The position numbers and the translations under genes are program-made. A stretch of 64,000 nucleotides of DNA from the NCBI GenBank assembly GCA_945865405.1, contig CAMBDS010000012.1, forward strand, positions 2,383-66,382, given 5' to 3'. Position 1 is the stretch's first letter; each line of letters starts with the position of its first letter. This stretch comes from Caldithrix abyssi DSM 13497 (GTDB lineage Bacteria > Electryoneota > AABM5-125-24 > Hatepunaeales > Hatepunaeaceae). Shown here in pieces: positions 1 through 64,000 of this stretch. Below the pieces are notes generated by a model, which had not been told where the DNA came from, made no database searches, and saw only the letters and a program-made list of their open reading frames with translations.

Positions 1-873
1 AGCAAGCTGTTGACGCAAAAATTTGCTCGCCGAGACACCGCCAGCAACAATCAAAGCCTCGTAGCGTTTTTCTGATAAAGCATGTGATAGTGGTGCTGCA
101 ATACTTTTATATACGGAGTTCATCAGTCCGGCGCAAATAGCTTTCCGCTCCTCGTCATCGAGCCTAACCGTTCCAGAATCGGCACGGGCTCCAACCTTAG
201 TAATATGGCCAAGGACTGCGGTTTTTATTCCACTGAAACTGAACGCGTACGGGTCGCCTTTGACCCGTGAAACTGGAAACAAGACGGGTTTTCCAATATA
301 CTCTATCGCCAATTTATCTATCTGAGCCCCTGCTGGAAAAGGAAATCCGATTACTCTTCCCACTTTATCAAACAATTCCCCCACCGCATCGTCTTTGGTT
401 GAGCCAAGAAATTTGTATTTGCCAAGCCCCTCAACCGCAATCAAAAGTGTATGTCCACCAGAGACGATCAAGGCTAACGAAGGCAATGGGAGTGTCCCGT
501 GTGTCAATTGCGCAATCCAGAGATGAGCTTCGATGTGATTAATAGCCCAAAAAGGGATACCCATAGCGCCAGAGTATCCTTTCGCAAACGAAAGCCCAAC
601 AAGCAAGGCACCAGCCAATCCGGGGCCATAGGTCACGGCTACGCCTGTAACATCTGAAGGTTTCAAGCCAGCTTCATTTAATATGCTCTGAACAGCCGGA
701 GCGAGCAATCTTTCGTGTGCTCGAGATGCAAGCTCAGGGACTACCCCACCGTAATATTCGTGAAGAACTTGTCTAGTTGTCCTATCTGCAACGATTTCTC
801 CATCAACCAAAAGTGCTGCTGCAGTCTCGTCGCAGGAAGTCTCTATGCCAAGGATTACGCTTCGGTCTCTCAT
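1..873 (-). CDS. tsaD: tRNA N6-adenosine threonylcarbamoyltransferase TsaD (Kae1/Gcp family); C-terminus lies outside the window
   Basis: The minus-strand frame is open from the window edge to the ATG at 873-871. My translation reads MRDRSVILGIETSCDETAAALL...VTYGPGLAGALLVG...INHIEAHL...VSGGHT...IVAGGVSAS, the TsaD/Gcp pattern. This ORF is absent from the ORF track because it is truncated. Its start overlaps the upstream stop as ATGA (870-873). Confidence 0.9.
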   Translation of the reverse strand, partial: MRDRSVILGIETSCDETAAALLVDGEIVADRTTRQVLHEYYGGVVPELASRAHERLLAPAVQSILNEAGLKPSDVTGVAVTYGPGLAGALLVGLSFAKGYSGAMGIPFWAINHIEAHLWIAQLTHGTLPLPSLALIVSGGHTLLIAVEGLGKYKFLGSTKDDAVGELFDKVGRVIGFPFPAGAQIDKLAIEYIGKPVLFPVSRVKGDPYAFSFSGIKTAVLGHITKVGARADSGTVRLDDEERKAICAGLMNSVYKSIAAPLSHALSEKRYEALIVAGGVSASKFLRQQLA

Positions 874-1808
874 TTACGAATTGTAACCCGAAGTTTGGTT
901 GGTGTAGTTCCTGTCAATTCTGTTCCTTTGGGAGTATCGACGTGCAACGGCAGCCAGCCTAACTCATTTGGGTTGAATTCTTCACAGTTGACCCAGGCTT
1001 TGATCTGCTCAGGCTCAAGTGATGCCAGAAGCGAAACTGCGCCACTAACAGTAACTTTGGCGGTGTTAGGCTCAAGATAAACCAGTCCTTCTTTCGGAGG
1101 CGATTTCACGTTAACTTCAACATCCGTAAGTTCGCGTTCACCAATACGTTCCACTCTAAATGCAACAGTGGTCTGATCCTGAGTCATTCGAACGTTCTTT
1201 TCGGATGGAGGTTTTAGTCGGACGTTAACTTCGGTAGTTCTGCTTAGGTCGGTTAGTTGAATGAGTTCGGTGAGGATTTCTTCGATTTTAAGAACAGATT
1301 TATGGGGGCCACTAATCAGTGCGGTACCCGGAGTTATCTCAGGATCGCCATATAAAGTATAACCAGGTGAATACTTAACGTCCATGTCCAGCTTGACAGG
1401 CACCGCTAACTCAGTATAATCGTCCATGGCGGTCATAATCGAATCCGGCTTCAGTATCTCAATAGCAGTAACGTTCATGCCGCCTGGAATTACAACGGAT
1501 TCCGGCATCAGTTTTATAACTTTTCCCGGCGTTACACCATTCAAGTCAAGATTCACGTGAGGGTGATTTACGTATCTCAGGCGAAGCAGCTCCTTAGCTC
1601 GACCATGAAATCTTACAAGAGCCTCTTTGGGAAGATCGAACGCTGTCGTTTTACCTTTGGGAATTCCTGTCGCAAAAATCGGAACCGGAAAGGCATCCTC
1701 GAAAATCTTTTCAGTCACAACAAGGAACCAAAGAAGAATCGCAAGTGAAAGCATACCAGCTTTTACGAGGAAATTCTCTTTCAGCCACCTGGGCAATAGG
1801 CGTCTCAT
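870..1808 (-). CDS. YbbR-like (CdaR-type) domain protein with an N-terminal membrane anchor
   Basis: 312-aa ORF. An N-terminal TM segment (AGMLSLAILLWFLVV) is followed by repeated beta-rich units of about 80 aa (VPVKLDMDVKYSPGYTL...ITPGTALISGP...; NVRLKPP...VAFRVE; EVNVKSPP...TAKVTVSG), as in YbbR repeats. No cdaA gene is adjacent. Confidence 0.5.
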   Translation of the reverse strand: MRRLLPRWLKENFLVKAGMLSLAILLWFLVVTEKIFEDAFPVPIFATGIPKGKTTAFDLPKEALVRFHGRAKELLRLRYVNHPHVNLDLNGVTPGKVIKLMPESVVIPGGMNVTAIEILKPDSIMTAMDDYTELAVPVKLDMDVKYSPGYTLYGDPEITPGTALISGPHKSVLKIEEILTELIQLTDLSRTTEVNVRLKPPSEKNVRMTQDQTTVAFRVERIGERELTDVEVNVKSPPKEGLVYLEPNTAKVTVSGAVSLLASLEPEQIKAWVNCEEFNPNELGWLPLHVDTPKGTELTGTTPTKLRVTIRK

Positions 1809-1825
1809 TTTAACAATTTAACCGA

Positions 1826-2797
1826 CTAATATAAATTACATGCAACTTTTCTACCGTCAGGCATCTCTTTCAAGTTGTAGATCCATGTCGAACATTCAGG
1901 TCTTGCCTGCGGACAGCGAGGATGAAAATGACATCCGGATGGCGGATTCATCGAGTTTGGGACATCGCCCGCCAACGGCTCACGGATCTGCCGCATTGAG
2001 GGATCGGGACGAGGAACTGCTGCAATAAGCGCCTTCGTGTAAGGGTGAAGAGGTTCACTAACCACACGCGAAGTTTCTCCACTCTCAACCACTCGGCCAA
2101 GGTACATGACTGCTGTTTCATCAGCGATGTGATCGACGACAGAAAGCGCATGGGAAATAAAGAGATAAGATAGGCTAAGCCGCTTTTGCAGATCCTTCAA
2201 CAGGTTTAATATTTGAGCCTGAATCGATACGTCAAGCGCAGAAACTGGTTCATCCAGAACAAGGAACTCAGGCTCTACTGCAAGCGCACGGACAATGCCA
2301 ATTCTCTGTCTTTGACCACCTGAAAATTCATGTGGGTATCTATGGGCATACTCAGGAGCCAAGCCAACAATACCAAGTAATTCATTAATCCTATCGCTTA
2401 TTTGCTTTACAGGAACTATTTTATGAAACTGAAGTATCTCTTTTAACATCCCCCCAACCGTTATTCGTGGGTTGAGACTGCTATAGGGGTCTTGAAACAC
2501 AATTTGCAATTTTCGGCGATAATTACGTAATTCGGCGGGAGATGCTTTAAGAATATTGGTACCGCGATACAATACTTCTCCGCCCGTTGGTTCGATCAGT
2601 CTTAGGAGTGTCCGCCCGGCTGTGGTTTTGCCACAACCAGATTCTCCGACCAAACCCAATGTTTTGCCAGAATTTATCGATAGCGAAACACTATCGACAG
2701 CTCGAACAGTTCCGGCCTTTTTACCCCAAAAACCGCGACTTACCGGGAAGTGTTTCTGGAGATTCTTGACTTCAAGCAATGGTTGGGTTGAACTCAA
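1826..2797 (-). CDS. ABC transporter ATP-binding protein, oligopeptide/dipeptide OppF/DppF type
   Basis: Walker A GESGCGKTT, ABC signature FSGGQRQRIGI, Walker B FLVLDEPVSALD and the C-terminal oligopeptide-type extension HPYTKALIAAVP...CHFHPRCP. No permease or binding-protein gene is nearby. Confidence 0.85.
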   Translation of the reverse strand: MSSTQPLLEVKNLQKHFPVSRGFWGKKAGTVRAVDSVSLSINSGKTLGLVGESGCGKTTAGRTLLRLIEPTGGEVLYRGTNILKASPAELRNYRRKLQIVFQDPYSSLNPRITVGGMLKEILQFHKIVPVKQISDRINELLGIVGLAPEYAHRYPHEFSGGQRQRIGIVRALAVEPEFLVLDEPVSALDVSIQAQILNLLKDLQKRLSLSYLFISHALSVVDHIADETAVMYLGRVVESGETSRVVSEPLHPYTKALIAAVPRPDPSMRQIREPLAGDVPNSMNPPSGCHFHPRCPQARPECSTWIYNLKEMPDGRKVACNLY

Positions 2798-2830
2798 TCT
2801 ATTCCCACGTTCTGTCGAGTATTAATAATG

Positions 2831-4180
2831 TCATCCGAACAACTTCTCTATCTTCGATACAGATCTATCGTCACAAAAAACTACAACTCTGTCACCTGGG
2901 AGAATTAAGGTATTCCCCGTAGCAACACTAACTTCGCCAAGATGATCGACAGCTCCAAGCAGTGACCCGTCAGGTAGATGGATGTCGCGAAGGTGCTTCC
3001 CGGCCTGTTTGGATTTCTCTCCGATCTGAAATTCGATAATTTCAGCTTTCAAACCTCGTAGCGAAGAGATCGACATGATCTTTCCACCCCGCAAAAATTT
3101 CAGGATTGCATCAGTTGTTAGTAGACGCTCATTGATCGATGTTCCGAGTCCGATTGCCTGCATAACCGGCATATACTGAGGTTTGCTGATCAAGGTAATG
3201 GTTCTCTTCACCTGCATGTGGCGGGCGAAAAGGCTGGTAACGATATTGTTCTCGTCATCATCAGTCAGTGCAGCAAAGACGTCCATTTCCCCAAGACCCT
3301 CGATGGCAAGCAGGTCTATATCTATACCGCTGCTCGCTCGAACAACCATTGTACTAACAAGTCTCTGCACGGCTCGTTCTGCACGCTCTTCATCGCTTTC
3401 GATCAGTTTGATGACTGGCTTTTTCTGTAGCTCAAGCTCTTCTGCAACCATTCTGCCAATAATCCCGCCGCCCATAATCATGATCTTACGGGCTGGTTCG
3501 ACCTTTTTCCCAACCACCTCAAACACTCTGTCGACATCACCAAGGTGACTGATGCAGTAGATTAAGTCTGCCGCTTGTAGCTTGTCATGACTCACTGGAA
3601 TTATTGTGCGTCCTGAACGGCTGATCGCGACCAGTCTAAATGGAACATCAGAATCGTCGGGAGTCACTTCCTGTAATGTCTTTCCGATGATTGGCGAATC
3701 GTCGGAAAGCCTTACCCCCGTCAAGAACATTTTACCACCGGCACACTCGACAATATCGACGGCATCGGGGTATCTGATAAGCCTGACCACTTCTTTGGCA
3801 GACTCAAGTTCAGGATGGATGACCTGGTCGATGCCAATCGAATGAAGTGGAACTGGAGAGTTCAGTTTCGAGTACTCTTGATTACGAATTCTCGCAATCC
3901 GTTTCTTTACTCCAAGCTCCCTTGCCAGCATACAGGCGACGATATTGACTTCGTCAACGTTAGTTACTGCAAGAAGCAGGTCGGCGTTTTGTGCACCAGC
4001 CTGAACCAACGTAGGGATCGATGTGCCGCTACCACGGATTGCAAGAGCATCGATGGTTGAAGTGACTTGATCGACAAGCTCCTGATGATGGTCAATGACG
4101 ATTACTTCGTGGCCTTCCCAAGAGAGACTGCGGGCGAGATGCAGCCCTACTGCCCCGGCTCCGACAATAACGGTTTTCAT
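2831..4180 (-). CDS. trkA: Trk system potassium uptake protein TrkA (two RCK/NAD-binding modules)
   Basis: 449 aa. N-terminal Rossmann motif MKTVIVGAGAVGLHLA and a second one IMIMGGGIIGRMVA, the duplicated TrkA-N/TrkA-C layout. Confidence 0.85.
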   Translation of the reverse strand: MKTVIVGAGAVGLHLARSLSWEGHEVIVIDHHQELVDQVTSTIDALAIRGSGTSIPTLVQAGAQNADLLLAVTNVDEVNIVACMLARELGVKKRIARIRNQEYSKLNSPVPLHSIGIDQVIHPELESAKEVVRLIRYPDAVDIVECAGGKMFLTGVRLSDDSPIIGKTLQEVTPDDSDVPFRLVAISRSGRTIIPVSHDKLQAADLIYCISHLGDVDRVFEVVGKKVEPARKIMIMGGGIIGRMVAEELELQKKPVIKLIESDEERAERAVQRLVSTMVVRASSGIDIDLLAIEGLGEMDVFAALTDDDENNIVTSLFARHMQVKRTITLISKPQYMPVMQAIGLGTSINERLLTTDAILKFLRGGKIMSISSLRGLKAEIIEFQIGEKSKQAGKHLRDIHLPDGSLLGAVDHLGEVSVATGNTLILPGDRVVVFCDDRSVSKIEKLFG

Positions 4181-5466
4181 GAAAGATCTCCGGGGGATGT
4201 GATAATAGTTTTCCCGCCCATGTATTGCCTTAATACTTCAGGGATAATCAACGAGCCTTCTGCCGTCTGATAGTTTTCGAGGATCGCAACCAAAACTCGT
4301 GAAGTCGCAAGCCCTGAACCGTTGAGTGTATGAACAAACTCGCTTTTGCCGGTCGAGTTTCTTCGGAATTTGATCGACGCACGACGTGCTTGAAAATCTT
4401 CGCAATTGCTACAGGATGATACCTCAAGCCATTTTTCAATAGCAGAAGACCAGACTTCGAGATCATAACAGGCCGCTGCGTTGAAGCCCATGTCACCAGC
4501 ACATAGCCTAAGAACTCGATACGGGAGTTCCATAAGCCTTAGAATCGCTTCTGCGTGCCCGACAATTTCTTCCAGTGCAGAATAAGAATCCTCGGGTTTT
4601 TCAAATCGAACCATTTCGACTTTGTTGAACTGGTGTACTCGAAGAAAACCTCTGGTATCTTTGCCGTATGTGCCAGCCTCGCGTCGAAAACAGGGGGAAT
4701 AGGCAGTATAGCGAATTGGAAGGTCTGATTCCTTAAGTATCTCATCTCTGTGCAGGTTGACGAGCGTTACCTCAGAAGTTGGAATCAGAAAAAGATCTTC
4801 CTTTTCCGAGTGGTACATATCGTCTTCAAGTCGGGGAATTTGCCCTGTTGCTCTCATGCTTTCGCGTGACGCGACAAAGGGAGTCATCATCTCTCTATAG
4901 CCATGTACGCCAGTCTGTGTATCGAGAAATAGGTTGATGAGGGACCGTTCAAGCCTGGCTCCTGCACCCTTCCAGACCGGAAATCCCGACCCTGCAATTT
5001 TCCCACCACGCTTGAAATCGAGTATATCGAGTCGTTCTGCCAAGTCGAGGTGATCGAACGGCACAAATTCGTGCTTCAGCGGCTTTCCCCAACTCCTGAC
5101 TATCACATTGGAAGTGGCGTCTTTTCCATCAGGTGTAGAATCTGATGGGACGTTCGGGATGTTCAAAAGCATCTCCTCAACTGATGCCTCTATTTCCCTG
5201 ACATTACTCTCATTGGACTGTATCTCAGCGCCGAGACTTCTCATCTCTTGTTCAATCGAGCTTGCGTCGCCTCCGCCCTTTCGGATTGTTCCAATCTCTT
5301 TCGAAACGGCGTTTCGATTGGCTCGCATATCGTCAAGCCGTGCGACAATCTCTCTGCGACTCTTCTCGAGCTCAAGGATTTTCTCTAACGAATGATTCTC
5401 GCCCCTTCGCTGAAGAGCAGATAGATATTTTTCTGGATTTTGGCGAATCTGTTTGATATCGTGCAT
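4177..5466 (-). CDS. serS: Seryl-tRNA synthetase
   Basis: 429 aa. Starts MHDIKQIRQNPE with an N-terminal coiled-coil arm. Class II core motifs include FRREAG, RVHQFNKVE and GSGLATSRVLVAILENYQ. ATGA overlap with trkA; TAATG overlap at 5464-5468 with the upstream gene. Confidence 0.95.
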   Translation of the reverse strand: MHDIKQIRQNPEKYLSALQRRGENHSLEKILELEKSRREIVARLDDMRANRNAVSKEIGTIRKGGGDASSIEQEMRSLGAEIQSNESNVREIEASVEEMLLNIPNVPSDSTPDGKDATSNVIVRSWGKPLKHEFVPFDHLDLAERLDILDFKRGGKIAGSGFPVWKGAGARLERSLINLFLDTQTGVHGYREMMTPFVASRESMRATGQIPRLEDDMYHSEKEDLFLIPTSEVTLVNLHRDEILKESDLPIRYTAYSPCFRREAGTYGKDTRGFLRVHQFNKVEMVRFEKPEDSYSALEEIVGHAEAILRLMELPYRVLRLCAGDMGFNAAACYDLEVWSSAIEKWLEVSSCSNCEDFQARRASIKFRRNSTGKSEFVHTLNGSGLATSRVLVAILENYQTAEGSLIIPEVLRQYMGGKTIITSPGDLS

Positions 5467-6851
5467 TAAGAGTGTCCACCCCCACGCAACATCTTTAGCG
5501 CCGTTGCAATAAGGATTTTTAGATCGATTAATAGGCTTAAATGGTCAATATAAAAGAGATCGTAGCGAGTCTTCTCAGCAACATCCGCAATTGACTCGTC
5601 GTACTTGTGACGAACTTGTGCCCAACCTGTTATGCCTGGTCTTACCCGCAGCCTTCGCTCGTAGAGTGGTATTATCGTCTTAAACTCCTCAACGAAATTT
5701 GGCCTTTCAGGTCGAGGACCTACCAAAGACATCTGTCCCAGTAGTACGTTGAAAAATTGCGGTAACTCGTCGAGGTGACTCTTTCGCAGAAATCTCCCGA
5801 ATTTTGTCACACGGGGATCGTCTTTTTGCGCCCAAACTGCACCTGAGCTGCTCTCGGCATTGTCAATCATCGAACGAAATTTTAATAGCGTAAAAAGTTG
5901 TCCCTTACGACCAACGCGCTTCTGAGTATAAAATATGGGACCCGGGCCTTCAGATTTAATCAGGATCGCTATAAAGGGAGTTATCGCGAGAACTACAACC
6001 GACATGCAAAGTCCCATCACAATATCAAAAGCTCGCTTGAAGAAGCGAATTGTTGGCGAGACGAGCTGTGGATGCACCTCGATCAAAGGCAACCCGTGAA
6101 TTTCCACAGTATGAACCAGACCTATCACCATTTGATACTGATCGGCGACCAGCATAAATCTTAACTTAAGGTCAATGCACTTATGCAAGACTTTGGTGAC
6201 CAATTTTTCAGCTTCGGATTCTGGTGCGACAAGAATCCATTCTATGTTTCTTTTGCGTACCAATTCCGGGAGATCTTCAATATTACCAAGAAGATACTCT
6301 TTGGTGTTTTCTCTATTGCTGAATGCTTCATCGACAAAGCCAGATATTTTAAAACCCCAAACAGGATAACTATCCAATTGAAGTTGAAGCTTGTGACCAG
6401 TTTCGTTGTCGCCTACGATAATTGCTTCCCAAAGGCCCTTTTTTTGCCAGCGCAATCTTCGTTGATAAGTCCGGATCATTACGCGACTAAATCCCGTAAA
6501 CAGGATGATCAGCCCACCATAATAAGCAAGCAGCAATCTTGTGGGGCTGACTGGATTTGGGACGTCCATTGTGGCGATGAAGAGTACCACAATTCCGATC
6601 AATGTAGCTTTGGTAATTTCTTCAAGTTCGGAAAATCGCGATAGAGCAATTGGATTTGAGTACCTGCCGCGAATAGCAAAAATTACCAGCCAAAAGAACG
6701 AGAGTACAACACCGGGCCAAAAAAGTGATGCCGGCGTAGGGTTAGTGAATATCCCGCTCTCGAAGCGCAAGAGATAGAGAAGTCTCCATGCAACTCCGGT
6801 TCCAATGATATCGGCGACAATCAGTGAAATGACAAGAACTGCTTGATTCAC
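5466..6851 (-). CDS. Polyprenyl-phosphate glycosyl-1-phosphate transferase (WbaP/EpsB-type bacterial sugar transferase); initiating enzyme
   Basis: 461 aa. Multiple N-terminal TM helices and a central Rossmann-like region. The C-terminal sugar-transferase block reads KRAFDIVMG...PIFYTQKRVGRKGQLFTLLKFRSM...DELPQFFNVLLGQMSLVGPRPERP. Confidence 0.85.
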   Translation of the reverse strand: MNQAVLVISLIVADIIGTGVAWRLLYLLRFESGIFTNPTPASLFWPGVVLSFFWLVIFAIRGRYSNPIALSRFSELEEITKATLIGIVVLFIATMDVPNPVSPTRLLLAYYGGLIILFTGFSRVMIRTYQRRLRWQKKGLWEAIIVGDNETGHKLQLQLDSYPVWGFKISGFVDEAFSNRENTKEYLLGNIEDLPELVRKRNIEWILVAPESEAEKLVTKVLHKCIDLKLRFMLVADQYQMVIGLVHTVEIHGLPLIEVHPQLVSPTIRFFKRAFDIVMGLCMSVVVLAITPFIAILIKSEGPGPIFYTQKRVGRKGQLFTLLKFRSMIDNAESSSGAVWAQKDDPRVTKFGRFLRKSHLDELPQFFNVLLGQMSLVGPRPERPNFVEEFKTIIPLYERRLRVRPGITGWAQVRHKYDESIADVAEKTRYDLFYIDHLSLLIDLKILIATALKMLRGGGHS

Positions 6852-7924
6852 CGTTGCGCAGGAAGTTTATTGAGTAATGATTTCATCGCCTCAATCACCT
6901 GTTGGTGTGAAAGCTCATCCATGCAACGGATGTTTTCAAAAATACATCCCTTAAAAGTGCCGTAATAACAAGGGCTACATGGTAGCCCCAAGCTAACTGA
7001 AACGGAATGGTCGCCGGGGGGAAGCTTATGCTTGGCTCCTGTTGGTCCAAATATCCCGACTGTCGGTGCTCCAACTGCAGCTGAAATGTGGAGAGGTGCT
7101 GAGTCGTTCGAAAGCACTATACATGACTGTGCCATTATTGCTGCCGTAAGTCGGATTTCGGTTTTTCCACAGATATTGAATGTAGTTACTTTAGCAAGAT
7201 TCGCAACTTCCTCGCAGACATGAAGGTCACTCCTTGAGCCGGAAAGGATTGTGTCCAGGCCCTCACTCGACTTCAGCCACTCGGCTACTCTTGCAAAACC
7301 CTCAGCCTTCCAACGCTTTTCAGGAGCCTCAGAAGAGGGATTTGACCCACCTCCCGGAAAAATCATCGCGATTCTATTATTTACTATCCCAAGTGAATCA
7401 ATGATGCTTTTCGACGCAGATATTTCATCTGCTGAAACCGCCCATCGATAGCGAAGTTCGTCTTGATCAAACGTAGAATTTCTCTCGGCTACTTTTTCGA
7501 TTACCAAGCGGGTAAGGTCAACTGCATTGGGGGCGCTATGTCTCGTTTCGTCAAGCTTTATTGTTGTCGACGAATCATGATCACTATAAGAGAAAAAGCG
7601 ATCAGATCGCCCCACAAAACGAAAGTATCTATTGAGTAGCCCCGATTTATGAAATGATACCACAACATCAAATAATTCTTTTCGCAACTTCAGCAGGAGG
7701 CGTGATAACCCTACAAGAGCTTTTAACTTGTCGGCAAAGAATAGGCTATTTGGAACTGTAATGACATGATTGAAAAAAGGTAATCCAATTGCCGCAGGCG
7801 AAGCCCAATCGGTTGTCAGCAAGGTGATTTCAGCTTCCGGAATACCATCGCGTAGGAGCTCAAACGCTGGTGTGTGAATTACTAAATCGCCCAGTGCGTG
7901 AAGTTTTATGACGAGTAATTTCAT
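6848..7924 (-). CDS. Glycosyltransferase family 9 (heptosyltransferase-like)
   Basis: 358 aa. Motifs MKLLVIKLHALGDLVIHTPAFELLR, ...IFPGGGSNPS...KRW and LSNDSAPLHISAAVGAPTVGIFGPT are typical GT9 patterns. Confidence 0.75.
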   Translation of the reverse strand: MKLLVIKLHALGDLVIHTPAFELLRDGIPEAEITLLTTDWASPAAIGLPFFNHVITVPNSLFFADKLKALVGLSRLLLKLRKELFDVVVSFHKSGLLNRYFRFVGRSDRFFSYSDHDSSTTIKLDETRHSAPNAVDLTRLVIEKVAERNSTFDQDELRYRWAVSADEISASKSIIDSLGIVNNRIAMIFPGGGSNPSSEAPEKRWKAEGFARVAEWLKSSEGLDTILSGSRSDLHVCEEVANLAKVTTFNICGKTEIRLTAAIMAQSCIVLSNDSAPLHISAAVGAPTVGIFGPTGAKHKLPPGDHSVSVSLGLPCSPCYYGTFKGCIFENIRCMDELSHQQVIEAMKSLLNKLPAQR

Positions 7925-7942
7925 ACATTCACGAGTTGATTA

Positions 7943-8887
7943 TCACTTGGGTCGAACATAGTTATCATAATAAGTAGAATTAATTAAGGATTTGATAGCA
8001 GTGGAGTATCCTTTCATTCTCACAATCTTACCATTTCTCACAAATAGGAAAACAATTAACCACTTTACTCCCAGCATTACTTCCCAAGCAAAAATAGCCA
8101 TATTCGCGGAAATATTATTAAAGTGTTTCTTTAAGAAATAAACAAGACTCCAACTGGCAGAAGCAATTCCCAGCGTCGAGTATTGAACAATGGTTTTACT
8201 GCCGAGATGGATTGCTTTGGCATCAGGATCGAATACGGTTTCGAAGCCCGCCTTATGGGTTTGCATGCAAAGATCTTCTTCTTCAGAAAAGAGGAAATAA
8301 TTTTCATCGAATCCACCAAATTTCACGAACAGGTCTCGTCGCATCATAAATGCCGCACCTAATAACCTATCTACCCGAGTTAGTCCGTCTGGTGGAACGC
8401 GGCGAATTTCCGACTTGCCATTCGATCTATTTAAGGGAAATACTTTATTCAGGCCGACAGCAATCCAAACCGCATAAAAGGGAGTCACAAAACGATAGCT
8501 GGATAGTGTTTTGTTTCCAGCTTCATCATAGATCAGCGGACCAACAATACCAATTTTATTGTCTTCATCGAGAGTTCCAACGAGTCGATCAATTGATTCT
8601 GGCATAGAGCGTGCATCAGAATTCAAGAAATAGAGATAATCTCCCTGAAAGCCATTTGAACCGAGGTTGTTTCCTGCTCCGAAACCGGCGTTTCGTCCCG
8701 CATCGATAAGGCTCACCCATTCAAATTCATGTTTCACAATTTCAGTAGTTTTATCTGATGAATCATTATCAACAACAGATACTTCGATCAAACCTGCAGT
8801 GAAATCGGAATACAAAGAAACAAGGCAGTCACGGATGATGTCGGCGGCATTGAATGTGACAATAACAACCCGAACGCGCTTAGTCAA
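7943..8887 (-). CDS. Glycosyltransferase family 2
   Basis: 314 aa. VRVVIVTFNAADIIRDCLVSL...VSVVDNDSSDKT...FLNSDA...FSEEEDLC is the GT2 (GT-A fold, DxD) pattern. Confidence 0.8.
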   Translation of the reverse strand: MTKRVRVVIVTFNAADIIRDCLVSLYSDFTAGLIEVSVVDNDSSDKTTEIVKHEFEWVSLIDAGRNAGFGAGNNLGSNGFQGDYLYFLNSDARSMPESIDRLVGTLDEDNKIGIVGPLIYDEAGNKTLSSYRFVTPFYAVWIAVGLNKVFPLNRSNGKSEIRRVPPDGLTRVDRLLGAAFMMRRDLFVKFGGFDENYFLFSEEEDLCMQTHKAGFETVFDPDAKAIHLGSKTIVQYSTLGIASASWSLVYFLKKHFNNISANMAIFAWEVMLGVKWLIVFLFVRNGKIVRMKGYSTAIKSLINSTYYDNYVRPK

Positions 8888-8917
8888 TTGCTGGCCAATG
8901 ATTTAGATGCAAGGTGT

Positions 8918-10216
8918 TCAACCACCACTTCTAAAAATGATGTAAAGATCGTCTTTTTTAAGAATCAATACTTCACTCAAATTCATACCAGACTCAATAA
9001 GGAGTAAATGTAAAAACATTAATCCGGCAACAGAATTGACTATTGTAGTGCTGGCGGCTGCGCCTAAGATACCGAATTTTGGAATCAATAATAGTGACAA
9101 AACAATATTCGAAATAAACAACCATACCCCTACCTTCTGTGCACGATCTACCATGCCTTCTTCAAGAATACCGGACAGGAGCTGCGATATTGTGTAAAGA
9201 ACTGATCCAGGTAGAAGTAACAGAAGTGCCTGATAAGCCGGGAGAAACTGTTTGCCCGGGAAAAGTGCAATTAGCGGTGGGCCAAATAAAGCAATTAAAA
9301 CTGCAATCACAACTACCAGAGAGAAGCAGGTTCTTAAAGTAAGTGAGATAAGCTCATAGCCCGGTTCTATACCAAAATTGCGAAAATGTTTAAGTAAATA
9401 GGGGCCGAATATCGCCGGAACCGACCAGATTCCTGCGATGAAAGCCATCACAATAGAATAGTACCCAACTTCATCCGATGTAAGAAACAACCCTATTAAG
9501 AGAGGGTCAAAACGAAGTCTCAGGAGCGTAAAAATGTGAGTACTGTGATAATTAATTCCAAATTTGAGCGCTTTAAGCATCGTCGTTACTTCTATAAACG
9601 GACTTTCGGATGTCGATCTAAATGCTTGAATCAACATTAAAGAAGAGCCAATAAATGCTATTGCAAGCCAAAGTGATATGAATCCGAACGTGGATCCTTC
9701 ATTTAACATTATCAGGACTATTACAAGCGATAGAAAAACAAGCTCTTTGCCCAAAAGTGTGGCGGTCATTTTGAGCAACGACTCCATTCCGAATACCAGC
9801 CCATTACTTAATTCTTGAAGTAGTAATGGTATAATGGCAAGAAGAACAATCACCCAAAGACGATCAGAGACAATAGGATAGTGATTCTGTCTTAGATTTG
9901 TAAAAAATATAGCAACCAAGAAAGTGAAGATACCCCCACCAATGAAACTCAAAGCTATACCGTTACCCAAAAGCGATGGTCTAAGTTCAGGCGACTGACT
10001 TGCAAAGTGTGCATTTGCAAAACCTAATGAACTATGAAAAATGGTTACCAATATTGAAGCCAATGTAAGGGTAATCGTGAAGAGTCCCTTTCCTGATGGT
10101 CCAAGCACCCTCGCGATAAGAAATGTAGTAACTACTCCTATGAATACGACGACAAGTTGGGTTATTAGAGTCGCAATACTCCCCTCAATGACCTGATTTT
10201 CCACCTTCGAAGCCAT
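8918..10216 (-). CDS. wzx: Oligosaccharide/polysaccharide flippase (Wzx-like, MOP superfamily)
   Basis: 432 aa, about 12 predicted TM helices. The N-terminus ...GSIATLITQLVVVFIGVVTTFLIARVLGPSGKGLF is typical of polysaccharide biosynthesis flippases. Confidence 0.7.
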   Translation of the reverse strand: MASKVENQVIEGSIATLITQLVVVFIGVVTTFLIARVLGPSGKGLFTITLTLASILVTIFHSSLGFANAHFASQSPELRPSLLGNGIALSFIGGGIFTFLVAIFFTNLRQNHYPIVSDRLWVIVLLAIIPLLLQELSNGLVFGMESLLKMTATLLGKELVFLSLVIVLIMLNEGSTFGFISLWLAIAFIGSSLMLIQAFRSTSESPFIEVTTMLKALKFGINYHSTHIFTLLRLRFDPLLIGLFLTSDEVGYYSIVMAFIAGIWSVPAIFGPYLLKHFRNFGIEPGYELISLTLRTCFSLVVVIAVLIALFGPPLIALFPGKQFLPAYQALLLLLPGSVLYTISQLLSGILEEGMVDRAQKVGVWLFISNIVLSLLLIPKFGILGAAASTTIVNSVAGLMFLHLLLIESGMNLSEVLILKKDDLYIIFRSGG

Positions 10217-10249
10217 AGGACGATGTAGTGATGAAGTGATGATTCTCTA

Positions 10250-11650
10250 CTACCTCTTTCCTGTTTCCAATAACATTTCGTCGAGTGCCGAATTTTCGAA
10301 TTCCGAGCGCATTCTCGCCACGATCACCAGTTGGAAGGCTAAAAATGTCCAGAGCAGCATTGCGAGTGGTGTTTGGTGCAAAGTCGCATCAACCAGACTT
10401 GCAGCCAAGCAAGAAATTAAGCCGCCATTTATACCGAGCAACAGTCTTCGATCTGCTTCGGTTGCTTTGGACAGGTATTTCTTTACAGCGTTCATTGCAT
10501 TTAACAGGCTCTTAGAGATGATAGCGAGGTATGCGAACAATCCGAAGACTCCTATATCGAAAAGCCATTTCAGATAGACGTTGTGGACATGTTTTGCATG
10601 AATGAAGCTATATGGGAAATCTGCCATATATTTAGTTCTGAAACTGTCCATACCCATTCCAAGCCAGAAGTATTTGGGAATATACTCCAAACTGTTCATC
10701 CAGATTTGTACTCTCCCTACCGAAGACCAATCGGGATTGTCTCCCATGCCCAACAACATCGCCAATCTATAGATAATAAGACTCGGTAAAGCTATTCCCG
10801 CGACCAAAATCGCTGGTAACATAACTTTCAAAATGTTCTTATCCTTGGAGGCGACATAGAGCATTGCGACCATAAGACTAACTAAAACTGCCCGCGTTTG
10901 TGTCACCAATATTCCTGCCAATACTCCTGCAAACACTAGGACCCAGAACATCCTCGATTTTTTGTCCCCGGCATCGATTAGGGAAATCAAAGCAAATGGA
11001 AGCATCATTCCCATAAAGCAACCTGCAGGATTTTGGGAATCCCAGCGAAACATCTCACGTGGAATTCCGGTCAATATCCATTTAGCGAGACTTATCCATC
11101 CTATTATTGACGTAACTGCAGCTATGACTGTTAAATGTGTCGTGATTTCTTCTGTTGAATTCTTTAAATTATAATACAAAACAAAGACAATTATCGGAAT
11201 CAGAAAGGCGTATTCGAACAAGTATCTGCCAATATCTTTATCCAAAGCTCGAACCGCACCATTTGCACTTGCTGCGAGAAGTAGAGAAAGCAAAAGAGGA
11301 TAAGGAATTTGTACAGTAAAATTGGCGCGATTGGCTCTGTCGGCGAGAAAAGTGATAATAAATAACGTTACTAAAGCAAATACAACATGATCAATGATAA
11401 TCAGATAATAAAGAGGTAAGATTATTGTGCTGAAAGTCCTGACGTTATAAAACAGGATTAGACCGACGATTCCTGCTATGGCAACGAATACCCCAAGTGC
11501 GATGCGATAGTCATAAATTCCACATGCAACTGCCACAGGAATTATGATTACTACCAACAACATCGACCAAACGAGACCTGTCGCCATTTCTCGTCCGGTC
11601 AAATCGCTCAGAACCTGACGGTAAAACCCAATCAAGTTACTTTCGCCCAC
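10250..11650 (-). CDS. O-antigen polymerase/ligase family membrane protein (Wzy-like)
   Basis: 466 aa and highly hydrophobic, with 10 or more TM helices and a larger loop (TQTRAVLVSL...) as in the O-antigen ligase-like domain. It sits between the flippase and the chain-length determinant. Confidence 0.6.
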   Translation of the reverse strand: MGESNLIGFYRQVLSDLTGREMATGLVWSMLLVVIIIPVAVACGIYDYRIALGVFVAIAGIVGLILFYNVRTFSTIILPLYYLIIIDHVVFALVTLFIITFLADRANRANFTVQIPYPLLLSLLLAASANGAVRALDKDIGRYLFEYAFLIPIIVFVLYYNLKNSTEEITTHLTVIAAVTSIIGWISLAKWILTGIPREMFRWDSQNPAGCFMGMMLPFALISLIDAGDKKSRMFWVLVFAGVLAGILVTQTRAVLVSLMVAMLYVASKDKNILKVMLPAILVAGIALPSLIIYRLAMLLGMGDNPDWSSVGRVQIWMNSLEYIPKYFWLGMGMDSFRTKYMADFPYSFIHAKHVHNVYLKWLFDIGVFGLFAYLAIISKSLLNAMNAVKKYLSKATEADRRLLLGINGGLISCLAASLVDATLHQTPLAMLLWTFLAFQLVIVARMRSEFENSALDEMLLETGKR

Positions 11651-12821
11651 GTCTTAGCAGGAGTTTCAGTTCCTGAATTTTGGTCCAATCGCCCTGATTT
11701 TTCCCAGGTAATGCATGCCAATACTCGATCAACAGAATCAATATCATGGTGACAAGAATGGATGCCGCTCCCGCGATCATCACAATAAGCCTGCGTGCGG
11801 GTTTGATTTTCTTTTGCGGAACTCGCGCATAATCCAATATTTGAACATTAGAGGTCTCACGCGCTTCTTGAATACGAGCATTTTCGAATTGGGGATAAAC
11901 AAATTCAAGTAGAGCGGCCTGAATCTTTTGCTGTCTAACTATTTCCGCATAAGTTTTCGCGATGTCAGGTAGCTGATTTAATGCAATAAATAGTTCGCCT
12001 TCCGAACCATTTAACAATCCAGTATATCGTCTTTCAATTTCTTCACTTGACCTCTGCAATATCATTACTTCAGGATGATTTTCGCCCATAGTACTGCGAA
12101 GAAGTTGTAGTTGTATTTCACTGGAAATTTGTTCCGCTTTAAGTGCGGCCGCTGCGCTAATCATAGCCGAGGTTTGATCTGAAACTGAGATTGCGTTGTG
12201 CGTTTTTTGAAATGAGGCGATGCTGTCCTGCAGCATATCAAGCGTGTCGTTGATTTGCTGTAGTCGCCTACCAATAAAAATGCGGTTGGTGCGAGCACTT
12301 TTCCCAGTAATTTCCCGATAATAATTGTCGAGTTCAGCGACGCATGCGTTGGCAACATTAGCGGCTAATAGCGTATCCTTAGCCATGAAAGAAACCTCAA
12401 TTGCCATATCCTCGCGAGTATTGATATCGTAATATGCATCAAATACCTTTAAGAGATCTTCGGGTTTGGTATCAGCTTTCATTTTATAGACATCACGTAA
12501 ATGAAAGCGCTCAATGACGCGTTCTTTTAACGTGCGGCTCGATAAAATAGACTGATAAATATTTTCGGTAGGCATCTCCAAACCAAAATTCGCCGCAACT
12601 CCGGCAAGGTCTTTGGAAAGGAACGAAGGTAGCCCTCCGCCACCGCCGGCCGGGGGGAGAATTACGGTTGTAGATATGTACCATACGGGTAACATGAAAG
12701 TAATGATTGAGGCTATGATTGCCACAACTATGAAATTGATAATAAACAGCTTACGCCAACGAGCGAGGAGTATTAGCAGGTCATAGAAATTGAGACTAAA
12801 GACCTGTTCTTTTTCCGACAT
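11637..12821 (-). CDS. Polysaccharide chain-length determinant (Wzz/GumC-like, no kinase domain)
   Basis: Wzz-type N-terminus (DLLILLARWRKLFIINFIVVAIIASIITFMLPVWYISTTVILPP), a long coiled-coil periplasmic region and a C-terminal TM (RRLIVMIAGAASILVTMILILLIEYW). I prefer the start at 12821 (MSEKEQ), which is preceded by GGAGAGGGA, over the track start at 12866, which overlaps the upstream gene. Confidence 0.7.
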   Translation of the reverse strand: MSEKEQVFSLNFYDLLILLARWRKLFIINFIVVAIIASIITFMLPVWYISTTVILPPAGGGGGLPSFLSKDLAGVAANFGLEMPTENIYQSILSSRTLKERVIERFHLRDVYKMKADTKPEDLLKVFDAYYDINTREDMAIEVSFMAKDTLLAANVANACVAELDNYYREITGKSARTNRIFIGRRLQQINDTLDMLQDSIASFQKTHNAISVSDQTSAMISAAAALKAEQISSEIQLQLLRSTMGENHPEVMILQRSSEEIERRYTGLLNGSEGELFIALNQLPDIAKTYAEIVRQQKIQAALLEFVYPQFENARIQEARETSNVQILDYARVPQKKIKPARRLIVMIAGAASILVTMILILLIEYWHALPGKNQGDWTKIQELKLLLRRGRK

Positions 12822-12835
12822 TCCCTCTCCGTTTT

Positions 12836-14392
12836 TCAAATTTTGTACCCGATAGAAACGTACCATCGATCCTGTGAAATTGCCTGGCGATCACCTTGAA
12901 TTATCCCGAGTTCGATAACCCCTCCGGGAATAACCTCCCACTCTACTCCCAAATCAAGACTATGCCAAGTTGTTTGTGTGCCTTCCAGAAAGTGGACTTT
13001 TTCTACGAGTCCACGCGGAAGTGACTCCTTTATGGTTCCGCCCACTGAGCCGTGCCGATTGTTTGCAATCGAAAGGTTTATTGTCACATCAAATTGTGGT
13101 GTGTAACGTGCCGTCAATTCGATTCGATCACTATTAGGAAGCAGATCTGCTCCCAATGCCGAATTCCAGTGAGTATACCGATTTATGGGAAAAAAATGGG
13201 AATAAACAAATGGTTCTAATCGGGTGTACTCAATGCCTAAATCGAGATTGCTGTCAAACACGTCGGTCGCGACGATTCCTGTCAATAGTCCCAGCTTGTT
13301 CCCGGCGTGACCCTGCCCAAGTTTGGTAATTTTCAGGTCATCTATAAGAAGTGCACCATAAAATATACCCTTCATAGGCAGTCTTGCTACAAAATCGCCT
13401 GACATGGCTACATTATCTCGATCTCCTCCGTCATGTTGTGCTGAATAGAGGAAATAGAGTGGGTTCAGATAACCAAAGTCCAAGGCTCGCTCACCCCAAA
13501 TAATAGCCTCACTGACGGACAAGAGCAACCACGGCAATGGGGTGTACTCCAGCCTGTGAGCTGCGATCCACTTGGACTCTGTCTTAATCCTTGTCCAGCC
13601 GAGTGATGTTTTGTAGAGGGTATCTCCAACTAAATCTGCTGGCGGGTGGAGCTTTCCAACAAGATAAGTAAATTGGGATGTTTCGCCTAATCGAGCCTTG
13701 ACACGAAGTTGATCGAATGATGGTGTGTTGTCGGATAACAACAAATTGGTGCGTTGGCCTGGCCCCCACGACACCCTATCCTTGCCTAAAGTGACGTTGA
13801 TCCAGTCGTTTCCCCAATTCAAGTAGGCTTCAGTTGCGTCATAATAAGTCTCTTTGCCACCCATAAACGGGCCGACGTAGCCGTAATGATCTTCAATGAG
13901 TTGGTCGCGATTATGATAGGGGCCATTTCCGCGTTCTGTATTGTCGACAAATCGGAAGTAGTATCCGAAGTATTGCTTTAATGTGCCGTGAAACTCTATC
14001 CCACTCATCCTTCGCATGATGGTGACATCCTTGCCGCTGTCTACTCTAAAACCAAAGCGAGGGTCAAGTGTGAAGGAGGTGCCATCACTCTTTTGAAATT
14101 TGATCAAATGCCAATTGCGGCTATGCCACTTCTTTTGATGGGACGTGTATAAAGTCGAGTCTGTCAAGTTCATGCTATCGCGAGCCCAGAGCCGTGATAC
14201 GGGGCGATTGGTTAGTAAATCGAGCGGTGCTCCATTGATTACTTCGCCTAAATGATGCCGGTAATCCCTATTATCAAGCGGAATTGATGAATCTCCATTA
14301 GATGGAAGCGAGGAGAATACACCTGCCGAAAAAGAAATCCCGGCATTAAGAAATACCAATATTAGAATTAATCCGACAGAATTACCTATCAT
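12836..14392 (-). CDS. Outer-membrane beta-barrel, capsule-assembly Wzi-like
   Basis: 518 aa with a signal peptide (LILILVFLNAGISFSAG). Beta-strand-rich with alternating aromatic residues. The segment GKDRVSWGPGQRTNLLLSDNTPSFDQLRV resembles the conserved Wzi-family block. Polysaccharide-locus context supports the call. Confidence 0.5.
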   Translation of the reverse strand: MIGNSVGLILILVFLNAGISFSAGVFSSLPSNGDSSIPLDNRDYRHHLGEVINGAPLDLLTNRPVSRLWARDSMNLTDSTLYTSHQKKWHSRNWHLIKFQKSDGTSFTLDPRFGFRVDSGKDVTIMRRMSGIEFHGTLKQYFGYYFRFVDNTERGNGPYHNRDQLIEDHYGYVGPFMGGKETYYDATEAYLNWGNDWINVTLGKDRVSWGPGQRTNLLLSDNTPSFDQLRVKARLGETSQFTYLVGKLHPPADLVGDTLYKTSLGWTRIKTESKWIAAHRLEYTPLPWLLLSVSEAIIWGERALDFGYLNPLYFLYSAQHDGGDRDNVAMSGDFVARLPMKGIFYGALLIDDLKITKLGQGHAGNKLGLLTGIVATDVFDSNLDLGIEYTRLEPFVYSHFFPINRYTHWNSALGADLLPNSDRIELTARYTPQFDVTINLSIANNRHGSVGGTIKESLPRGLVEKVHFLEGTQTTWHSLDLGVEWEVIPGGVIELGIIQGDRQAISQDRWYVSIGYKI

Positions 14393-15417
14393 CGAGCGCC
14401 GTACTGAAGTTCATAATAATCGCGATAAGAACCACTTGTAACCTGATTAACCCATTTTGTATTGTTCATGTACCAGTCAACAGTTCGGCGGCTTCCTTCT
14501 TCAAAATCAAATTTTGGACACCAGCCCAACTCGCGCTCGGTCTTACTCCAATCCATTGCGTATCGCCGATCGTGCCCCGGACGATCCTTGACGAAAGTAA
14601 TCAGACTTTCGGATTTCCCGAGGAGGTCGAGTAAGTGTTTGATTAACATAAGATTCGGCAATTCGTGCTTGCCGCCCAAGTTGTAAATTTCGCCTGGCTT
14701 ACCTTTCTCTAATACTTCCAGTAACCCTCGATTATGGTCATCGACATATATCCAATCACGTACCTGCATTCCATCACCATAAACGGGAATTGGTTTATCG
14801 TTTAGGGCGTTTGAAATCAGCAATGGTATTAATTTTTCTGGGAATTGGTAAGGACCGTAGTTATTAGAACAACGGGAAATTACGACTGGAAGCCCGTAAG
14901 TCTTATAGTATGATCTTACCAACAAATCCGCGCTTGCTTTGGAAGCGGCATAGGGGCTATTTGGTTTTAGGTGGTGGTCTTCAGTGAATGGATGAGCATC
15001 GGGCTGAAGACTACCATAAACTTCGTCGGTTGAGACCTGAAGGAATCGCTGAATCCCAAGACTGCGAGCGGCATCGAGCATTACCTGAGTCCCGATTATG
15101 TTGGTTTTCAGGAAAGGAGAAGCATCGAGGATCGAACGGTCAACGTGAGATTCAGCCGCAAGATGCATGACACCCCAACAGCCTTGCATTGCGTCAAGAA
15201 CTGCCTTTGAGTCTGTTACATCGCCTTTGACAAAGCGATATTGAGGATTTTCTTCAAGTCCGGCAAGGGAAGTGAGATTACCAGCGTAAGTCAAGGCATC
15301 AAAGTTCACTATCTCCCAGTTCGGGAGCTCCTCGATAATCAGGCGAATCAAGTTGGAGCCTATGAACCCGGCTCCTCCCGTAATCATAACCTTTTTTCGC
15401 TCTGTCACGTTCAACAT
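14389..15417 (-). CDS. rfbB: dTDP-glucose 4,6-dehydratase
   Basis: 342 aa. VMITGGAGFIGSNLI..., catalytic YAASKASADLL and the C-terminal ...RPGHDRRYAMD... are the RmlB pattern. SD GGAG lies upstream. Confidence 0.9.
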   Translation of the reverse strand: MLNVTERKKVMITGGAGFIGSNLIRLIIEELPNWEIVNFDALTYAGNLTSLAGLEENPQYRFVKGDVTDSKAVLDAMQGCWGVMHLAAESHVDRSILDASPFLKTNIIGTQVMLDAARSLGIQRFLQVSTDEVYGSLQPDAHPFTEDHHLKPNSPYAASKASADLLVRSYYKTYGLPVVISRCSNNYGPYQFPEKLIPLLISNALNDKPIPVYGDGMQVRDWIYVDDHNRGLLEVLEKGKPGEIYNLGGKHELPNLMLIKHLLDLLGKSESLITFVKDRPGHDRRYAMDWSKTERELGWCPKFDFEEGSRRTVDWYMNNTKWVNQVTSGSYRDYYELQYGAR

Positions 15418-15473
15418 TTACCGTACGCTCCTGTAATTGAGTCGCATCTTAAGTTAGTTGTGCCAAACAAGGT

Positions 15474-15503
15474 AATTTACCTTAATGTCCATATTAAAGT
15501 CAA
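15474..15503 (-). promoter_or_regulatory. Candidate sigma70-type promoter for rfbB and the downstream co-directional gene string
   Basis: The minus strand reads TTGACT-N18-TAAATT (-35 at 15503-15498, -10 at 15479-15474), about 55 nt upstream of the rfbB ATG. Confidence 0.4.
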
Positions 15504-15546
15504 TAATATTACGAGCAATGTGACTTTATAAGGATTTGATGAAGAG

Positions 15547-16971
15547 TTAATAAGGAGATGGCAGCACTAACGTCCGCAACTCTGTCATCTCTTCAATGGC
15601 ATACTTGACACCTTCCCGACCAAAGCCTGATTCTTTAACACCACCATACGGGAAATTGTCGGCGCGGAAGGTTGGAACATCGTTGATAATTACCGCGCCA
15701 ACCTCAAGGCGATTGAAAGCAAGCATTGCTTTTGAGATTTCTGTTGTGAATACTCCCGTCTGAAGGCCATACTGCTGAGCGTTGATCCAATCAAGAGCAC
15801 CCTCGAATTGGCTGTAAGACTGGATTAATACAACGGGGCCGAATGCTTCATCGCGACTGATTCGACAGGTGGCAGGGACGTCAGTTAAAATTGCCGGGGA
15901 TACTCTATTCTCTATTCGGACGCCGCCGGTTAAGAGTTGTGCGCCCGCTTCAACCGCTTCACCTAACCAACTCTCGATTCTTTTGGCCTCACCAGTGTCG
16001 ATTAAAGATGCAACCTCAGTCGTTTCATCTAAAGGATCACCGCACTTCAGATTGTTCACCATTTCGATAAAATAAATCTTGAAGGATTCAAATATATCTT
16101 GATGAACAAGGACATGCTGAACTGAAATGCAGATTTGGCCAGTATGGGAATAGCCGCCAATAACTATACGTTTCAGGGCTGATTCGAGATCGGCAGAAGG
16201 CTCGACGATCACGGCTGCATTACCACCTAACTCAAGGCAGACACGCTTCTTATAAGCTCTCTGTTTTATACCCCAACCGACCGAACCAGATCCGGTGAAG
16301 GTAATCAGTTTGACGCGAGGATCCTCAATTAACGGAGCAGCGAGACGGGATTCGCAGGGAATGACGTTGCATGCCCCATCAGGTAGTCCTGCCTCCAATA
16401 GTAGATCTCCGAGGAGTAGAGCAGTGATCGGCGTCGATGAAGCAGGCTTCAGGTTGATTGCGCAGCCCACGGCAATCGCCGGAGCAACCTTGTGGGCGAC
16501 CAAATTCAAAGGAAAGTTAAACGGTGAAATACCGGTGATCAGCCCCACCGGAAATCGCCTGACAAGTGCTACACGGTCACCTGTGGCAGGTGTTATATCG
16601 AGTGGCAACAGTTGTCCTTCGAATTGTCTGACCGCTTCTGCGGCAAGTCGGAAGGTCGATTCGGCACGTGTTGCCTCGGCGCGAGCTTCCCGAATGGGCT
16701 TGCCGCCTTCAAGAGCGATAGTTCGCGCGAACATCTCCCTGCGCTCAATCAACAGATCAGCAGCTTTATGGAGTATGTCTGCCCGCTGGTAGGAGCGCAA
16801 TTGCCTCATTGTTTTGGCATCTCGGTCACCAACTTCAAGCGCTTTATCAATTTCCAGGCTACCGGCAAAGCTTACTTCGCCGACCTCCTCCCCATTCCAT
16901 GGGCTTTTAATGCTTTTCCGAGACGCTGTCTCAACCTGCTTGCCATTCAATAAGATTGGGTAATAACTCAT
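15547..16971 (-). CDS. NAD(P)-dependent aldehyde dehydrogenase family protein
   Basis: 474 aa. ELGGNAAVIV (catalytic Glu), GQICISVQ (catalytic Cys) and FTGSGSVG (cofactor site). Confidence 0.85.
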   Translation of the reverse strand: MSYYPILLNGKQVETASRKSIKSPWNGEEVGEVSFAGSLEIDKALEVGDRDAKTMRQLRSYQRADILHKAADLLIERREMFARTIALEGGKPIREARAEATRAESTFRLAAEAVRQFEGQLLPLDITPATGDRVALVRRFPVGLITGISPFNFPLNLVAHKVAPAIAVGCAINLKPASSTPITALLLGDLLLEAGLPDGACNVIPCESRLAAPLIEDPRVKLITFTGSGSVGWGIKQRAYKKRVCLELGGNAAVIVEPSADLESALKRIVIGGYSHTGQICISVQHVLVHQDIFESFKIYFIEMVNNLKCGDPLDETTEVASLIDTGEAKRIESWLGEAVEAGAQLLTGGVRIENRVSPAILTDVPATCRISRDEAFGPVVLIQSYSQFEGALDWINAQQYGLQTGVFTTEISKAMLAFNRLEVGAVIINDVPTFRADNFPYGGVKESGFGREGVKYAIEEMTELRTLVLPSPY

Positions 16972-17030
16972 CGCACGCTCATAAGAGATACTCTCAAGGA
17001 ACTGTTTATGTTCCAGTTATGAAATGAAGA

Positions 17031-17062
17031 CCCCCCGACCGGCTTAGGCGCCGGCCGGGGGG
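17031..17062 (-). terminator. Rho-independent terminator downstream of the 1939-aa gene
   Basis: CCCCCCGACCGGC / GCCGGCCGGGGGG forms a 12-bp GC-rich stem with one mismatch and a 6-nt loop. On the minus strand it is followed by UCUUCAUUUC, and on the plus strand by CTTTTG. Confidence 0.6.
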
Positions 17063-17088
17063 CTTTTGCATTTAGGTGTTGGTAACGA

Positions 17089-20000
17089 TTACCGAACCAG
17101 AATTGCCTTCTGCATTCCGATAAATGCGCCGGACTGCATCTTGATCAGATAGATACCTGAGGTCTGGCCTTCGGCTGTCCAGGTCAATTCGTACTGACCT
17201 GCCTCATGACGTCCGCCGGCAAGCTGGGCTATCTTGCGACCATGCATGTCCCAGACACTGACCTCTACATCTCCCGGAGTCGGAAGACCAAACTTCAGGG
17301 TCGTACGGGCATTGAATGGATTGGGATAGCTGTTCGAGATGAAATAGTTTTCCGGCATCTCAGCGTGTGGAAGTTCTCTGATCTCGAGTCGACTCGCGGT
17401 GAACGCGAAGTTGTTGTTGGCGGCTGGAACATTGCGTTGTTGTTGAGCCACTACTAACATTCCGCGATCAACTGCTATCACTTTCCAATGAATTGTGATA
17501 TCGCGATCTCTTAGACGCTGTCCGAGTTTCACAAACAATGAATCGTTTGGAACAGGATATTGAGTCCCGCTGAGCGTGTCAAACTTAAGTGTATCCTGAC
17601 GACCCGGTATCCAAGCTCTGAACCAATAGCGCACTGAGTCAATTTCCCACTGGTTCTGGATTGCAGGCTCCCATGAGAAGACGAATGGTCCAAGTGAATC
17701 GGGGCCTTCGAAGTTGTGGTTCATTTCGGGCGTCAACAATCTGAATGCGCCACCGCCACCTGCCCGGTCGGAGGGCAGGTCGTTGATGTCAGGTGTGACA
17801 GTCACACCAAACTGCGTCGAGACAGATTCTCCAGCCCTGTCAGTCGCTGTGACGGTTACAATCGCACTGTCACCGTCAAGTGCGGCTGTGTTATAGTTGG
17901 CGGACAGTGTGCGGAACAGGGCGGTTGTACCGGCGTCAATGCGAAGACCAAACTCGGCGGGACCATCGACAGCGTATGCAAGAACATCTCCAACATCGAT
18001 ATCGCGGAACTTCAAGTTTAATCTTGCAATCTGTAGTTCGTTGAGGTTTGAATCCTCAGCGATTCGGATGTTAGCAATGTTTGGCGGCACAAAGGTCGGC
18101 GCGTCGTTAACTGGTTCGACTGTCACGTGAATGACTTCCCGGACCTCATTGGGGGCCTGAGCACGGTCACGACAATAGACCGTAATATCAAACTCACCAT
18201 TGATGTTAAGGCGAGGTTGTATGCTAACCTCTGTAGTCTGTGCGTTGTACTGAACCTGAAGATCGGCCGGTGCTGGTGCGACAACACCGAAATTGAGCTG
18301 GTCGCCTTGATCGGGGTCAACCCAGTGATTGTCGTTCAAAGTAGCAATTACTACACGATCAGCATCTTCCTGAATGACAACGTCTTCCAGTGGATTTTGG
18401 TCATTGTAAACAGGTGCATCGTTGATGCCGCGTACATTGATGGTCAAGTTGTTGATTTCGTCTGCACCACCGTCAGCATCGGCCATTCGGACAACGGTCT
18501 GGTATTGGCCGATGTCGTCAGCGGTCGGCTGCCAACTAAGAGTCGCTGTACCGTTGCGGTTATCGACGAAACGTGCTTCATCGGGCAATCCACCTCGATT
18601 AGGCATCGTCCAAACAATTTGGTCGCCCTGACTTTCAACGTCAGTACCGTTGAATTGGAGGGCGGCGTCTTGTCGTTCATCGATATTCCATACGAACTGA
18701 CCGTTGTTTTGCGGTGCAGTTATCACCGGAATATCGTTGATCGATCTGAAGCGCATGGTGAATGTGTAATCAGTGATTAGGTCTCGCACCGGAGTTTCCG
18801 AAGGATTCGAGATATTAGCCTCGAAAGCCCCAGCTGCCCCATCAACGCGACGCATATCTCGTTCAGGCGCTCCCTGCTGATTATCATTTGCCCTAAGTGT
18901 AACTCGAACATCACCGAAGAAATTAGCAGGGAGGTCGATCTGCCACCTTGGCACACCTGCGACAACCCGGTGTTCATTGGTCATGTTCGGGTTCATCGCC
19001 TGCGTTATGAAGGTTAAGGCATTTCCATCAGGATCAGTAAAGAGGTTGCGCATATCAGGAATAACAACCAGTCTTGGTGGTGCTCCTGCCATCGCCTGAT
19101 CTTCATCGAACGTGATTAAATCGTCCTGAAAGGGTTGTACCTCAGGAGCCTGATTTACATTCACAATTGTAATCATTACCGATGTGACATCTGTGATATC
19201 ACCGTTGGTTGCCTGGAAGCTGAGTACATAAGGTCTGTTACGGAATGAATTGAAGTTTGTCTCCCAGTGGAAATCGGCGGTGTTGTTGCCGTTATCCGTA
19301 AACTCAACATCACCGGCGTTTTGGGCAATTTCATCTCTGTTAAGGATCGAGAGCCGCATATTGCCCGGAGCATTGGCGATTGTGAAATGGATGTCAACAT
19401 CTTCGCCTTCACTGACCTGAACTTCACCGGGGTCTGACGCAAGAACGACAACGCCTTCGACACGAATACTGAGGAAGTTTATTGCGTCATTCTGCCAATT
19501 GAGTTCCTGGTTGTCTTCGACTTCGACTACAATATCGTCACCTTCATACTCGCGACGCTGACTGCTGTCCCAAACCTTGAGGGTCATTGCCTCACCGTTT
19601 TGGAAACCCTCAACAACAAATCGTGTTTCGGGATCGTCTCCCCATGCGGCAACGCCACAAGTACCGGGTTGTTCGACGATACCGGCTCCGGCGCAGAGAC
19701 CAGCCGTTGTGAAAACACCAATCTCGTCGCCTACTGCGGCATCAACTCCACCGAACTCAAATGGCTCGACAAGAAGGCTGTGATTCTGTGCCACGGACAT
19801 AAAGTCAAATCGACCCTGCTCAACTGAGCCGACACCATTCGGTCGGAAGGTGAACTGCGCCTGATCAGGATCGTCAGAGAAGACAGTAAGAATACCTTCG
19901 TAAGGGGCGTCTTCGGTAGGAGTAAAGGTTACATTGACATCAAGAACTTCGTCCGGTCCAAGAACTACCGCCTGATTGTTAAAATCATGCGTGTAAACGT

Positions 20001-22908
20001 TCATGTTGGAAGTGATTCTTGAGATCGTAAGATCGACACCACCAGTGTTGGAAATATGGAAAACGTGCGAGGCGCTATTGCGAGCGCGGATAGGTCCAAA
20101 TTGGAAGATCATCGGATCAACGGCGATCTGTGCTTCGACCACATCGCTATGCGCCTCTAACCTCGAAAGTACAGTTCTTGCCTGAGCTTGGAAGACTTCT
20201 GGGCCTTCTGAATATGTAGGAACACCTTCAAGCTCTTGACGGGTAGAACCATCCCAAACTAACCATGTAAAGGCTTCGCCATCAACGAAACCATCCCTAA
20301 CGGGAGTGCCACGATCGTCACCCCATGCCGCTATTCCGACTGCTCCAGCCTCATCAATGACAGTGTGACCGGCACAAAGTCCAGACTCGGTGAACAAGGC
20401 GATCTCGTCTCCAGCAGCTAAAGGAGCCTCACGATCTCCAGGCATTGTCAGGATTGCTTCATCTATAAGAAGCGAATGGTTTCCGTCAGTAATTCGGTGA
20501 TGGAAATGACTTGCTTCGTTAACGCCATCACCTTCAACCATAAAGCGGACCTCGCCGTTGTTCGGGTCGTCAGAGGTAATAATCAGGTTAGCCTGATGAG
20601 TTCCAACTTGTGCCGGATGGTAAGTAACCATCACATCGAAAAACTCGTTTGCATTGATGTTTCTCGGATTGCCTGGCCAATTCGTTGTAAAGGCGTTGGA
20701 ACCTTCCACGACGACGTTACTAAGGCGCATTAAACCACCGCCAACGTTATTGATACGCAGAGAATATGTGGCATCAACATTGAGCGGAATCGCGCCAAAA
20801 AAGTGGTTCGGTGCGCCAAGCATGATTTCAGGTTCGCGAGCAACATCGACACCGAGACCGAATAGATCAACGTAAAGGACAGAGTCCATTGGGTCATCGG
20901 ACATAATTGTCACTCGACCCTCATACTCAACGTTTTCCTCGCTGGGGGTGAAAGTAACGGTAATGTCGCGCGACTCGCCAAGCTCCAATTCGAATTCGCC
21001 ATCGAAATCGGTTGTGAATTCGTTTAAGTCGGGCTCAATACCCATGACATGGAGCGTACCACGTCCTTGATTAGAAACACTCATGACCCAATCCTCTGAC
21101 TCGCCGACTGCAACCTGACCGTAAAAGTGGTCCATCGCATTCAGAGAGATATCGGGAAGTGGATCGCCAAGGTTTGCAGAAAGTGAAAGAACTGTAACGC
21201 CTCCGTCCTCGTATGTTTCGGGCCCCATTTCAAATTCAGGATTTGCCCAAGCTTGTTCGCCGGAATTGTTATCCCAAATCATGAAGGAAAAGGCTTCGCC
21301 TTCTATAAATCCATCGACAATTTCAGTCGATTCGTCGTCGCCATAAGCGGCAATACCAGCCTGACCGTCTCGCCCTAATGCACCCGCACCAGCAAGTATA
21401 CCGGATTCAGTGAACATTGCTATTTCGGATCCTTCGTGGATGACGTTTCCTTCAAGTGACGTAGCGGTTATCAAGACCGAGTGACTTCCGCCAGTATTGT
21501 GTGCGTGGAAATTCCGGCCATTTGCTGCTACACCCGAGCCTGCAATGGGAATCATTATTTCAGGATTCTCTTCGTCATCAGTAGTTACTGTCAAAATTCC
21601 ATCGTAGAAGAATACTTCTTCGGGATTAAATGAAGTATTCACGTAGAGGTAGTCGCCGGGACGTAATCTGATGGGATCGTTGCCGAACTCAACCATGAAG
21701 GCTTCATTGTCACTGGTAACGTCGTTTACCATCAAATCGCTTCCACCAGTGTTGGTGACGACCATTCGCCACATACCGGCCTGACCAACAACAATAGCAC
21801 TGTAGAAATGCTCTGAAGCCATCACTTCGGCCGCCGCGGCACCTTCGGCCCTACCCTCTCCAGAAAGGGGAATTATGACAATATCTTCATCGGGGTCGTT
21901 GGAAGCTATGGTTAACTCAGCTTCGTAAGCTATTTGTTCGCTAGGTGTAAAAGAAACCACCACCTCGTGGCGATCTCCGGCGGCGACCTCAAATTGACCC
22001 TCGAAATCCGTTGTGAAAACATCATTATCGGTTGAGACATTGGACACAACAAGTGGTTGGTCGCCTTCATTGAAGACGAAAACTGACATGTTGCGCGTTT
22101 GGCCGACTATGACTCTGCCAAAGCGTCGTTCATTAATTAGCAACGCAATATCAGGCGGTAGAGCATCTTCTCCAACACCAACCAGATGGATGGTAACTTC
22201 ACTCATATCACGACCATCCGAAGTGATAGTGAGGTCAGCAGAAGCATCACCTGCAGCGTCGGGGGTAAATGTTACCGTAACAACCTGCGAATCGCCGTTC
22301 GCGATCTCCATGGCACCATCAAAATCGGTCGTGAATGCTTCGTTATCAGTTAAAACGCTTTCAACCGAGAGTGGCGAATTGCCGACACTTAGGATGGAAA
22401 ATTCCCAAGTGGCTGATCTGCCTATTCTGACAGCCTCAAAATCGTGCTCATTGTTGGCAACTCGGATTCTCGGAATGTCTTCACGATGAGCGGATAGGTT
22501 GCAAGCGATGAAAACGTCGCGTTGATAAATGCCTTCGCCAAAAGTCACTTCGACATCAGCATCCCATTCTTCATCAGCCTGATGATCCCAGACTTTGAAG
22601 AAAAGCTGTTCACCTTCGCGAAAACCGTTGATACCCTGCTCGTCTTGATCATCACCCCAAGCTGCCGGTCCGACAGGAAATCCTTCATCGGTAATGATTG
22701 CGGCTCCAGCCAAGATCCCAGCGGGAGTAAAAATACCTATCTCGTCATCAACAACGAGAGATTCTCCATCGAGCAGTGCCTCGTCAACAAGGACACTCAT
22801 ATTTCCTTGATTGATCGGTGGGTCCCAATGCTGTGCAAAGACTGCGGGTGCCGACGCCAGAAACAGAGCCAGCAGCAACAACGGAATTGAGTATCTAGAA
22901 CGATCCAT
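17089..22908 (-). CDS. Giant secreted surface protein G1 (1939 aa), T9SS cargo; function unknown
   Basis: GGGAGG lies just upstream of the ATG. Signal peptide MDRSRYSIPLLLLALFLASAPAVFA/Q. Four copies of the unassigned 115-aa module are interleaved with 6 Ig-like 'choice-of-anchor D'/ASH-type domains (pattern FG.V.VG....W...I.N.G...L.V......N..F..DF.....I..G....V.VTF.P......A.L.I.S.DP). These are followed by 5 cadherin-like repeats closing in NVNQAP/INDIP/INDAP/VNDAP/INDLP, a pre-CTD domain, and the tail SYPNPFNARTTLKFGLPTPGDVEVSVWDMHGR... Confidence 0.9.
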   Translation of the reverse strand: MDRSRYSIPLLLLALFLASAPAVFAQHWDPPINQGNMSVLVDEALLDGESLVVDDEIGIFTPAGILAGAAIITDEGFPVGPAAWGDDQDEQGINGFREGEQLFFKVWDHQADEEWDADVEVTFGEGIYQRDVFIACNLSAHREDIPRIRVANNEHDFEAVRIGRSATWEFSILSVGNSPLSVESVLTDNEAFTTDFDGAMEIANGDSQVVTVTFTPDAAGDASADLTITSDGRDMSEVTIHLVGVGEDALPPDIALLINERRFGRVIVGQTRNMSVFVFNEGDQPLVVSNVSTDNDVFTTDFEGQFEVAAGDRHEVVVSFTPSEQIAYEAELTIASNDPDEDIVIIPLSGEGRAEGAAAAEVMASEHFYSAIVVGQAGMWRMVVTNTGGSDLMVNDVTSDNEAFMVEFGNDPIRLRPGDYLYVNTSFNPEEVFFYDGILTVTTDDEENPEIMIPIAGSGVAANGRNFHAHNTGGSHSVLITATSLEGNVIHEGSEIAMFTESGILAGAGALGRDGQAGIAAYGDDESTEIVDGFIEGEAFSFMIWDNNSGEQAWANPEFEMGPETYEDGGVTVLSLSANLGDPLPDISLNAMDHFYGQVAVGESEDWVMSVSNQGRGTLHVMGIEPDLNEFTTDFDGEFELELGESRDITVTFTPSEENVEYEGRVTIMSDDPMDSVLYVDLFGLGVDVAREPEIMLGAPNHFFGAIPLNVDATYSLRINNVGGGLMRLSNVVVEGSNAFTTNWPGNPRNINANEFFDVMVTYHPAQVGTHQANLIITSDDPNNGEVRFMVEGDGVNEASHFHHRITDGNHSLLIDEAILTMPGDREAPLAAGDEIALFTESGLCAGHTVIDEAGAVGIAAWGDDRGTPVRDGFVDGEAFTWLVWDGSTRQELEGVPTYSEGPEVFQAQARTVLSRLEAHSDVVEAQIAVDPMIFQFGPIRARNSASHVFHISNTGGVDLTISRITSNMNVYTHDFNNQAVVLGPDEVLDVNVTFTPTEDAPYEGILTVFSDDPDQAQFTFRPNGVGSVEQGRFDFMSVAQNHSLLVEPFEFGGVDAAVGDEIGVFTTAGLCAGAGIVEQPGTCGVAAWGDDPETRFVVEGFQNGEAMTLKVWDSSQRREYEGDDIVVEVEDNQELNWQNDAINFLSIRVEGVVVLASDPGEVQVSEGEDVDIHFTIANAPGNMRLSILNRDEIAQNAGDVEFTDNGNNTADFHWETNFNSFRNRPYVLSFQATNGDITDVTSVMITIVNVNQAPEVQPFQDDLITFDEDQAMAGAPPRLVVIPDMRNLFTDPDGNALTFITQAMNPNMTNEHRVVAGVPRWQIDLPANFFGDVRVTLRANDNQQGAPERDMRRVDGAAGAFEANISNPSETPVRDLITDYTFTMRFRSINDIPVITAPQNNGQFVWNIDERQDAALQFNGTDVESQGDQIVWTMPNRGGLPDEARFVDNRNGTATLSWQPTADDIGQYQTVVRMADADGGADEINNLTINVRGINDAPVYNDQNPLEDVVIQEDADRVVIATLNDNHWVDPDQGDQLNFGVVAPAPADLQVQYNAQTTEVSIQPRLNINGEFDITVYCRDRAQAPNEVREVIHVTVEPVNDAPTFVPPNIANIRIAEDSNLNELQIARLNLKFRDIDVGDVLAYAVDGPAEFGLRIDAGTTALFRTLSANYNTAALDGDSAIVTVTATDRAGESVSTQFGVTVTPDINDLPSDRAGGGGAFRLLTPEMNHNFEGPDSLGPFVFSWEPAIQNQWEIDSVRYWFRAWIPGRQDTLKFDTLSGTQYPVPNDSLFVKLGQRLRDRDITIHWKVIAVDRGMLVVAQQQRNVPAANNNFAFTASRLEIRELPHAEMPENYFISNSYPNPFNARTTLKFGLPTPGDVEVSVWDMHGRKIAQLAGGRHEAGQYELTWTAEGQTSGIYLIKMQSGAFIGMQKAILVR
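17092..17355 (-). other. T9SS type A C-terminal sorting domain (Por_Secre_tail, TIGR04183-like) of G1
   Basis: PENYFISNSYPNPFNARTTLKFGLPTPGDVEVSVWDMHGRKIAQLAGGRHEAGQYELTWTAEGQTSGIYLIKMQSGAFIGMQKAILVR. Confidence 0.85.
17773..19455 (-). repeat. Array of 5 cadherin-like / He_PIG-type Ig repeats in G1
   Basis: Units of about 100-140 aa, each ending in a [VI]N[DQ].P linker. Acidic DPDG/D.D motifs are present (TDPDGNALTF, VDPDQGDQLNF, RDIDVGDVLAY). Confidence 0.7.
19456..19812 (-). repeat. Unassigned module, copy G1-M4
   Basis: RFDFMSVAQNHSLLVEPFEFGGVDAAVGDEIGVFTTAGLCAGAGIVEQPGTCGVAAWGDDPETRFVVEGFQNGEAMTLKVWD... Confidence 0.8.
20155..20508 (-). repeat. Unassigned module, copy G1-M3
   Basis: HFHHRITDGNHSLLIDEAIL...AAGDEIALFTESGLCAGHTVIDEAGAVGIAAWGDDRGTPVRDGFVDGEAFTWLVWD... 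Confidence 0.8.
21175..21510 (-). repeat. Unassigned module, copy G1-M2
   Basis: FHAHNTGGSHSVLITATSLEGNVIHEGSEIAMFTESGILAGAGALGRDGQAGIAAYGDDESTEIVDGFIEGEAFSFMIWD... Confidence 0.8.
22492..22830 (-). repeat. Unassigned HF/NHS/AAWGDD module, copy G1-M1 (protein-level repeat)
   Basis: HWDPPINQGNMSVLVDEALLDGESLVVDDEIGIFTPAGILAGAAIITDEGFPVGPAAWGDDQDEQGINGFREGEQLFFKVWD... It starts one residue after the predicted signal-peptide cleavage site. The C-terminal boundary is approximate. Confidence 0.8.
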
Positions 22909-23072
22909 CTGTCCTCCCTAACTTTACGGCAACGATTAAGCGAGAATACGCCATTACTTTTCCTCAAGCCTTATAGCAGCATAGCGCCACTTTTGTTTTT
23001 GATCAATCCAACATCTTATCGAAGTTGAGGCAAATACGACCCTCCTTCGACAAGAAGTAGCAAAGTCAGATT

Positions 23073-23101
23073 AAAATACTGCAAAAGGTGATAATTGTCA
23101 A
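23073..23101 (-). promoter_or_regulatory. Candidate sigma70-type promoter for G1
   Basis: The minus strand reads TTGACA-N17-TATTTT inside the 374-bp AT-rich spacer. It would give a leader of about 155 nt. A second perfect TATAAT (23196-23191, minus strand) has no matching -35. Confidence 0.3.
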
Positions 23102-23282
23102 GCAATTTTCACTCAAATACCAGCATTTCTTATGTCAAGATAACGAGAGTTACCTGTAAGCATCTTGACGAATGTCACTTACAAGTAGGTATTATACGGC
23201 AAATTGTGCGAAAATGATGTATTTCTATTCAAATTTGGGCTATTAAATGTCTTACCAGAAATATTACCAGTTAAATAAAAGT

Positions 23283-24350
23283 CTATTTTGTGAGTGTAAG
23301 TGAAATAGTCTTTGAACCAAAAGTGGTTTCCAATCGACAATAATAATTACCAGATGGTATCCAATTAAGATTGACTGGAAGTTGATGAATGCCCGCACTT
23401 AAACCAGAATAATCAGTATAATAAATTTCCTTCCCATCCAATCCTAATACGAAAAGTCTTAAAGAGGTTTCAGTTGGCAGAGCCAATTTTATGACAGTTT
23501 GACCATTAAACGGATTAGGATAGGTTCCCAAGATTTCAAAACTTGTTGGTGCCAGGGGATCAAGTCTTACTGAAACAGGATCGTTCCAGAGCTGAATGGT
23601 CGATCTCCCGTCTATTGAAAAGTGCTCGTCGCCAAGTAATATCTGCCAATTTGTCGAATCGATTGTCAAAAATGAATCAGAAGAGAAGAAACTGAATTGA
23701 AATCCTTCACCGACCGCAAATCCTTCGACTATTCCTTCTGTTTCAGGATCATCTTCATAGGCCCATCCAGATGCTGAGTCGGAATCTATCCATATAAGAA
23801 ATCCTCCTACATCACCTTGAGCAGTACAAATCCCAACTTGATCGCCCGGGTGCGGACCAATTAACATTTCACCCGAGAAGAACTCTGCTGAAGGACAAGT
23901 GAATTTGTGACGATTTATTGTTGGATGTATATCAAAATACGGCTCTTTTGCCGCTAATTCAACTATTAGAAGGCCATTGCTGTGCCAAATTCCATCCCCG
24001 GTAAGTAGATAAATTCGCTCAAGTGATACCTCGTGCTGTTGTTCGGAGTCCCATCTGACAAAGTAAATCGAGTCACCTTCCCTAAATCCTTCGATACTAT
24101 CTCGAGTTAAGGCGTCGTCACCCCAGGCTGCAATCCCCAAAGGAAAGCCAGTTACTGCCACAGACCCACCGCATCGTCCTTCAGGTGTCAACACACCGAT
24201 TTCATCACCACCGCCCCAGATCCCACCCACATAGACTTCTCTTATCAATATGGAGCAGTTAACGTCTGTAGTATCAAAATCAAAGTGATTTGCGTAAGAG
24301 CAGATTGTTAATGAAAACATCAACATGAATGCTGCTAATATCTGTCGCAT
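23283..24350 (-). CDS. Small T9SS cargo protein S (355 aa): two copies of the unassigned module plus the sorting domain
   Basis: Signal peptide MRQILAAFMLMFSLTICSYA/N. One canonical and one degenerate module copy, then the tail GTYPNPFNGQTVIKLALPTETSLRLFVLGLDGKEIY... Only 36 nt separate it from the stop of the upstream giant gene. Confidence 0.85.
   Translation of the reverse strand: MRQILAAFMLMFSLTICSYANHFDFDTTDVNCSILIREVYVGGIWGGGDEIGVLTPEGRCGGSVAVTGFPLGIAAWGDDALTRDSIEGFREGDSIYFVRWDSEQQHEVSLERIYLLTGDGIWHSNGLLIVELAAKEPYFDIHPTINRHKFTCPSAEFFSGEMLIGPHPGDQVGICTAQGDVGGFLIWIDSDSASGWAYEDDPETEGIVEGFAVGEGFQFSFFSSDSFLTIDSTNWQILLGDEHFSIDGRSTIQLWNDPVSVRLDPLAPTSFEILGTYPNPFNGQTVIKLALPTETSLRLFVLGLDGKEIYYTDYSGLSAGIHQLPVNLNWIPSGNYYCRLETTFGSKTISLTLTK
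23286..23549 (-). other. T9SS type A C-terminal sorting domain of S
   Basis: PTSFEILGTYPNPFNGQTVIKLALPTETSLRLFVLGLDGKEIYYTDYSGLSAGIHQLPVNLNWIPSGNYYCRLETTFGSKTISLTLTK. Confidence 0.8.
23586..23939 (-). repeat. Unassigned module, degenerate copy S-M2
   Basis: ...GEMLIGPHPGDQVGICTAQGDVGGFLIWIDSDSASGWAYEDDPETEGIVEGFAVGEGFQFSFF... This copy keeps GD.[IV]G, G.A.EDD and GF..GE but lacks the HF/NHS start. Confidence 0.55.
23952..24287 (-). repeat. Unassigned module, copy S-M1
   Basis: HFDFDTTDVNCSILIREVYVGGIWGGGDEIGVLTPEGRCGGSVAVTGFPLGIAAWGDDALTRDSIEGFREGDSIYFVRWD... Confidence 0.8.
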
Positions 24351-24386
24351 ATTACAGGTCCGAATTTATTTTAGCCGGTTTACTGA

Positions 24387-27300
24387 TTAACGTAGAAGGA
24401 CTAACTTTTCTGTTGCCATCGATTGGCCGACAATAATTTCCAACCAGTAAATACCGGTGGGCAAAGTTACTGCGTCGATAGTATATGTATGCCAACCGGC
24501 TTCAAGCTGAGTCTCGCTCATCGACCAAACTACTCTTCCCTGCAGATCAATAAGGCGAGTCGATGCCTTGCCGAGTATTGGCAAACCAAATCGAATTGTT
24601 GTTCTACTGTTGAATGGATTCGGATATGTCGGGGTTAGGGTAAGAACTGAGGGGATCTCGACCTGAGTTGCTTTGAGGGAAATAGCTTCAAAACCATCGG
24701 TGCTAAACTTGAGGACTCTCTCGTCTGATTCGAATTGGGCGATAACATTATTCACCTTAACCGCAAGAATAGCAAGTAGTTCATCATCAACAGCTCCATC
24801 GATTTCAAAGGTTAATGTATCATCACCTCTAACAATAAGTCCGGCGGGAAGCGAAGACAGTGAGCCACGCCCAACTGTTTGACCACTCCTTTTGGAAACA
24901 GCGACAAGCGATACATCATTTCCAAGAAAGCTTGCGGGAGCATCAGTCACAAGCAAACTCATGTCGGATCCGGTACTTCTCGCTGACTGTAAATTTGGCA
25001 CTATTGAGAGTGGAGCTATTTGTTGGCGGTTCTCCTCATCCTGATACACAAGTTCTGTCCGGCGGTCAACCTTGATCTTATAGCCTTCCCCCGGAATAAG
25101 TGATTCAATTCCGAAGTAGCCGAATCGAGGTGCGATAAAATCACCCACGCCATTTTTAGCCAGGAGAAGCGATTGCATTATCCCCTCGAGCCCAATGCGA
25201 GGGTCAATTGGGTGATCGAGAAGGTAGCCTACTGTGTTCCAGCCCAATGAAAGTGGGATTGGGGTATCGAACTCTATCTTTCTTCCGGTCACAACCAGGC
25301 TATCATCCTCGTTGACATTGACCTGATAACCGTGCAATGGATTCCATGGACCCAAACCGTTATAATCGAAGCGCGTTGTCCAAAATCTTCCCAATCCGTC
25401 CTTTACTATAACAAGGTGCTCCCTATCCCGGATTTCGCTAAACATGATTGGTACTTCAAGTTCAAAAGGTACGACATAGCTCGATATCAAATTCCAGCCT
25501 CTCGCGAGTCTGATCACATGTCGATCTGGATCACGAACAACCAATCGTACCTCAACCTCATCATTATCACGAAAATGGAAATCGCCTGTTACATATTCAA
25601 CTTCCGGGTGGTATTCTTCATTACTGCCAGAATCCCAGATAACGAGTGCCATTGAATCGCCTTGGGAAAATCCGTTGTCACCACCATAGGCTATGAATTC
25701 AGCAGGCGCTTCAACCCATCTGACGACTCCTCCAACTTGACCTCCAGGTGTGATCGCCGCAATTTCACTCCCTACCATGAGATCGCTTCCGTAGAAATCA
25801 ATAGAGAGAACGTGAATGTTTGAACGATTTTCTGTGACTTCAGGGTTGTCAAAATGGCGAAAACCGGAAACAATCTCAAGAGATACGTGCAATGATGCAA
25901 CAGTGCCATCGAAGGACCTGACCATGATATCAGCTTCATAAACATCGTTTTCCTCAGCGCCGGGCGGAACTTCGAAATCTATGGTTAACTCCTGAGTACT
26001 CTCTGACGCTAACTCTCCTTCGATTGGGTTTATCGTGATCCAACTAACTCTCGGGTTTAGTTCAACGCCGAGTAGGTGTTGCGAATCCCTTCCGACAACA
26101 ACTCCCATTATCCAGCGATTGGCGTCCCAACTTCCAGTTACGAAGAGTCCAGTAGGAGGTCCTACAAATTGAAGTTCGGTCTCCTCGATGACGCCACGCT
26201 CTGGATTTGACCGATAAATCTTTGTACCGCCGTCTGGCTCAAGATTGGCCACATATAGCGGAAGATCATCCGGATCGCCCGGATTCCATCCAAAACCATA
26301 TACTCCTGTAAGTCCGTGGCCATCCCATTCCTGGAGCACATCTCCGTCTCGATCTACCAGATACCAAGGCAAATCGTATTCCCCGCACCAAAACGCATCA
26401 GGCTCGGAGCTATAAGCAAGCGCGCGATTGACAGTTAGTGGTGCTCCCGGTTGGACGCGATGGAGTTGCCCATCCACGGTGATCGCATAGATACTGTCAT
26501 TTTGTGAACCGTATAGGTATGTTCCATCCCAAGCAAGATCTCGAAGCCCCCAGCCAACTCGATTTGCTTGTGGTTGCGCAAATTGTCGAACCAGTACTCC
26601 ATCACGATTGAGTACTGCAATCGAGAGTCCTCGTATCGGGTCGCCGCTCGTCACGAAGATCTGGTCAGCAGCATACTCGGCTCCCATTATCCGTTGCAAT
26701 CCGGTTATGGCTGTTAAATCGTGATCGAAATTAATGTCTCCCTGCTGATCACGCAGTGGATCTGTCTCGGTTGTGCCTCTCAGTGACCTGGTTCCACTGT
26801 CCCGGTTGGGCACCTGATTCATAAGACGAAGCACGTACGGAATCGAGATTTCGCTCTCGTTTCGGAGAGTAGTGTTGACAGTCAGACGGTCATTGCCACC
26901 AAGTGCAACCTCAAGCCCCTGATCACTGAAAGTGACCAAAGGACGATAAAGCTCAAAATCGACTCGAATGTTGTCACGAGCACGAAGCACCGTTTCGATC
27001 ACATCGGCTTGGTAACCCGCAAGAGTTGCGGAAAGATTTGTAAATCCTGGAACAAGGCCAATTAGGTTGTAATTTCCTTGCTGGTTAGTCTGGGTTGAAA
27101 CCCGCCCATTTGAAACCTTCACACCGGCTAAAACTTGGCCGTTTTGATCTCGAGCCACTCCAAAAATTTGAGCGGCGACAGGCGGCGCACCTCCCCAGAC
27201 AACAAAGTCATCAAGAAACCAACCAGAGTACCAATCTATGGCATTATCTGTTTTGAACAACCAACGAAACCTAAGCGCCTGACCCTGATAGTCTGAAAGA

Positions 27301-30300
27301 TCAAAACTGACTATTTGCCATGCAGGAATTTCCCCGGTAAAGGCGGGTCGGTTTTGGAAAGCCGCTACTGTTTGATCTGGATAACCACCAATTGGTGTTA
27401 GCAGTTGATACGCCCCACCATCAACTGAAACCAGAAACTGCCCGCCATCACGCCCGGCTTCGGCCGAAAGATAATGGAAAAATTCAACGCGCGCATTTTG
27501 TGAGGTGATCAGATATTCGCTGATTGTGGTCAAAGTCCAGTTTGCATTGTTCTCGTAATGTCGCGGGGAAGGCTGATTTGTACCCCAGACAAATGTGCCT
27601 GAATGAGCAGATCCGGGCCCGTTAACCAAACTACTTGTTCGTGCCCATTTACCAAACGGTGCAGCCGTAAAGACTGCAGGAGGCGCACCTCCATCGAAAC
27701 TGAAATATTGGCTAAGGCCAAGCGGAACACGAGCAGTAACAGGAACAGAATAGTTGGGAACTTCGTCGTAGGCAATCAAGGAAAGATCGTACCAACCTTC
27801 ATCCCCTTCCGGCATCTCTGCAGTGAATGTTAAGGTAGGTGCATTTACCCTACCGACTTCCTGACCATTAATAATGACTCGGCATCCAGCATAATCGGTA
27901 CAATTCTGGACATTATCAGCGTTCCTGGCAGGCGCGTTCCACCTGATGGTATAATTAGGCCCATTATTGGTAACTATAATGTTAGTTGGAACTCCCGGAG
28001 CCATGTTATACTTTCCGACGATTTCATCGCTTTCCATTTCGATGTTTTCGTCATAAACCGCAACAACTTGAAATGTATGTTCTTCATCTTCTCCGTTTGT
28101 ATCTTCGATAAAGTTATAGCGATAATTGGGAAAATCGCCTTCTGCGACAATCTGACCATCTACAAGGATTTTGTAGCCGTTTGGCGGATCCCTTCCAGGA
28201 TCTTCGTTCTCAACAAATTCAACCGGAGGCGACGCATCGCTTGCAAGTAATTGCGAATCGATAGAAGGTCCTCTTGCAATCTCAATTCGATCGCTCAGAG
28301 CTTCGTTATTGAATCCGATATCTCCAACTTCTCGAAGGGGTCGTGGGGCAAGACGTTCCTCTGCATCTTCGCGATAGCTATAGACGACGGCTCGAATCAT
28401 GTTATCACCAGGTAGACCGTTAAATCGGTGCCATTGGCCATCAATCCGAAGGTGTGTTACATCAGGGTGATCGAGGTGCCCATCGAGACCGGTAGCCTGA
28501 AATGTAGCTACCTGGCGTACCATGTCCTGATGCCATCCTACGTAAAATGCGCCTCTGCGGAAGCGAATGTCTGCCGGGCGAACGGTGACCCATTGAGTGG
28601 CAACTCGGAATTGGTCGTAGTCGCTCCAAATTTCTTCTCCAGGAAGTCCTGTCTCGGGATCCTCTTCCCACATCTTGAACTGAATCGGTACGGCTGCCCA
28701 ACCTTGCCAGCCATTGAACCCGAAATCACCACGCCGAAACATGTAAATCTGTACGGCAGTGATATCATACAAGTCTTCAGGTTCGAATCTTACAGCGATT
28801 ACATCGTCCCGTCCGCGAAGAAAAACGGCATTGTTAATTGGGCCATTATCATATCGAAGAGAATCTGTTCGTCCAATTGTCCCTGGCGGATCCCAGATAA
28901 CAGCGACACGGTCATCAAAATTGCCATTTACCCTAATGCTTCCCATTGGCAATCGATCATCCATGGTAAAATTAAGCTCGGTAATTCCACCATCTTGAAT
29001 TTCGATATTATTTACCCTGTCAGCGTGCCATGCAGATAATCTTGGCGTTACACCGTAAGTGCCTTCTGGGAGCGTTATCTCGTAATATCCCTCAGCGTCC
29101 GTAGTTCCAACACCGTAAACTGAATTGTCATCTTCATTGATTGCAGCAACATCGACTCCTTCCAGCCACCCATTCTCGTTATGAGCGCTATTGATATGCC
29201 CACTTAATATTCCGCGATGGATATGGGCAAGTTCAAAGTTCCGTCTAAGATTTTCATTTGGGCTGATACTGAATGAATCGCTGATAAATGCATCGTAACC
29301 ATCCAACGTAGCTGTAAGCTGAAATAGACCAGGAATTAAGTCAAAGAAACCGTAATTTCCTTCATTATCTGGATTTGCCTCTACACCGTTCAAAGTGAGT
29401 GCAACATTTTCGAGTGCCCCTTCACCATCAAGGGATACTACGCCTTCGAGAGAACAGGAGCCACCACTAATCAGCAGAGTGACGGGCACATTTGTTACTC
29501 GACCGCCCATAAAGTCATACAACTCGATATTGGCGGAAAGTTCGCTGTCGACCCTGCCACGGGCGTCAAATGAGACCTGTAACTGTGTTTCAGCACCTCC
29601 AGCTAATTGAACTACTAACGGCGAAGTTTTTACCCAGTTTTGTTTGGGCCAAAGTTCATAAAGTTTAAGTACATCCGCATCCGGGCCCTGAATGACTACA
29701 CCGAGCATCCAGGTCTGAGTATCGTAGAGATAGGTAGTGAATGCGCCTCCAGCGAAGCCCTCCTCCTCCGTTGCGGTTTCAATTTCACGGATTAGCTCTC
29801 GAGTTCGAGGATTAAACCGATAAATTGCAGCTCCACCATTGTCGGATTCCTGATTGTGAATATAGAGACAGGCGCCATCAGGATCAGATGGATTCCATGC
29901 CATACCGACGACACCTGTCAGCCCGTGATCAGTTACTCGATCCGCAAGGACAGATTCCCCGACTCTGATCCGGCGATACTTATACCATGTGTCGTCACGG
30001 TCACCAATCCAAAACGAATTTTCTTCATGAATCCAAGCAACTGCTCGTGCGACCCCTAATGGAGTCAGGATCTCCCGACCTAAAACTCCACCGGCAGCAG
30101 GATTAATGCGAACCAATTCTCCCGCAGTAGTGCTTGAACCATAAAGAAAAGTTCCATCATAGGCAAGATCACGAGTTCCCCACCCGTCCATATTGTTATT
30201 GTTTAGATTTCCCAATTGGAGCCTATTGACGACGTCTCCCGCCCTATTCATTACATAAAGGTGACTTGTGTCACTGCCAAAATCACCAGCCGTAGTCACA

Positions 30301-33110
30301 AGATTGTATGACCTTGGTGTACCTCCGCGGATAAATTCAGCGGCAATGTGGTACTGATCTCCTGTTTTCTCGGTGAGGTTATAGGTTTCAAGTAGTTCCC
30401 ACGGTTCATCTCGTTCAGGTACTGGAGCAAATCCAATTTCAGGGTTGTCTATTAAATCTCCGCCACCTTGCACGAAGTAATCGATGTAGGCTTGAAAACT
30501 TGTAGGGCGATTGCCGGCGTTCCTAACGGTAAGCGCTACGTTTAACTGTTCGCCAGCCTCAAGCTCGCGCTCAAGGAATTCTGGCTCAACTGTTATCCTG
30601 CTGTCATACTCATCCATAAAGAAAGCACGTTGGTTATTCGGATTTGGCTCGATCCCGAAATTACCACGTAATTCCTCAAATCCAAGAGCAGTAACTACAT
30701 AAGCGTAATTACCTGAAGGAATATCGACAAAACGTACTACCCCATTGATGTCGGAGTTGGCTCGATATACTCCATTTAACACGACCAATGCAGCTGAAAT
30801 CGGTAACTGATCAGCGCTTGTTCTGACAGACGCCGTCAATGATCCGGTTTCCGGAGCGAAGAGACGAAGATCATCGATAAGCCAGCCCGGTCCAACATTG
30901 CTATCATCAGATTTGAAGCGAAACTTAAGCGTTACTGTCTGCCCTGCAAGTGCAGTTAAATCAAAAGACGAAGCGACCCATCCGCCCGAATTACCCGAAA
31001 AACCTGCTCCACCATCAAATACAAATATTGATCGCTCAGGATAACCAGTAGTTGGAACCAAAGTCTCCCAGCGATCACCATTGTCAGGGCTGAATTCGAC
31101 TCGGCCTCCATCCCATCCACCTTCACAGTTGAATTTGTGATTGAAAGTGAGAAATGTATGGGCACCTTCAGGAACGACAACACGTGGAGTCAGAAGCTCA
31201 AAATCTGCAAGATTTGGGTAATTTCCATTGAGTGAGGTCGCCCAAGCTCTCTGGCCATTAGCAGCACCTCCGGCAGGAGCCCCCCATGTCCATCCATTTT
31301 GACCGGGGTTAGCAGTTAAGGCGCCGTTGTTTTGTTCAAAGCCAAGGGTAACTGGTACGCGCCAAAGCCCGGTCGGGGTAACAAAAACCGGATCGGACAA
31401 TTCGGACTCACCATCAGGATCTCGATAGATGGCAGAAATAGCGAATTCGTATTGGGTTCCATTTGCCAATTCAATTGCCGTGTAACGGTGGCTGTTTGTA
31501 AAATCAAATTCTTCATTATTAACATATACCTTAAAGCCAAGTAGGTCGTCTCTTGCGGGCATTTCCTGATATTCGAGTCGAATTAGCTCCTGACGCAATC
31601 TGTAAATTTCATTTAGGATCTCCTCAGTCGGCTTTTGCTGGTTATGCGAGGTAAATGCCGCAATCTGATGCTGTAGCTCCAATCGCCGCCCAAGTAGTTG
31701 TTCATTCCTGTTAGGCATATCCCAAGCGAGAACCACCTCACCATCACCGGCAACTGCACGGAGATTGATAGGACGCCCAAATTCAGGAGTTGGTTCTCTA
31801 AAGTAATTGACGATTCGCCTGATCAGTTCCTGTTTAGTTGCACCTTCGCCATCGACGAGTCCTCCAAACTCTATAGATGAACCAACTGTCCGATAAACCT
31901 CTCCGCTGAATGCTACCATACCGACTGCCGTTTCGTCAGCATCACGAAAAGTTAAGACCTCTTGAGCATCTTCCATAACTCCAAGATGATCCATATAGTC
32001 ATTATCTTGAGCGCTATACTCATCAAAGACCAAACCCTCGGTGAAACTGCCATCAACACCTGCAATAGGCCCACTCGCCGAGTGACCATCGATGATACCT
32101 TCAATTCTAAATAGCGGATGAGCATCGGTGACGGGATCACCAGTCCAGAAATCTGATCCCTCAAGATAGATATTTCCACCGGATCGAGCGTAACCAGCCA
32201 GAATTTCGCCTTCAGCGCCGGTCAAGCGATGATAATTCCTGCCGTTTTGACCGTAATTACCAAGATTTACAAATACAGCCTCAAATTCACTCAGGTCATC
32301 TGGCAATTGCTGGTTCAAACGACTTTGCAAAAATGTGACCGAGTGATCTTCTGCATTAAGAGCAACTACCTGAGCGGCCCCAGATGGAGTTGAAGCACCG
32401 CCATTCCACACGAGAAAGCTACCTGGCCCGTGATCACTTATCAGGTAAGCACTTCCAGATTCGATTGCACTACCTTCACCATCATACCGAATCGTCAGCC
32501 CTTCACTACCATCAAAATTCTCAAGACCAACAGTACCGATGCCGACGTTAAAGTCATCGCCGATAGTTTTGAATTGTAAAACTACATCGCCATCCGGCTT
32601 GAGCACTATCTGCATAGTGATAGTGTTTTGTGGCGAGTGCCCGTTTTCGTTAACCTCGGGATAATCCTGATATTGTACTACAAAATTTCCTTCGCGGTGC
32701 CCAAAATAGACCGATCCTTCCCCCCAATCGGTACGAGGAGCAAGATTTTTCCAGTAGATGGCAACAATGTTATCAGGGGAATTATGGTTGGGAAGTTCCT
32801 GGTTGGCAGATCGACCATATTCGTCGGTTGGGCCAAAGCCTATCATGCCGTTGGAGCTTACGTAGACATTGTCGTAGAGGCGGCCGAAGTAAGGGAAGTC
32901 AAAACCGATGGCGATTGGACCGACAAATGTGTTGTCTTCCAGTTCGACAATCTGTTCACCGATATCTTCAATTTCGAGCCAACGGTAATCAGTTTCGTAT
33001 GAAAGGTACGGATTACCCTCATCTCTGCCAGGCATCGGATTACCGTTTGCAGAGAGCGAGAGTAGATTGAGCAGCAACAGTCCGGCAAGGAGCTGTGTAA
33101 AGCGTCGCAT
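24387..33110 (-). CDS. Giant secreted surface protein G2 (about 2907 aa from the preferred start), T9SS cargo; function unknown
   Basis: Preferred start is the ATG at 33110 (MRRFTQLLAGLLLLNLLSLSANG signal peptide, GAGGA 5 nt upstream), not the track start at 33233. Layout in order:
- a nidogen-like N-terminal region (FDFPYFGRLYDNVYVSSNGMIGFG; low confidence)
- an alpha/beta-looking region
- an FN3 with a helical insert
- two copies of a large lectin-like + CarboxypepD_reg-like + Ig + unassigned 240-aa block
- extra CarboxypepD_reg-like domains and FN3s
- one divergent copy of the 115-aa module
- two GWN...GY repeats
- the tail TYPNPFNSRTTIRFGLP... Confidence 0.9.
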   Translation of the reverse strand: MRRFTQLLAGLLLLNLLSLSANGNPMPGRDEGNPYLSYETDYRWLEIEDIGEQIVELEDNTFVGPIAIGFDFPYFGRLYDNVYVSSNGMIGFGPTDEYGRSANQELPNHNSPDNIVAIYWKNLAPRTDWGEGSVYFGHREGNFVVQYQDYPEVNENGHSPQNTITMQIVLKPDGDVVLQFKTIGDDFNVGIGTVGLENFDGSEGLTIRYDGEGSAIESGSAYLISDHGPGSFLVWNGGASTPSGAAQVVALNAEDHSVTFLQSRLNQQLPDDLSEFEAVFVNLGNYGQNGRNYHRLTGAEGEILAGYARSGGNIYLEGSDFWTGDPVTDAHPLFRIEGIIDGHSASGPIAGVDGSFTEGLVFDEYSAQDNDYMDHLGVMEDAQEVLTFRDADETAVGMVAFSGEVYRTVGSSIEFGGLVDGEGATKQELIRRIVNYFREPTPEFGRPINLRAVAGDGEVVLAWDMPNRNEQLLGRRLELQHQIAAFTSHNQQKPTEEILNEIYRLRQELIRLEYQEMPARDDLLGFKVYVNNEEFDFTNSHRYTAIELANGTQYEFAISAIYRDPDGESELSDPVFVTPTGLWRVPVTLGFEQNNGALTANPGQNGWTWGAPAGGAANGQRAWATSLNGNYPNLADFELLTPRVVVPEGAHTFLTFNHKFNCEGGWDGGRVEFSPDNGDRWETLVPTTGYPERSIFVFDGGAGFSGNSGGWVASSFDLTALAGQTVTLKFRFKSDDSNVGPGWLIDDLRLFAPETGSLTASVRTSADQLPISAALVVLNGVYRANSDINGVVRFVDIPSGNYAYVVTALGFEELRGNFGIEPNPNNQRAFFMDEYDSRITVEPEFLERELEAGEQLNVALTVRNAGNRPTSFQAYIDYFVQGGGDLIDNPEIGFAPVPERDEPWELLETYNLTEKTGDQYHIAAEFIRGGTPRSYNLVTTAGDFGSDTSHLYVMNRAGDVVNRLQLGNLNNNNMDGWGTRDLAYDGTFLYGSSTTAGELVRINPAAGGVLGREILTPLGVARAVAWIHEENSFWIGDRDDTWYKYRRIRVGESVLADRVTDHGLTGVVGMAWNPSDPDGACLYIHNQESDNGGAAIYRFNPRTRELIREIETATEEEGFAGGAFTTYLYDTQTWMLGVVIQGPDADVLKLYELWPKQNWVKTSPLVVQLAGGAETQLQVSFDARGRVDSELSANIELYDFMGGRVTNVPVTLLISGGSCSLEGVVSLDGEGALENVALTLNGVEANPDNEGNYGFFDLIPGLFQLTATLDGYDAFISDSFSISPNENLRRNFELAHIHRGILSGHINSAHNENGWLEGVDVAAINEDDNSVYGVGTTDAEGYYEITLPEGTYGVTPRLSAWHADRVNNIEIQDGGITELNFTMDDRLPMGSIRVNGNFDDRVAVIWDPPGTIGRTDSLRYDNGPINNAVFLRGRDDVIAVRFEPEDLYDITAVQIYMFRRGDFGFNGWQGWAAVPIQFKMWEEDPETGLPGEEIWSDYDQFRVATQWVTVRPADIRFRRGAFYVGWHQDMVRQVATFQATGLDGHLDHPDVTHLRIDGQWHRFNGLPGDNMIRAVVYSYREDAEERLAPRPLREVGDIGFNNEALSDRIEIARGPSIDSQLLASDASPPVEFVENEDPGRDPPNGYKILVDGQIVAEGDFPNYRYNFIEDTNGEDEEHTFQVVAVYDENIEMESDEIVGKYNMAPGVPTNIIVTNNGPNYTIRWNAPARNADNVQNCTDYAGCRVIINGQEVGRVNAPTLTFTAEMPEGDEGWYDLSLIAYDEVPNYSVPVTARVPLGLSQYFSFDGGAPPAVFTAAPFGKWARTSSLVNGPGSAHSGTFVWGTNQPSPRHYENNANWTLTTISEYLITSQNARVEFFHYLSAEAGRDGGQFLVSVDGGAYQLLTPIGGYPDQTVAAFQNRPAFTGEIPAWQIVSFDLSDYQGQALRFRWLFKTDNAIDWYSGWFLDDFVVWGGAPPVAAQIFGVARDQNGQVLAGVKVSNGRVSTQTNQQGNYNLIGLVPGFTNLSATLAGYQADVIETVLRARDNIRVDFELYRPLVTFSDQGLEVALGGNDRLTVNTTLRNESEISIPYVLRLMNQVPNRDSGTRSLRGTTETDPLRDQQGDINFDHDLTAITGLQRIMGAEYAADQIFVTSGDPIRGLSIAVLNRDGVLVRQFAQPQANRVGWGLRDLAWDGTYLYGSQNDSIYAITVDGQLHRVQPGAPLTVNRALAYSSEPDAFWCGEYDLPWYLVDRDGDVLQEWDGHGLTGVYGFGWNPGDPDDLPLYVANLEPDGGTKIYRSNPERGVIEETELQFVGPPTGLFVTGSWDANRWIMGVVVGRDSQHLLGVELNPRVSWITINPIEGELASESTQELTIDFEVPPGAEENDVYEADIMVRSFDGTVASLHVSLEIVSGFRHFDNPEVTENRSNIHVLSIDFYGSDLMVGSEIAAITPGGQVGGVVRWVEAPAEFIAYGGDNGFSQGDSMALVIWDSGSNEEYHPEVEYVTGDFHFRDNDEVEVRLVVRDPDRHVIRLARGWNLISSYVVPFELEVPIMFSEIRDREHLVIVKDGLGRFWTTRFDYNGLGPWNPLHGYQVNVNEDDSLVVTGRKIEFDTPIPLSLGWNTVGYLLDHPIDPRIGLEGIMQSLLLAKNGVGDFIAPRFGYFGIESLIPGEGYKIKVDRRTELVYQDEENRQQIAPLSIVPNLQSARSTGSDMSLLVTDAPASFLGNDVSLVAVSKRSGQTVGRGSLSSLPAGLIVRGDDTLTFEIDGAVDDELLAILAVKVNNVIAQFESDERVLKFSTDGFEAISLKATQVEIPSVLTLTPTYPNPFNSRTTIRFGLPILGKASTRLIDLQGRVVWSMSETQLEAGWHTYTIDAVTLPTGIYWLEIIVGQSMATEKLVLLR
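24390..24656 (-). other. T9SS type A C-terminal sorting domain of G2
   Basis: IPSVLTLTPTYPNPFNSRTTIRFGLPILGKASTRLIDLQGRVVWSMSETQLEAGWHTYTIDAVTLPTGIYWLEIIVGQSMATEKLVLLR. Confidence 0.85.
24675..24989 (-). repeat. Possible 13th, highly degenerate module copy immediately before the G2 sorting domain
   Basis: DMSLLVTDAPASFLGNDVSLVAVSKRSGQTVGRGSLSSLPAGLIVRGDDTLTFEIDGAVDDELLAILAVKV keeps the order SLL[IV] / G.[DE][IV] / G..G / [IV]..GDD / [IV].G...[DE]. All signature residues are weakened. Confidence 0.3.
25536..25859 (-). repeat. Unassigned module, divergent copy G2-M1
   Basis: RHFDNPEVTENRSNIHVLSIDFYGSDLMVGSEIAAITPGGQVGGVVRWVEAPAEFIAYGGDNGFSQGDSMALVIWDSGSNEEYHPEVEY... Confidence 0.65.
25869..27710 (-). 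repeat. G2 internal duplication, block B (about 614 aa)
   Basis: Block B runs FDGGAPPAVFTAAPFGKWARTS...GWFLDDFVVWG, then AAQIFGVARDQNGQVLAGVKV...QQGNYNLIGLVPGFTNLSATLAGY, an Ig-like domain, and RVGWGLRDLAWDGTYLYGS...HGLTGVYGFGWNPGDPDD...IYRSNP...WIMGVVVGR. Confidence 0.75.
29469..31352 (-). repeat. G2 internal duplication, block A (about 628 aa)
   Basis: Block A runs LGFEQNNGALTANPGQNGWTWGAP...GWLIDDLRLF (jelly-roll/lectin-like), then GSLTASVRT...NGVVRFVDIPSGNYAYVVTALGF (CarboxypepD_reg-like), an Ig-like domain, and MDGWGTRDLAYDGTFLYGS...HGLTGVVGMAWNPSDPDG...IYRFNP...WMLGVVIQG. It is collinear with block B. Confidence 0.75.
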
Positions 33111-33193
33111 CAGAATCCTCGTTCGATCGAAATTGACACACCGGCAAATGATTACGATACTACCGGTGAAGAATGTAAATGTCCTAACTACTA

Positions 33194-33223
33194 AATATAA
33201 TGCAAAGTCGGTTGACTTTACAA
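33194..33223 (-). promoter_or_regulatory. Candidate sigma70-type promoter for G2 (and probably S)
   Basis: The minus strand reads TTGTAA-N18-TATATT, about 80 nt upstream of the ATG at 33110. It lies inside the 41-codon N-terminal extension of the track ORF, which argues for the shorter start. Confidence 0.35.
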
Positions 33224-33307
33224 GCATCCTCAAAAACTATCTCGTATTTTTCGGGGTCAATTCTCAAACTAGTAGCTTACACTACAGCATTGAAAGGGAA
33301 AAGAGCT

Positions 33308-33338
33308 AGATAGGGGAGCATGAGATGCCCCCCTATCT
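33308..33338 (-). terminator. Rho-independent terminator downstream of the 2944-aa gene
   Basis: AGATAGGGG...CCCCTATCT is a 9-bp stem that extends into an inner GCAT/ATGC stem. On the minus strand it is followed by AGCUCUUUUCCCUUUC. Confidence 0.65.
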
Positions 33339-33364
33339 TTATACAATACCCGAACCAAGAAGCG

Positions 33365-36300
33365 CTACTTCAACATTGCACCTTTGACAATGTGACGCTC
33401 ACCATTTACTTGCAATACGAACAAGTAGATACCAGCTGAATTTCCTATGCCATCCCAGGAGAATTCATGCGTACCAGCTTCAAATCGCCCTTCAGTGATA
33501 GTTGCGATTGTCCGTGCGTGCATGTCATAGACATTCAGCTTCACATCTCCGGCATTGGGTAAGGAGAAACTAAGTTTGGTCTCGGGATTGAACGGATTTG
33601 GGTAATTTTGACTAAGAGATATTTCGGTCGGAAGTAATCTCTCTTCACCCGGTGCACTGAGTGGGGGGACGATAACGGTGCGTCTCTGGTTTGACTCACG
33701 CACCACCTGACCGTCTGAGACCTCTACCCACCATCTTATTTTGAGCGAATCTTCAAGACCAACCAAGGCGACTAAAGTATCCAGGCCAGAGATTGAGAAT
33801 GAAGTATCGGCTAACAGGCCTGAACGGAAGGTGCTGTCGATTGGTGCATCGATAAGTGCGAAGACAATCGAGTAGCGCAATTGATCGTTATCGTCATCAG
33901 AGGATCTGTTCCATCTAAAAGTACCTCGATAGTTTGCAAGGACTGCCATATCGACCGGCAAACGTAGATCGAAGCCATTCGGGTTGTCGTTAACTGGCCT
34001 CACAGTTACCCTGAACTGCTGGTTGACCTGCGCAGCCCCATCAGTCGCCGTTACTGTAATGACTACTCCGGCAGCCAGGTTGAAGTTGGCAATAGGGTTT
34101 ATGAACAATATATTACCATTCTCCAAACCCATCCCTAACTGCTGCGGAGCCCCGGCAAAGCCAAACTGCAATGCGTTATTATCTGGATCGGTAAAAAATT
34201 GCCTCAAGTCGGCAATATCAAACCTACCTTGATCTTCATCGACATCTACATCACCAATTTGGCCTTGTCGAACAGGAGGTCTGTTGACATTATTGACTGT
34301 AATCTCAACATTTATTACGTCAGTTAAACCGGATGCATCGCGTGCCTGGAAGACACCAACATAGGGATCTTGTCGTGCATCATTAAAGCCGGGAGTCCAG
34401 ATGAAGTTGGCGCGACCGTCACCAATGTCATTGAACTGCCAACCCTGAGGCATGCCACCGTCATCGATCAACTGCCAACCAATATTATCATCGTCTGGGT
34501 CAGCAGCAAGAAAGGCGACACGAAGCTCTGAGTTCTCGTCAACATTAACTCGAAATACTGCTTGATCACTCGGCTGTGAAATTACGGGAGCACGATTAAG
34601 GTTTGAGACAGTAATTTCGACCACGATTTCATCCCTGCCATTGTCTGCATCCGTTGACCTGAAGCGAGGAGTATAAGCCTCTCGACGTGCGTCGAATGGG
34701 ACATTCCAATCGAAGCGAGCCATATTGTTCTGGTTGTCGGTAAACTGCCACCCGTTCGGCAACCCACCAGCATCAACTAACTCCCAGACCGAATTGCCAC
34801 CATCAGGGTCGGTTGAGCGGAAATCGACTATCAGTCGTTGTCCTTCTTCTACTGCAACTCTATGTACATCAGCATTTGCCGGTTCAGTGATGACGGGATT
34901 TCGATTGACGTTTGCGACCGAAATTGCTAAACGCAATTGATCGTTGGCACCCGCAGCATCCGTAGCAACAACCAACGGAGTATAAGCTTGACGGCGAGCG
35001 TCGAACGGCGGCGTCCAAAGCAATGTCGCCGTACCATCCCTATGATCTGTGAATTGGAAGCCGTTTGGCATACCACCAGCATCTGGCATTGTCCAGACGA
35101 TTCCGTCCGCATCCGCATCATCGGCACCGAAGTCGATTCTTAGCTCAGCATTCTCATTTACGTTAATCTGGAAGTTATCTTCACGGGTAGGTTCTGAGAT
35201 TTCGGGAGCACGATTGAAATTATTAATGGTAATTGTTACTTCGAGATCGGCAACAGCTCCAGCTCTATCCTCCACCCGGAACACTGGTCGATAAACTCCT
35301 GCATCTTCGAAATCAGTAGCCCAAACAAAGGTACCCTCTGGACCTTCATGGTCGAAGGTTGCCCCTTGATTCGTTACGCGATCCGGTATCCGAAGGAAGA
35401 TCTCGAGTTCATCTCCTTCATGAGCAAGATCGAAATCGTCAGCGTGAAGGGCGAACTCGATTCGCTCACCTTCACGGACTGTAACTTCACGCACAGGATT
35501 GACCCAGAACGGTTGGTCATTCAATGGATTGACTGTCAAGACGAAAGTATCTTCAATCCGGAATTCATTGTCTTCTGCACTGACTACAATATTAAACGCG
35601 CCGTTGATCCGATCGGCGGGAAAGACAGAGAGGATGCCATTGTTGATTGCAGCACCAAGAGCGTCATCTGCGATGACTCCATAGACGACGTTATCACCAT
35701 CAGGGTCATTGAAGAACTGTGAAAGAGTGAAGAGGTCGGTTCTGTTTGCATCTTCATCGATATCAGTGTCCGGAAGCCCTTGAGCTCTTGGCGGTCGATT
35801 GACGTGGTCTATGCGGAATGAGACCCTTGCATCAGCCGATTCAGCGTTATCGTTAATACGGAAAGTAGCTGCATAATTACCTGCATCGTCAAATGACGGG
35901 CTCCATGTAAATGTAGCTGTTCCGTCGTGATGGTCTGTCAGGGTTGCTGCCTGTGGCAGGTTCGAATTGATCAAAGAAATAACAAGATTGTTATTGTCCG
36001 GATCAGAACCAGTTACAACGAAACGTACTTCACTGTTTTCACGCCCATTAACCTGTTCAGGGACGTCGTTCCAAACTGGCGGACGATTAACATTGGTGAC
36101 TGTCACCATAACGGCAGAGCGAGTCGTTAGCTCTCCGTCACTGACAACCAGTTCACCTCTATACTCACCAGCGTCTGTGAAACCTGTCATCCAGAAAAAG
36201 GATCCACGACCGCTGCCGTGATCCTCAAGAGTGGCTGACTCGGGGAAATTGCCTCGTTCGAAAGTAAGAGTTAGTCCATCTGAGTCGATATCAGATGCCT

Positions 36301-39300
36301 GTACGTCAAATTCGACAGAAGCATCTTCGTCGATCTCAATAACCTCGGCAGGTACATTCTCCCAAATAGGAGCGTCGTTAACCGGCAATACCGTCACTGT
36401 AAACGATTCGCCGATTTCATCGTCACGATTAGCCTCGCGCTCTATTGGATTCAAGAGAGCGGTTGTTCTTAGGTGACGGGAGGCTTGAGAATTCGCCGAG
36501 GATGAAAGCCCTTGTAATGCGTTCGCACGAAAAGCGGCTATAGCGACATTTCTTCCGTCATCTGCCGTAACTGTGACTTCACCATTACCAAAGAAGTTCA
36601 TCGCAGGGTTTATCCAAAGAACCCCTTCTTCATCGATGGCAGGCCTCAAGTCTTCGTTTCCAGAGACATCAAAGCTGAGTTGGTCGCTATCGGGGTCAGA
36701 GAAGACATCATTTAGATCAGCAACACGAGTCGCACCAGCGTCTTCATTGATTTCCAAATCATCGATCGGGTCAACGACGACCGGGGCTCTGTTTACATCG
36801 ACTACTGTCGCTTCTACATCAACTGACACGTCGCTCATAATCTCGTTGTCGCTTAAGAGATGGAAACGAATTACGTAGCTTCCTGCATCGTTAAACATCG
36901 GATTCCATACAAAGGAGGCAGTGCCGTCCTCATGATCGATAAACTCCGGAGCAATTTCTGGATTGGAGCCGATAAATTCAAACCCCATCTGGAATGCATC
37001 GCCATCGACATCCATTCCGACGACTTCAAAGCGTAGTTCTGTTCCCTCATCGAGACGAATTTCAGCCGGATAATCAACAAATTCCGGAGGAGCATTCACA
37101 TTAGATACAACTATTGTGACTTCGATCTCGGCTTCCATTTCACCATCATTAACCACAAATAATGGAGTGTATTCACCTGCATCGAGATAGTCGGTATCCC
37201 AAGTGAACGTCCCGGTACCGTCACCGTGATCAACGAATGTTGCTTGAAGCTCTAACTCACCGTTGATCATTCGCAACGAGAGTTGATCTTGATCTGAATC
37301 GGTTGCAGTCAACGTAAACTCTACGCGCGCTCCCTCAGAGCCTTGTACCATCTCAGGAGCATCAACCCAAACAGGAGCGTGATTCGGGTTAAATCCTGAG
37401 CCAATCAATGTGACTACAACTCTCGGTTCATTTCTGTCATTCGACATGACGATAAGTTCATCGTTGTAATCAATAGGTTCTTCAGGAGCGAAAATCACAG
37501 AGTAAGTTACTGCTTCTCCAGGATTTACAGTAACTTCGCCTTCGAAGTTGATGCTGAAAGGAGCATCGATATCACCGATGCTTAAAATCCTCAGAGCAGC
37601 AGTACCTCGATTTGTAATGACAAACTCCCAGCTCGCAGATTCTTCGACCGAGACTCTACCGAAATTGTGCGCAAGTTGAAGATCAATTTCCGGCTGTGGA
37701 AGAGTGTAAAGGTCGAGTGTAAGCACAGTAAAACCGTTCGGAGAGTACTCTGCAGGTCCCTCTTCGATAATCGATTCGACTCCTGAATACTCACGAGAGG
37801 CTGAGGCATCCCAATAACGGAACATCATTCTCTCGCCATTGGCGAAACCTTCAACCGGCTGGGTGTCAAGATCATCACCCCAAGCGCCGAACCCGAATGG
37901 CTGGTCGCCTAATTCTTGAAGGATTGCAACTCCAGCGCAGATATCGTTTGTTGTGAAAGCAGCAACTTCATCGCCAATCGCTAATGGCTCCTCATTAAAT
38001 ATAGCTGAAAGCACCAATATTGAATGATTAGCGTTTGTAATGGTATAGAAAAAATGGCCTTGACCTTCTGGCGTTGTCGAGCTCAACGTTAATACCGAGA
38101 ATGCATCTCGATGGTATATTCCTTCACCTTCATCATAGCTCGGAATCGCTTCAAATTCTGCGCGAAGCTCAGGAAGCCAAATTCGATAAAATAGAGCTTC
38201 GCCTTCGGTAAGACCTTCTACAATATCTCCTGTATTGGCATCGTCACCCCAGGCCGCCAAGCCGAACGAATACTCTTCTATACGAACCGATCCTGCGGTA
38301 ACGCCATTGGTCGTAAAAACTCCAACTTCCGCCCCTATTGGCAATCTTTCGCCATCGAGAGTCGCATCATCGATCAACAACGACATATTGCCGTCCGTCT
38401 GTTGAAACCGCCAATGGAGCGGGGATGCGACTGCTGAACCTACCAAAGAAATCTGAACCTGACCGTTGTCAGGATCATTGGAATCGAACATAAGAGTTGA
38501 TTGATAATCCCTGACTTCGGAAGGAGCGAATGTAACGTCAAGGATCATTGCCTCACCAACACCTACCTCAAAGCCTGCATCTGGTTCGATTTCGAAGCCA
38601 TCTCCATCAAAAGTCGGTGCTTCAACAGTGAGGATACTCCCACCGACATTAGAGATGGTCAGACGCCATGTTTCCCGTTCCCCAACTCCGATTTCACCAA
38701 ACAAATGTCGATTACTTGAAAGTACAATTTGCGGAGGAGATGGAATTACGCCAATTCCACTCAAATCAACCACGACTTCGTGATTGCCGAATGCATCTGA
38801 GGTTATTGTTAGGACACCAGCAAACTCACCAGCTTCCTCAGGATTAAAAGTTACTTCGATCTCAGCAGAGGCTTCAGATGCAATAACAAACTGACCGTCG
38901 AAATTCGTCACGAACGGACCATCGCTTACGACCATATCCTCTATTGTCAACACGCCATCACCAATGTTTGAAATGCTAAGCATCGCCGAGCGAGATTCAC
39001 CGCGCAACACAGTACCAAAGTTGAGATAATCTGCTCCGAGCGCAATCAAAGGTGTCGCTTCTCGTCGTGAGTTAAGTGAAACAACAGCAAATCCATTGGA
39101 TTGATAACGGCCATCACCGACCTCATAGTCAGCGATTGCGCCGTATTCCCTACCTGAAGATTGATCCCAAATTCTCCACTCGATTTCTTCGCCTTCACGA
39201 AACCCATCAGGGCCTTCCTGGTTGTTATCTTCTCCCCAAGCTGCTACACCAACGGGCCATTCGTCTGTCAAGAGTGTCGCCCCCGCACAGAATCCGGAGG

Positions 39301-42199
39301 GTGTAAAGACCGCAACTTCATCACCCGCAACAAGGCGATTACCTTCAAAGCTGGCATCCTCTAGAATGATTGACATGTTTTCGGCGGTGATAACAAACTC
39401 GAAGTGTTCACCTTCCGGGATTGCGCGACCTGATAACCTAATCATCGTTTCCGGTTCGTCTGGATCATCTGTGAAGAGAGTCGCTGTTCCGCCAAATTCA
39501 CCTACCTGATCTGGAGCGAATGTTACCAAAATTTCAAAGCCTTCATTTGGTGCAACAACAATACCCTCTTGGAAATCAGTGCTAAAACCAGCACCTTGAA
39601 CGACCACTCGGGAAACATTCAGGTTGGCAAGTCCAACGTTCATGCCTTCGATGTTAACTGTCCGCTCTTCGCCAACAAAGAGAGCCTCAAAATCAATGAT
39701 ATCGTTGGCAATCTCAATGTTTGGTAATCTTTCGAGCACACCCCGACCGATTACTCGAATTTCATATTCTGGAACGTCTGCATCATTCGAGAAAACAGTT
39801 AGTATTCCATTGTAATCCATTTCTTCTTGTGGGGAAAATACAATGGGAAGCATTGCCGAAGCTCCAGGATCAATTGCCATTCCTTGATCAATATCCGCCA
39901 TGAATGCGCCAATATTTGATGCTACGTGATCAATCTCAAGGGGCAGCTCACCAAAATTTGAAACTCTTAACTCAGCTCGTACTCCTTCTCCGATAAAAAC
40001 TTGACCAAAATCGTGAGCAGGTGTATCGAGATTTGGTGTGTAACCGCCAGCGGCCTCTACGAAAATATTTGCGCCACGTTCGCGCCCTGATCCCCAAAGC
40101 TCAATGATGTAAACTGGTGTTTCAGGATCGTTCGAATTCACACGAAGAGTAGAATTAAATTCACCCACCTCCTCCGGCGAAAATGAGACTGTAAATTGTG
40201 AGCTTTGGCCGCTATTGAGCGAGAACTCGTCAGGTTCAAATGAATAATATTCAGAACCTGCGCCGCCTACAATTTCCAGATTGCCCTCTAGGCGAGAGAC
40301 ACCATCATTAGTAATTTCAAATCTGTTTTCGACGGAATTCCCGATGGCAATTTCACCGAAATCCAAAGTGTTCACACTTACAGTAATAATTGGAGGTTCA
40401 GGAGTACCTCTTCCTGAGAGAGGTATTTCAAATTCTGGAGAATCAGGGTCGTTGGAGCTGATCAACAGGGTCCCATCATAGTCAACGAAATCGGTAGGTT
40501 CGAAAGTAACCTCGATTTCTATGGATCCGCCTGGTTGAATTACGGTTTCAAGAGCATCTTCTGGCTGGCGTTGATTACCACCAGCTAAGTTTAGTATCGT
40601 CAAGCCATCCCGTGCATATGCTAATTCCCCCTGGATAATATCTGGACGGGTTGCAATCTCTCTTCGACTGGAAAGATCCCAATACTTTAATGTTATGGCT
40701 TCTCCATTTCGCAAACCATTGATTCCAACCTCATTAATGTCATCACCCCAGGCAGCCACTCCGACAGCTTCACCAGGATCCGTGATTATCACAGCTCCCA
40801 CACAAAGACCCGCGGGGCTGAAGGCACCAATTTCATCGTCAACATCAAGTGCCTCGCCATTCAACAATGATTCAAGTATTAGAAGTGAATGATTTCCATC
40901 TGTTTCAGCAAATCTGAAATGAGGACCGTCCGGTAATTCCTCTTCGTAATCAGTGGTAAATACTCCATCGTCGGTTTCAACACCAGTTATTCCCAGTGGT
41001 TGATCTCCACTGTTCATTACAGTAACTGTAACTGTTCGGATATTCCCAACTACGATATTTCCAAAGTTGATATTATCTGGATCTGCTTCAATATTGGGTT
41101 GAGGAGGTATGAACCCAGTGCCGCTGAGTGAAACTTCGACTTCTGATTCGTCTGGGTCATCTGAAACTACAAATAAAGTAGCTGCAAAATTCTCTTCCGA
41201 TCGTGGGTCAAAACGAACTTGATAAACGGCATCATTCCCGGCACCGATTGTCCTTTCACCGTCGAAGTTGACCGTAAATCCATCACCTTCGATATTCATA
41301 GAACTGATGGTCAGGTCACTATTTCCAGTATTGGCGATAGTTAAATCCCTGGAAGTAGGATGGCCTAGCTCGACTTCACCAAAGTTGAATTGTAGAGGAT
41401 TGACTGAGATATCAGGAATGCGTTCTATAGTCCCATTTCCAATGAGTCTTATCACGACATCGCCATGTTCAGCATTAGAAACTATTGTTAAAGTTTCAGA
41501 GTAATTTCTTTCTTCAACAGGACTGAAAGTAACTGTCACAGTAGATCCTTCGCCAGGTTCAAGCGACAAACCGTTTTCGGGAAAATTTGTTGTAAATTCT
41601 CCAGAACTTGTCGTCATGCTTTCAATCTCAAGCGGGTCAATGCCACCATTTCCAATTGTGATTACCCATGCTTGAGATTCATCAACAAGCACATTTCCGA
41701 AATCGTGCGACATCTGATCGCCGCCACCCTGCCCAAGAACGTTATCGCCTTCCCGAATTACAACGACAGGTGGTCCTTCCAATGTTCCTTCCAAGCTGAG
41801 GATCGTAAACGCGTCTCGCTCGTAACCTTCGGGACCAAAATCGAATGTAGGGTTCGCAGTAAATTCGTGGTTAGTTGTCCGATCCCAAAAACGGAATGCA
41901 AACCGCTCACCAGCTCTGAACCCGTTAACCCCTGCCTGATCTTGATCGTCGCCCCAGGCGGCGATGCCAATCGACTCCCCGCCATTCTGTTCATAAACTA
42001 AAGCACCAGCGCAAACTCCACCTGGAGTGAAGACTCCAACCTCATTACCTGCTTCGATAAATTCTCCGTTTACTCGAGATTCCTCGACTAAAAGAGAGTG
42101 GTTGCCTTGATTTACATCAAAACGGAAGTGTTGTCCAAAAGCATTCGTAGATGCGATTGCAATAAGGACAAGTGCATAAATTGTAATAGTTCGGCGCAT
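33365..42199 (-). CDS. Giant secreted surface protein G3 (about 2944 aa from the preferred start), T9SS cargo; paralogous in architecture to G1
   Basis: Preferred start is the ATG at 42199 ([23 protein letters not shown] signal peptide, AGAGGAA upstream), not the track start at 42379. Five copies of the 115-aa module are interleaved with about 10 'choice-of-anchor D'/ASH-type Ig domains. These are followed by 11 cadherin-like/He_PIG-type repeats, a pre-CTD domain, and the tail [32 protein letters not shown]... Confidence 0.9.
   Translation of the reverse strand: [2944 protein letters not shown]
33368..33634 (-). other. T9SS type A C-terminal sorting domain of G3
   Basis: [89 protein letters not shown]. 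Confidence 0.9.
33980..37387 (-). repeat. Array of 11 cadherin-like / He_PIG-type Ig repeats in G3
   Basis: Units of about 95-138 aa, each closing in NVNAPP, VNRAP, VNDAP, NVNRPP, VNRPP, LNDQP, FNRAP, VNRNP, LNRAP, VNRPP or VNDNP. Recurrent internal pattern: ...F.V.A.D.D.D.L........P..A.F.DHGDGT..F.W.P...DAG.Y. Confidence 0.7.
37712..38056 (-). repeat. Unassigned module, copy G3-M5 (directly tandem to M4)
   Basis: [83 protein letters not shown]... Confidence 0.8.
38081..38416 (-). repeat. Unassigned module, copy G3-M4
   Basis: [80 protein letters not shown]... Confidence 0.8.
39071..39406 (-). repeat. Unassigned module, copy G3-M3
   Basis: [81 protein letters not shown]... Confidence 0.8.
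40583..40921 (-). repeat. Unassigned module, copy G3-M2
   Basis: [82 protein letters not shown]... Confidence 0.8.
41789..42130 (-). repeat. Unassigned module, copy G3-M1
   Basis: [83 protein letters not shown]... It starts one residue after the predicted signal-peptide cleavage site. Confidence 0.8.
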
Positions 42200-42379
42200 T
42201 GAAATTCCTCTGAGAAAATGAAAACGATAGTGAGTTTCAGTGATTGAAAAGTTGGAAAAGTTTTCCGGAGCGATAGCTGGTTCAGCTTCAAGTCTGTGTG
42301 GAAACGATTGGTTCTTCAGCAGCGTTCGGTGATATGATAATATATCTGTAACTGTTTTGCTATGATACTGCGCACACAA

Positions 42380-43411
42380 TCAAATATTAATGGCGCTGTT
42401 ACCAAGTAAAGTCAGGCGATTTATAACAGATATGAATTCAGAAATCATCGTGGAGATAACTTCTTCAGCAGATACGATTGATCGTATATCCCCTGCAATT
42501 TCGCCAGCCTCCATGTAGCCCTCTTCGGTATCTCCAAGGAAAGTACCGGCTTTGGCTCGTCCGTGACCAAGAAAATGTTCTACTGCCTCTTTAGAGGCTC
42601 CAGTTTTAGTCATTTCAATAGATCGCTTTGAGAATGACCCCGCCAACATCCGTGTTGGGCTAAGCTCTTTAAGCGTTAACACCGTTGAGGGTTCTCCCGA
42701 TTCGAGCACGGATTTTCGGTAGTTTTCCGAAACAGAACTTTCGAAAGTACAAGCAAATCGCGTCCCAACCTGTACACCTTCAGCACCGAGAGCCATTGCG
42801 GCAACCATCCCGCGCCCGTCGCGGATCCCACCAGCGGCAAGAATGGGCAATTCAATATGATCCACGAGACGGGGAATTAGCGGGAATGTTGGGATTTCTT
42901 CGTAGCCGTTATGTCCCCCAGCCTCAAATCCTTCGCCGACGATTAAATCGACGCCTCTTTCTGCAGCTTTGAGTGCGAGCTTTAAAGAAGGAACAACATG
43001 CGCAACAATGCAACCATGGTCATGTAATAGCGGAGTAAATTTTCCAGGATTTCCTGCAGATGTAAAAACGATACGGATGCCGTTGTCAAGAGATGCTTTT
43101 ACCAATTCGTCAGCATCTCTTCGCATCAGAGGAATGTTCACCCCGAGAGGCCCTTGCCACACTATCCGAGCTTTAAGAATATGCTCGGTGAGCAAAGCTG
43201 GAGACATAGACCCGGCACCTATCAGGCCCAATCCACCAGCCTTAGAAACTGCTGTAGCAAGTTTCCAGCCGGAAGCCCAAATCATTCCCGCCTGAATTAT
43301 CGGATACCGGATCTGCAACAGGCGAGTGACGCGTGTTTCTATACTAACCGGGTTATGAAACATAATACGTTCGGGATCGGGTGGAATGAGTTTCGAATTC
43401 GTTAATTTCAA
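42380..43411 (-). CDS. Nitronate monooxygenase family flavoprotein (FabK-like enoyl-ACP reductase II / NPD)
   Basis: 343 aa. IRYPIIQAGMIWASGWKLATAVSKAGGLGLIGAGSM...; ...GEGFEAGGHNG...; ILAAGGIRDGRGMVAAMALGAEGVQVGTRF. Confidence 0.75.
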   Translation of the reverse strand: MKLTNSKLIPPDPERIMFHNPVSIETRVTRLLQIRYPIIQAGMIWASGWKLATAVSKAGGLGLIGAGSMSPALLTEHILKARIVWQGPLGVNIPLMRRDADELVKASLDNGIRIVFTSAGNPGKFTPLLHDHGCIVAHVVPSLKLALKAAERGVDLIVGEGFEAGGHNGYEEIPTFPLIPRLVDHIELPILAAGGIRDGRGMVAAMALGAEGVQVGTRFACTFESSVSENYRKSVLESGEPSTVLTLKELSPTRMLAGSFSKRSIEMTKTGASKEAVEHFLGHGRAKAGTFLGDTEEGYMEAGEIAGDIRSIVSAEEVISTMISEFISVINRLTLLGNSAINI

Positions 43412-43437
43412 AATTTAGTTTGCAGGAATTCGCTGGA

Positions 43438-44070
43438 CTACTTTCTGGCCTTAACCCCCTGCTCAACTTCGTTAAGTACCTCATCTACATGACCAGCGAC
43501 AGTTATGGGAGACCAAATTTTCACAATCTTACCTTCCGGGTCGATCAACACAGTTGATCTGACTACCCCTTCGTAAGACTTACCAGCGAAAGTCTTTGGT
43601 CCCCAAACTCCATAGGCATTCAAGGTCTTTTTTTCTGTGTCGGAGAGTAATGTGAAGGGCAGATTGTGGTCAGCAATAAACTTCACGTGGCTTTCTTCGG
43701 AATCGGGACTTATACCAAGTACGACAGTCCCCGACTTTTGAAACGGAACGTAGTTATCCCGAAAATCGCATGATTCCTTTGTACATCCCGGAGTGTTGTC
43801 TTCTGGATAAAAATAGACGACGACAAATTTGCCTCGGAACTCGCTTAACGAAACCATAGCGCCTGATTGATTCGGCAAGTTGAACTCAGGGGCCTCGACA
43901 CCGACCTCAAGAATTGTATTTATAGACATATAGTCTTTCATTGAATTTTCAGCGGCTTGGACATCAGGGGCAAATTGACCAATTGTCAATGCTGAAGGAA
44001 TCCAAGAAACCAGTACATAATATAGTAATTTAATGTGCTGAGACTCAAGATATTTTGAGGCTGAAATCAT
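43438..44070 (-). CDS. bcp: Peroxiredoxin Bcp (AhpC/TSA family); start codon uncertain
   Basis: The core LEVGVEAPEFNLPNQSGAMVSLSEFRGKFVVVYFYPEDNTPGCTKESCDF contains the peroxidatic Cys. The track ORF adds about 45 N-terminal residues with a hydrophobic stretch. Alternative starts are at 43941 and 43929, and none has a clear SD. Confidence 0.8.
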   Translation of the reverse strand: MISASKYLESQHIKLLYYVLVSWIPSALTIGQFAPDVQAAENSMKDYMSINTILEVGVEAPEFNLPNQSGAMVSLSEFRGKFVVVYFYPEDNTPGCTKESCDFRDNYVPFQKSGTVVLGISPDSEESHVKFIADHNLPFTLLSDTEKKTLNAYGVWGPKTFAGKSYEGVVRSTVLIDPEGKIVKIWSPITVAGHVDEVLNEVEQGVKARK

Positions 44071-44162
44071 GAATCAAGATTTGATGTAGATAAATCATTG
44101 AGATTATTGAGAATGAACCCGTTCAATATTGGCTATCGTTCAATTTCTGAATGTCAAACACT

Positions 44163-45464
44163 TCATTCAATATTAGGATTACGTAGACTTAATTTATAGC
44201 TAATGTAAATCAGTATCATCAAAAGTGTAGCGCTAAAGATTGTAATTGTCTCCCATCGAAATACTCGATTCGATTGCGGGCGATCTCGTTCTCGCCATTC
44301 AGGTATAGGGTAATAATCGTCAATTACGGCACTTTCGATTGGCCAAATTATACCCCATGCCTCGCCATCAAACTGAACCGTGAGTGTATTAGTCCTATTC
44401 TGATTGTGAAATTTACCAAAACTTGCGAACTGAACCTCACCAAATAGAGTTGAGAACTTCTCCGTACTCAGTTTACGTTTTAATTCTTCTCTTTCGTTTA
44501 TGGAAGGATCATCGAGGATGCTTGACAATATCTGGATGCTACTTGCGCAAGCTGCCATCTGATAATCAGGGGAAGGCATTTCATCGTCATGAATGGCCTT
44601 GAAGAACTTTCTGATTGTGGGAGATGAGTTGTCAGGCATCCAAACCAAAGGCCCAACGATATACTCAGCCGCCCTATCTGACGCCGAAATCAGTTTGTTA
44701 TTTATGATATCACCATTGACCACTCCAAAAGCGTAAGGTAAATAATCTGCTTGTCGGCATTGCCTTAAGAAACGCGAAACATCAAGCGTCTTTCCAAGCA
44801 TAAAAACCAAAGCAGGCGTAGCGTCTTTCAAGACCCCGATCTGGAATTCAAAGTTCTGAACATCATGATGAAACGGAAGCCAGATTTTACCGCCTTCCCA
44901 ATGATTCGCCAGATCTCCCTCAATGTCAATTGCGAATGCGGAAAACTGCGAACTGGTATCGACAAGAATTGCAGCCGTCCTTCCACGACCAGCGACCGAG
45001 GCTGCCCATGAAATCAATCCATCATTGAAAGTAGATAACGGAGGAACTAATCTAAAAACATATTCACGATTCGACCAGGTAAGAGAATCGGTTTCATCAC
45101 AATCGATAACGTAAGGAATTTCTGCTCGTTCGGCTGAGCAGGCAATAAGGGAGGTGACGGATGAGGGTAATCCACCGATGAATGCGATCACTGTCGAGTC
45201 GCGTTCATATTGGGTAAGTTCAAAAATAAATTTATTGTGATTGCTACAATCAACAAAGCATAATTCAAAGGAAGGATTATGTTCGTCTAATCCCATGGCT
45301 GCGATATATGCTGCTCGAAACCGTTTCCCTAACTCCTGATATTCCCCACTTTCAGGGATAAAAGCAATTACTTTACTTTTGTCAAAAGCGAAGGAATCTA
45401 AACTTCCAAGGATGGTTGAGGCGGTAATAAGAATGACTAGCCATCGAGGAAAATTGAGACCCAC
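44163..45464 (-). CDS. Periplasmic-binding-protein type 1-like (LivK/receptor-family ligand-binding fold) protein with a C-terminal TM anchor
   Basis: 433 aa. Signal/anchor WLVILITASTILGSL, then VIAFIPESGEYQELGKRFRAAYIAAMGL..., typical of the Leu/Ile/Val-binding-protein family. The C-terminal TM is ITIFSATLLMILIYISYKL. Confidence 0.4.
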   Translation of the reverse strand: MGLNFPRWLVILITASTILGSLDSFAFDKSKVIAFIPESGEYQELGKRFRAAYIAAMGLDEHNPSFELCFVDCSNHNKFIFELTQYERDSTVIAFIGGLPSSVTSLIACSAERAEIPYVIDCDETDSLTWSNREYVFRLVPPLSTFNDGLISWAASVAGRGRTAAILVDTSSQFSAFAIDIEGDLANHWEGGKIWLPFHHDVQNFEFQIGVLKDATPALVFMLGKTLDVSRFLRQCRQADYLPYAFGVVNGDIINNKLISASDRAAEYIVGPLVWMPDNSSPTIRKFFKAIHDDEMPSPDYQMAACASSIQILSSILDDPSINEREELKRKLSTEKFSTLFGEVQFASFGKFHNQNRTNTLTVQFDGEAWGIIWPIESAVIDDYYPIPEWRERDRPQSNRVFRWETITIFSATLLMILIYISYKLSLRNPNIE

Positions 45465-45476
45465 ATCGACCTCGAA

Positions 45477-46235
45477 TTAAAAGAGCCACGCCAGATACTG
45501 TTTCATAAATCTGATCACGGCACCCAAACCTTCAGTGTTCTCAACCTTATTCCAGAGGCCGTGAATTCCGAGTAGGATATTGAACAAGATCATGACAGCG
45601 ATGAGGATTCCAATCACAATGGTCGATATTTTACGGTACCGCTTGAGACTCGTAACACCTAGCTTATCGATAAAGAGTCGAAATCTAACATCTTCAAGCC
45701 ATCTTGGATCCATAAACAGCCCGGCTATCGCCCATCCAAGCGCTAACCACCATCCGAGAAGCATTACATAACTGGGAAAGTAAATAAAAAAGGTATTTGG
45801 TCCCATCCAAATCAACGAAGAGCTTATTCCAGCAATAAGAGCTATGTTCGTTACCTTGCGGACATTCCTGATCATGTCCCTCTCTCGCATGAGAAAGTCA
45901 CTTCCATAAGGGTTCTTTAAAGGAAGTAAGATTTTCATGCACATATCGATGAGCATTCCACCAAAGAAAGTCGCGCCAAGTGCAAGAAAAAGATTTGCAC
46001 CGATGTAATTAAGCATATACGAACGGCCGAAGAATAGCTCGGTAAACCCCAAAATTAAAAGGAACAGGAAGAAGTAAATACTCCAAAAGATTACACCCTT
46101 CTCTTGTAGATATTCTATAAAACCATCCCAAAACATCTCCCATTTCGATGGATCAGGCAGTCTTTCGTTGCAGTGGGGACATTTCCAATTAATGGGAATT
46201 TTGAGGATTAGGGTGTCGCAAGCGGCACATTTCAT
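45477..46235 (-). CDS. Hypothetical membrane protein with an N-terminal CxxC...CxxC zinc ribbon
   Basis: 252 aa. MKCAACDTLILKIPINWKCPHCNERL, then about 6 TM helices. I do not recognise a family. There is a 12-nt gap to the downstream PBP-like gene. Confidence 0.5.
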   Translation of the reverse strand: MKCAACDTLILKIPINWKCPHCNERLPDPSKWEMFWDGFIEYLQEKGVIFWSIYFFLFLLILGFTELFFGRSYMLNYIGANLFLALGATFFGGMLIDMCMKILLPLKNPYGSDFLMRERDMIRNVRKVTNIALIAGISSSLIWMGPNTFFIYFPSYVMLLGWWLALGWAIAGLFMDPRWLEDVRFRLFIDKLGVTSLKRYRKISTIVIGILIAVMILFNILLGIHGLWNKVENTEGLGAVIRFMKQYLAWLF

Positions 46236-46424
46236 CTGGATACGACTCGACTTTGGGGTTGTTTAACGACAGTTAGGCGAAACAAGGACTTTGGGGCAAC
46301 AATGGTGGCCTCAAATCCGAAAATTTCTCTTTGGTGGGGAAAGAATCAAACATGGTATAATTAAATAAATTGTTACCCGTTCGGCAAACCTTCACAGTCT
46401 GAATCAGGAGGAAGGACACTTTAT

Positions 46425-47432
46425 TCAGTGATTGAGTGTCTTGGAAATCCCCAATCTGTGAACATGACCTAATGCACCAAACGGGGCAAAAGCATAGTCG
46501 AAGGATAACCTCTTGACAAATAACCCAAGGCCAAAGGAGAATCCGGCGAATGTATCTTTACTATTTCCAACACGAAAACCTTGCCCAATACTCCGATATC
46601 CGAAACGGAGATGGAAAGGTTTTTCGGCGTTAGACGGGGTAATTTCAAACTCACCACCCGCTCCGTAGGCGATTCCGGGCTCATTCGGAAGAAAGTTTGC
46701 GTTCACATCTCCCTCACCATTTCTTCTGAGATGAACAACTGAGTATAGAGTTAATGGCAAATGTTGTAAGCGTTTCGAGGCTGCAAACGAAAGCTCGGTC
46801 GGGGTGGGGGTTTCGAACTTCTCGTCGCCTCCGAACTCACTTCCCCAATTCTTGAGTGAGATTCCGAATTTCATCTTTTCCCATTCAGGATCGTAGGTAA
46901 TTCCAATATCTATTGCTCCTGCTGCTGATGTAGTCCCGTCGAGATTTAGCCAATCGATCTTCCCGCCAATTCCCCACGCAAACCGTTCAAATAATTCGCC
47001 GGCAACTCCCACGCCAAACAGATTTTCTGAAGCATCGAACGTCCCTCCGCTACTGCCAAAACCAGATTCACTTCGATTGAACGAGCCGTATCCATACGTC
47101 TGTAGGTATGCAGCATAATTTAGCTCGCCTATTTTATCGCCAGCCAATAACCTGCCGCTCCAAATTTCTGATGGATGCTTGGCATAAGATGCAGACAAAT
47201 TGCGCGAGCTGTTGCTCAAAGATGCCACATTTTGAGACATAGCGTCTACCCTACCCGATTCAGTCAAAGCGGCACCTCCCAAGGCGAGCATACGTGAATC
47301 GGTAATCTCCATCATCAACGGAAAACCGCTTCTAAGGACTTCCGCGTTGACGTCAGAAATGAAAAGCACTGAAGCACTAACTGATATAGTTGCGACTATC
47401 GAACTAATTTTCATCATGAGACTTTTCTTCAT
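46425..47432 (-). CDS. Putative PorV/PorQ-family outer-membrane beta-barrel (T9SS-associated)
   Basis: Signal peptide MKKSLMMKISSIVATISVSASVLFISDVNA. The segment DSRMLALGGAALTESGRVDAMSQNVASLS resembles the ar..alGGa..A..dd.sa...NPA.L block. Gly/aromatic-rich strands are present, and the C-terminus reads LSFDYAFAPFGALGHVHRLGISKT. Start chosen at 47432; 47417 and 47414 are also possible. The track start at 47522 overlaps the upstream gene by 119 nt. Confidence 0.45.
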   Translation of the reverse strand: MKKSLMMKISSIVATISVSASVLFISDVNAEVLRSGFPLMMEITDSRMLALGGAALTESGRVDAMSQNVASLSNSSRNLSASYAKHPSEIWSGRLLAGDKIGELNYAAYLQTYGYGSFNRSESGFGSSGGTFDASENLFGVGVAGELFERFAWGIGGKIDWLNLDGTTSAAGAIDIGITYDPEWEKMKFGISLKNWGSEFGGDEKFETPTPTELSFAASKRLQHLPLTLYSVVHLRRNGEGDVNANFLPNEPGIAYGAGGEFEITPSNAEKPFHLRFGYRSIGQGFRVGNSKDTFAGFSFGLGLFVKRLSFDYAFAPFGALGHVHRLGISKTLNH

Positions 47433-48408
47433 GTTTGTGAGAACGGTCATTTGGTAACTCTTCCGCTTCTTCGTCCTGCCATTTCTTAAACTGTCGCCGT
47501 TTTCTGAACCATACAACGACAACGGTAACCGAGCTAAGCAACATTATGAAAACCCAGATGATTGTATCTGTGTCGAGAAAAGCATAATGTTTGTAACGTT
47601 GCTGCGCTGACTCAAGCCACTCTGATTGCCAGACTTCATACTCTGTCCCGGAGCTTTCAAGAAATGCTCTATCGAATTGTGAGCCAGAGCCAACCATGAA
47701 TAGCATATTGCGAACAACCTCCCACCCGTAACGATCCAATAGTGATTGCGCTGCGGCGTGGGATTCTGCATATGCAAGTTCGGCTTCTGCTACCGAAAAG
47801 CCAAGTACCCCATCTACTCGAGGAAGGCCCATTAGCCTATCTGCAAGTGCCGCTCTTGCCAAACGCGAAGAATATCCGATGCGTGATTCTCCCGAAAGTA
47901 CCTGGGCGAATCCTTCGTTGAACCAGCGCGGCATTCCATGACCACCAGATGCAGCGTCAATGAGTATATGCGCCAATTCGTGAGCGGTTAAGATGGAGAG
48001 TGGCACGTTTTGATCGAAAAAAAGAGGTGTTTTTACTACAATTCTTCCCTCTGTTGGAATAGCAACTCCTCCTGCCCAATCAGGAACACTGCCGGGTGTT
48101 AACCACATAAAATCCGATTTTGTGAGCGGAAGCTCAATCTGAATTTTATCTGGAAGCCTCGTTCCGAGCAACAGCTCCATTTCTGGTACAATGTTTCGGA
48201 GTTCGCGATCAAGGTCTTCGATGACATTCGCATCATTTCCCGCATACAAATAGACATACGGTGGCAGATTGTAGCTGTGATAGGTTCCACGATCAGGTGC
48301 ACCTAACGATGATCGGCAACACAACAACCCTGCGAGGAGGAAAGCAAAATCAAGGCGTAAGCGTAGGGTCACCTTATTCGCTTCACGCTTCAATTGGATC
48401 GACATCAA
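47404..48408 (-). CDS. MA-clan (gluzincin-like) zinc metallopeptidase with signal peptide and C-terminal TM anchor
   Basis: 334 aa. HELAHILID (HExxH) followed 20 residues later by WFNEGFAQ (third-ligand Glu), the Peptidase_MA_2-like pattern. C-terminal TM IIWVFIMLLSSVTVVVVWF, then a charged tail. Confidence 0.65.
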   Translation of the reverse strand: MMSIQLKREANKVTLRLRLDFAFLLAGLLCCRSSLGAPDRGTYHSYNLPPYVYLYAGNDANVIEDLDRELRNIVPEMELLLGTRLPDKIQIELPLTKSDFMWLTPGSVPDWAGGVAIPTEGRIVVKTPLFFDQNVPLSILTAHELAHILIDAASGGHGMPRWFNEGFAQVLSGESRIGYSSRLARAALADRLMGLPRVDGVLGFSVAEAELAYAESHAAAQSLLDRYGWEVVRNMLFMVGSGSQFDRAFLESSGTEYEVWQSEWLESAQQRYKHYAFLDTDTIIWVFIMLLSSVTVVVVWFRKRRQFKKWQDEEAEELPNDRSHKHEEKSHDEN

Positions 48409-50830
48409 TTGAAATCTTCAACTTATCGCTACCGAAAGCCCGGACAATTTTCTCGGAGGTCATTTTGATTGCTTCTTTTGTCGTCAAGGTCTTAGATCCG
48501 CCATGCACCGGTAATTTAATCATAAGTCGCCTTCTATAAAGCCCTTCCAATCTTTCTATTTCCGGAATAGTTGGCCCCAATAGTGACGTATCTGGTAACT
48601 CAGTCAGCATTACATCACGGAATTTTTCACTTGCAGAAGTAACCAAGTCGCGTTCTTCAGCGCGAAGTGTTATTCCTACCAACCTGCCAAAAGGCGGATA
48701 ATGGTGCGGGTTTCTGAAGGCTATTTCCGCCTCGTAAAGTGCTAAATAATCTGCAGATTGAACCCATTTTAACGCTGGGTGACTTGGGTTCAAGCTTTGG
48801 ATCACCACTTCCCCGCCTGTCATTGACCTGCCTGTCCGGCCTGAGGCCTGTACCATCAATCTAAATCCACGTTCGAGGGATCTGAAATCGGTCTGTTCAA
48901 TTTCAAGATCTGCTCCAAGTATTCCAACGAGAGTTACGTTCGGAAAGTCGTGTCCTTTGGCGACCATCTGAGTTCCTAGTAAGATGTCGAAGTTGCCATT
49001 TGCTACTCCTTTTAGCAATTCAGCGGGTCCCCCGGCTTTGCGAGATGTATCGAGGTCGAGTCTGGCAACCCTTGCATCAGGAAAGAGTAACTCAAGTTCT
49101 CGCTCAACCCGCTGTGTCCCTACTCCATTGTACTTCAATCTAATGCTATTGCACGAAGGACAACGATCTATCAAGCGCTGACGATACTCGCAATAATGGC
49201 ATTCAAGTTTTGCATCGTTTCGGTGGTAGCGCAGAGTCACGTCGCAGTTTGGGCATCTGGCAGTTGTTCCACAATCAGGGCAAAGTACTATCGTTGCAAA
49301 GCCACGTCGATTTACGAGCAAGATCGTCTGTTGCTTCTTCAGTAGCCTATCAGAAATCCTATCACGCAATTGCGGGCTAAACAAAGACCCTGATCCACCT
49401 CCACCCCACTTTACTACATTCACTTCAGGGGGAGAGTTACCTAAATGTCTCTCTTTTAACACAAGTAATTTCAGCCGCCCTTGAGAGGCATTAAAATACG
49501 AAACTATGTCTGGTGTGGCTGAACCAAGCAAAAGGGTTGCCCCTGATTGGCTTGCCCTGAAGAATGCTGCTGCCTTGCCGTTATATTTCGGCGATGGGGA
49601 ATCCTGTTTGTAGCTATCGTCATGCTCTTCATCGACTATGATCAGGCCAAGATTTTCTACCGGTGCAAACACTGCCGATCTGGGCCCGACAACTACCCGT
49701 ATCTTACCTTTACGAGTCTGTTGCCAAATGCTTTGTCTTTCCCGGTTTTGCATTCCAGAATGGATTATGCCGACCAAACTCCCGAATTTTCTTCGCAATC
49801 GCCCGGCAAGTTGCGGTGTAAGTGAAATTTCAGGGACAAGCACTATCACCCCCTTGCCCTTATCGAGCGCTTTGGCTACTGCCTCAAGATAAATGAGTGA
49901 TTTTCCAGAACCGGTTACACCATAAAGCAGAAATGCCTGGTATCCACCTTTATCTATAGCAGACGAGACGTTTTCTGCAACCTCGATCTGCATAGCTGAC
50001 AAAGTCGGTTCATCCAATGCCGTTTCTGAAAGACCTTCTTGAAACTTGTTGACTCGATCGGTTTCAACCTTGATATTCTCAAGCCAACCCCTATGGATAA
50101 AGACTCGAAGTGCTGGCACAACATTCCTTTGGTGTTGACGAATCTCATCAGCAGAATACTCGGCACCATCGAGGAACAAACTTCTCAACCTGATCTGATT
50201 AATAGCGTTACCGGGTAACGCTACATTCGCCTGTTCATTTAAGAAAAGCTCTGTTCTCCGAAAATAATCCTTAAAGGTTTGGTGAAATCGCTGACTCTCG
50301 AGATCAACTGTCTCTATCCAGCCTCGACGCTTGAACTTCTCTAAAAGGTTCAGGCCGTCTGCAATTCTGTTCTTGATCTGATTTTGCGTCAGTGGGTGGC
50401 TTGCTAATGCACGCCACAGATCTGCAGTTGTTCCCGACTCGGTATCTATCCATGGCTCTGCCATTCCGGCCTTCGACAGTTTAAAATGAGGTTTGCCCAT
50501 TGATTTAAGTCCGGAAGGAAAGGCGGCTGAAATCGCTTCTCCATAGTCGCACAAATAATATTCAGCGAGCCATTTGGTCAGAGCGAAAACATCAGAGGGC
50601 AGTAAAGGCGCATCATCAATCATTGCCAGAATGTTCTTTAATCCTTCCCTCTTTTCACCTTCGGAAATGCTGATTATAAATCCCATGCGAATAGTGGAGC
50701 CAAACAGGACTTTTACTCGACAACCTGGTTGAGCGTCACGCATCTCTTTTGGGATTAGATATGAGTAACCACCGTTGGGCAGCTCCGAGAAATGGACTTC
50801 AGCAATACGAGCGGAAATCGTCTCAAACAT
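48383..50830 (-). CDS. priA: Primosomal protein N' (replication restart helicase PriA)
   Basis: 815 aa. Walker A GVTGSGKS, DEEH box IIVDEEHDDSYKQ, and the Cys-rich zinc-binding insert CPDCGTTARCPNCDVTLRYHRNDAKLECHYCEYRQRLIDRCPSCNS. Confidence 0.95.
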   Translation of the reverse strand: MFETISARIAEVHFSELPNGGYSYLIPKEMRDAQPGCRVKVLFGSTIRMGFIISISEGEKREGLKNILAMIDDAPLLPSDVFALTKWLAEYYLCDYGEAISAAFPSGLKSMGKPHFKLSKAGMAEPWIDTESGTTADLWRALASHPLTQNQIKNRIADGLNLLEKFKRRGWIETVDLESQRFHQTFKDYFRRTELFLNEQANVALPGNAINQIRLRSLFLDGAEYSADEIRQHQRNVVPALRVFIHRGWLENIKVETDRVNKFQEGLSETALDEPTLSAMQIEVAENVSSAIDKGGYQAFLLYGVTGSGKSLIYLEAVAKALDKGKGVIVLVPEISLTPQLAGRLRRKFGSLVGIIHSGMQNRERQSIWQQTRKGKIRVVVGPRSAVFAPVENLGLIIVDEEHDDSYKQDSPSPKYNGKAAAFFRASQSGATLLLGSATPDIVSYFNASQGRLKLLVLKERHLGNSPPEVNVVKWGGGGSGSLFSPQLRDRISDRLLKKQQTILLVNRRGFATIVLCPDCGTTARCPNCDVTLRYHRNDAKLECHYCEYRQRLIDRCPSCNSIRLKYNGVGTQRVERELELLFPDARVARLDLDTSRKAGGPAELLKGVANGNFDILLGTQMVAKGHDFPNVTLVGILGADLEIEQTDFRSLERGFRLMVQASGRTGRSMTGGEVVIQSLNPSHPALKWVQSADYLALYEAEIAFRNPHHYPPFGRLVGITLRAEERDLVTSASEKFRDVMLTELPDTSLLGPTIPEIERLEGLYRRRLMIKLPVHGGSKTLTTKEAIKMTSEKIVRAFGSDKLKISIDVDPIEA

Positions 50831-51485
50831 CTATGTGGCTCTCAAAGGTGTAGAGAACCGTAACACCACCCATAAGACGTCGTGCTCGAACGTTCTTCAA
50901 ATTTGCGTTTATTAGCTCCAGCCTAATTACTTCCGGTTGCGGGAATGCCAAAATTGTACGTGACAGATACTTGTATGCTTCAAAATCACTGGCAAGAATC
51001 CCGCCGATGAGAGGCAGGATGTACTTGATGTAAATATAAACTGGATAACCGAGCATTCTGGTTCCCGGAGGAGAGAAATCGATCAATGCCCCCTTCCCAC
51101 CATTGACAAGAACGCGGGTGATTTCATCGAAAACCGATTCGCGGTCTCTCAAATTTCGTAAAACAAATGCAGAGACTACTCTATCTATACTCGCAGACCT
51201 TATTGGAAGTTTCTCTCCAACGCCTCGAATTCCAATAAAGTTATTGCTCGCCTGTTGCAACATACGAATTTCCGGATCGATTCCAATTTTTATGACATTT
51301 GAGTGAGTCAAATCGAGCAGCTCTCCAGGACCCGAACCGATGTCAAGTAGCCGCATTCCTCCCGACAAATGGACAGACCTGATCGCCTCTCTTCGCCAGA
51401 TAGAGTCGAGTCCAAAACTTATAATTTTATTGATTAAACGGTAGCGATGGGATATGCGATTAAATGGCTGGGAAGTGCTATTCAT
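50823..51485 (-). CDS. ubiE: Class I SAM-dependent methyltransferase, UbiE/MenG (demethylmenaquinone methyltransferase) family
   Basis: 220 aa. FNRISHRYRLINKIISFGLDSIWRREAI...LLDIGSGPGEL matches the UbiE/MenG N-terminal block plus SAM motif I. Confidence 0.6.
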   Translation of the reverse strand: MNSTSQPFNRISHRYRLINKIISFGLDSIWRREAIRSVHLSGGMRLLDIGSGPGELLDLTHSNVIKIGIDPEIRMLQQASNNFIGIRGVGEKLPIRSASIDRVVSAFVLRNLRDRESVFDEITRVLVNGGKGALIDFSPPGTRMLGYPVYIYIKYILPLIGGILASDFEAYKYLSRTILAFPQPEVIRLELINANLKNVRARRLMGGVTVLYTFESHIDV

Positions 51486-51530
51486 GGGAGGAGGTCCGAG
51501 CGTTTCAAATTCGGATTGGCTCGAAATAGC

Positions 51531-52544
51531 TCAATTGGAGGCGAAGAGATTTTGGGGGTCAAAGGTACCTGCTTTCCAACAGGCAACTTGATGTCCATTG
51601 ATCCATGTAAGGGGTGGTTCATCATTTCTACACTTCTCATCAGCGAGTGGACAGCGGGGATTAAATCGACAACCAATGGGGAAATTTAACGGGCTTGGGA
51701 CAGTTCCGTCGATCTGGTTGAGTCTTTCGCGTCTGGCACCGATATGCGGGATCGCAGCTTGTAATCCTACAGTGTATGGGTGCTGAGGCTTATGATATAT
51801 GTCGCCAACGTCACCCATCTCGACGATTTTTCCTGCATACATAACGGCCACACGGTCGGCAACTTCAGCAATGACACCCAAATCATGAGTTATCATGATA
51901 ATCGCCATGCCAAGTCGATTTTGTAGTTCCTGGAGTAATGCGAGAATTTGAGCCTGAATGGTGACATCAAGGGCGGTCGTTGGTTCGTCGCAGATGAGTA
52001 GATTGGGGGAGCAGGCGAGGGCCATTGCTATCATAACTCTTTGTCGAAGGCCGCCAGAGAGGGAGTGAGGATACTGATAGAGTCGTTGTTCAGGATCATT
52101 AATACCAACCAATTTGAACATCTCAAGAGCTTTGGCATGTGCTTCTGTCCGGCTGACATTCTGATGCAGGATGATCGCTTCCATCACTTGATCGCCGCAA
52201 GTAAAAACCGGATTGAGAGAAGTCATCGGCTCCTGAAAGATCATTGCGATCTCGTTGCCGCGAATGCTCCTCATTTTTGAGTCATCAAGATGAAGGAGAT
52301 CTATCCCGTTGTAAAGTACCTCTCCATCGACAATTTCACCCGGTGGGGTTTGGATCAGCCTCAGAATTCCAAGACAACTAACAGATTTACCGCAACCAGA
52401 TTCTCCGACAATCCCAAGAGTTTTTCCAGCCTCTACCACAAATGAGATCCCATCGACGGCACGCGAAACACCGCTATCTGAGTTAAAGTAAACTTTGAGA
52501 TTTTTTACTTCAAAGAGTGGTATTGTTGCCTTATTGATCATCAA
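51531..52544 (-). CDS. ABC transporter ATP-binding protein, oligopeptide/dipeptide OppD/DppD type
   Basis: 337 aa. [39 protein letters not shown] and CRFNPRCP. No permease or binding-protein gene is adjacent. Confidence 0.85.
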
Positions 52545-53477
52545 TTACCCAATGAACCGTTTACACGTTTCCAATAAAGCAGTCTTATCAATCTCATACA
52601 GTCTTGCCAACTCATCTGGCTCGCCTGAAGTTGTGAATTGACGGGGAACCGCTAACTTTTTCATTCTAGTTGGGTATTCCTCCGCAAGCACTCCGGCAAC
52701 TGCTTCGTAAAGACCGCCTTGCGAAAGATGATCTTCGATGGTGACTACTCTACCGGTTCGAGCTGCGGAGGCAACGATAGTCTCGCGGTCAAACGGTTCG
52801 AATGATGCGATGCCAATCACGTCGGCAATACCTTCGCCTAACTCCTCCGCTACTTGCAGAGCTGTCCAGACTTTATCCCCTGAGGCAACAATCGTAATCT
52901 GCGAACCACTCTTCAATCGATATGCCTTGCCGATCTCGAATGAAACAGGGGTTTTCAGGAAAATTGGTACTTTGGGGCGGTTTAGCCTGATATAGTAATA
53001 GCCAGGTTCTTCCATCACAACTTCGAGGATCCTCTTCACATGTGCTGGATCCCAGGGCGAAATGACTTTGAAATCGGGAATAAGCCGCATTCGGGCAATG
53101 TCGGTGACATCGTGAGCCGATCCGCCATCGGGACCTACAGCCACCCCCGTGTGCGAGGCTGCAATTACCAGATGGAGTCCCTTTTTTTGGCGCGCTGCAG
53201 TCAACATGTGTGCATGAGCGTGCTGGAGAAAAATCGACATGTCACAAGCAACAACTCGCTTGCCTGTCATGGCGAGACCGGTCGCAATACCAATCATGCC
53301 AGGTTCATTGATACCTACAGTGTAGAAACGTGATGGGAATGACTGCTGAAATCCTTCGCTCATCGTTGAGTTTTTCGTACCAGCATCCAACACCCTGAGA
53401 TCGTCGTAACGATTTCCAAGATCGACCAAACCTTCTCCGAAGGCTTCGCGAAGCGATTGACTTCCGAAAGTTTCCAT
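52545..53477 (-). CDS. Transketolase, C-terminal (pyrimidine-binding) subunit of a split enzyme
   Basis: 310 aa. ...FGEGLVDLG...RVLDAGTKNST...FYTVGINEPGMIGIATGLAMTGKRV. Confidence 0.85.
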   Translation of the reverse strand: METFGSQSLREAFGEGLVDLGNRYDDLRVLDAGTKNSTMSEGFQQSFPSRFYTVGINEPGMIGIATGLAMTGKRVVACDMSIFLQHAHAHMLTAARQKKGLHLVIAASHTGVAVGPDGGSAHDVTDIARMRLIPDFKVISPWDPAHVKRILEVVMEEPGYYYIRLNRPKVPIFLKTPVSFEIGKAYRLKSGSQITIVASGDKVWTALQVAEELGEGIADVIGIASFEPFDRETIVASAARTGRVVTIEDHLSQGGLYEAVAGVLAEEYPTRMKKLAVPRQFTTSGEPDELARLYEIDKTALLETCKRFIG

Positions 53478-53479
53478 AG

Positions 53480-54298
53480 TTATTTTCGCTCCGATTCAAG
53501 GCCCTTTATGTACGCTGCAAGCTCAGTCTCATTGCCGGGCGGCTTGCCATGACTACCTAATTTTCCAGCTTTCGCAGGATCCCCGCCTTTACCTTTTACA
53601 GTTTTGAATATTATCATCTTGGATTTATCTATGATGGACACCGCCTGTTGATAGGCGTCATCGACGCTTTTCCAGTCATGCCCGTCTGCCTCGATAACAT
53701 GCCATCCCCATGCTTTTCCTGCAATAGAAAGCGGGCCGATATCGACGCTGGCGTCCTGTGCGAGTCCATTGTTATTAACAATCAAAATAAAATTGCCACA
53801 CGGCTTAAGATTGTGCGGTGCTGCAAGCAATCCCAAGCTGGACGGCTCTTGCATTTCACCGTCACCGACTATACAAAATACTTTGCTCTTAAGCTCAAGC
53901 GCAGCACCGTATGCTTGCCAAAGACCAATGCCAAGACTCCCATTTGAGTTTTCGAAGCCATATTTCAAGTTGCGCACGGTGTGACCTTGAAAGTTCGAAT
54001 CAGGACGTCGATTGGTTGCGAACAACTCTTCCTTGGGATAATAGCCAAGTTCAGCATTGACCATATATTGAATCGGGCAAGCGTGGCCTTCTGATAGAAA
54101 AATCCGGTCGCGGTCAACCCATTCACCGTTCTTGGGGTCGCAACGGAAGAAGTCACTATAAACCAAACCCAGCCAGACCTCTACCAATGCAAGCGACGTA
54201 TCGAGATGGCCGGACTTGGTACGATAGATCAGCTCCATCAAATCTCTTCTGACTTGGTAAGCCTTATTGTTAAGTTCCAAATTTGATATACGGTACAT
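53480..54298 (-). CDS. Transketolase, N-terminal (TPP-binding) subunit of a split enzyme
   Basis: 272 aa. ...SGHLDTSLALVEVW...SEGHACPIQY...GSLGIGLWQAYGAAL...VFCIVGDGEMQEPS...NNNGLAQD. Confidence 0.85.
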   Translation of the reverse strand: MYRISNLELNNKAYQVRRDLMELIYRTKSGHLDTSLALVEVWLGLVYSDFFRCDPKNGEWVDRDRIFLSEGHACPIQYMVNAELGYYPKEELFATNRRPDSNFQGHTVRNLKYGFENSNGSLGIGLWQAYGAALELKSKVFCIVGDGEMQEPSSLGLLAAPHNLKPCGNFILIVNNNGLAQDASVDIGPLSIAGKAWGWHVIEADGHDWKSVDDAYQQAVSIIDKSKMIIFKTVKGKGGDPAKAGKLGSHGKPPGNETELAAYIKGLESERK

Positions 54299-54363
54299 TC
54301 GAAATTGATGCCCTCGAAAACCTTTTAAGAATCTCGAAATATTTATATAAACGAACTTCTTCC

Positions 54364-55185
54364 CTATCGTATCAGTGTAAACAACTGATCTCGTACGCTT
54401 AAGTACATTGCAACAACCGGGGCTGCTGCAAACAGACTGTCGAAACGGTCAAGTGCGCCGCCGTGTCCGGGCAACAAACTTCCTGAATCCTTAAAGCCTG
54501 CCTCTCTTTTGAGAGAAGACTCTACCAGATCGCCCAATTGACCTATCATACCTGTCGCAAAGCCAAGTACAATCGCAAGATCCCATGTAATGAGATCAAA
54601 CCACCACAATGTGAACGAAAATAACGACGCTCCGAATACCCCCCAAATAAATCCTTCCACTGTTTTCCCCGGGCTAATCGCTGGTGCCAACAAATGCTTA
54701 CCTGTCCATTTTCCAAACGCATAAGCCATTGTATCACAAGTCCAAATCGCCCCCAATAAGCCCAATGCCAACCATAATCCGGTGGAAGCAGGAAACTCAA
54801 AATTTCTGATTAGAAGAAAGCTACCACCGAGGAGTGGCGGATAAACAATTCCGCCGAACGTCGCCAGTAAATCGGTGTGCGAGCGACCTGTCAGCATGAT
54901 CGCAAGAGCCATTGTCAAAAATAACGATGCAATTGTCCATCCCAAGGCCTCCATACCACCAATTTGCCAAAGTGAGACAATTGCCAGCCCCGCCACAAGT
55001 CCTATTTCTGCCAAAGGATATCTGCCCATAGCCTGTTGCATCAAGTAATATTCATACTGTGCTGTAAATGCTATCCCTGCAATCAACGTAGCAGTCCACC
55101 AGCCTCCCAGCCAGATAGCCCCTATCAACAGCGGGATACCCCATGCCGCTACGATCAGCCGTCGGGCTAATGATCCGCCCTTCAT
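54364..55185 (-). CDS. cdsA: Phosphatidate cytidylyltransferase
   Basis: 273 aa polytopic membrane protein with the CdsA signature SSLKREAGFKDSGSLLPGHGGALDRFDSL. Confidence 0.9.
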   Translation of the reverse strand: MKGGSLARRLIVAAWGIPLLIGAIWLGGWWTATLIAGIAFTAQYEYYLMQQAMGRYPLAEIGLVAGLAIVSLWQIGGMEALGWTIASLFLTMALAIMLTGRSHTDLLATFGGIVYPPLLGGSFLLIRNFEFPASTGLWLALGLLGAIWTCDTMAYAFGKWTGKHLLAPAISPGKTVEGFIWGVFGASLFSFTLWWFDLITWDLAIVLGFATGMIGQLGDLVESSLKREAGFKDSGSLLPGHGGALDRFDSLFAAAPVVAMYLSVRDQLFTLIR

Positions 55186-55664
55186 TTCGGGAGCGAAATT
55201 ATCGTGATCTGCACCTCAACCAGCCCATCGTTGACCATTCCCAAGTCCTTTGCAGCTCCATAGGAGACATCGAGAACCCGCCCCTTGATAAAAGGTCCAC
55301 GATCATTTACTCGCAATGTGCAGCTCTTGTTATTCTTTAAGTTCATAACCTTAACTACTGATCCAAAAGGCAAATGCCGGTGCGCTGTGGTTGGCCCATT
55401 CATGTCGAATATTTCACCAGAGGCTGTCTTATTGCCGTGGTACTGCTTTCCGTACCATGACGCTATCCCGCGCCAAGTCTGGCCCGGAAAAAAATTTGAC
55501 TCCGGATTCTTCGTTGATATTCTATGATACTTTGGGTCATTCGAAAGCCGCGGACTACTTGAACAGGCTGATATCAAAACGACACAGTAGATAAGCAGGG
55601 AAGCAGGCCAGATAATCCGCTTAATCACACGTTGTGCCCCAATGAAATGCCTATGGCTTTTCAA
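55182..55664 (-). CDS. rlpA: Septal ring lytic transglycosylase RlpA family lipoprotein (DPBB domain)
   Basis: 160 aa with lipobox VLISAC. GIASWYGKQYHGNKTASGEIFDMNGPTTAHRHLPFGSVVKVMNLKNNKSCTLRVNDRGPF. Confidence 0.85.
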   Translation of the reverse strand: MKSHRHFIGAQRVIKRIIWPASLLIYCVVLISACSSSPRLSNDPKYHRISTKNPESNFFPGQTWRGIASWYGKQYHGNKTASGEIFDMNGPTTAHRHLPFGSVVKVMNLKNNKSCTLRVNDRGPFIKGRVLDVSYGAAKDLGMVNDGLVEVQITIISLPK

Positions 55665-56571
55665 GTGCGCCGATTAACTCTTCTACTGACTTTACACCGT
55701 GACGACGACAATAGTCGTCCATTTCCTCAAGTATCCTGCCAGGCGAGTAAGGATCTGCAAACAATACAGATCCCAACTGTAAACCGGTAGCTCCTGCCAA
55801 TAAAAACTCTATACAATCCAACCCGTTCACAATTCCTCCAGACGCCCAGATCGGAATATCGACCGCCTTGGATGCCTGCCAGACTTTTGCGAGGGCAACC
55901 GGCTTCAACGGAAGTCCACTATACCCGCCTGTGACCGTGCCAAGCAATGGCATGCGTGTCTCGACATCAATCATCATGCCAACCAAAGTATTAATCATTG
56001 TTAAGGCACTTGCACCATTCTTTGCCGCTGCTTCAGCGAGCGGTGCTACTTGTGTATGATGCGGCGTGAGCTTTACGGCAATAAACTTATCGGTAATGTT
56101 TCGACACTCTCGAACCGTTTCGGCAATTGCCGATGAGTCTCCCCCAATCGAAATCCCACCCTGTTTGACATTTGGGCAGGATAAGTTAAGCTCATAACCT
56201 GAAATACCTTCCAACGTCTCGAGACGCGACATGACCGTTACGAACTCTTCGACTGTCTCGCCAAATATACTGAGGAAAACTTTTGTTTCCTTGACAGGAA
56301 GTATTCCCGCCTTTTCGGCTAAAAATGCTTCGACGCCAGGATTAGCGAGCCCGATTGAGTTAATCACTCCTCCACCAGGGGTCTCACAGATTCTTGGTGG
56401 TGGATTACCTGGTCGGGGTCGAACTGAAAGGGATTTGGTTACAATGCCGCCAAATGGCGCATAGTCAATCAAACTCAAGAATTCGTCACCATAACCGAAT
56501 GTGCCGGATCCAGTTAATAGTGGCGTTCGGAAATTCAGTCCACTCATCGCTACATTGAAATCTGTCGTCAT
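55651..56571 (-). CDS. pyrD: Dihydroorotate dehydrogenase, class 1B catalytic subunit
   Basis: 306 aa. ...LNFRTPLLTGSGTFGYG...GGIVTKS...NSIGLANPG...LNLSCPNVK...GGI.NG. Adjacent to pyrK. Confidence 0.9.
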   Translation of the reverse strand: MTTDFNVAMSGLNFRTPLLTGSGTFGYGDEFLSLIDYAPFGGIVTKSLSVRPRPGNPPPRICETPGGGVINSIGLANPGVEAFLAEKAGILPVKETKVFLSIFGETVEEFVTVMSRLETLEGISGYELNLSCPNVKQGGISIGGDSSAIAETVRECRNITDKFIAVKLTPHHTQVAPLAEAAAKNGASALTMINTLVGMMIDVETRMPLLGTVTGGYSGLPLKPVALAKVWQASKAVDIPIWASGGIVNGLDCIEFLLAGATGLQLGSVLFADPYSPGRILEEMDDYCRRHGVKSVEELIGALEKP

Positions 56572-57371
56572 GGCAAAGAAGCCGTTTCGAGTAAAATGTC
56601 AAGACAGTCAAAGACCGGCCCATCCTTGCAGACGAGGTAGTAACCCTTCCCATCGCTTCGCGGAACAGCACAGCTTTGGCAGGCCCCTACCCCACACCCC
56701 ATCGGGACTTCAAGTGAAACAAGTGATGGAATATTGCGCTCGATGCAGAACTTTTTCATTCCCCTTAACATTCCTGCAGGACCACAAGCTATAACAAGAG
56801 GCTTTTTATCGGCACTGAGACCGTCGACTACGTTTTTGAGCAGTTGAACCGTATTGCCATGATATCCTAGCGATCCGTCGTCCGATGCCCAAAGGATATT
56901 CCTTTGCATTGCTTCAGAAAGCGAGAGAGGTATAGTGAATGCCGATCTTACGCCTAGAATAAAAACTCGCTCTCGTTCCTTAGGCATCTGGTCGTCGAGA
57001 ATCTGTAGGGGCACCACGCCTATTCCACCTGTCAGAAAAATGATCGGATTATGTCCTTTCGGAACATTTATCGGATGACCAAGTGGACCGATCAGGTCGA
57101 TAGTGTCGCCAGATCTCTTCGCAGCCAATAATCGCGTCCCTTCCCCTCTTATATGAAAAATCAATCGGAGAACGTCGCCTGCAATAGGACCAATGCTCAA
57201 AGGCCGTCGAAGGAACGGGTCAAAACCAGCAGAGACGCGAACATGTGCAAATTGACCAGCGCGAGTAACTGAAGCAAGCCGAGGAGCCTCTATCGAGATG
57301 TCCCATAAATTCGGCGAAATCTCTATCGACTCTCTTACCAGCCCTATTTCTGCAATCGGTGGGATCATCAA
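56568..57371 (-). CDS. pyrK: Dihydroorotate dehydrogenase electron-transfer subunit
   Basis: 267 aa. FAD/NAD-binding fold (RRPLSI, GGIGVVPL) and a C-terminal 2Fe-2S motif CGVGACQSCAV. ATGA overlap with pyrD. Confidence 0.85.
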   Translation of the reverse strand: MMIPPIAEIGLVRESIEISPNLWDISIEAPRLASVTRAGQFAHVRVSAGFDPFLRRPLSIGPIAGDVLRLIFHIRGEGTRLLAAKRSGDTIDLIGPLGHPINVPKGHNPIIFLTGGIGVVPLQILDDQMPKERERVFILGVRSAFTIPLSLSEAMQRNILWASDDGSLGYHGNTVQLLKNVVDGLSADKKPLVIACGPAGMLRGMKKFCIERNIPSLVSLEVPMGCGVGACQSCAVPRSDGKGYYLVCKDGPVFDCLDILLETASLP

Positions 57372-59842
57372 TTGTCTGGGTATTTGAATTGAAAGGTCTG
57401 CTTAATCCTGACATCAACCGGTTTACCCGTCTTCCGTCCGGGCCGGTACGCTAATAAGCCGACCACTTGCAATGCCGCCTCTTCAAAACCATATCCTTCT
57501 GGCTCTGACTTAATTGTAACAACATTTGTGATTTCGCCATTTGAGCGAACTATCAGACTCAACTCTATCTTGCCATTCATATGCTCCGAATAGGCTTCGA
57601 ATGGGTAATAACTCTTGAGATAATCATCAATCACTTGTTGCGATGTGATCAAGATCGGAATCTCATCGACCTTGTCCGCATCGAATATAGTCGATTCGCC
57701 TCGATTTTCATTTAGAATTTCATCGTCTTGGAAGGGATGTATAAAATCTTCTGCCTCTGAAACTTCTCTTTTCACGCCTTCATTAGAAATTCGCGCTTGC
57801 GCCTTTGCAGTGTTTTTCGGGGCACGTTTCTGCGCTATTTTTGCAAATGGAGTACCTGAAAATTTAGTACTCACTTCCGCATACAGTAAATTGGCAAGGC
57901 TATCCTGCCCCATTTCAGTCCTTGTAATATAGGCTGCGGCAAGTAGCCCTCGCGCCGCCGCAGTATCACCCGAGTCGGCGACCTCTGCTGCCAAAAGATA
58001 GATTAATCGCGCCGATTCCGCATCTCCCTGATCTCGCCAGACTGTTTCAGCAGAGTCTATCAATGCTTCTACTTGAGTTGCCGGAATTGACTTAATGGCA
58101 ATTCCCAGCGCGTTTTCAGCCCGTTCCTTCCAAACATTATCAGGCGGTCTGTCGAGGATTAGTTGATATAGCGAATCATAAGCGATTGTATCATTTCTAC
58201 TTTTATGAATATACGCTTCGGTAGCGACTCCGCGAGCCCATAAGATAGAATCTGATGTAGATGTCAATAAGGTATTAACGTAGAAAGAAGCGCTATCGAA
58301 GTCATTTCGGTCGAAAAGATGCAACTCGGCTAATGATAGCCAGACATCATTCTGCTGTGTATGAAACAAGGAATCGATTGCAATTAATTGTAACGAATCG
58401 AGAGGCGCTCTTGAAGTGTCTGGGAGTGACGTAACAATCTTTGATGAATCGGCGTTTATTGAATCGGCTTTTTGTTGTTCAAGCTCAAGCAAATTCGCTC
58501 TTCCTGTCGGATCCGCCGCCATCGCTTCATCGATCATTCTACTTATTGGATCGTTTGGATCACGCGCTTCTTCCGGGCGATACTTTCCTTTCGCATCCTT
58601 TCCCTTTTTTTTTGATGTTCTATCCTTCGCTTTATCAACCTTTGCTTTCGCAATTTGTGACGAATCGACCCAAATCGTATCGATTGAATAAAGCAATTTC
58701 AACCCTTGCCTGGAACTGTCGAGTTGAACGAACATTCGCTGGAAGAATCGTAACTTTTTGTAATGTCTGACAAGAGATTCAATTTCAGTAGCAAGTGAGT
58801 CGGCTTCTATCCCAACCTGTGTGGATCGTCCCGCACTCTTTGCGGATAGAAGCGCGGCTACTGCCAAAGAATCGTTCTGGTATACGGTCCAATGAAGCAA
58901 GCCGAGATGATACTGAGCTTCTATGGTAATATCACCCTGTTTTTCAGTTTCTATCAGTTTCTCTAATCCATCCTTCGCCTCATCGTAGCGACCGAGGACT
59001 ATCAAACACTTTCCCGCTTCCAATTCAACCATTGGAAAGTCGTCAAGAAATGCACCATCTTTCAGAAGTTCAACACAAACCAATAACGCTTCTTCAGGTC
59101 TGGAACTTTCTCTTAACGCCGTTGCACGCTGGAACGAGGCTTCGAAGCGCAGTCTTCGAGGAATCTTTTCGCTCAATATTTCATCATATAGCTCTACTGC
59201 CTCCCCGTATCGCTTTAGCTCACCAAGCGTTTCACCAGCCTTCACCCAACTTTCTCCACGAAGCCAATCATCATCTTTTGATGCTTGCGCCGCCGATCTG
59301 AACTCTGGAAGCGCAACTTCGGGGCGATTTTCCATAAGATAGTATTCGCCGAGTCCAAGGTGACCTTGAGCGATTAATGATTGATTAGTTGAGGTAATAA
59401 AGATATTTTCAAGAATCTCTTTGGCAGAATCTGGCTGGGCGAGGCGAAGCAGGGATAAACCTTTGAATAACAAAGCTTCTTCTATAAGCGGTGAATCGGG
59501 AAATCGGCTAAGAAGTTCATCGGTTCTACCTGCGGCACTCCTAAGTTTACCATCACGGTAATGGGATTTTGCGATTATCAACAAAACATCGTCTTCCCAT
59601 TTGCTTCCCGGATAATACTCGAGCATCTTCTCGGCTGACGCTATTGGCTTGGCGTAGCCAGACGTTGCGGAAGACCTTTTTCGGTCGTTTCTGTCCGAGG
59701 CATCGCGTCGCTGTTTTTCGGCTGCAGAGTAGTATTTTTGGGCATTATAGTAATAATTGTAATAGGCACAACCGGTGAACATCGCAAGTATGAAAAGTGC
59801 GAAAACTCCAGGGGCCAGAATTTTTGTCGATTGTAAGTTCAA
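57368..59842 (-). CDS. TPR-repeat lipoprotein with a C-terminal TonB-type domain
   Basis: 824 aa. Lipobox LAMFTGC, multiple TPR-like helical repeats, a Lys-rich linker (KVDKAKDRTSKKKGKDAKGK) and a C-terminal TonB_C-like block YPFEAYSEHMNGKIELSLIVRSNGEITNVVTIKSEPEGYGFEEAALQVVGLLAYRPGRKTGKPVDV. Confidence 0.7.
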   Translation of the reverse strand: MNLQSTKILAPGVFALFILAMFTGCAYYNYYYNAQKYYSAAEKQRRDASDRNDRKRSSATSGYAKPIASAEKMLEYYPGSKWEDDVLLIIAKSHYRDGKLRSAAGRTDELLSRFPDSPLIEEALLFKGLSLLRLAQPDSAKEILENIFITSTNQSLIAQGHLGLGEYYLMENRPEVALPEFRSAAQASKDDDWLRGESWVKAGETLGELKRYGEAVELYDEILSEKIPRRLRFEASFQRATALRESSRPEEALLVCVELLKDGAFLDDFPMVELEAGKCLIVLGRYDEAKDGLEKLIETEKQGDITIEAQYHLGLLHWTVYQNDSLAVAALLSAKSAGRSTQVGIEADSLATEIESLVRHYKKLRFFQRMFVQLDSSRQGLKLLYSIDTIWVDSSQIAKAKVDKAKDRTSKKKGKDAKGKYRPEEARDPNDPISRMIDEAMAADPTGRANLLELEQQKADSINADSSKIVTSLPDTSRAPLDSLQLIAIDSLFHTQQNDVWLSLAELHLFDRNDFDSASFYVNTLLTSTSDSILWARGVATEAYIHKSRNDTIAYDSLYQLILDRPPDNVWKERAENALGIAIKSIPATQVEALIDSAETVWRDQGDAESARLIYLLAAEVADSGDTAAARGLLAAAYITRTEMGQDSLANLLYAEVSTKFSGTPFAKIAQKRAPKNTAKAQARISNEGVKREVSEAEDFIHPFQDDEILNENRGESTIFDADKVDEIPILITSQQVIDDYLKSYYPFEAYSEHMNGKIELSLIVRSNGEITNVVTIKSEPEGYGFEEAALQVVGLLAYRPGRKTGKPVDVRIKQTFQFKYPDN

Positions 59843-59922
59843 TTACACCTAATTGTGATATTTGCTTTGGCGATCACAAATTGTTTTTGATTGCAGAACA
59901 GTCAGATGAAACGTTGCTACAC

Positions 59923-59951
59923 TTGACACCGGACGTTCAATACGTTAAATT
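59923..59951 (+). promoter_or_regulatory. Candidate sigma70-type promoter for rpsT
   Basis: TTGACA-N17-TAAATT on the plus strand, 40 nt upstream of the rpsT ATG. AGGAA SD at about -10. Confidence 0.5.
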
Positions 59952-59990
59952 ACGAGTTCATGGTAAATTCACGATCAATAGGAACCCTCG

Positions 59991-60260
59991 ATGGCTCACC
60001 ATCTTTCCGCTATTAAGCGGATCAAAACCAACAAGAAAGCTAATCTTCGCAATCGGCAATATCGTGCAACTCTTCGAATCGCTTTGCGACGGGTTCGTGA
60101 AGGAGCGACCATTGACGAGAAACGGACTCAATTAGTTCTGGCTGTCAGCACTCTCGACCGCCTTGCGGGTAAAGGAATTATCCACCGCAATGCCGCTGCC
60201 AGAAAGAAATCGAGCCTTTATCATCAAATTGCCAAGCTCGCTTCCGCTGCAGCAGCCTGA
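59991..60260 (+). CDS. rpsT: 30S ribosomal protein S20
   Basis: 89 aa and basic. MAHHLSAIKRIKTNKKANLRNRQYRATLR... is the S20 N-terminal pattern. It is the only plus-strand gene in the window. Confidence 0.9.
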   Translation: MAHHLSAIKRIKTNKKANLRNRQYRATLRIALRRVREGATIDEKRTQLVLAVSTLDRLAGKGIIHRNAAARKKSSLYHQIAKLASAAAA

Positions 60261-60274
60261 TTGAACCCTCGAGC

Positions 60275-60310
60275 GAGGCGCTACATGTTGACATGGTAGT
60301 TTGGCGCCTC
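60275..60310. terminator. Possible bidirectional hairpin at the convergent rpsT / guaB junction
   Basis: GAGGCGC (60275-60281) pairs with GCGCCTC (60304-60310), and the loop is itself near-palindromic (TACATGTTGACATGGTA). It overlaps the last codons of guaB, and there is no clear U-tract on either side. Confidence 0.25.
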
Positions 60311-61792
60311 GCGAGTCACGATCACGTCGTGAGGATGGTTTTCACGCACGCCGGCTGATGTGATCTGGACAAATCTTGGATCCTTTCTGAACGATTCCAT
60401 GTCAAGACAGCCGCAGTACCCCATCGCCGCCTTAAGTCCTCCCATCAGTTGAAAGACTGTGTCGGAAATCTTTCCTTTGTAGGGAACCTTACCCTCAATT
60501 CCTTCCGGTACCAGCTTATCAGCCTCAGCACCCTCTTGAAAATAACGATCCGCCGACCCCTTCTTCATAGCCACCAGCGAACCCATTCCGTAATAGACTT
60601 TGTAGGATCTACCTTCTGAGAGAACTACCTCGCCAGGGCTTTCTTCCATACCAGCAAGAATCGACCCAAGCATAACGCTTGACGCTCCGGCAGCCAACGC
60701 TTTTGCAATATCACCAGAGTAGCGGATACCTCCATCCGCAATCATCGGCACATCAAATTCTGCAAGACCTTCTGCGCAGTCAAGAATTGCACTCATCTGC
60801 GGGACCCCAATACCAGCAATGACTCGCGTTGTGCAGATTGCTCCCGCACCTATTCCAACCTTGACTCCATCAGCCCCGGCTCGAGCTAAATCTCTCGCTC
60901 CTTCTGCAGTGGCAACATTACCGGCAATGATTTGGGATTCGGGAAATTTTGCCTTTATTTCGGAGACCATTTTCATGACCCCTTCGGAATGACCATGAGC
61001 AGTATCGACGCAAACAACATCGACGCCAGCCTCAACCAGTGCCTTTACCCGTGCCATTGTGCCTTCGACCACCCCAACCGCAGCACCAACCCTTAATCTC
61101 CCTTTCTCATCCTTACACGCATTAGGGAACATCTTGTTCTTCTGAATATCCTTGGCGGTAATCAATCCTACAAGTTTATTGTTAGAATCGACCACGGGCA
61201 GTTTTTCTATCCTGTGCTCGCGAAGAACTGCTTGAGTATGTTCCAGAGTAGAATCTATTGGAACCGTGATGATCTTTCCCTTAAACATATAATGTGAGAC
61301 TGGTTTGCGCGGATCCGTAGCGAACCGTATATCCCGTTGTGTTAACATTCCGACGACAACTCCATCCTCGACTATTGGGATACCTGTTATCCCGAATTGG
61401 TGCATCACACTCAACGCCTTACCTAAAGGTGTTGCAGGTGGCATTGTTACCGGGTTGTCAATAACGAAACTCTCAGACCTCTTAACGGCAATAACTTGAT
61501 TTACTTGATCCTCAATCGATAGGTTTTTGTGAATTACCCCAAGTCCGCCCTCTCTTGCCAAAGCAATTGCAAGGCGAGATTCGGTCACTGTATCCATCGC
61601 AGCACTCAGCAACGGAATGTTTAGGGTGATTTTTTTTGTCAAACGAGTCTTCAAAGAGACTTGTCTTGGCAGGACAGCGGATCGACGCGGTACGATCAGG
61701 ATGTCGTCAAATGTTAAACCAAGTCGCTCGATTCTCGAATTTTGGGGCGCAAATCCTGAATTCGAATTTACGAAAGTAGTTTCAGCAGCCAT
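60281..61792 (-). CDS. guaB: Inosine-5'-monophosphate dehydrogenase
   Basis: 503 aa. [10 protein letters not shown], tandem CBS domains, the catalytic loop [20 protein letters not shown], and [17 protein letters not shown]. Confidence 0.95.
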
Positions 61793-61998
61793 GGATTTCT
61801 CTGTTTACTGTAAAAATTGGTGTATTGGAACTGGGGAGGAGACGGAGTGGGAATTGATGGGACGGAAAAATTGACCACAAGAAATTAAGATGCCCGTCAA
61901 GGCTTCTTATGGGAGGTAGAAATCGTGGTGGTTTCCCCGTTAATTCTTTGGGTCGGGGGGGCAAGCTTTTCTCCAAATCGTAACTTATTTAACCTAAT

Positions 61999-62027
61999 AT
62001 TATAAACCGAAGACCTCAATAAGTCAA
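61999..62027 (-). promoter_or_regulatory. Near-consensus sigma70 promoter upstream of guaB
   Basis: The minus strand reads TTGACT-N17-TATAAT (-35 at 62027-62022, -10 at 62004-61999). This implies a leader of about 200 nt before the guaB ATG at 61792. Confidence 0.55.
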
Positions 62028-62086
62028 TAGCAATTAAAGCAAGGAACGAAAAATGAAAATTATAATACTTGAATGAATTTTCTGTG

Positions 62087-62764
62087 CTAACAAACAAAGT
62101 GATTGGGATTAGCTGAAAATCGTATGTTTCGAGCAGCATTTCGGGGGTCAGGTTTACCAAAAATGGCATTACCGGCGATTAAGAGTGATGCTCCCGCTTC
62201 ATACACCAGCGGGGCGGTAGTTTCATCTATCCCCCCATCAACTGCGACCAGAACATTATCAGGAAACATTTTGCGAATTTCAGTGATCTTTGGCAACATC
62301 TCTTCCTTGAATTTCTGACCGCCAAAGCCTGGTTCGACTGTCATCACAAGCACTTGATTCACGAACTTTTCCAATCCCTTTATAGCAGTTGCAGCCGTTC
62401 CCGGCTTAACTACAATTCCTGCTTGGATTCCGGCGTCTTGAATTTTTTTCAGCGCATTGACAGGGTTGGGTTCTGCTTCGATGTGAAAAGTAAGGTAATC
62501 TTTCGAGGACAATCCTGCACCGATGTAGTCATCGATCCAGCTTGCAGGTTTTTCGATCATCAAATGAACATCCAACGGAAGCGTTGAGATTCGTTTGATC
62601 GCTTTTACTACTGGAGCCCCAAAAGTCAAATTGGGGACGAAGTGACCGTCCATTACGTCACAATGGAAATAATCTACTTCAGATGCGACTTCGCTCATGC
62701 TTCGTTCAAAGCGTGCCATGTCTGCTGAGAGCAAGCTCGCAGCGATAAGCACTTTGTCACTCAT
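62087..62764 (-). CDS. rpe: Ribulose-phosphate 3-epimerase
   Basis: Preferred start MSDKVLIAASLLSADMARF... at 62764. HCDVMDGHFVPNLTFG, VHLM, VMTVEPGFGGQKF and DGGI are the Rpe motifs. Confidence 0.9.
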   Translation of the reverse strand: MSDKVLIAASLLSADMARFERSMSEVASEVDYFHCDVMDGHFVPNLTFGAPVVKAIKRISTLPLDVHLMIEKPASWIDDYIGAGLSSKDYLTFHIEAEPNPVNALKKIQDAGIQAGIVVKPGTAATAIKGLEKFVNQVLVMTVEPGFGGQKFKEEMLPKITEIRKMFPDNVLVAVDGGIDETTAPLVYEAGASLLIAGNAIFGKPDPRNAARNIRFSANPNHFVC

Positions 62765-63587
62765 GTTCGGAATCCCCTGAGATAGCAGGGTCAAGATTCA
62801 TTACCGAACTATCGACCTCTTCAGAAAATCCACCTATAGGCTCAACCGCCACTCGAACGTTCACAATATTGTCCATACCGATAGATGCACCCGGTGCCAT
62901 CGATTGTTCGATGATCGTTCCTGGATGATGATTTCTATCCGGATACTTTACAACCTCACCTAACCTTAGACCTTGTTTACGTAACATCAGTGTTGCGTTT
63001 TCAATATTTACGCCGATCAAATCAGGAACAGAGGGGTTCAATGGCTCGGATCCGAGGCTGACCGTAATCCTTAGTTCTGATCCCTTCAATAGTCCTGTTA
63101 ATGCTAACGGCGACTGTTCGATAATGACACCCTCTGGATCGATTTCGGAAAAACGATATCTAATCGCCTCAATATTGAGCCATAATCCAGACGAATCGGC
63201 GATCAGTCCCGCCTCCGAAGGCGCCTTTCCGATCACTTCCGGGCAAGGCACAAGACCGGCTGTCCCACTTACCACCACCTCCGCCCGTCTTCCCGGTTTT
63301 ACAATAGAGCCAGCCTGTGGGTATTGATCTATCACTATTCCGGGCGGCAATTTATCGTCCGACCTTATTCTCGCCGGGAGTAGCTCTACACCAGCCAATT
63401 TGCAAATGCTATCAGCTTCATCGAATGAGATCTTCCGCAGATCAGGCATCGAAACTTCTATTTCAGTTCTGCTGATAAATGGTAGCACAACCCTGTCGGC
63501 AAAGGCGATTAGCCAACCGAAGCCAAAGAATACTACTAAGATTCCTGTGACGAGATTGAGGCGCGAATCTATTTTGAAATTCTGCAA
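62757..63587 (-). CDS. PASTA-domain protein (N-terminal TM plus three PASTA repeats, no kinase or transpeptidase domain)
   Basis: 276 aa with TM VTGILVVFFGFGWLIAF. Three units of about 65 aa: VSMPDLRKISFDEADSICKLAGVEL...IVIDQYPQAGSIVKPGRRAEVVVS; VPCPEVIGKAPSEAGLIADSSGL...VIIEQSPLA...LRITVSLG; VPDLIGVNIENATLMLRKQGLRLG...TIIEQSMAPGASIGMDNIVNVRVA. Confidence 0.8.
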   Translation of the reverse strand: MQNFKIDSRLNLVTGILVVFFGFGWLIAFADRVVLPFISRTEIEVSMPDLRKISFDEADSICKLAGVELLPARIRSDDKLPPGIVIDQYPQAGSIVKPGRRAEVVVSGTAGLVPCPEVIGKAPSEAGLIADSSGLWLNIEAIRYRFSEIDPEGVIIEQSPLALTGLLKGSELRITVSLGSEPLNPSVPDLIGVNIENATLMLRKQGLRLGEVVKYPDRNHHPGTIIEQSMAPGASIGMDNIVNVRVAVEPIGGFSEEVDSSVMNLDPAISGDSEHE

Positions 63588-63598
63588 TGCCAGAAATT

Positions 63599-64000
63599 CT
63601 AAAGGTTTGGAGTTATGCTTTCGTTCGATTGCTTCTTTTTCAATACAGCAACGAACACGCCGTCTGCGTCGATTTCAGTTCCCCATAGATTGAGTCGTTT
63701 CGATTCGGATTTAATCGAATCCGGAAGCGAACCTTGAGCAGACAGGTCTTCAAAGTCACTTCTCTCCTCAAGGAACCGAGTGACTACCCCATCGTTCTCT
63801 TCAGGTTCGACCGAGCATGTGCTATAAACAATTCGCCCGTTCGACTTCAAACGGTCGGCAGCGTAATTTAGCAACGATAACTGGACAGATGACATACGTC
63901 TAATGTCATCAGGCGATCTCCTCCAACGAAGATCTGGGCGGCGAGCGAGTACACCCGTTCCACTGCAGGGAGCATCAACCAGGATCGCATCGAATTTCTT
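63599..64000 (-). CDS. rsmB: 16S rRNA (cytosine-C5)-methyltransferase RsmB/Sun family; N-terminus lies outside the window
   Basis: The minus-strand frame is open to the window edge. My translation reads KKFDAILVDAPCSGTGVLARRPDLRWRRSPDDIRRMSSVQLSLLNYAADRLKSNGRIVYSTCSVEPEENDGVV, the NOL1/NOP2/Sun catalytic motifs. The track shows only the internal-Met fragment. Confidence 0.85.
   Translation of the reverse strand, partial: KKFDAILVDAPCSGTGVLARRPDLRWRRSPDDIRRMSSVQLSLLNYAADRLKSNGRIVYSTCSVEPEENDGVVTRFLEERSDFEDLSAQGSLPDSIKSESKRLNLWGTEIDADGVFVAVLKKKQSNESITPNL

Follow-up and report, generated by a model that had tools for sequence, protein, structure and literature searches.

The gingipains and HagA of Porphyromonas gingivalis bear a Sec signal peptide at one end and, at the other, a C-terminal β-sandwich (CTD) with a PNPF-type motif. 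Several neighboring cargo proteins of this system share a repeated accessory module, with cleaved-adhesin repeats being common to RgpA, Kgp, and HagA. The SprB-type gliding adhesins of Flavobacterium are giant, repetitive surface proteins secreted by the T9SS, and the CTD of SprB is of type B. In Tannerella forsythia, TfsA and TfsB are encoded by adjacent genes for large, Ig-rich T9SS cargo and are thought to build one surface structure. Carbohydrate-binding modules (CBMs) and cohesin–dockerin modules, too, are small all-β accessory domains that occur in multiple copies and varying combinations in otherwise unrelated secreted proteins.

The four neighboring genes described here, A–D, come from an uncultured bacterium, lie in a 64-kb window—the whole stretch of DNA that was analyzed—and have features in common with these systems. 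With gingipains and HagA, their products share the signal peptide, the CTD with its motif, and the presence of a common repeated module in neighboring cargo proteins, which resembles the cleaved-adhesin repeats and is called NOV in the following. Unlike gingipains, A–D bear no peptidase domain, and NOV has no sequence match to a named family or to the PDB. The proteins A and D do match the choice-of-anchor D family (NF012200); however, this name covers only the Ig domains that serve as spacers and not NOV. A–D are giant and repetitive like the SprB-type adhesins, and they are likewise predicted to be secreted by the T9SS, but their CTDs match the type-A model. SprB repeats (PF13573) are not found in A–D at E ≤ 0.01, and the 64-kb window contains no gliding genes; one NOV-bearing representative from elsewhere, P0038, carries 44 SprB repeats. 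Like TfsA and TfsB, A–D are adjacent genes for large, Ig-rich putative T9SS cargo that may build one surface structure, but they number four and differ greatly in size. NOV finally resembles CBMs and cohesins in its size, all-β structure, repetition, shuffling, and conserved aromatic and acidic residues, whereas PDB searches gave no sequence or fold match to a solved CBM or cohesin.

Layout and conservation of the gene block

The original prediction described four co-oriented ORFs, which the ORF list and the translations confirm (Table 1). Together, they span 24,447 nt or 38% of the window, and their ATG starts agree with the starts and lengths of the orthologues in a relative. The flanking metabolic genes, the terminator-like hairpins after A and after D, and the AT-rich spacer before D were all found where they had been placed. 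The C–D spacer holds one sigma-70-like match, and C begins only 36 bp downstream of B. The terminators, the C–D spacer, and the short B–C gap fit the three transcription units proposed earlier (A; B with C; D). The designation as an "island" is unsupported, as the GC content is unremarkable, housekeeping genes surround the block, and the block is syntenic in the relative. Within the window, the block adjoins a surface-polysaccharide locus.

Table 1 Features of the gene block and its flanks (positions in the window)
Feature	Position	Strand	Description
NMO gene	42380–43411		flanking metabolic gene
Gene A	33365–42199	minus	ORF, 2944 aa; frame open upstream to TTG at 42379
NOV copy 1 of A	41792–42130	minus	reference copy for modeling, pLDDT 96.6
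Terminator-like hairpin 3' of A	33308–33338	minus	14-bp stem, then T-rich tail
Gene B	24387–33110	minus	ORF, 2907 aa; frame open to 33233
C-terminal cassette of B	24390–25856	minus	NOV, GWN, GWN, NOV, CTD
Gene C	23283–24350	minus	ORF, 355 aa
Spacer upstream of D	22909–23282	minus	374 bp, 36% GC
Sigma-70-like match	23101–23073		in the C–D spacer
Gene D	17089–22908	minus	ORF, 1939 aa
Terminator-like hairpin 3' of D	17030–17063	minus	14-bp stem, 12 G–C pairs
Aldehyde dehydrogenase gene	15547–16971		flanking metabolic gene

The same four-gene arrangement is conserved in one relative, where the order A–B–C–D recurs with protein lengths of 2942, 2905, 355, and 1934 aa—differences of at most 5 aa—at identities of 47 to 60% (57% over the full length for the orthologue of A, P0011, and 59% for that of D, P0019). 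This recurrence of order and lengths at such identities marks A–D as real and constrained genes. The metabolic neighbors are 71 to 80% identical between the block and the relative, versus the 47 to 60% of A–D. Proteins of about 2,906 aa in several metagenome loci were considered as orthologues of B and rejected despite their matching length. Among named bacteria, the closest relatives fall within the FCB superphylum.

Secretion features

All four proteins appear to carry the predicted signal peptides: inspection of the translations shows Sec-like N termini in which a hydrophobic core is accompanied by basic residues and a cleavage motif of small residues. One example from the block reads MRRTITIYALVLIAIASTNAFG, followed by Q, and the other proteins are similar; in A and D, Gln stands directly after the predicted cleavage motif. 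At the C terminus, the expected T9SS tails are present as four segments of 89 aa, which align free of gaps with invariant YPNPFN, LP, AG, and G.Y. Their assignment to type A by curated profiles holds for B (PF18962, 36.3 bits at a cut-off of 27; TIGR04183, 31.8 bits at a cut-off of 23) and D (28.0 and 30.5 bits, respectively), is borderline for C (22.9 versus a cut-off of 23), and falls short for A, which reaches 20.4 bits against the Pfam cut-off of 27 and is not among the TIGR04183 matches. A custom CTD profile gives 54 to 105 bits for A–D (A 94, C 54), whereby its seed consists of the A–D tails and those of related proteins, so that the four tails partly score themselves. Judged by sequence, A–D look like T9SS type-A cargo. 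None of the T9SS core genes (PorK/L/M/N, Sov, PorU, PorV) lies within the 64-kb window.

Domain architecture

In A, the signal peptide is followed by five NOV copies (aa 24–136, 427–538, 932–1042, 1262–1372, and 1382–1495), and about 11 choice-of-anchor-D Ig domains lie among them. About 11 cadherin-like/Big_9 modules, an Ig-like domain, and the CTD (aa 2856–2944) complete the protein. D is built similarly, with four NOV copies after the signal peptide (aa 27–138, 466–576, 801–916, and 1033–1148), six choice-of-anchor-D Ig domains among them, cadherin-like/Big_9 modules, and the CTD (aa 1851–1939). At a cut-off of 45 bits, NF012200 matches A with 331.2 bits in nine stretches and D with 184.1 bits in five stretches, and it matches neither B nor C. 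C is the minimal member and comprises a signal peptide, two NOV copies (aa 22–132 and 139–254), and the CTD (aa 267–355).

B starts with a signal peptide, a weak NIDO-like region, and a GATase1/ThuA-like fold at about aa 262 to 478. After a weak fn3 match, B has two copies of a unit of MAM/choice-of-anchor-J, CarboxypepD_reg, and propeller-like (DUF6923) domains. BLAST detects no internal duplication in B. Its C terminus consists of NOV (aa 2419–2523), another unnamed module (GWN) in duplicate (aa 2530–2613 and 2615–2693), NOV (aa 2709–2812), and the CTD (aa 2819–2907). Of the domain vocabulary first read from this locus, the Ig-like (choice-of-anchor D/HYDIN-ASH), cadherin-like/Big_9, MAM, and CarboxypepD_reg domains stand, while fn3 is reduced to a weak match in B below the cut-off (E 0.0075, 16.9 versus 25 bits).

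The NOV domain

NOV is an all-β domain of about 112 aa with 13 copies in the block: five in A, four in D, and two each in B and C. The original prediction rightly noted unassigned modules but missed that one such domain links all four proteins. The copies score 48 to 143 bits with a profile built from themselves, and a search of the six-frame translation with this profile finds none beyond these 13 in the window. For each of the 13, the relative has a copy at the corresponding position with 40 to 74% identity, and for 12 of them this copy is also the best match there; paralogous copies average 34% identity. The conserved residues are mostly acidic or aromatic (D29, E30, W58, D60, D61, E74, W81, D82, and E88), and the AlphaFold model of copy 1 of A is confident (Table 1).

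This domain has no match in Pfam or NCBIfam even at E ≤ 5, and the best hits of profile searches against the PDB have E values of 0.13 and 1.8. The fold comparison covered the PDB and BFVD: Foldseek yields a best E of 0.079 with TM ≤ 0.41 among the top-ranked matches for the PDB, and a best E of 0.031 with TM ≤ 0.47 for BFVD. No account of the domain emerged from literature searches. Homology to the neighboring Ig domains and to the CTD was rejected at hhalign probabilities of 0.4% and 1.9%, respectively. A histidine-brace copper site formed by the His at the domain start was rejected by reasoning, since the mature protein has Gln or Asn before this His and a free N terminus is absent from internal copies. 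A reactive Cys as in thioester adhesins was rejected as well, since a partner Gln is missing and about 13% of the copies have Leu or Val in place of Cys40.

NOV beyond the block and the NOV–GWN cassette

An exhaustive search (E ≤ 1e-3) finds NOV in 6,712 representative proteins with up to 15 copies each. A word-indexed homologue search with the alignment of the 13 copies returned no match, which, given these 6,712 proteins, reflects a limit of sensitivity. NOV is prevalent and linked to T9SS cargo, which makes up most of its carriers: a CTD ends 74 of the 90 NOV-bearing ORFs with a complete C terminus and 112 of the 150 top representatives. In 60 full-length representatives—chosen for a first NOV copy at most 60 aa from the N terminus—the listed cases begin a few residues past the signal-peptide cleavage site, and Gln directly precedes His1 of NOV in 22 of these. 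Some proteins, such as C, P0094, and P0125, consist of NOV copies and a CTD alone. Elsewhere, NOV is fused to SprB repeats, Laminin_G_3, a β-helix, SusE-like and FG-GAP domains, an α/β-hydrolase, or a C25 peptidase; such unrelated passengers are typical of accessory binding modules.

A metagenome scan with protein C gave 79 loci, nearly all of them matches to the CTD motif only and six with NOV. Among 79 metagenome loci located with a consensus sequence, 29 carry at least two adjacent NOV genes. A link of NOV genes to polysaccharide loci as a general rule was rejected, with three isolated matches in 79 loci.

For the C terminus of B, the T9SS tail had been recognized, but not that it closes a recurrent cassette in which the two GWN copies are framed by NOV. 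Of the 119 GWN-bearing proteins examined, 77 terminate in this cassette, which is preceded by an additional NOV in 47 of them and not in the other 30; a further 17 close with at least GWN-GWN-NOV-CTD. Given this constant place beside the CTD, NOV could alternatively have a role in secretion or anchoring. NOV and the cassette would then be a helper—a spacer or a docking surface for the shuttle and attachment proteins of the T9SS—which keeps the passenger competent for CTD processing. The near confinement of NOV to CTD proteins and the unrelated passengers sampled elsewhere, peptidase and hydrolase included, point in this direction. However, the first NOV of A, C, and D sits at the far N terminus, separated from the CTD by as many as 2,800 residues, and the stalk itself contains further copies. 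With NOV as a helper, proteins of NOV and CTD only would moreover carry no payload at all. We hence regard a helper role as rather unlikely.

A putative adhesive or coat-forming surface system

The reading that we favor as probable is that A–D are nonenzymatic, anchored T9SS surface proteins—adhesins or coat components—whose shared NOV binds a ligand or itself. It builds on the gene structure, CTD type, domain content, and conservation observed here and on the wide spread of NOV and its link to T9SS cargo, from which we infer secretion, anchoring, and the binding role of NOV. A–D would be exported by Sec, and their CTD would be recognized by the T9SS. The CTD would then be cleaved and the new C terminus attached to anionic lipopolysaccharide on the outer membrane, as is established for P. 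gingivalis (PMC8545088, PMC4804311). A and D would form long, very acidic stalks with the cadherin-like/Big_9 modules proximal to the membrane and the choice-of-anchor-D Ig domains further out. NOV copies would punctuate these stalks, and one would cap the mature N terminus exactly—the tip farthest from the anchor. C is the bare unit of two NOV copies and a CTD, and B is a multidomain passenger of another kind, terminated by the cassette. NOV would be the shared payload and a putative binding module. Its partner might be an external ligand common to the four proteins, with a glycan bound through Ca2+ as the most plausible candidate. Otherwise, it might bind other NOV copies, whereby the four proteins would form one coat or adhesive layer. 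Against this reading count the CTDs of A and C under the curated cut-offs, the absence of T9SS core genes from the window, and the lack of a structural analogue of NOV in the PDB and BFVD that could lend it a function.

If NOV served lateral contacts, A–D could also be subunits of an S-layer-like coat, similar to the S-layer pair TfsA and TfsB of T. forsythia, and not adhesins for foreign surfaces. Adjacent, co-oriented genes with a common module that are kept as a set, the frequent multigene clusters of NOV, and the adjoining surface-polysaccharide locus agree with this. However, the searches revealed no resemblance to known S-layer proteins beyond a single weak hit (24.6 bits), which falls in a CarboxypepD_reg segment of an S-layer model from anammox bacteria, and bead-string proteins of 2,000 to 3,000 aa look more fibril-like than lattice-like. 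We deem such a coat improbable.

Of similarly low probability is a more far-reaching idea, in which NOV adopts a novel fold and binds NOV or GWN, so that co-secreted cargo proteins hook together—similar to cohesin and dockerin—into a modular surface coat in many bacteria of the FCB superphylum. Here, A and D would act as many-copy scaffolds and C as a small anchor unit, while the passengers with the NOV-GWN-GWN-NOV cassette would be B and, elsewhere, peptidases and hydrolases.

Enzyme and toxin signatures

The nonenzymatic character of the favored adhesin or coat reading agrees with the original prediction, which saw no enzyme, toxin, or T1SS signature; none was found in Pfam, NCBIfam, and PDB sequence searches or in the fold search, which was run on the only region that resembles an enzyme, in B. 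Toxin or peptidase profiles do not match A–D, nor do polymorphic-toxin C-terminal domains, the TANFOR N-domain, or RTX repeats and the T1SS signal (Pfam, NCBIfam). The C termini, where polymorphic toxins carry their toxin domain, are taken up by the CTD. The whole-protein PDB sequence search of B gave no match. The GATase1-like region of B, in a model of only moderate confidence (pLDDT 70.8), is matched by Foldseek at E 8e-6 to 1e-3 to IFT52-N, Agd3, the noncatalytic domain of GH42, and ThuA-like proteins. At the position of the amidotransferase nucleophile, all five aligned homologues read YLEG[SG]D without Cys. B was hence rejected as a class-I glutamine amidotransferase, and the statement that a catalytic domain is missing still stands. 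About 600 aa of B (1470–1700 and 2056–2420) have no Pfam match even at E ≤ 1 and are where an unrecognized activity could hide. These stretches, the amidotransferase-like fold, and the presence of NOV on real enzymes elsewhere are what a hidden enzyme or toxin in B or another of the four—and hence a degradative or antagonistic instead of an adhesive system—could be built on, but with noncatalytic proteins as the best fold matches, the nucleophile missing, and toxin and peptidase profiles silent, we consider it very unlikely.

Conclusions and perspectives

Taken alone, the gene block—big, adhesin-like T9SS cargo—is ordinary and unsurprising to a specialist, whereas annotation has so far covered neither NOV nor the cassette. 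Giant T9SS cargo fills a large share of many uncultured genomes of the FCB superphylum and is usually annotated as "hypothetical" or "T9SS sorting domain-containing." In this cargo, the block exposes a compact, confidently modeled, and unnamed domain with thousands of relatives, and in addition the GWN module and a fixed cassette before the sorting signal. Defining the NOV and GWN families would annotate thousands of proteins. As an experimental target, NOV is small, probably soluble, and occurs alone with just an anchor. It is hence suited to the question of how T9SS bacteria outside the Bacteroidota adhere to particles, one another, or their own coat.

Gene block and neighboring loci

The four co-oriented long ORFs of the original prediction were borne out, all on the minus strand. 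They encode the putative T9SS cargo proteins A, B, C, and D (2944, 2907, 355, and 1939 aa) and in sum cover 38% of the window, and the proposed ATG starts match the starts and lengths of the orthologues. As claimed, the block is flanked by a gene of the NMO family on one side and by aldehyde dehydrogenase on the other, both hairpin terminators were found, and D is preceded by an AT-rich spacer—a C–D gap of 374 bp with 36% GC. The A–B spacer measures 254 bp and the B–C gap 36 bp. Hence, spacer lengths and the two hairpins support the suggested division into three transcription units, with A and D each on their own and B joined with C.

The window holds about 45 long gene-like ORFs, all on the minus strand; this bias is unusually complete over 64 kb, and the cumulative GC skew drops steadily along the window (1–64000). 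No tRNA genes or Rfam families were found in it. Two ORFs upstream of the block match no Pfam family at E ≤ 1e-5, and the longer one overlaps the start of a Peptidase_MA_2 gene.

Coordinates of features in the window and, where a locus is named, in metagenome loci
Feature	Position (nt)	Protein position (aa)	Strand	Remark
Hairpin terminator	33338-33308
Hairpin terminator	17063-17030
Surface-polysaccharide locus	5466-16971		minus	directly downstream of D
A Cys40 residues	about 42011, 40802, 39287, 37937	A 63, 466, 971, 1421	minus
GATase-like alpha/beta fold	31677-32327	B ~262-478	minus	structure model
B region	28011-28703	B 1470-1700	minus	no Pfam match even at E ≤ 1
B region	25851-26945	B 2056-2420	minus	no Pfam match even at E ≤ 1
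GWN pair	24987-25541	B 2524-2708	minus
Upstream ORF	45477-46235			252 aa
Upstream ORF	46425-47522			365 aa
Peptidase_MA_2 gene	47404-48408
Enzyme-domain NOV protein	L093 1621-7506
Enzyme-domain NOV protein	L119 2245-9780
CTD protein and rubrerythrin	L081 1844-5774			relative

The four-gene arrangement was sought in relatives and recovered on a contig from run SRR13131472, where NMO, A′, B′, C′, D′ (2942, 2905, 355, and 1934 aa), aldehyde dehydrogenase, epimerase, and Wzi follow in the same order as in the window. Identities are 57% for A, 60% for B, 47% for C, and 59% for D, next to 71% (NMO), 75% (aldehyde dehydrogenase), 80% (epimerase), and 60% (Wzi). The relative's locus L081 has two genes that the window lacks, both situated between a periplasmic-binding-protein gene and NMO: one for a 921-aa protein with a T9SS sorting domain, itself devoid of the NOV domain described below, and one for a rubrerythrin. 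Judged by the SerRS of the window, the named relatives are Ca. Electryoneaceae and Calditrichota, at only 56 to 60% identity; both belong to the FCB superphylum (PMC9324843).

The polysaccharide locus comprises aldehyde dehydrogenase, NAD-epimerase, Wzi, Wzz/GNVR, and Wzy_C/O-antigen-ligase-like genes, together with a Wzx-like flippase, GT2, GT9, and a Bac_transf priming transferase. Its adjacency to D is kept in two relatives (L080 and L082), and no recurrent link between such a locus and NOV genes was seen in 79 other loci.

Sorting signals and proposed export

The 89-residue C-terminal tails of A–D align without gaps, with YPNPFN, LP, AG, and G.Y invariant and K or R as the last residue. 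Regarding the predicted type-A sorting domain (CTD), B and D pass the curated thresholds of both PF18962 and TIGR04183, whereas C and A stay below—C by 0.1 bit on TIGR04183, A with only 20.4 bits on PF18962. A CTD profile seeded with these four tails themselves and those of related proteins gives 54 to 105 bits for all of them. We accept all four as type-A CTDs, with the cut-off caveat for A and C. By inspection, all four N-termini resemble Sec signal peptides, as predicted. Acidic residues strongly outnumber basic ones in each of A–D (D+E 13–17%, K+R 5–7%). T9SS core genes are absent from the 64-kb window.

P. gingivalis serves as the model for T9SS export and surface anchoring (PMC8545088, PMC4804311). 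A–D would be non-enzymatic, and, taking these two steps from that model, we infer that they are Sec/T9SS-exported and surface-anchored.

The NOV domain

A–D have in common an unnamed, repeated domain of about 112 residues, here NOV. Profile iteration identified 13 copies (A 5, D 4, C 2, and B 2), and a six-frame translation of the window yields no match beyond these. The consensus of 343 instances reads HF.F..Td.NHSiLv.eAtldGe.L..GDEIGVFTP.GLCAGa.vv.e.g.p.GlAAWGDD..TeeidGFr.GE.f.FR.WD.sa..Ey.A.aey..Gp..f..NGftvl.L, with G42 and G69 (99%), G98 (94%), E88 (92%), F70 (91%), W81 (89%), and C40 (84%) most conserved. Protein A has only four Cys in its 2,944 residues, and each is the Cys40 of a different NOV copy, standing alone and unpaired within a secreted domain; the family-wide alternative is Leu or Val.

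Each of the 13 copies has a positional counterpart in the relative at 40 to 74% identity, which is the best match there for 12 of them, while paralogues average 34%. This marks the copies as old and individually constrained.

NOV has no match in Pfam or NCBIfam even at E ≤ 5, none in profile searches of PDB, and is not covered by the precomputed Pfam lists of orthologues; hhalign shows no relation to neighboring Ig domains or the CTD. An AlphaFold2 model from a 60-sequence alignment is all-beta and eight-stranded (pLDDT 96.6, pTM 0.89). Foldseek returned nothing at E ≤ 1e-3 from PDB (best E 0.079; TM ≤ 0.41 among the top-ranked) or BFVD (best E 0.031; TM ≤ 0.47). As this comparison covered PDB and BFVD, NOV is at most a candidate new fold.

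Distribution of NOV and the pre-CTD cassette

When 1.84 billion representative proteins were searched exhaustively by profile, NOV was detected in 6,712 of them at E ≤ 1e-3. Tightening the threshold to E ≤ 1e-10 leaves 3,007, and to E ≤ 1e-30 leaves 514; single proteins have as many as 15 copies. Named NOV-bearing genomes include Calditrichota/Ca. Electryoneota and Gemmatimonadota MAGs. A CTD ends 112 of the 150 top representatives and 74 of the 90 metagenome-locus NOV ORFs with a complete C-terminus. Some proteins consist of NOV copies and a CTD only; in others, NOV is joined to SprB repeats, LVIVD, Laminin_G_3, beta-helix, SusE-like, FG-GAP, and InlB-B-like repeats. It is also found on a gingipain-type C25 peptidase with propeptide and on an alpha/beta-hydrolase + FG-GAP protein and is thus not limited to non-enzymatic cargo.

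Among the cases listed from 60 full-length representatives, selected for a first NOV copy within 60 aa of the N-terminus, this copy begins a few residues past the signal-peptide cleavage site, and in 22 of them Gln immediately precedes the NOV His1 position. A pyroglutamate "Q-rule" is described for Bacteroidetes secreted proteins, and this Gln is consistent with it.

At least two adjacent co-oriented NOV genes occur in 29 of 79 metagenome loci. A trio recurs in L123, L162, L119, and L146: a NOV protein of about 1,200 to 2,500 aa heads it, the middle gene encodes about 240 to 270 aa with one NOV copy, and the third NOV-bearing protein varies widely (340–2,867 aa)—resembling the B, C, D order of the window.

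Between the two NOV copies of B lie two copies of a second unnamed module of about 84 aa, GWN (consensus ..GWNLIS...P......F.....LIIVKD..GRFY.P......I..W....GYQIK.), which matches nothing in Pfam or PDB sequences and NCBIfam at chance level only (E 0.26). GWN was detected in 119 of the 271 NOV proteins surveyed, nearly always paired between two NOV copies. The ending NOV-GWN-GWN-NOV-CTD is found in 77 of these 119 (47 with an extra NOV in front, 30 without), and a further 17 end in at least GWN-GWN-NOV-CTD. The last 490 residues of B hence represent a conserved cassette that is also found behind many unrelated passengers.

Sole payload in small proteins, shuffling among unrelated passengers, a strong tie to CTD cargo, and acidic and aromatic conserved residues all fit NOV as a putative accessory binding module; its candidate partners might be further NOV copies, a glycan of the cell itself, or some external ligand. 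The fixed position of the cassette ahead of the CTD keeps alive a rival explanation, by which the cassette serves secretion or anchoring.

Passenger domains

Two kinds of module make up most of A and D: choice-of-anchor-D/HYDIN-ASH Ig domains, for which the two proteins score 331 and 184 bits (cut-off 45), and cadherin-like/Big_9/tandem-95 modules. Stretches of A and D that custom repeat profiles left open are further cadherin-like/Big_9 modules. With a C-terminal anchor, the cadherin-like modules would lie close to the membrane and the Ig and NOV arrays would point outward, placing a NOV copy at the extreme tip of A, C, and D. In another rival reading, A–D might form an S-layer-like coat.

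B differs in composition: a weak NIDO-like start (E 0.042; homologues carry PF06119) is followed by the alpha/beta region, a weak fn3 match, and a twice-occurring unit in which MAM/choice-of-anchor-J is combined with CarboxypepD_reg and a propeller-like DUF6923 repeat. Comparing B with PDB sequences gave no match. Of the predicted vocabulary, Ig-like, cadherin-like, and CarboxypepD_reg modules hence stood, FN3 only as this sub-cut-off match in B. No enzyme, toxin, or T1SS signature was matched by profiles in any of A–D, as expected. The remaining rival is that B might conceal an enzyme. The model of its alpha/beta region, of moderate confidence (pLDDT 70.8, pTM 0.80), matches the class-I glutamine-amidotransferase/ThuA/IFT52-N (GIFT) fold (Foldseek E from 8e-6), with non-catalytic members as best matches, and all homologues have YLEG[SG]D where the nucleophile would be, the catalytic Cys being absent. 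The same module also occurs in the small CTD proteins P0152, P0153, and P0155.

Significance

The original prediction held as to its observation, the block of four consecutive genes for T9SS cargo, and is supported in part as to its interpretation. The gene block itself is ordinary—large adhesin-like T9SS cargo in a MAG of the FCB superphylum. What is new is NOV, an unnamed, confidently modelled, and very widespread domain, together with GWN and the NOV-GWN-GWN-NOV-CTD cassette.

Follow-up and report, generated by a model that had tools for sequence, protein, structure and literature searches.

Among T9SS components, PorE (PG1058) from Porphyromonas gingivalis unites a five-bladed beta-propeller with a CarboxypepD_reg-like fold (PMC7463736). 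The same two folds appear to recur in a giant protein encoded by the stretch of DNA analyzed here (64,000 nucleotides from Caldithrix abyssi DSM 13497, hereafter the window), although the two systems can be likened by this fold combination alone. PorE is a machinery lipoprotein with TPR and OmpA_C domains, whereas the protein described below is a putative cargo in which CarboxypepD_reg comes before the propeller. A related pairing is seen in the teneurin ectodomain, where a carboxypeptidase-like (TTR) domain accompanies an NHL propeller, and teneurins were indeed the top Foldseek result for a 628-aa block of the giant protein (8fia and 7bam, E ~1e-7). However, the TM score is only 0.25, the teneurin propeller is a six-bladed NHL type, and these proteins are eukaryotic, such that the resemblance is one of parts and not of family.

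When the 240-aa region at the center of this analysis is considered by itself, its size-matched structural relatives are the C-terminal domain of E. coli YjiK (3qqz), glutaminyl cyclases of bacterial and plant origin (3nol and 2iwa), and the platform portion of the receptor-binding protein from phage phi11 (5efv), all of which we take to be five-bladed. These structures share with the region a length of ~240-250 aa, an all-beta composition, and a Foldseek probability of 1.0. They are unlike it in sequence (10-15% identity and no significant sequence match) and in setting, with the region here embedded in putative T9SS cargo. Propellers of the WD40 type, among them Nostoc 2ymu and the designed WRAP-T proteins, show blade-level sequence similarity over three consecutive blades, but they are built from at least seven 41-aa blades bearing the WD/GH signature, whereas the region seems to have five irregular blades of 43-55 aa and is matched by no Pfam WD40 model. 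Finally, DUF6923, a repeat family of unknown function, is the sole Pfam model that touches the region repeatedly among its relatives, yet only about two blades align, and the second copy of the region and most paralogs fail to match.

Organization and duplication of the giant protein

The gene and the parts of its two duplicated blocks, here called copies A and B, are as follows.

24387..33233, minus strand: putative giant T9SS cargo gene; ORF of 2948 aa, with a likely ATG start at 33110 that would give 2907 aa with a signal peptide
30849..31313, minus strand: copy A part 1, MAM-like / choice-of-anchor J jelly-roll; aa 641-795, NF038128 match over aa 642-789 at 31.6 bits, modeled as all-beta within the block
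30609..30848, minus strand: copy A part 2, CarboxypepD_reg-like beta-sandwich; aa 796-875, by Pfam and by a local HMM at aa 802-868, strands 169-246 of the block model
30471..30608, minus strand: copy A part 3, probable N-terminal half of a split Ig-like domain; aa 876-921, four strands with pLDDT >90
29634..30416, minus strand: copy A part 4, predicted five-bladed beta-propeller; aa 940-1200, from AlphaFold2, Foldseek, a PDB-sequence profile, and internal repeats
29469..29642, minus strand: copy A, probable C-terminal half of the split Ig-like domain; aa 1198-1255, split-Ig HMM 43-103 of 109, E 0.005, five strands
27174..27710, minus strand: copy B part 1, MAM-like jelly-roll; aa 1842-2020, second InhA-like_MAM stretch, aligns with copy A
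26934..27173, minus strand: copy B part 2, CarboxypepD_reg-like; aa 2021-2100, CarbopepD_reg_2 48.7 bits at aa 2028-2096, local HMM at aa 2024-2096
26799..26933, minus strand: copy B part 3, probable N-terminal half of a split Ig-like domain; aa 2101-2145, collinear with copy A, hhalign template 1-93 of 99
26049..26756, minus strand: copy B part 4, predicted five-bladed beta-propeller; aa 2160-2395, 37% identity to copy A, family profile 332 bits
25866..26057, minus strand: copy B, probable C-terminal half of the split Ig-like domain; aa 2393-2456, split-Ig HMM 41-103, E 7e-4
24399..24626, minus strand: predicted T9SS type A C-terminal sorting domain; aa 2870-2945, Por_Secre_tail PF18962 36.3 bits (cut-off 27), TIGR04183 31.7 bits

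Alignments of orthologs begin at residue 42 of the 2948-aa ORF (MRRFTQLLAGLLLL..., which reads as a signal peptide), and the mature gene product is therefore likely to be the 2907-aa protein named in the original prediction. An N-terminal signal peptide combined with a Por_Secre_tail C-terminus marks this giant protein as a probable T9SS type A cargo. Por_Secre_tail is also matched by three neighboring genes located downstream and upstream (17089-22908, 23283-24350, and 33365-42379), among which only the 1939-aa protein passes the cut-off. Pfam and NCBIfam models detected no catalytic domain anywhere in the giant protein, and Pfam gave no usable match on its central 197-aa region, its N-terminal 519 aa, or its C-terminal 431 aa.

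The original prediction described two collinear blocks that arose by internal duplication, and this description is borne out. When block A (29469-31352, aa 628-1255) was compared with block B (25869-27710, aa 1842-2455), BLASTP returned one alignment with 170 of 583 positions identical (29%), 188 bits, and an E-value of 3e-56. The 240-aa cores (aa 940-1200 at 29634-30416 and aa 2160-2395 at 26049-26756) are 37% identical (E 1.8e-34), and no further copy of this core is present elsewhere in the window. The core alignment contains every element of the proposed shared signature, namely GWG.RDLA.DG,.RA.A, FW.G, HGLTGV.G..WNP.DPD, LY, IYR.NP, and GVV, and the spacer between the blocks, estimated earlier at about 580 aa, measures 586 aa. 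The jelly-roll/lectin-like character assigned to part 1 agrees with InhA-like_MAM PF20773 (62.2 bits in two stretches, one per block) and with the NF038128 match, whose cut-off is 30 bits. The proposed G[WP]GW ending does not hold for block B, where the jelly-roll ends YSGWFLDDFVVW instead. Likewise, part 2 is recognized by Pfam CarboxypepD_reg (106.7 bits, four stretches in the whole protein), as had been proposed.

A search of 5.8 billion proteins identified 24 homologs of the giant protein, most of which are ~2900 aa long and collinear with it from end to end at 37-65% identity; those that are named come from Calditrichota MAGs. Both copies of the predicted propeller occupy conserved positions in 22 of these 24 proteins, including all full-length orthologs found, while the remaining two are ~1900 aa long and match the giant protein in part, with one retaining a truncated first copy. 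Twenty A copies and 20 B copies were combined with 20 further propellers encoded in the window's genome to infer a maximum-likelihood tree. The A clade (support 100/99) and the B clade (97/89) are sister groups, and A and B together are set apart from all 20 paralogs at 100/99. This topology indicates a single internal duplication that is older than the divergence of the sampled orthologs. The duplication is thus real and ancient, and represents one event within the gene. A recent duplication or gene conversion can be rejected, given that identity between the copies is no higher than 29-37% and that the ortholog tree is recapitulated by each copy. Chance or compositional similarity of the blocks is ruled out by the E-values and by collinearity over four domain types.

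Predicted fold and family of the 240-aa region

Clues to the fold of the region come from several directions. A search of PDB sequences with copy A as a single sequence yielded nothing significant. When a family profile was prepared from a 40-sequence alignment that included both copies from orthologs, the same type of search reached 2ymu, a WD40-type propeller from Nostoc, as well as designed propellers, with three consecutive blades aligned at per-stretch E-values down to 7e-6. Alignment of this profile with itself by hhalign revealed internal repeats at shifts of ~45 and ~90 residues (E 1e-5 to 4e-4). An AlphaFold2 model of the copy A core, made with the 40-sequence alignment, has a pLDDT of 94.1 and a pTM of 0.92 and is all-beta with 21 strands. 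Judging from strand order, these strands would form five blades of four strands each, and one additional strand at the N-terminus would close the last blade.

A Foldseek comparison of the model with the PDB gave 993 matches at E ≤ 0.001, and the best 50 of the 993 all contain propellers. The best size-matched entries were 3qqz (TM 0.61/0.65), 3nol (0.60/0.66), 2iwa (0.60/0.61), and the phage phi11 receptor-binding protein (0.59). The original prediction had ventured that the region may be a small beta-propeller and had named AlphaFold and Foldseek among the means to check this; both were run and favor it, and the profile search of PDB sequences agrees. The 240-aa region is accordingly predicted to be a small five-bladed beta-propeller.

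Propellers are a familiar fold class, but the sequence family of this one is undescribed and is newly delineated here. The earlier statement that the region cannot be placed in a family still stands, as the Pfam models for NHL, YVTN, SBBP, Kelch, and WD40 all remain below threshold and DUF6923 is at its cut-off for copy A only. No member tested received a Pfam or NCBIfam assignment for its propeller. In Pfam scans the PD40 repeat model did not reach its cut-off on the region, and glutaminyl cyclase produced no Pfam match and only a profile hit among PDB sequences to 2faw with an E-value of 0.28 over 36 residues. Stray matches below threshold were scattered among 22 family domains, with Kelch_1 in two of them, Reg_prop in one, SdiA-regulated in one (E 0.022), and SGL seen as well.

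The possibility that the region is a plain member of DUF6923 (PF21959), and hence already catalogued rather than a separate family, deserves more careful consideration. Depending on the piece scanned, copy A scores 26.5-27.2 bits against a cut-off of 27, with the highest value obtained on the whole protein, and 9 of the 22 family domains give weak matches at or below the cut-off, of which copy A is the best at 27.0 bits. However, the match on copy A spans just 77 of the 234 model positions (88-164), and Pfam finds no match on copy B. Furthermore, PF21959 is absent from the precomputed domain lists of the listed orthologs, and a six-frame search of the whole genome with this model returned nothing over the cut-off (best score 20.7 bits). 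Membership in DUF6923 is thus judged to be very unlikely. Literature on type IX secretion in Calditrichaeota and Caldithrix and on DUF6923 yielded no description of the propeller family.

The surroundings of the predicted propeller required some reinterpretation. The original prediction had flanked the region with two Ig-like domains, a short one on its N-terminal side and a second one on its C-terminal side. These flanks do look Ig-like, but most likely they are the two halves of one BACON/HYDIN-type sandwich into which the propeller is inserted. In the model of the 628-aa block (pLDDT 84.8), four strands precede the propeller and are followed by a ~20-aa linker with pLDDT <50, and five strands follow the propeller. 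When the 75 residues before and the 70 residues after the propeller were joined, seven of eight paralogs matched single Ig models (BACON_2 and HYDIN_VesB_CFA65-like_Ig) continuously across the junction, and two of these joined flanks exceeded the gathering cut-off (27.0 bits versus 25.5, and 25.6 bits versus 25). An HMM built from 16 joined flanks also detected, at E 5e-16 to 5e-6, uninterrupted copies of ~100 aa that belong to further proteins encoded in the genome. On family members, this same 109-position model matches in two pieces (1-45 and 40-106), one on each side of the propeller.

Evidence of the same kind is available for the giant protein. Its C-terminal Ig halves match the split-Ig HMM (E 5e-3 for copy A and 7e-4 for copy B), and its N-terminal halves go undetected by that model. 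When joined flanks from orthologs were compared by hhalign with the contiguous Ig profile of a neighboring gene, the alignment was collinear across the junction at an E-value of 8e-4, with a probability of only 24-25%. Overall, insertion of the propeller into one Ig-like domain is well supported in the paralogs by these sequence comparisons, and the same nested arrangement is suggested for the giant protein.

A probable building block of T9SS cargo

The propeller family extends well beyond the giant protein. A HMMER scan of 1.84 billion representatives with a profile of the two copies identified 944 clusters (50% identity) at E ≤ 1e-3, including 369 at E ≤ 1e-10. The matches are nearly always to one complete unit, with a median length of 240 aa, and are located within proteins of varied length. 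Every one of the 61 genomes sampled across the phylum contains the domain; within the taxonomic family of the window, each genome has between 22 and 45 or more copies, and elsewhere the number is 1 to 37. One full-length member, P0043, belongs to candidate division LCP-89.

The genome that carries the window (2.76 Mb, 90% complete) encodes 30 copies in 29 ORFs. The order of parts in these 29 proteins is a head, CarboxypepD_reg, a gap of ~48 aa in most cases, the propeller, and then, in those proteins where the sorting domain comes next, ~76 aa leading up to it. Among the heads are Peptidase_C25 (together with its propeptide), PA14, and right-handed beta-helix (Beta_helix) domains, and two 'GWN' repeats come after the propeller in 8 of the 29 proteins. 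Approximately 17% of the DNA in this genome codes for proteins with T9SS sorting domains, and 4% codes for proteins carrying this propeller. From its sequence contexts, the family appears to be a standard building block of the T9SS cargo of this phylum that normally sits between a functional head and the sorting domain.

Possible roles of the propeller

Patterns of conservation provide hints regarding function. Across orthologs, the predicted propellers are the best conserved segments of the giant protein, with identities to the window protein of 0.53 and 0.52, compared to 0.43 for the protein as a whole and 0.27-0.40 for its CarboxypepD_reg and Ig pieces. Residues that are invariant in both copies across all orthologs include W79, G80, R82, D83, R124, H164, Y199, and D232. 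According to the strand order of the AlphaFold2 model, R82/D83, R124, and H164 immediately precede the opening strands of blades 2, 3, and 4, respectively. In standard propeller topology, the loops before the first strand of each blade form the central-channel face, which is the usual side for ligand binding. If the region follows this topology, its invariant loop residues would be gathered on one face. A different picture emerges across 20 paralogs, in which the only conserved features are glycines, Q68, a DPDG turn, and the last Trp (W261). That paralogs keep only structural residues argues against a shared catalytic site, and argues for diversified binding surfaces or a structural role.

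The reading favored here, to which a probability of about 0.6 is assigned, is that the giant is a conserved surface protein of Calditrichota that is exported by the T9SS, has an arm that was duplicated once, and uses its propellers as non-catalytic binding platforms in the manner of a bivalent adhesin or scaffold. The ancestral arm would have comprised a MAM / choice-of-anchor J jelly-roll, a CarboxypepD_reg sandwich, and an Ig-like sandwich with the propeller in one of its loops. Within the gene, this arm underwent a single duplication that predates the divergence of the sampled orthologs. We infer that each propeller might serve as a rigid, non-catalytic platform for binding, with specificity carried by the face of loops that precede the innermost strand of each blade, where W79/R82/D83, R124, and H164 would be located. 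With two such arms, the protein could function at the cell surface as a bivalent adhesin or scaffold.

The main rival to this reading is that the propeller has no specific ligand, and is a structural pedestal or spacer, or a unit for lateral contacts in a surface layer, that holds the heads off the outer membrane. A role of this kind would fit two findings: most of the 29 proteins, despite their unrelated heads, have the domain at a constant place immediately ahead of the sorting domain, and what paralogs share is limited to structural residues. However, the propellers of the giant protein are better conserved than any spacer-type domain in the same protein, and the same polar loop residues are kept in both copies, which is unusual for a mere spacer. 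For these reasons a purely structural role is considered unlikely, albeit a contender to be taken seriously. More distant still is the idea of an enzymatic propeller with surface or substrate molecules as its targets, for example a hydrolase or transferase resembling glutaminyl cyclases or lactonases. The invariant residues R82, D83, R124, H164, and D232 could equally mark an active site, five-bladed glutaminyl cyclases (3nol and 2iwa, TM 0.60-0.66) are among the size-matched structural neighbors, and weak Lactonase and SGL matches were observed. Yet the similarity to glutaminyl cyclase sequences is non-significant, no catalytic family model matches, and the set of polar residues is lost in the 20 paralogs, which together make an enzymatic role highly improbable. 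The binding platform is therefore favored over both the pedestal or lattice unit and, in third place, the enzyme.

A broader proposal can also be entertained. The unit formed by the Ig-like domain and the propeller directly precedes the sorting domain in many family members. Given this position, the unit could be needed for cargo recognition, anchoring, or surface-layer assembly, and the Ig-like domain with its inserted propeller might then be a general, lineage-specific device for T9SS cargo in Calditrichota and allied candidate phyla. This proposal is regarded as rather doubtful at present. If true, the device would do more than bind substrates, and its existence would broaden what is known of the role played by the pre-CTD Ig-like domain in cargo proteins of Bacteroidota.

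Regardless of which role applies, there are practical benefits to naming the domain. Calditrichota are common in marine sediments and are almost entirely uncultured. Current annotation leaves the propeller domain blank, and a name would provide an annotation handle for roughly a thousand protein clusters. Naming it as a five-bladed propeller that is probably nested in an Ig domain also delimits a well-bounded construct on which structure and binding can be studied, and points to a predicted conserved face of loops. The duplication as such represents ordinary domain-level growth of a giant surface protein. Copy B of the giant protein occupies the standard position of the family, and copy A is the extra, internal one.

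Additional domains of the giant protein

Beyond its two copies of the predicted five-bladed beta-propeller, the giant protein (24387-33233, minus strand; residues counted in the 2948-aa ORF) carries three further features:

32480-33020, minus strand (about aa 70-250): N-terminal domain of about 170 aa with homologues in the same genome
28356-28946, minus strand (aa 1430-1626): central region of 197 aa
24990-25499, minus strand (aa 2579-2748): two tandem GWN units of about 85 aa each, with the pattern GWN...KDG.G.F..P...F......G.GY

Pfam searches returned no match to the giant protein's own N-terminal domain, the central region, or the tandem GWN units. A homologue of the N-terminal domain (E values of 1e-11 to 1e-4) lies directly upstream of CarboxypepD_reg in 14 or more further large proteins encoded by the genome, and the Pfam NIDO model (PF06119) is present in some homologues of a related subfamily. 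For the central region, conservation among orthologues is moderate (0.40), and no paralogue was found across the whole genome. The same pair of GWN units also occurs C-terminal of the propeller in eight of the 29 family proteins encoded by the same genome.

Type IX secretion cargo in the window and genome

Four consecutive minus-strand genes (17089-42379) all match the type IX secretion (T9SS) sorting-domain model, with two of the four passing its cut-off. HYDIN/ASH-type Ig domains and cadherin-like domains make up two of their products (3004 and 1939 aa), neither of which contains the propeller. When ORFs of at least 150 aa in the window's own genome were searched with a local HMM, 166 were found to carry a C-terminal T9SS sorting domain. 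Their summed length of 159,490 aa corresponds to approximately 17% of the 2.76-Mb assembly, of which the 29 propeller proteins alone take up 4.2%.

Candidate propeller genes in a relative

A 6-Mb genome from the same family (G028) yielded 337 first-look propeller candidates, 45 of which were scored. Because genes of about 1180 and 2000 aa adjoin in runs on shared contigs (e.g. C42 and C28), their arrangement suggests tandem gene arrays.
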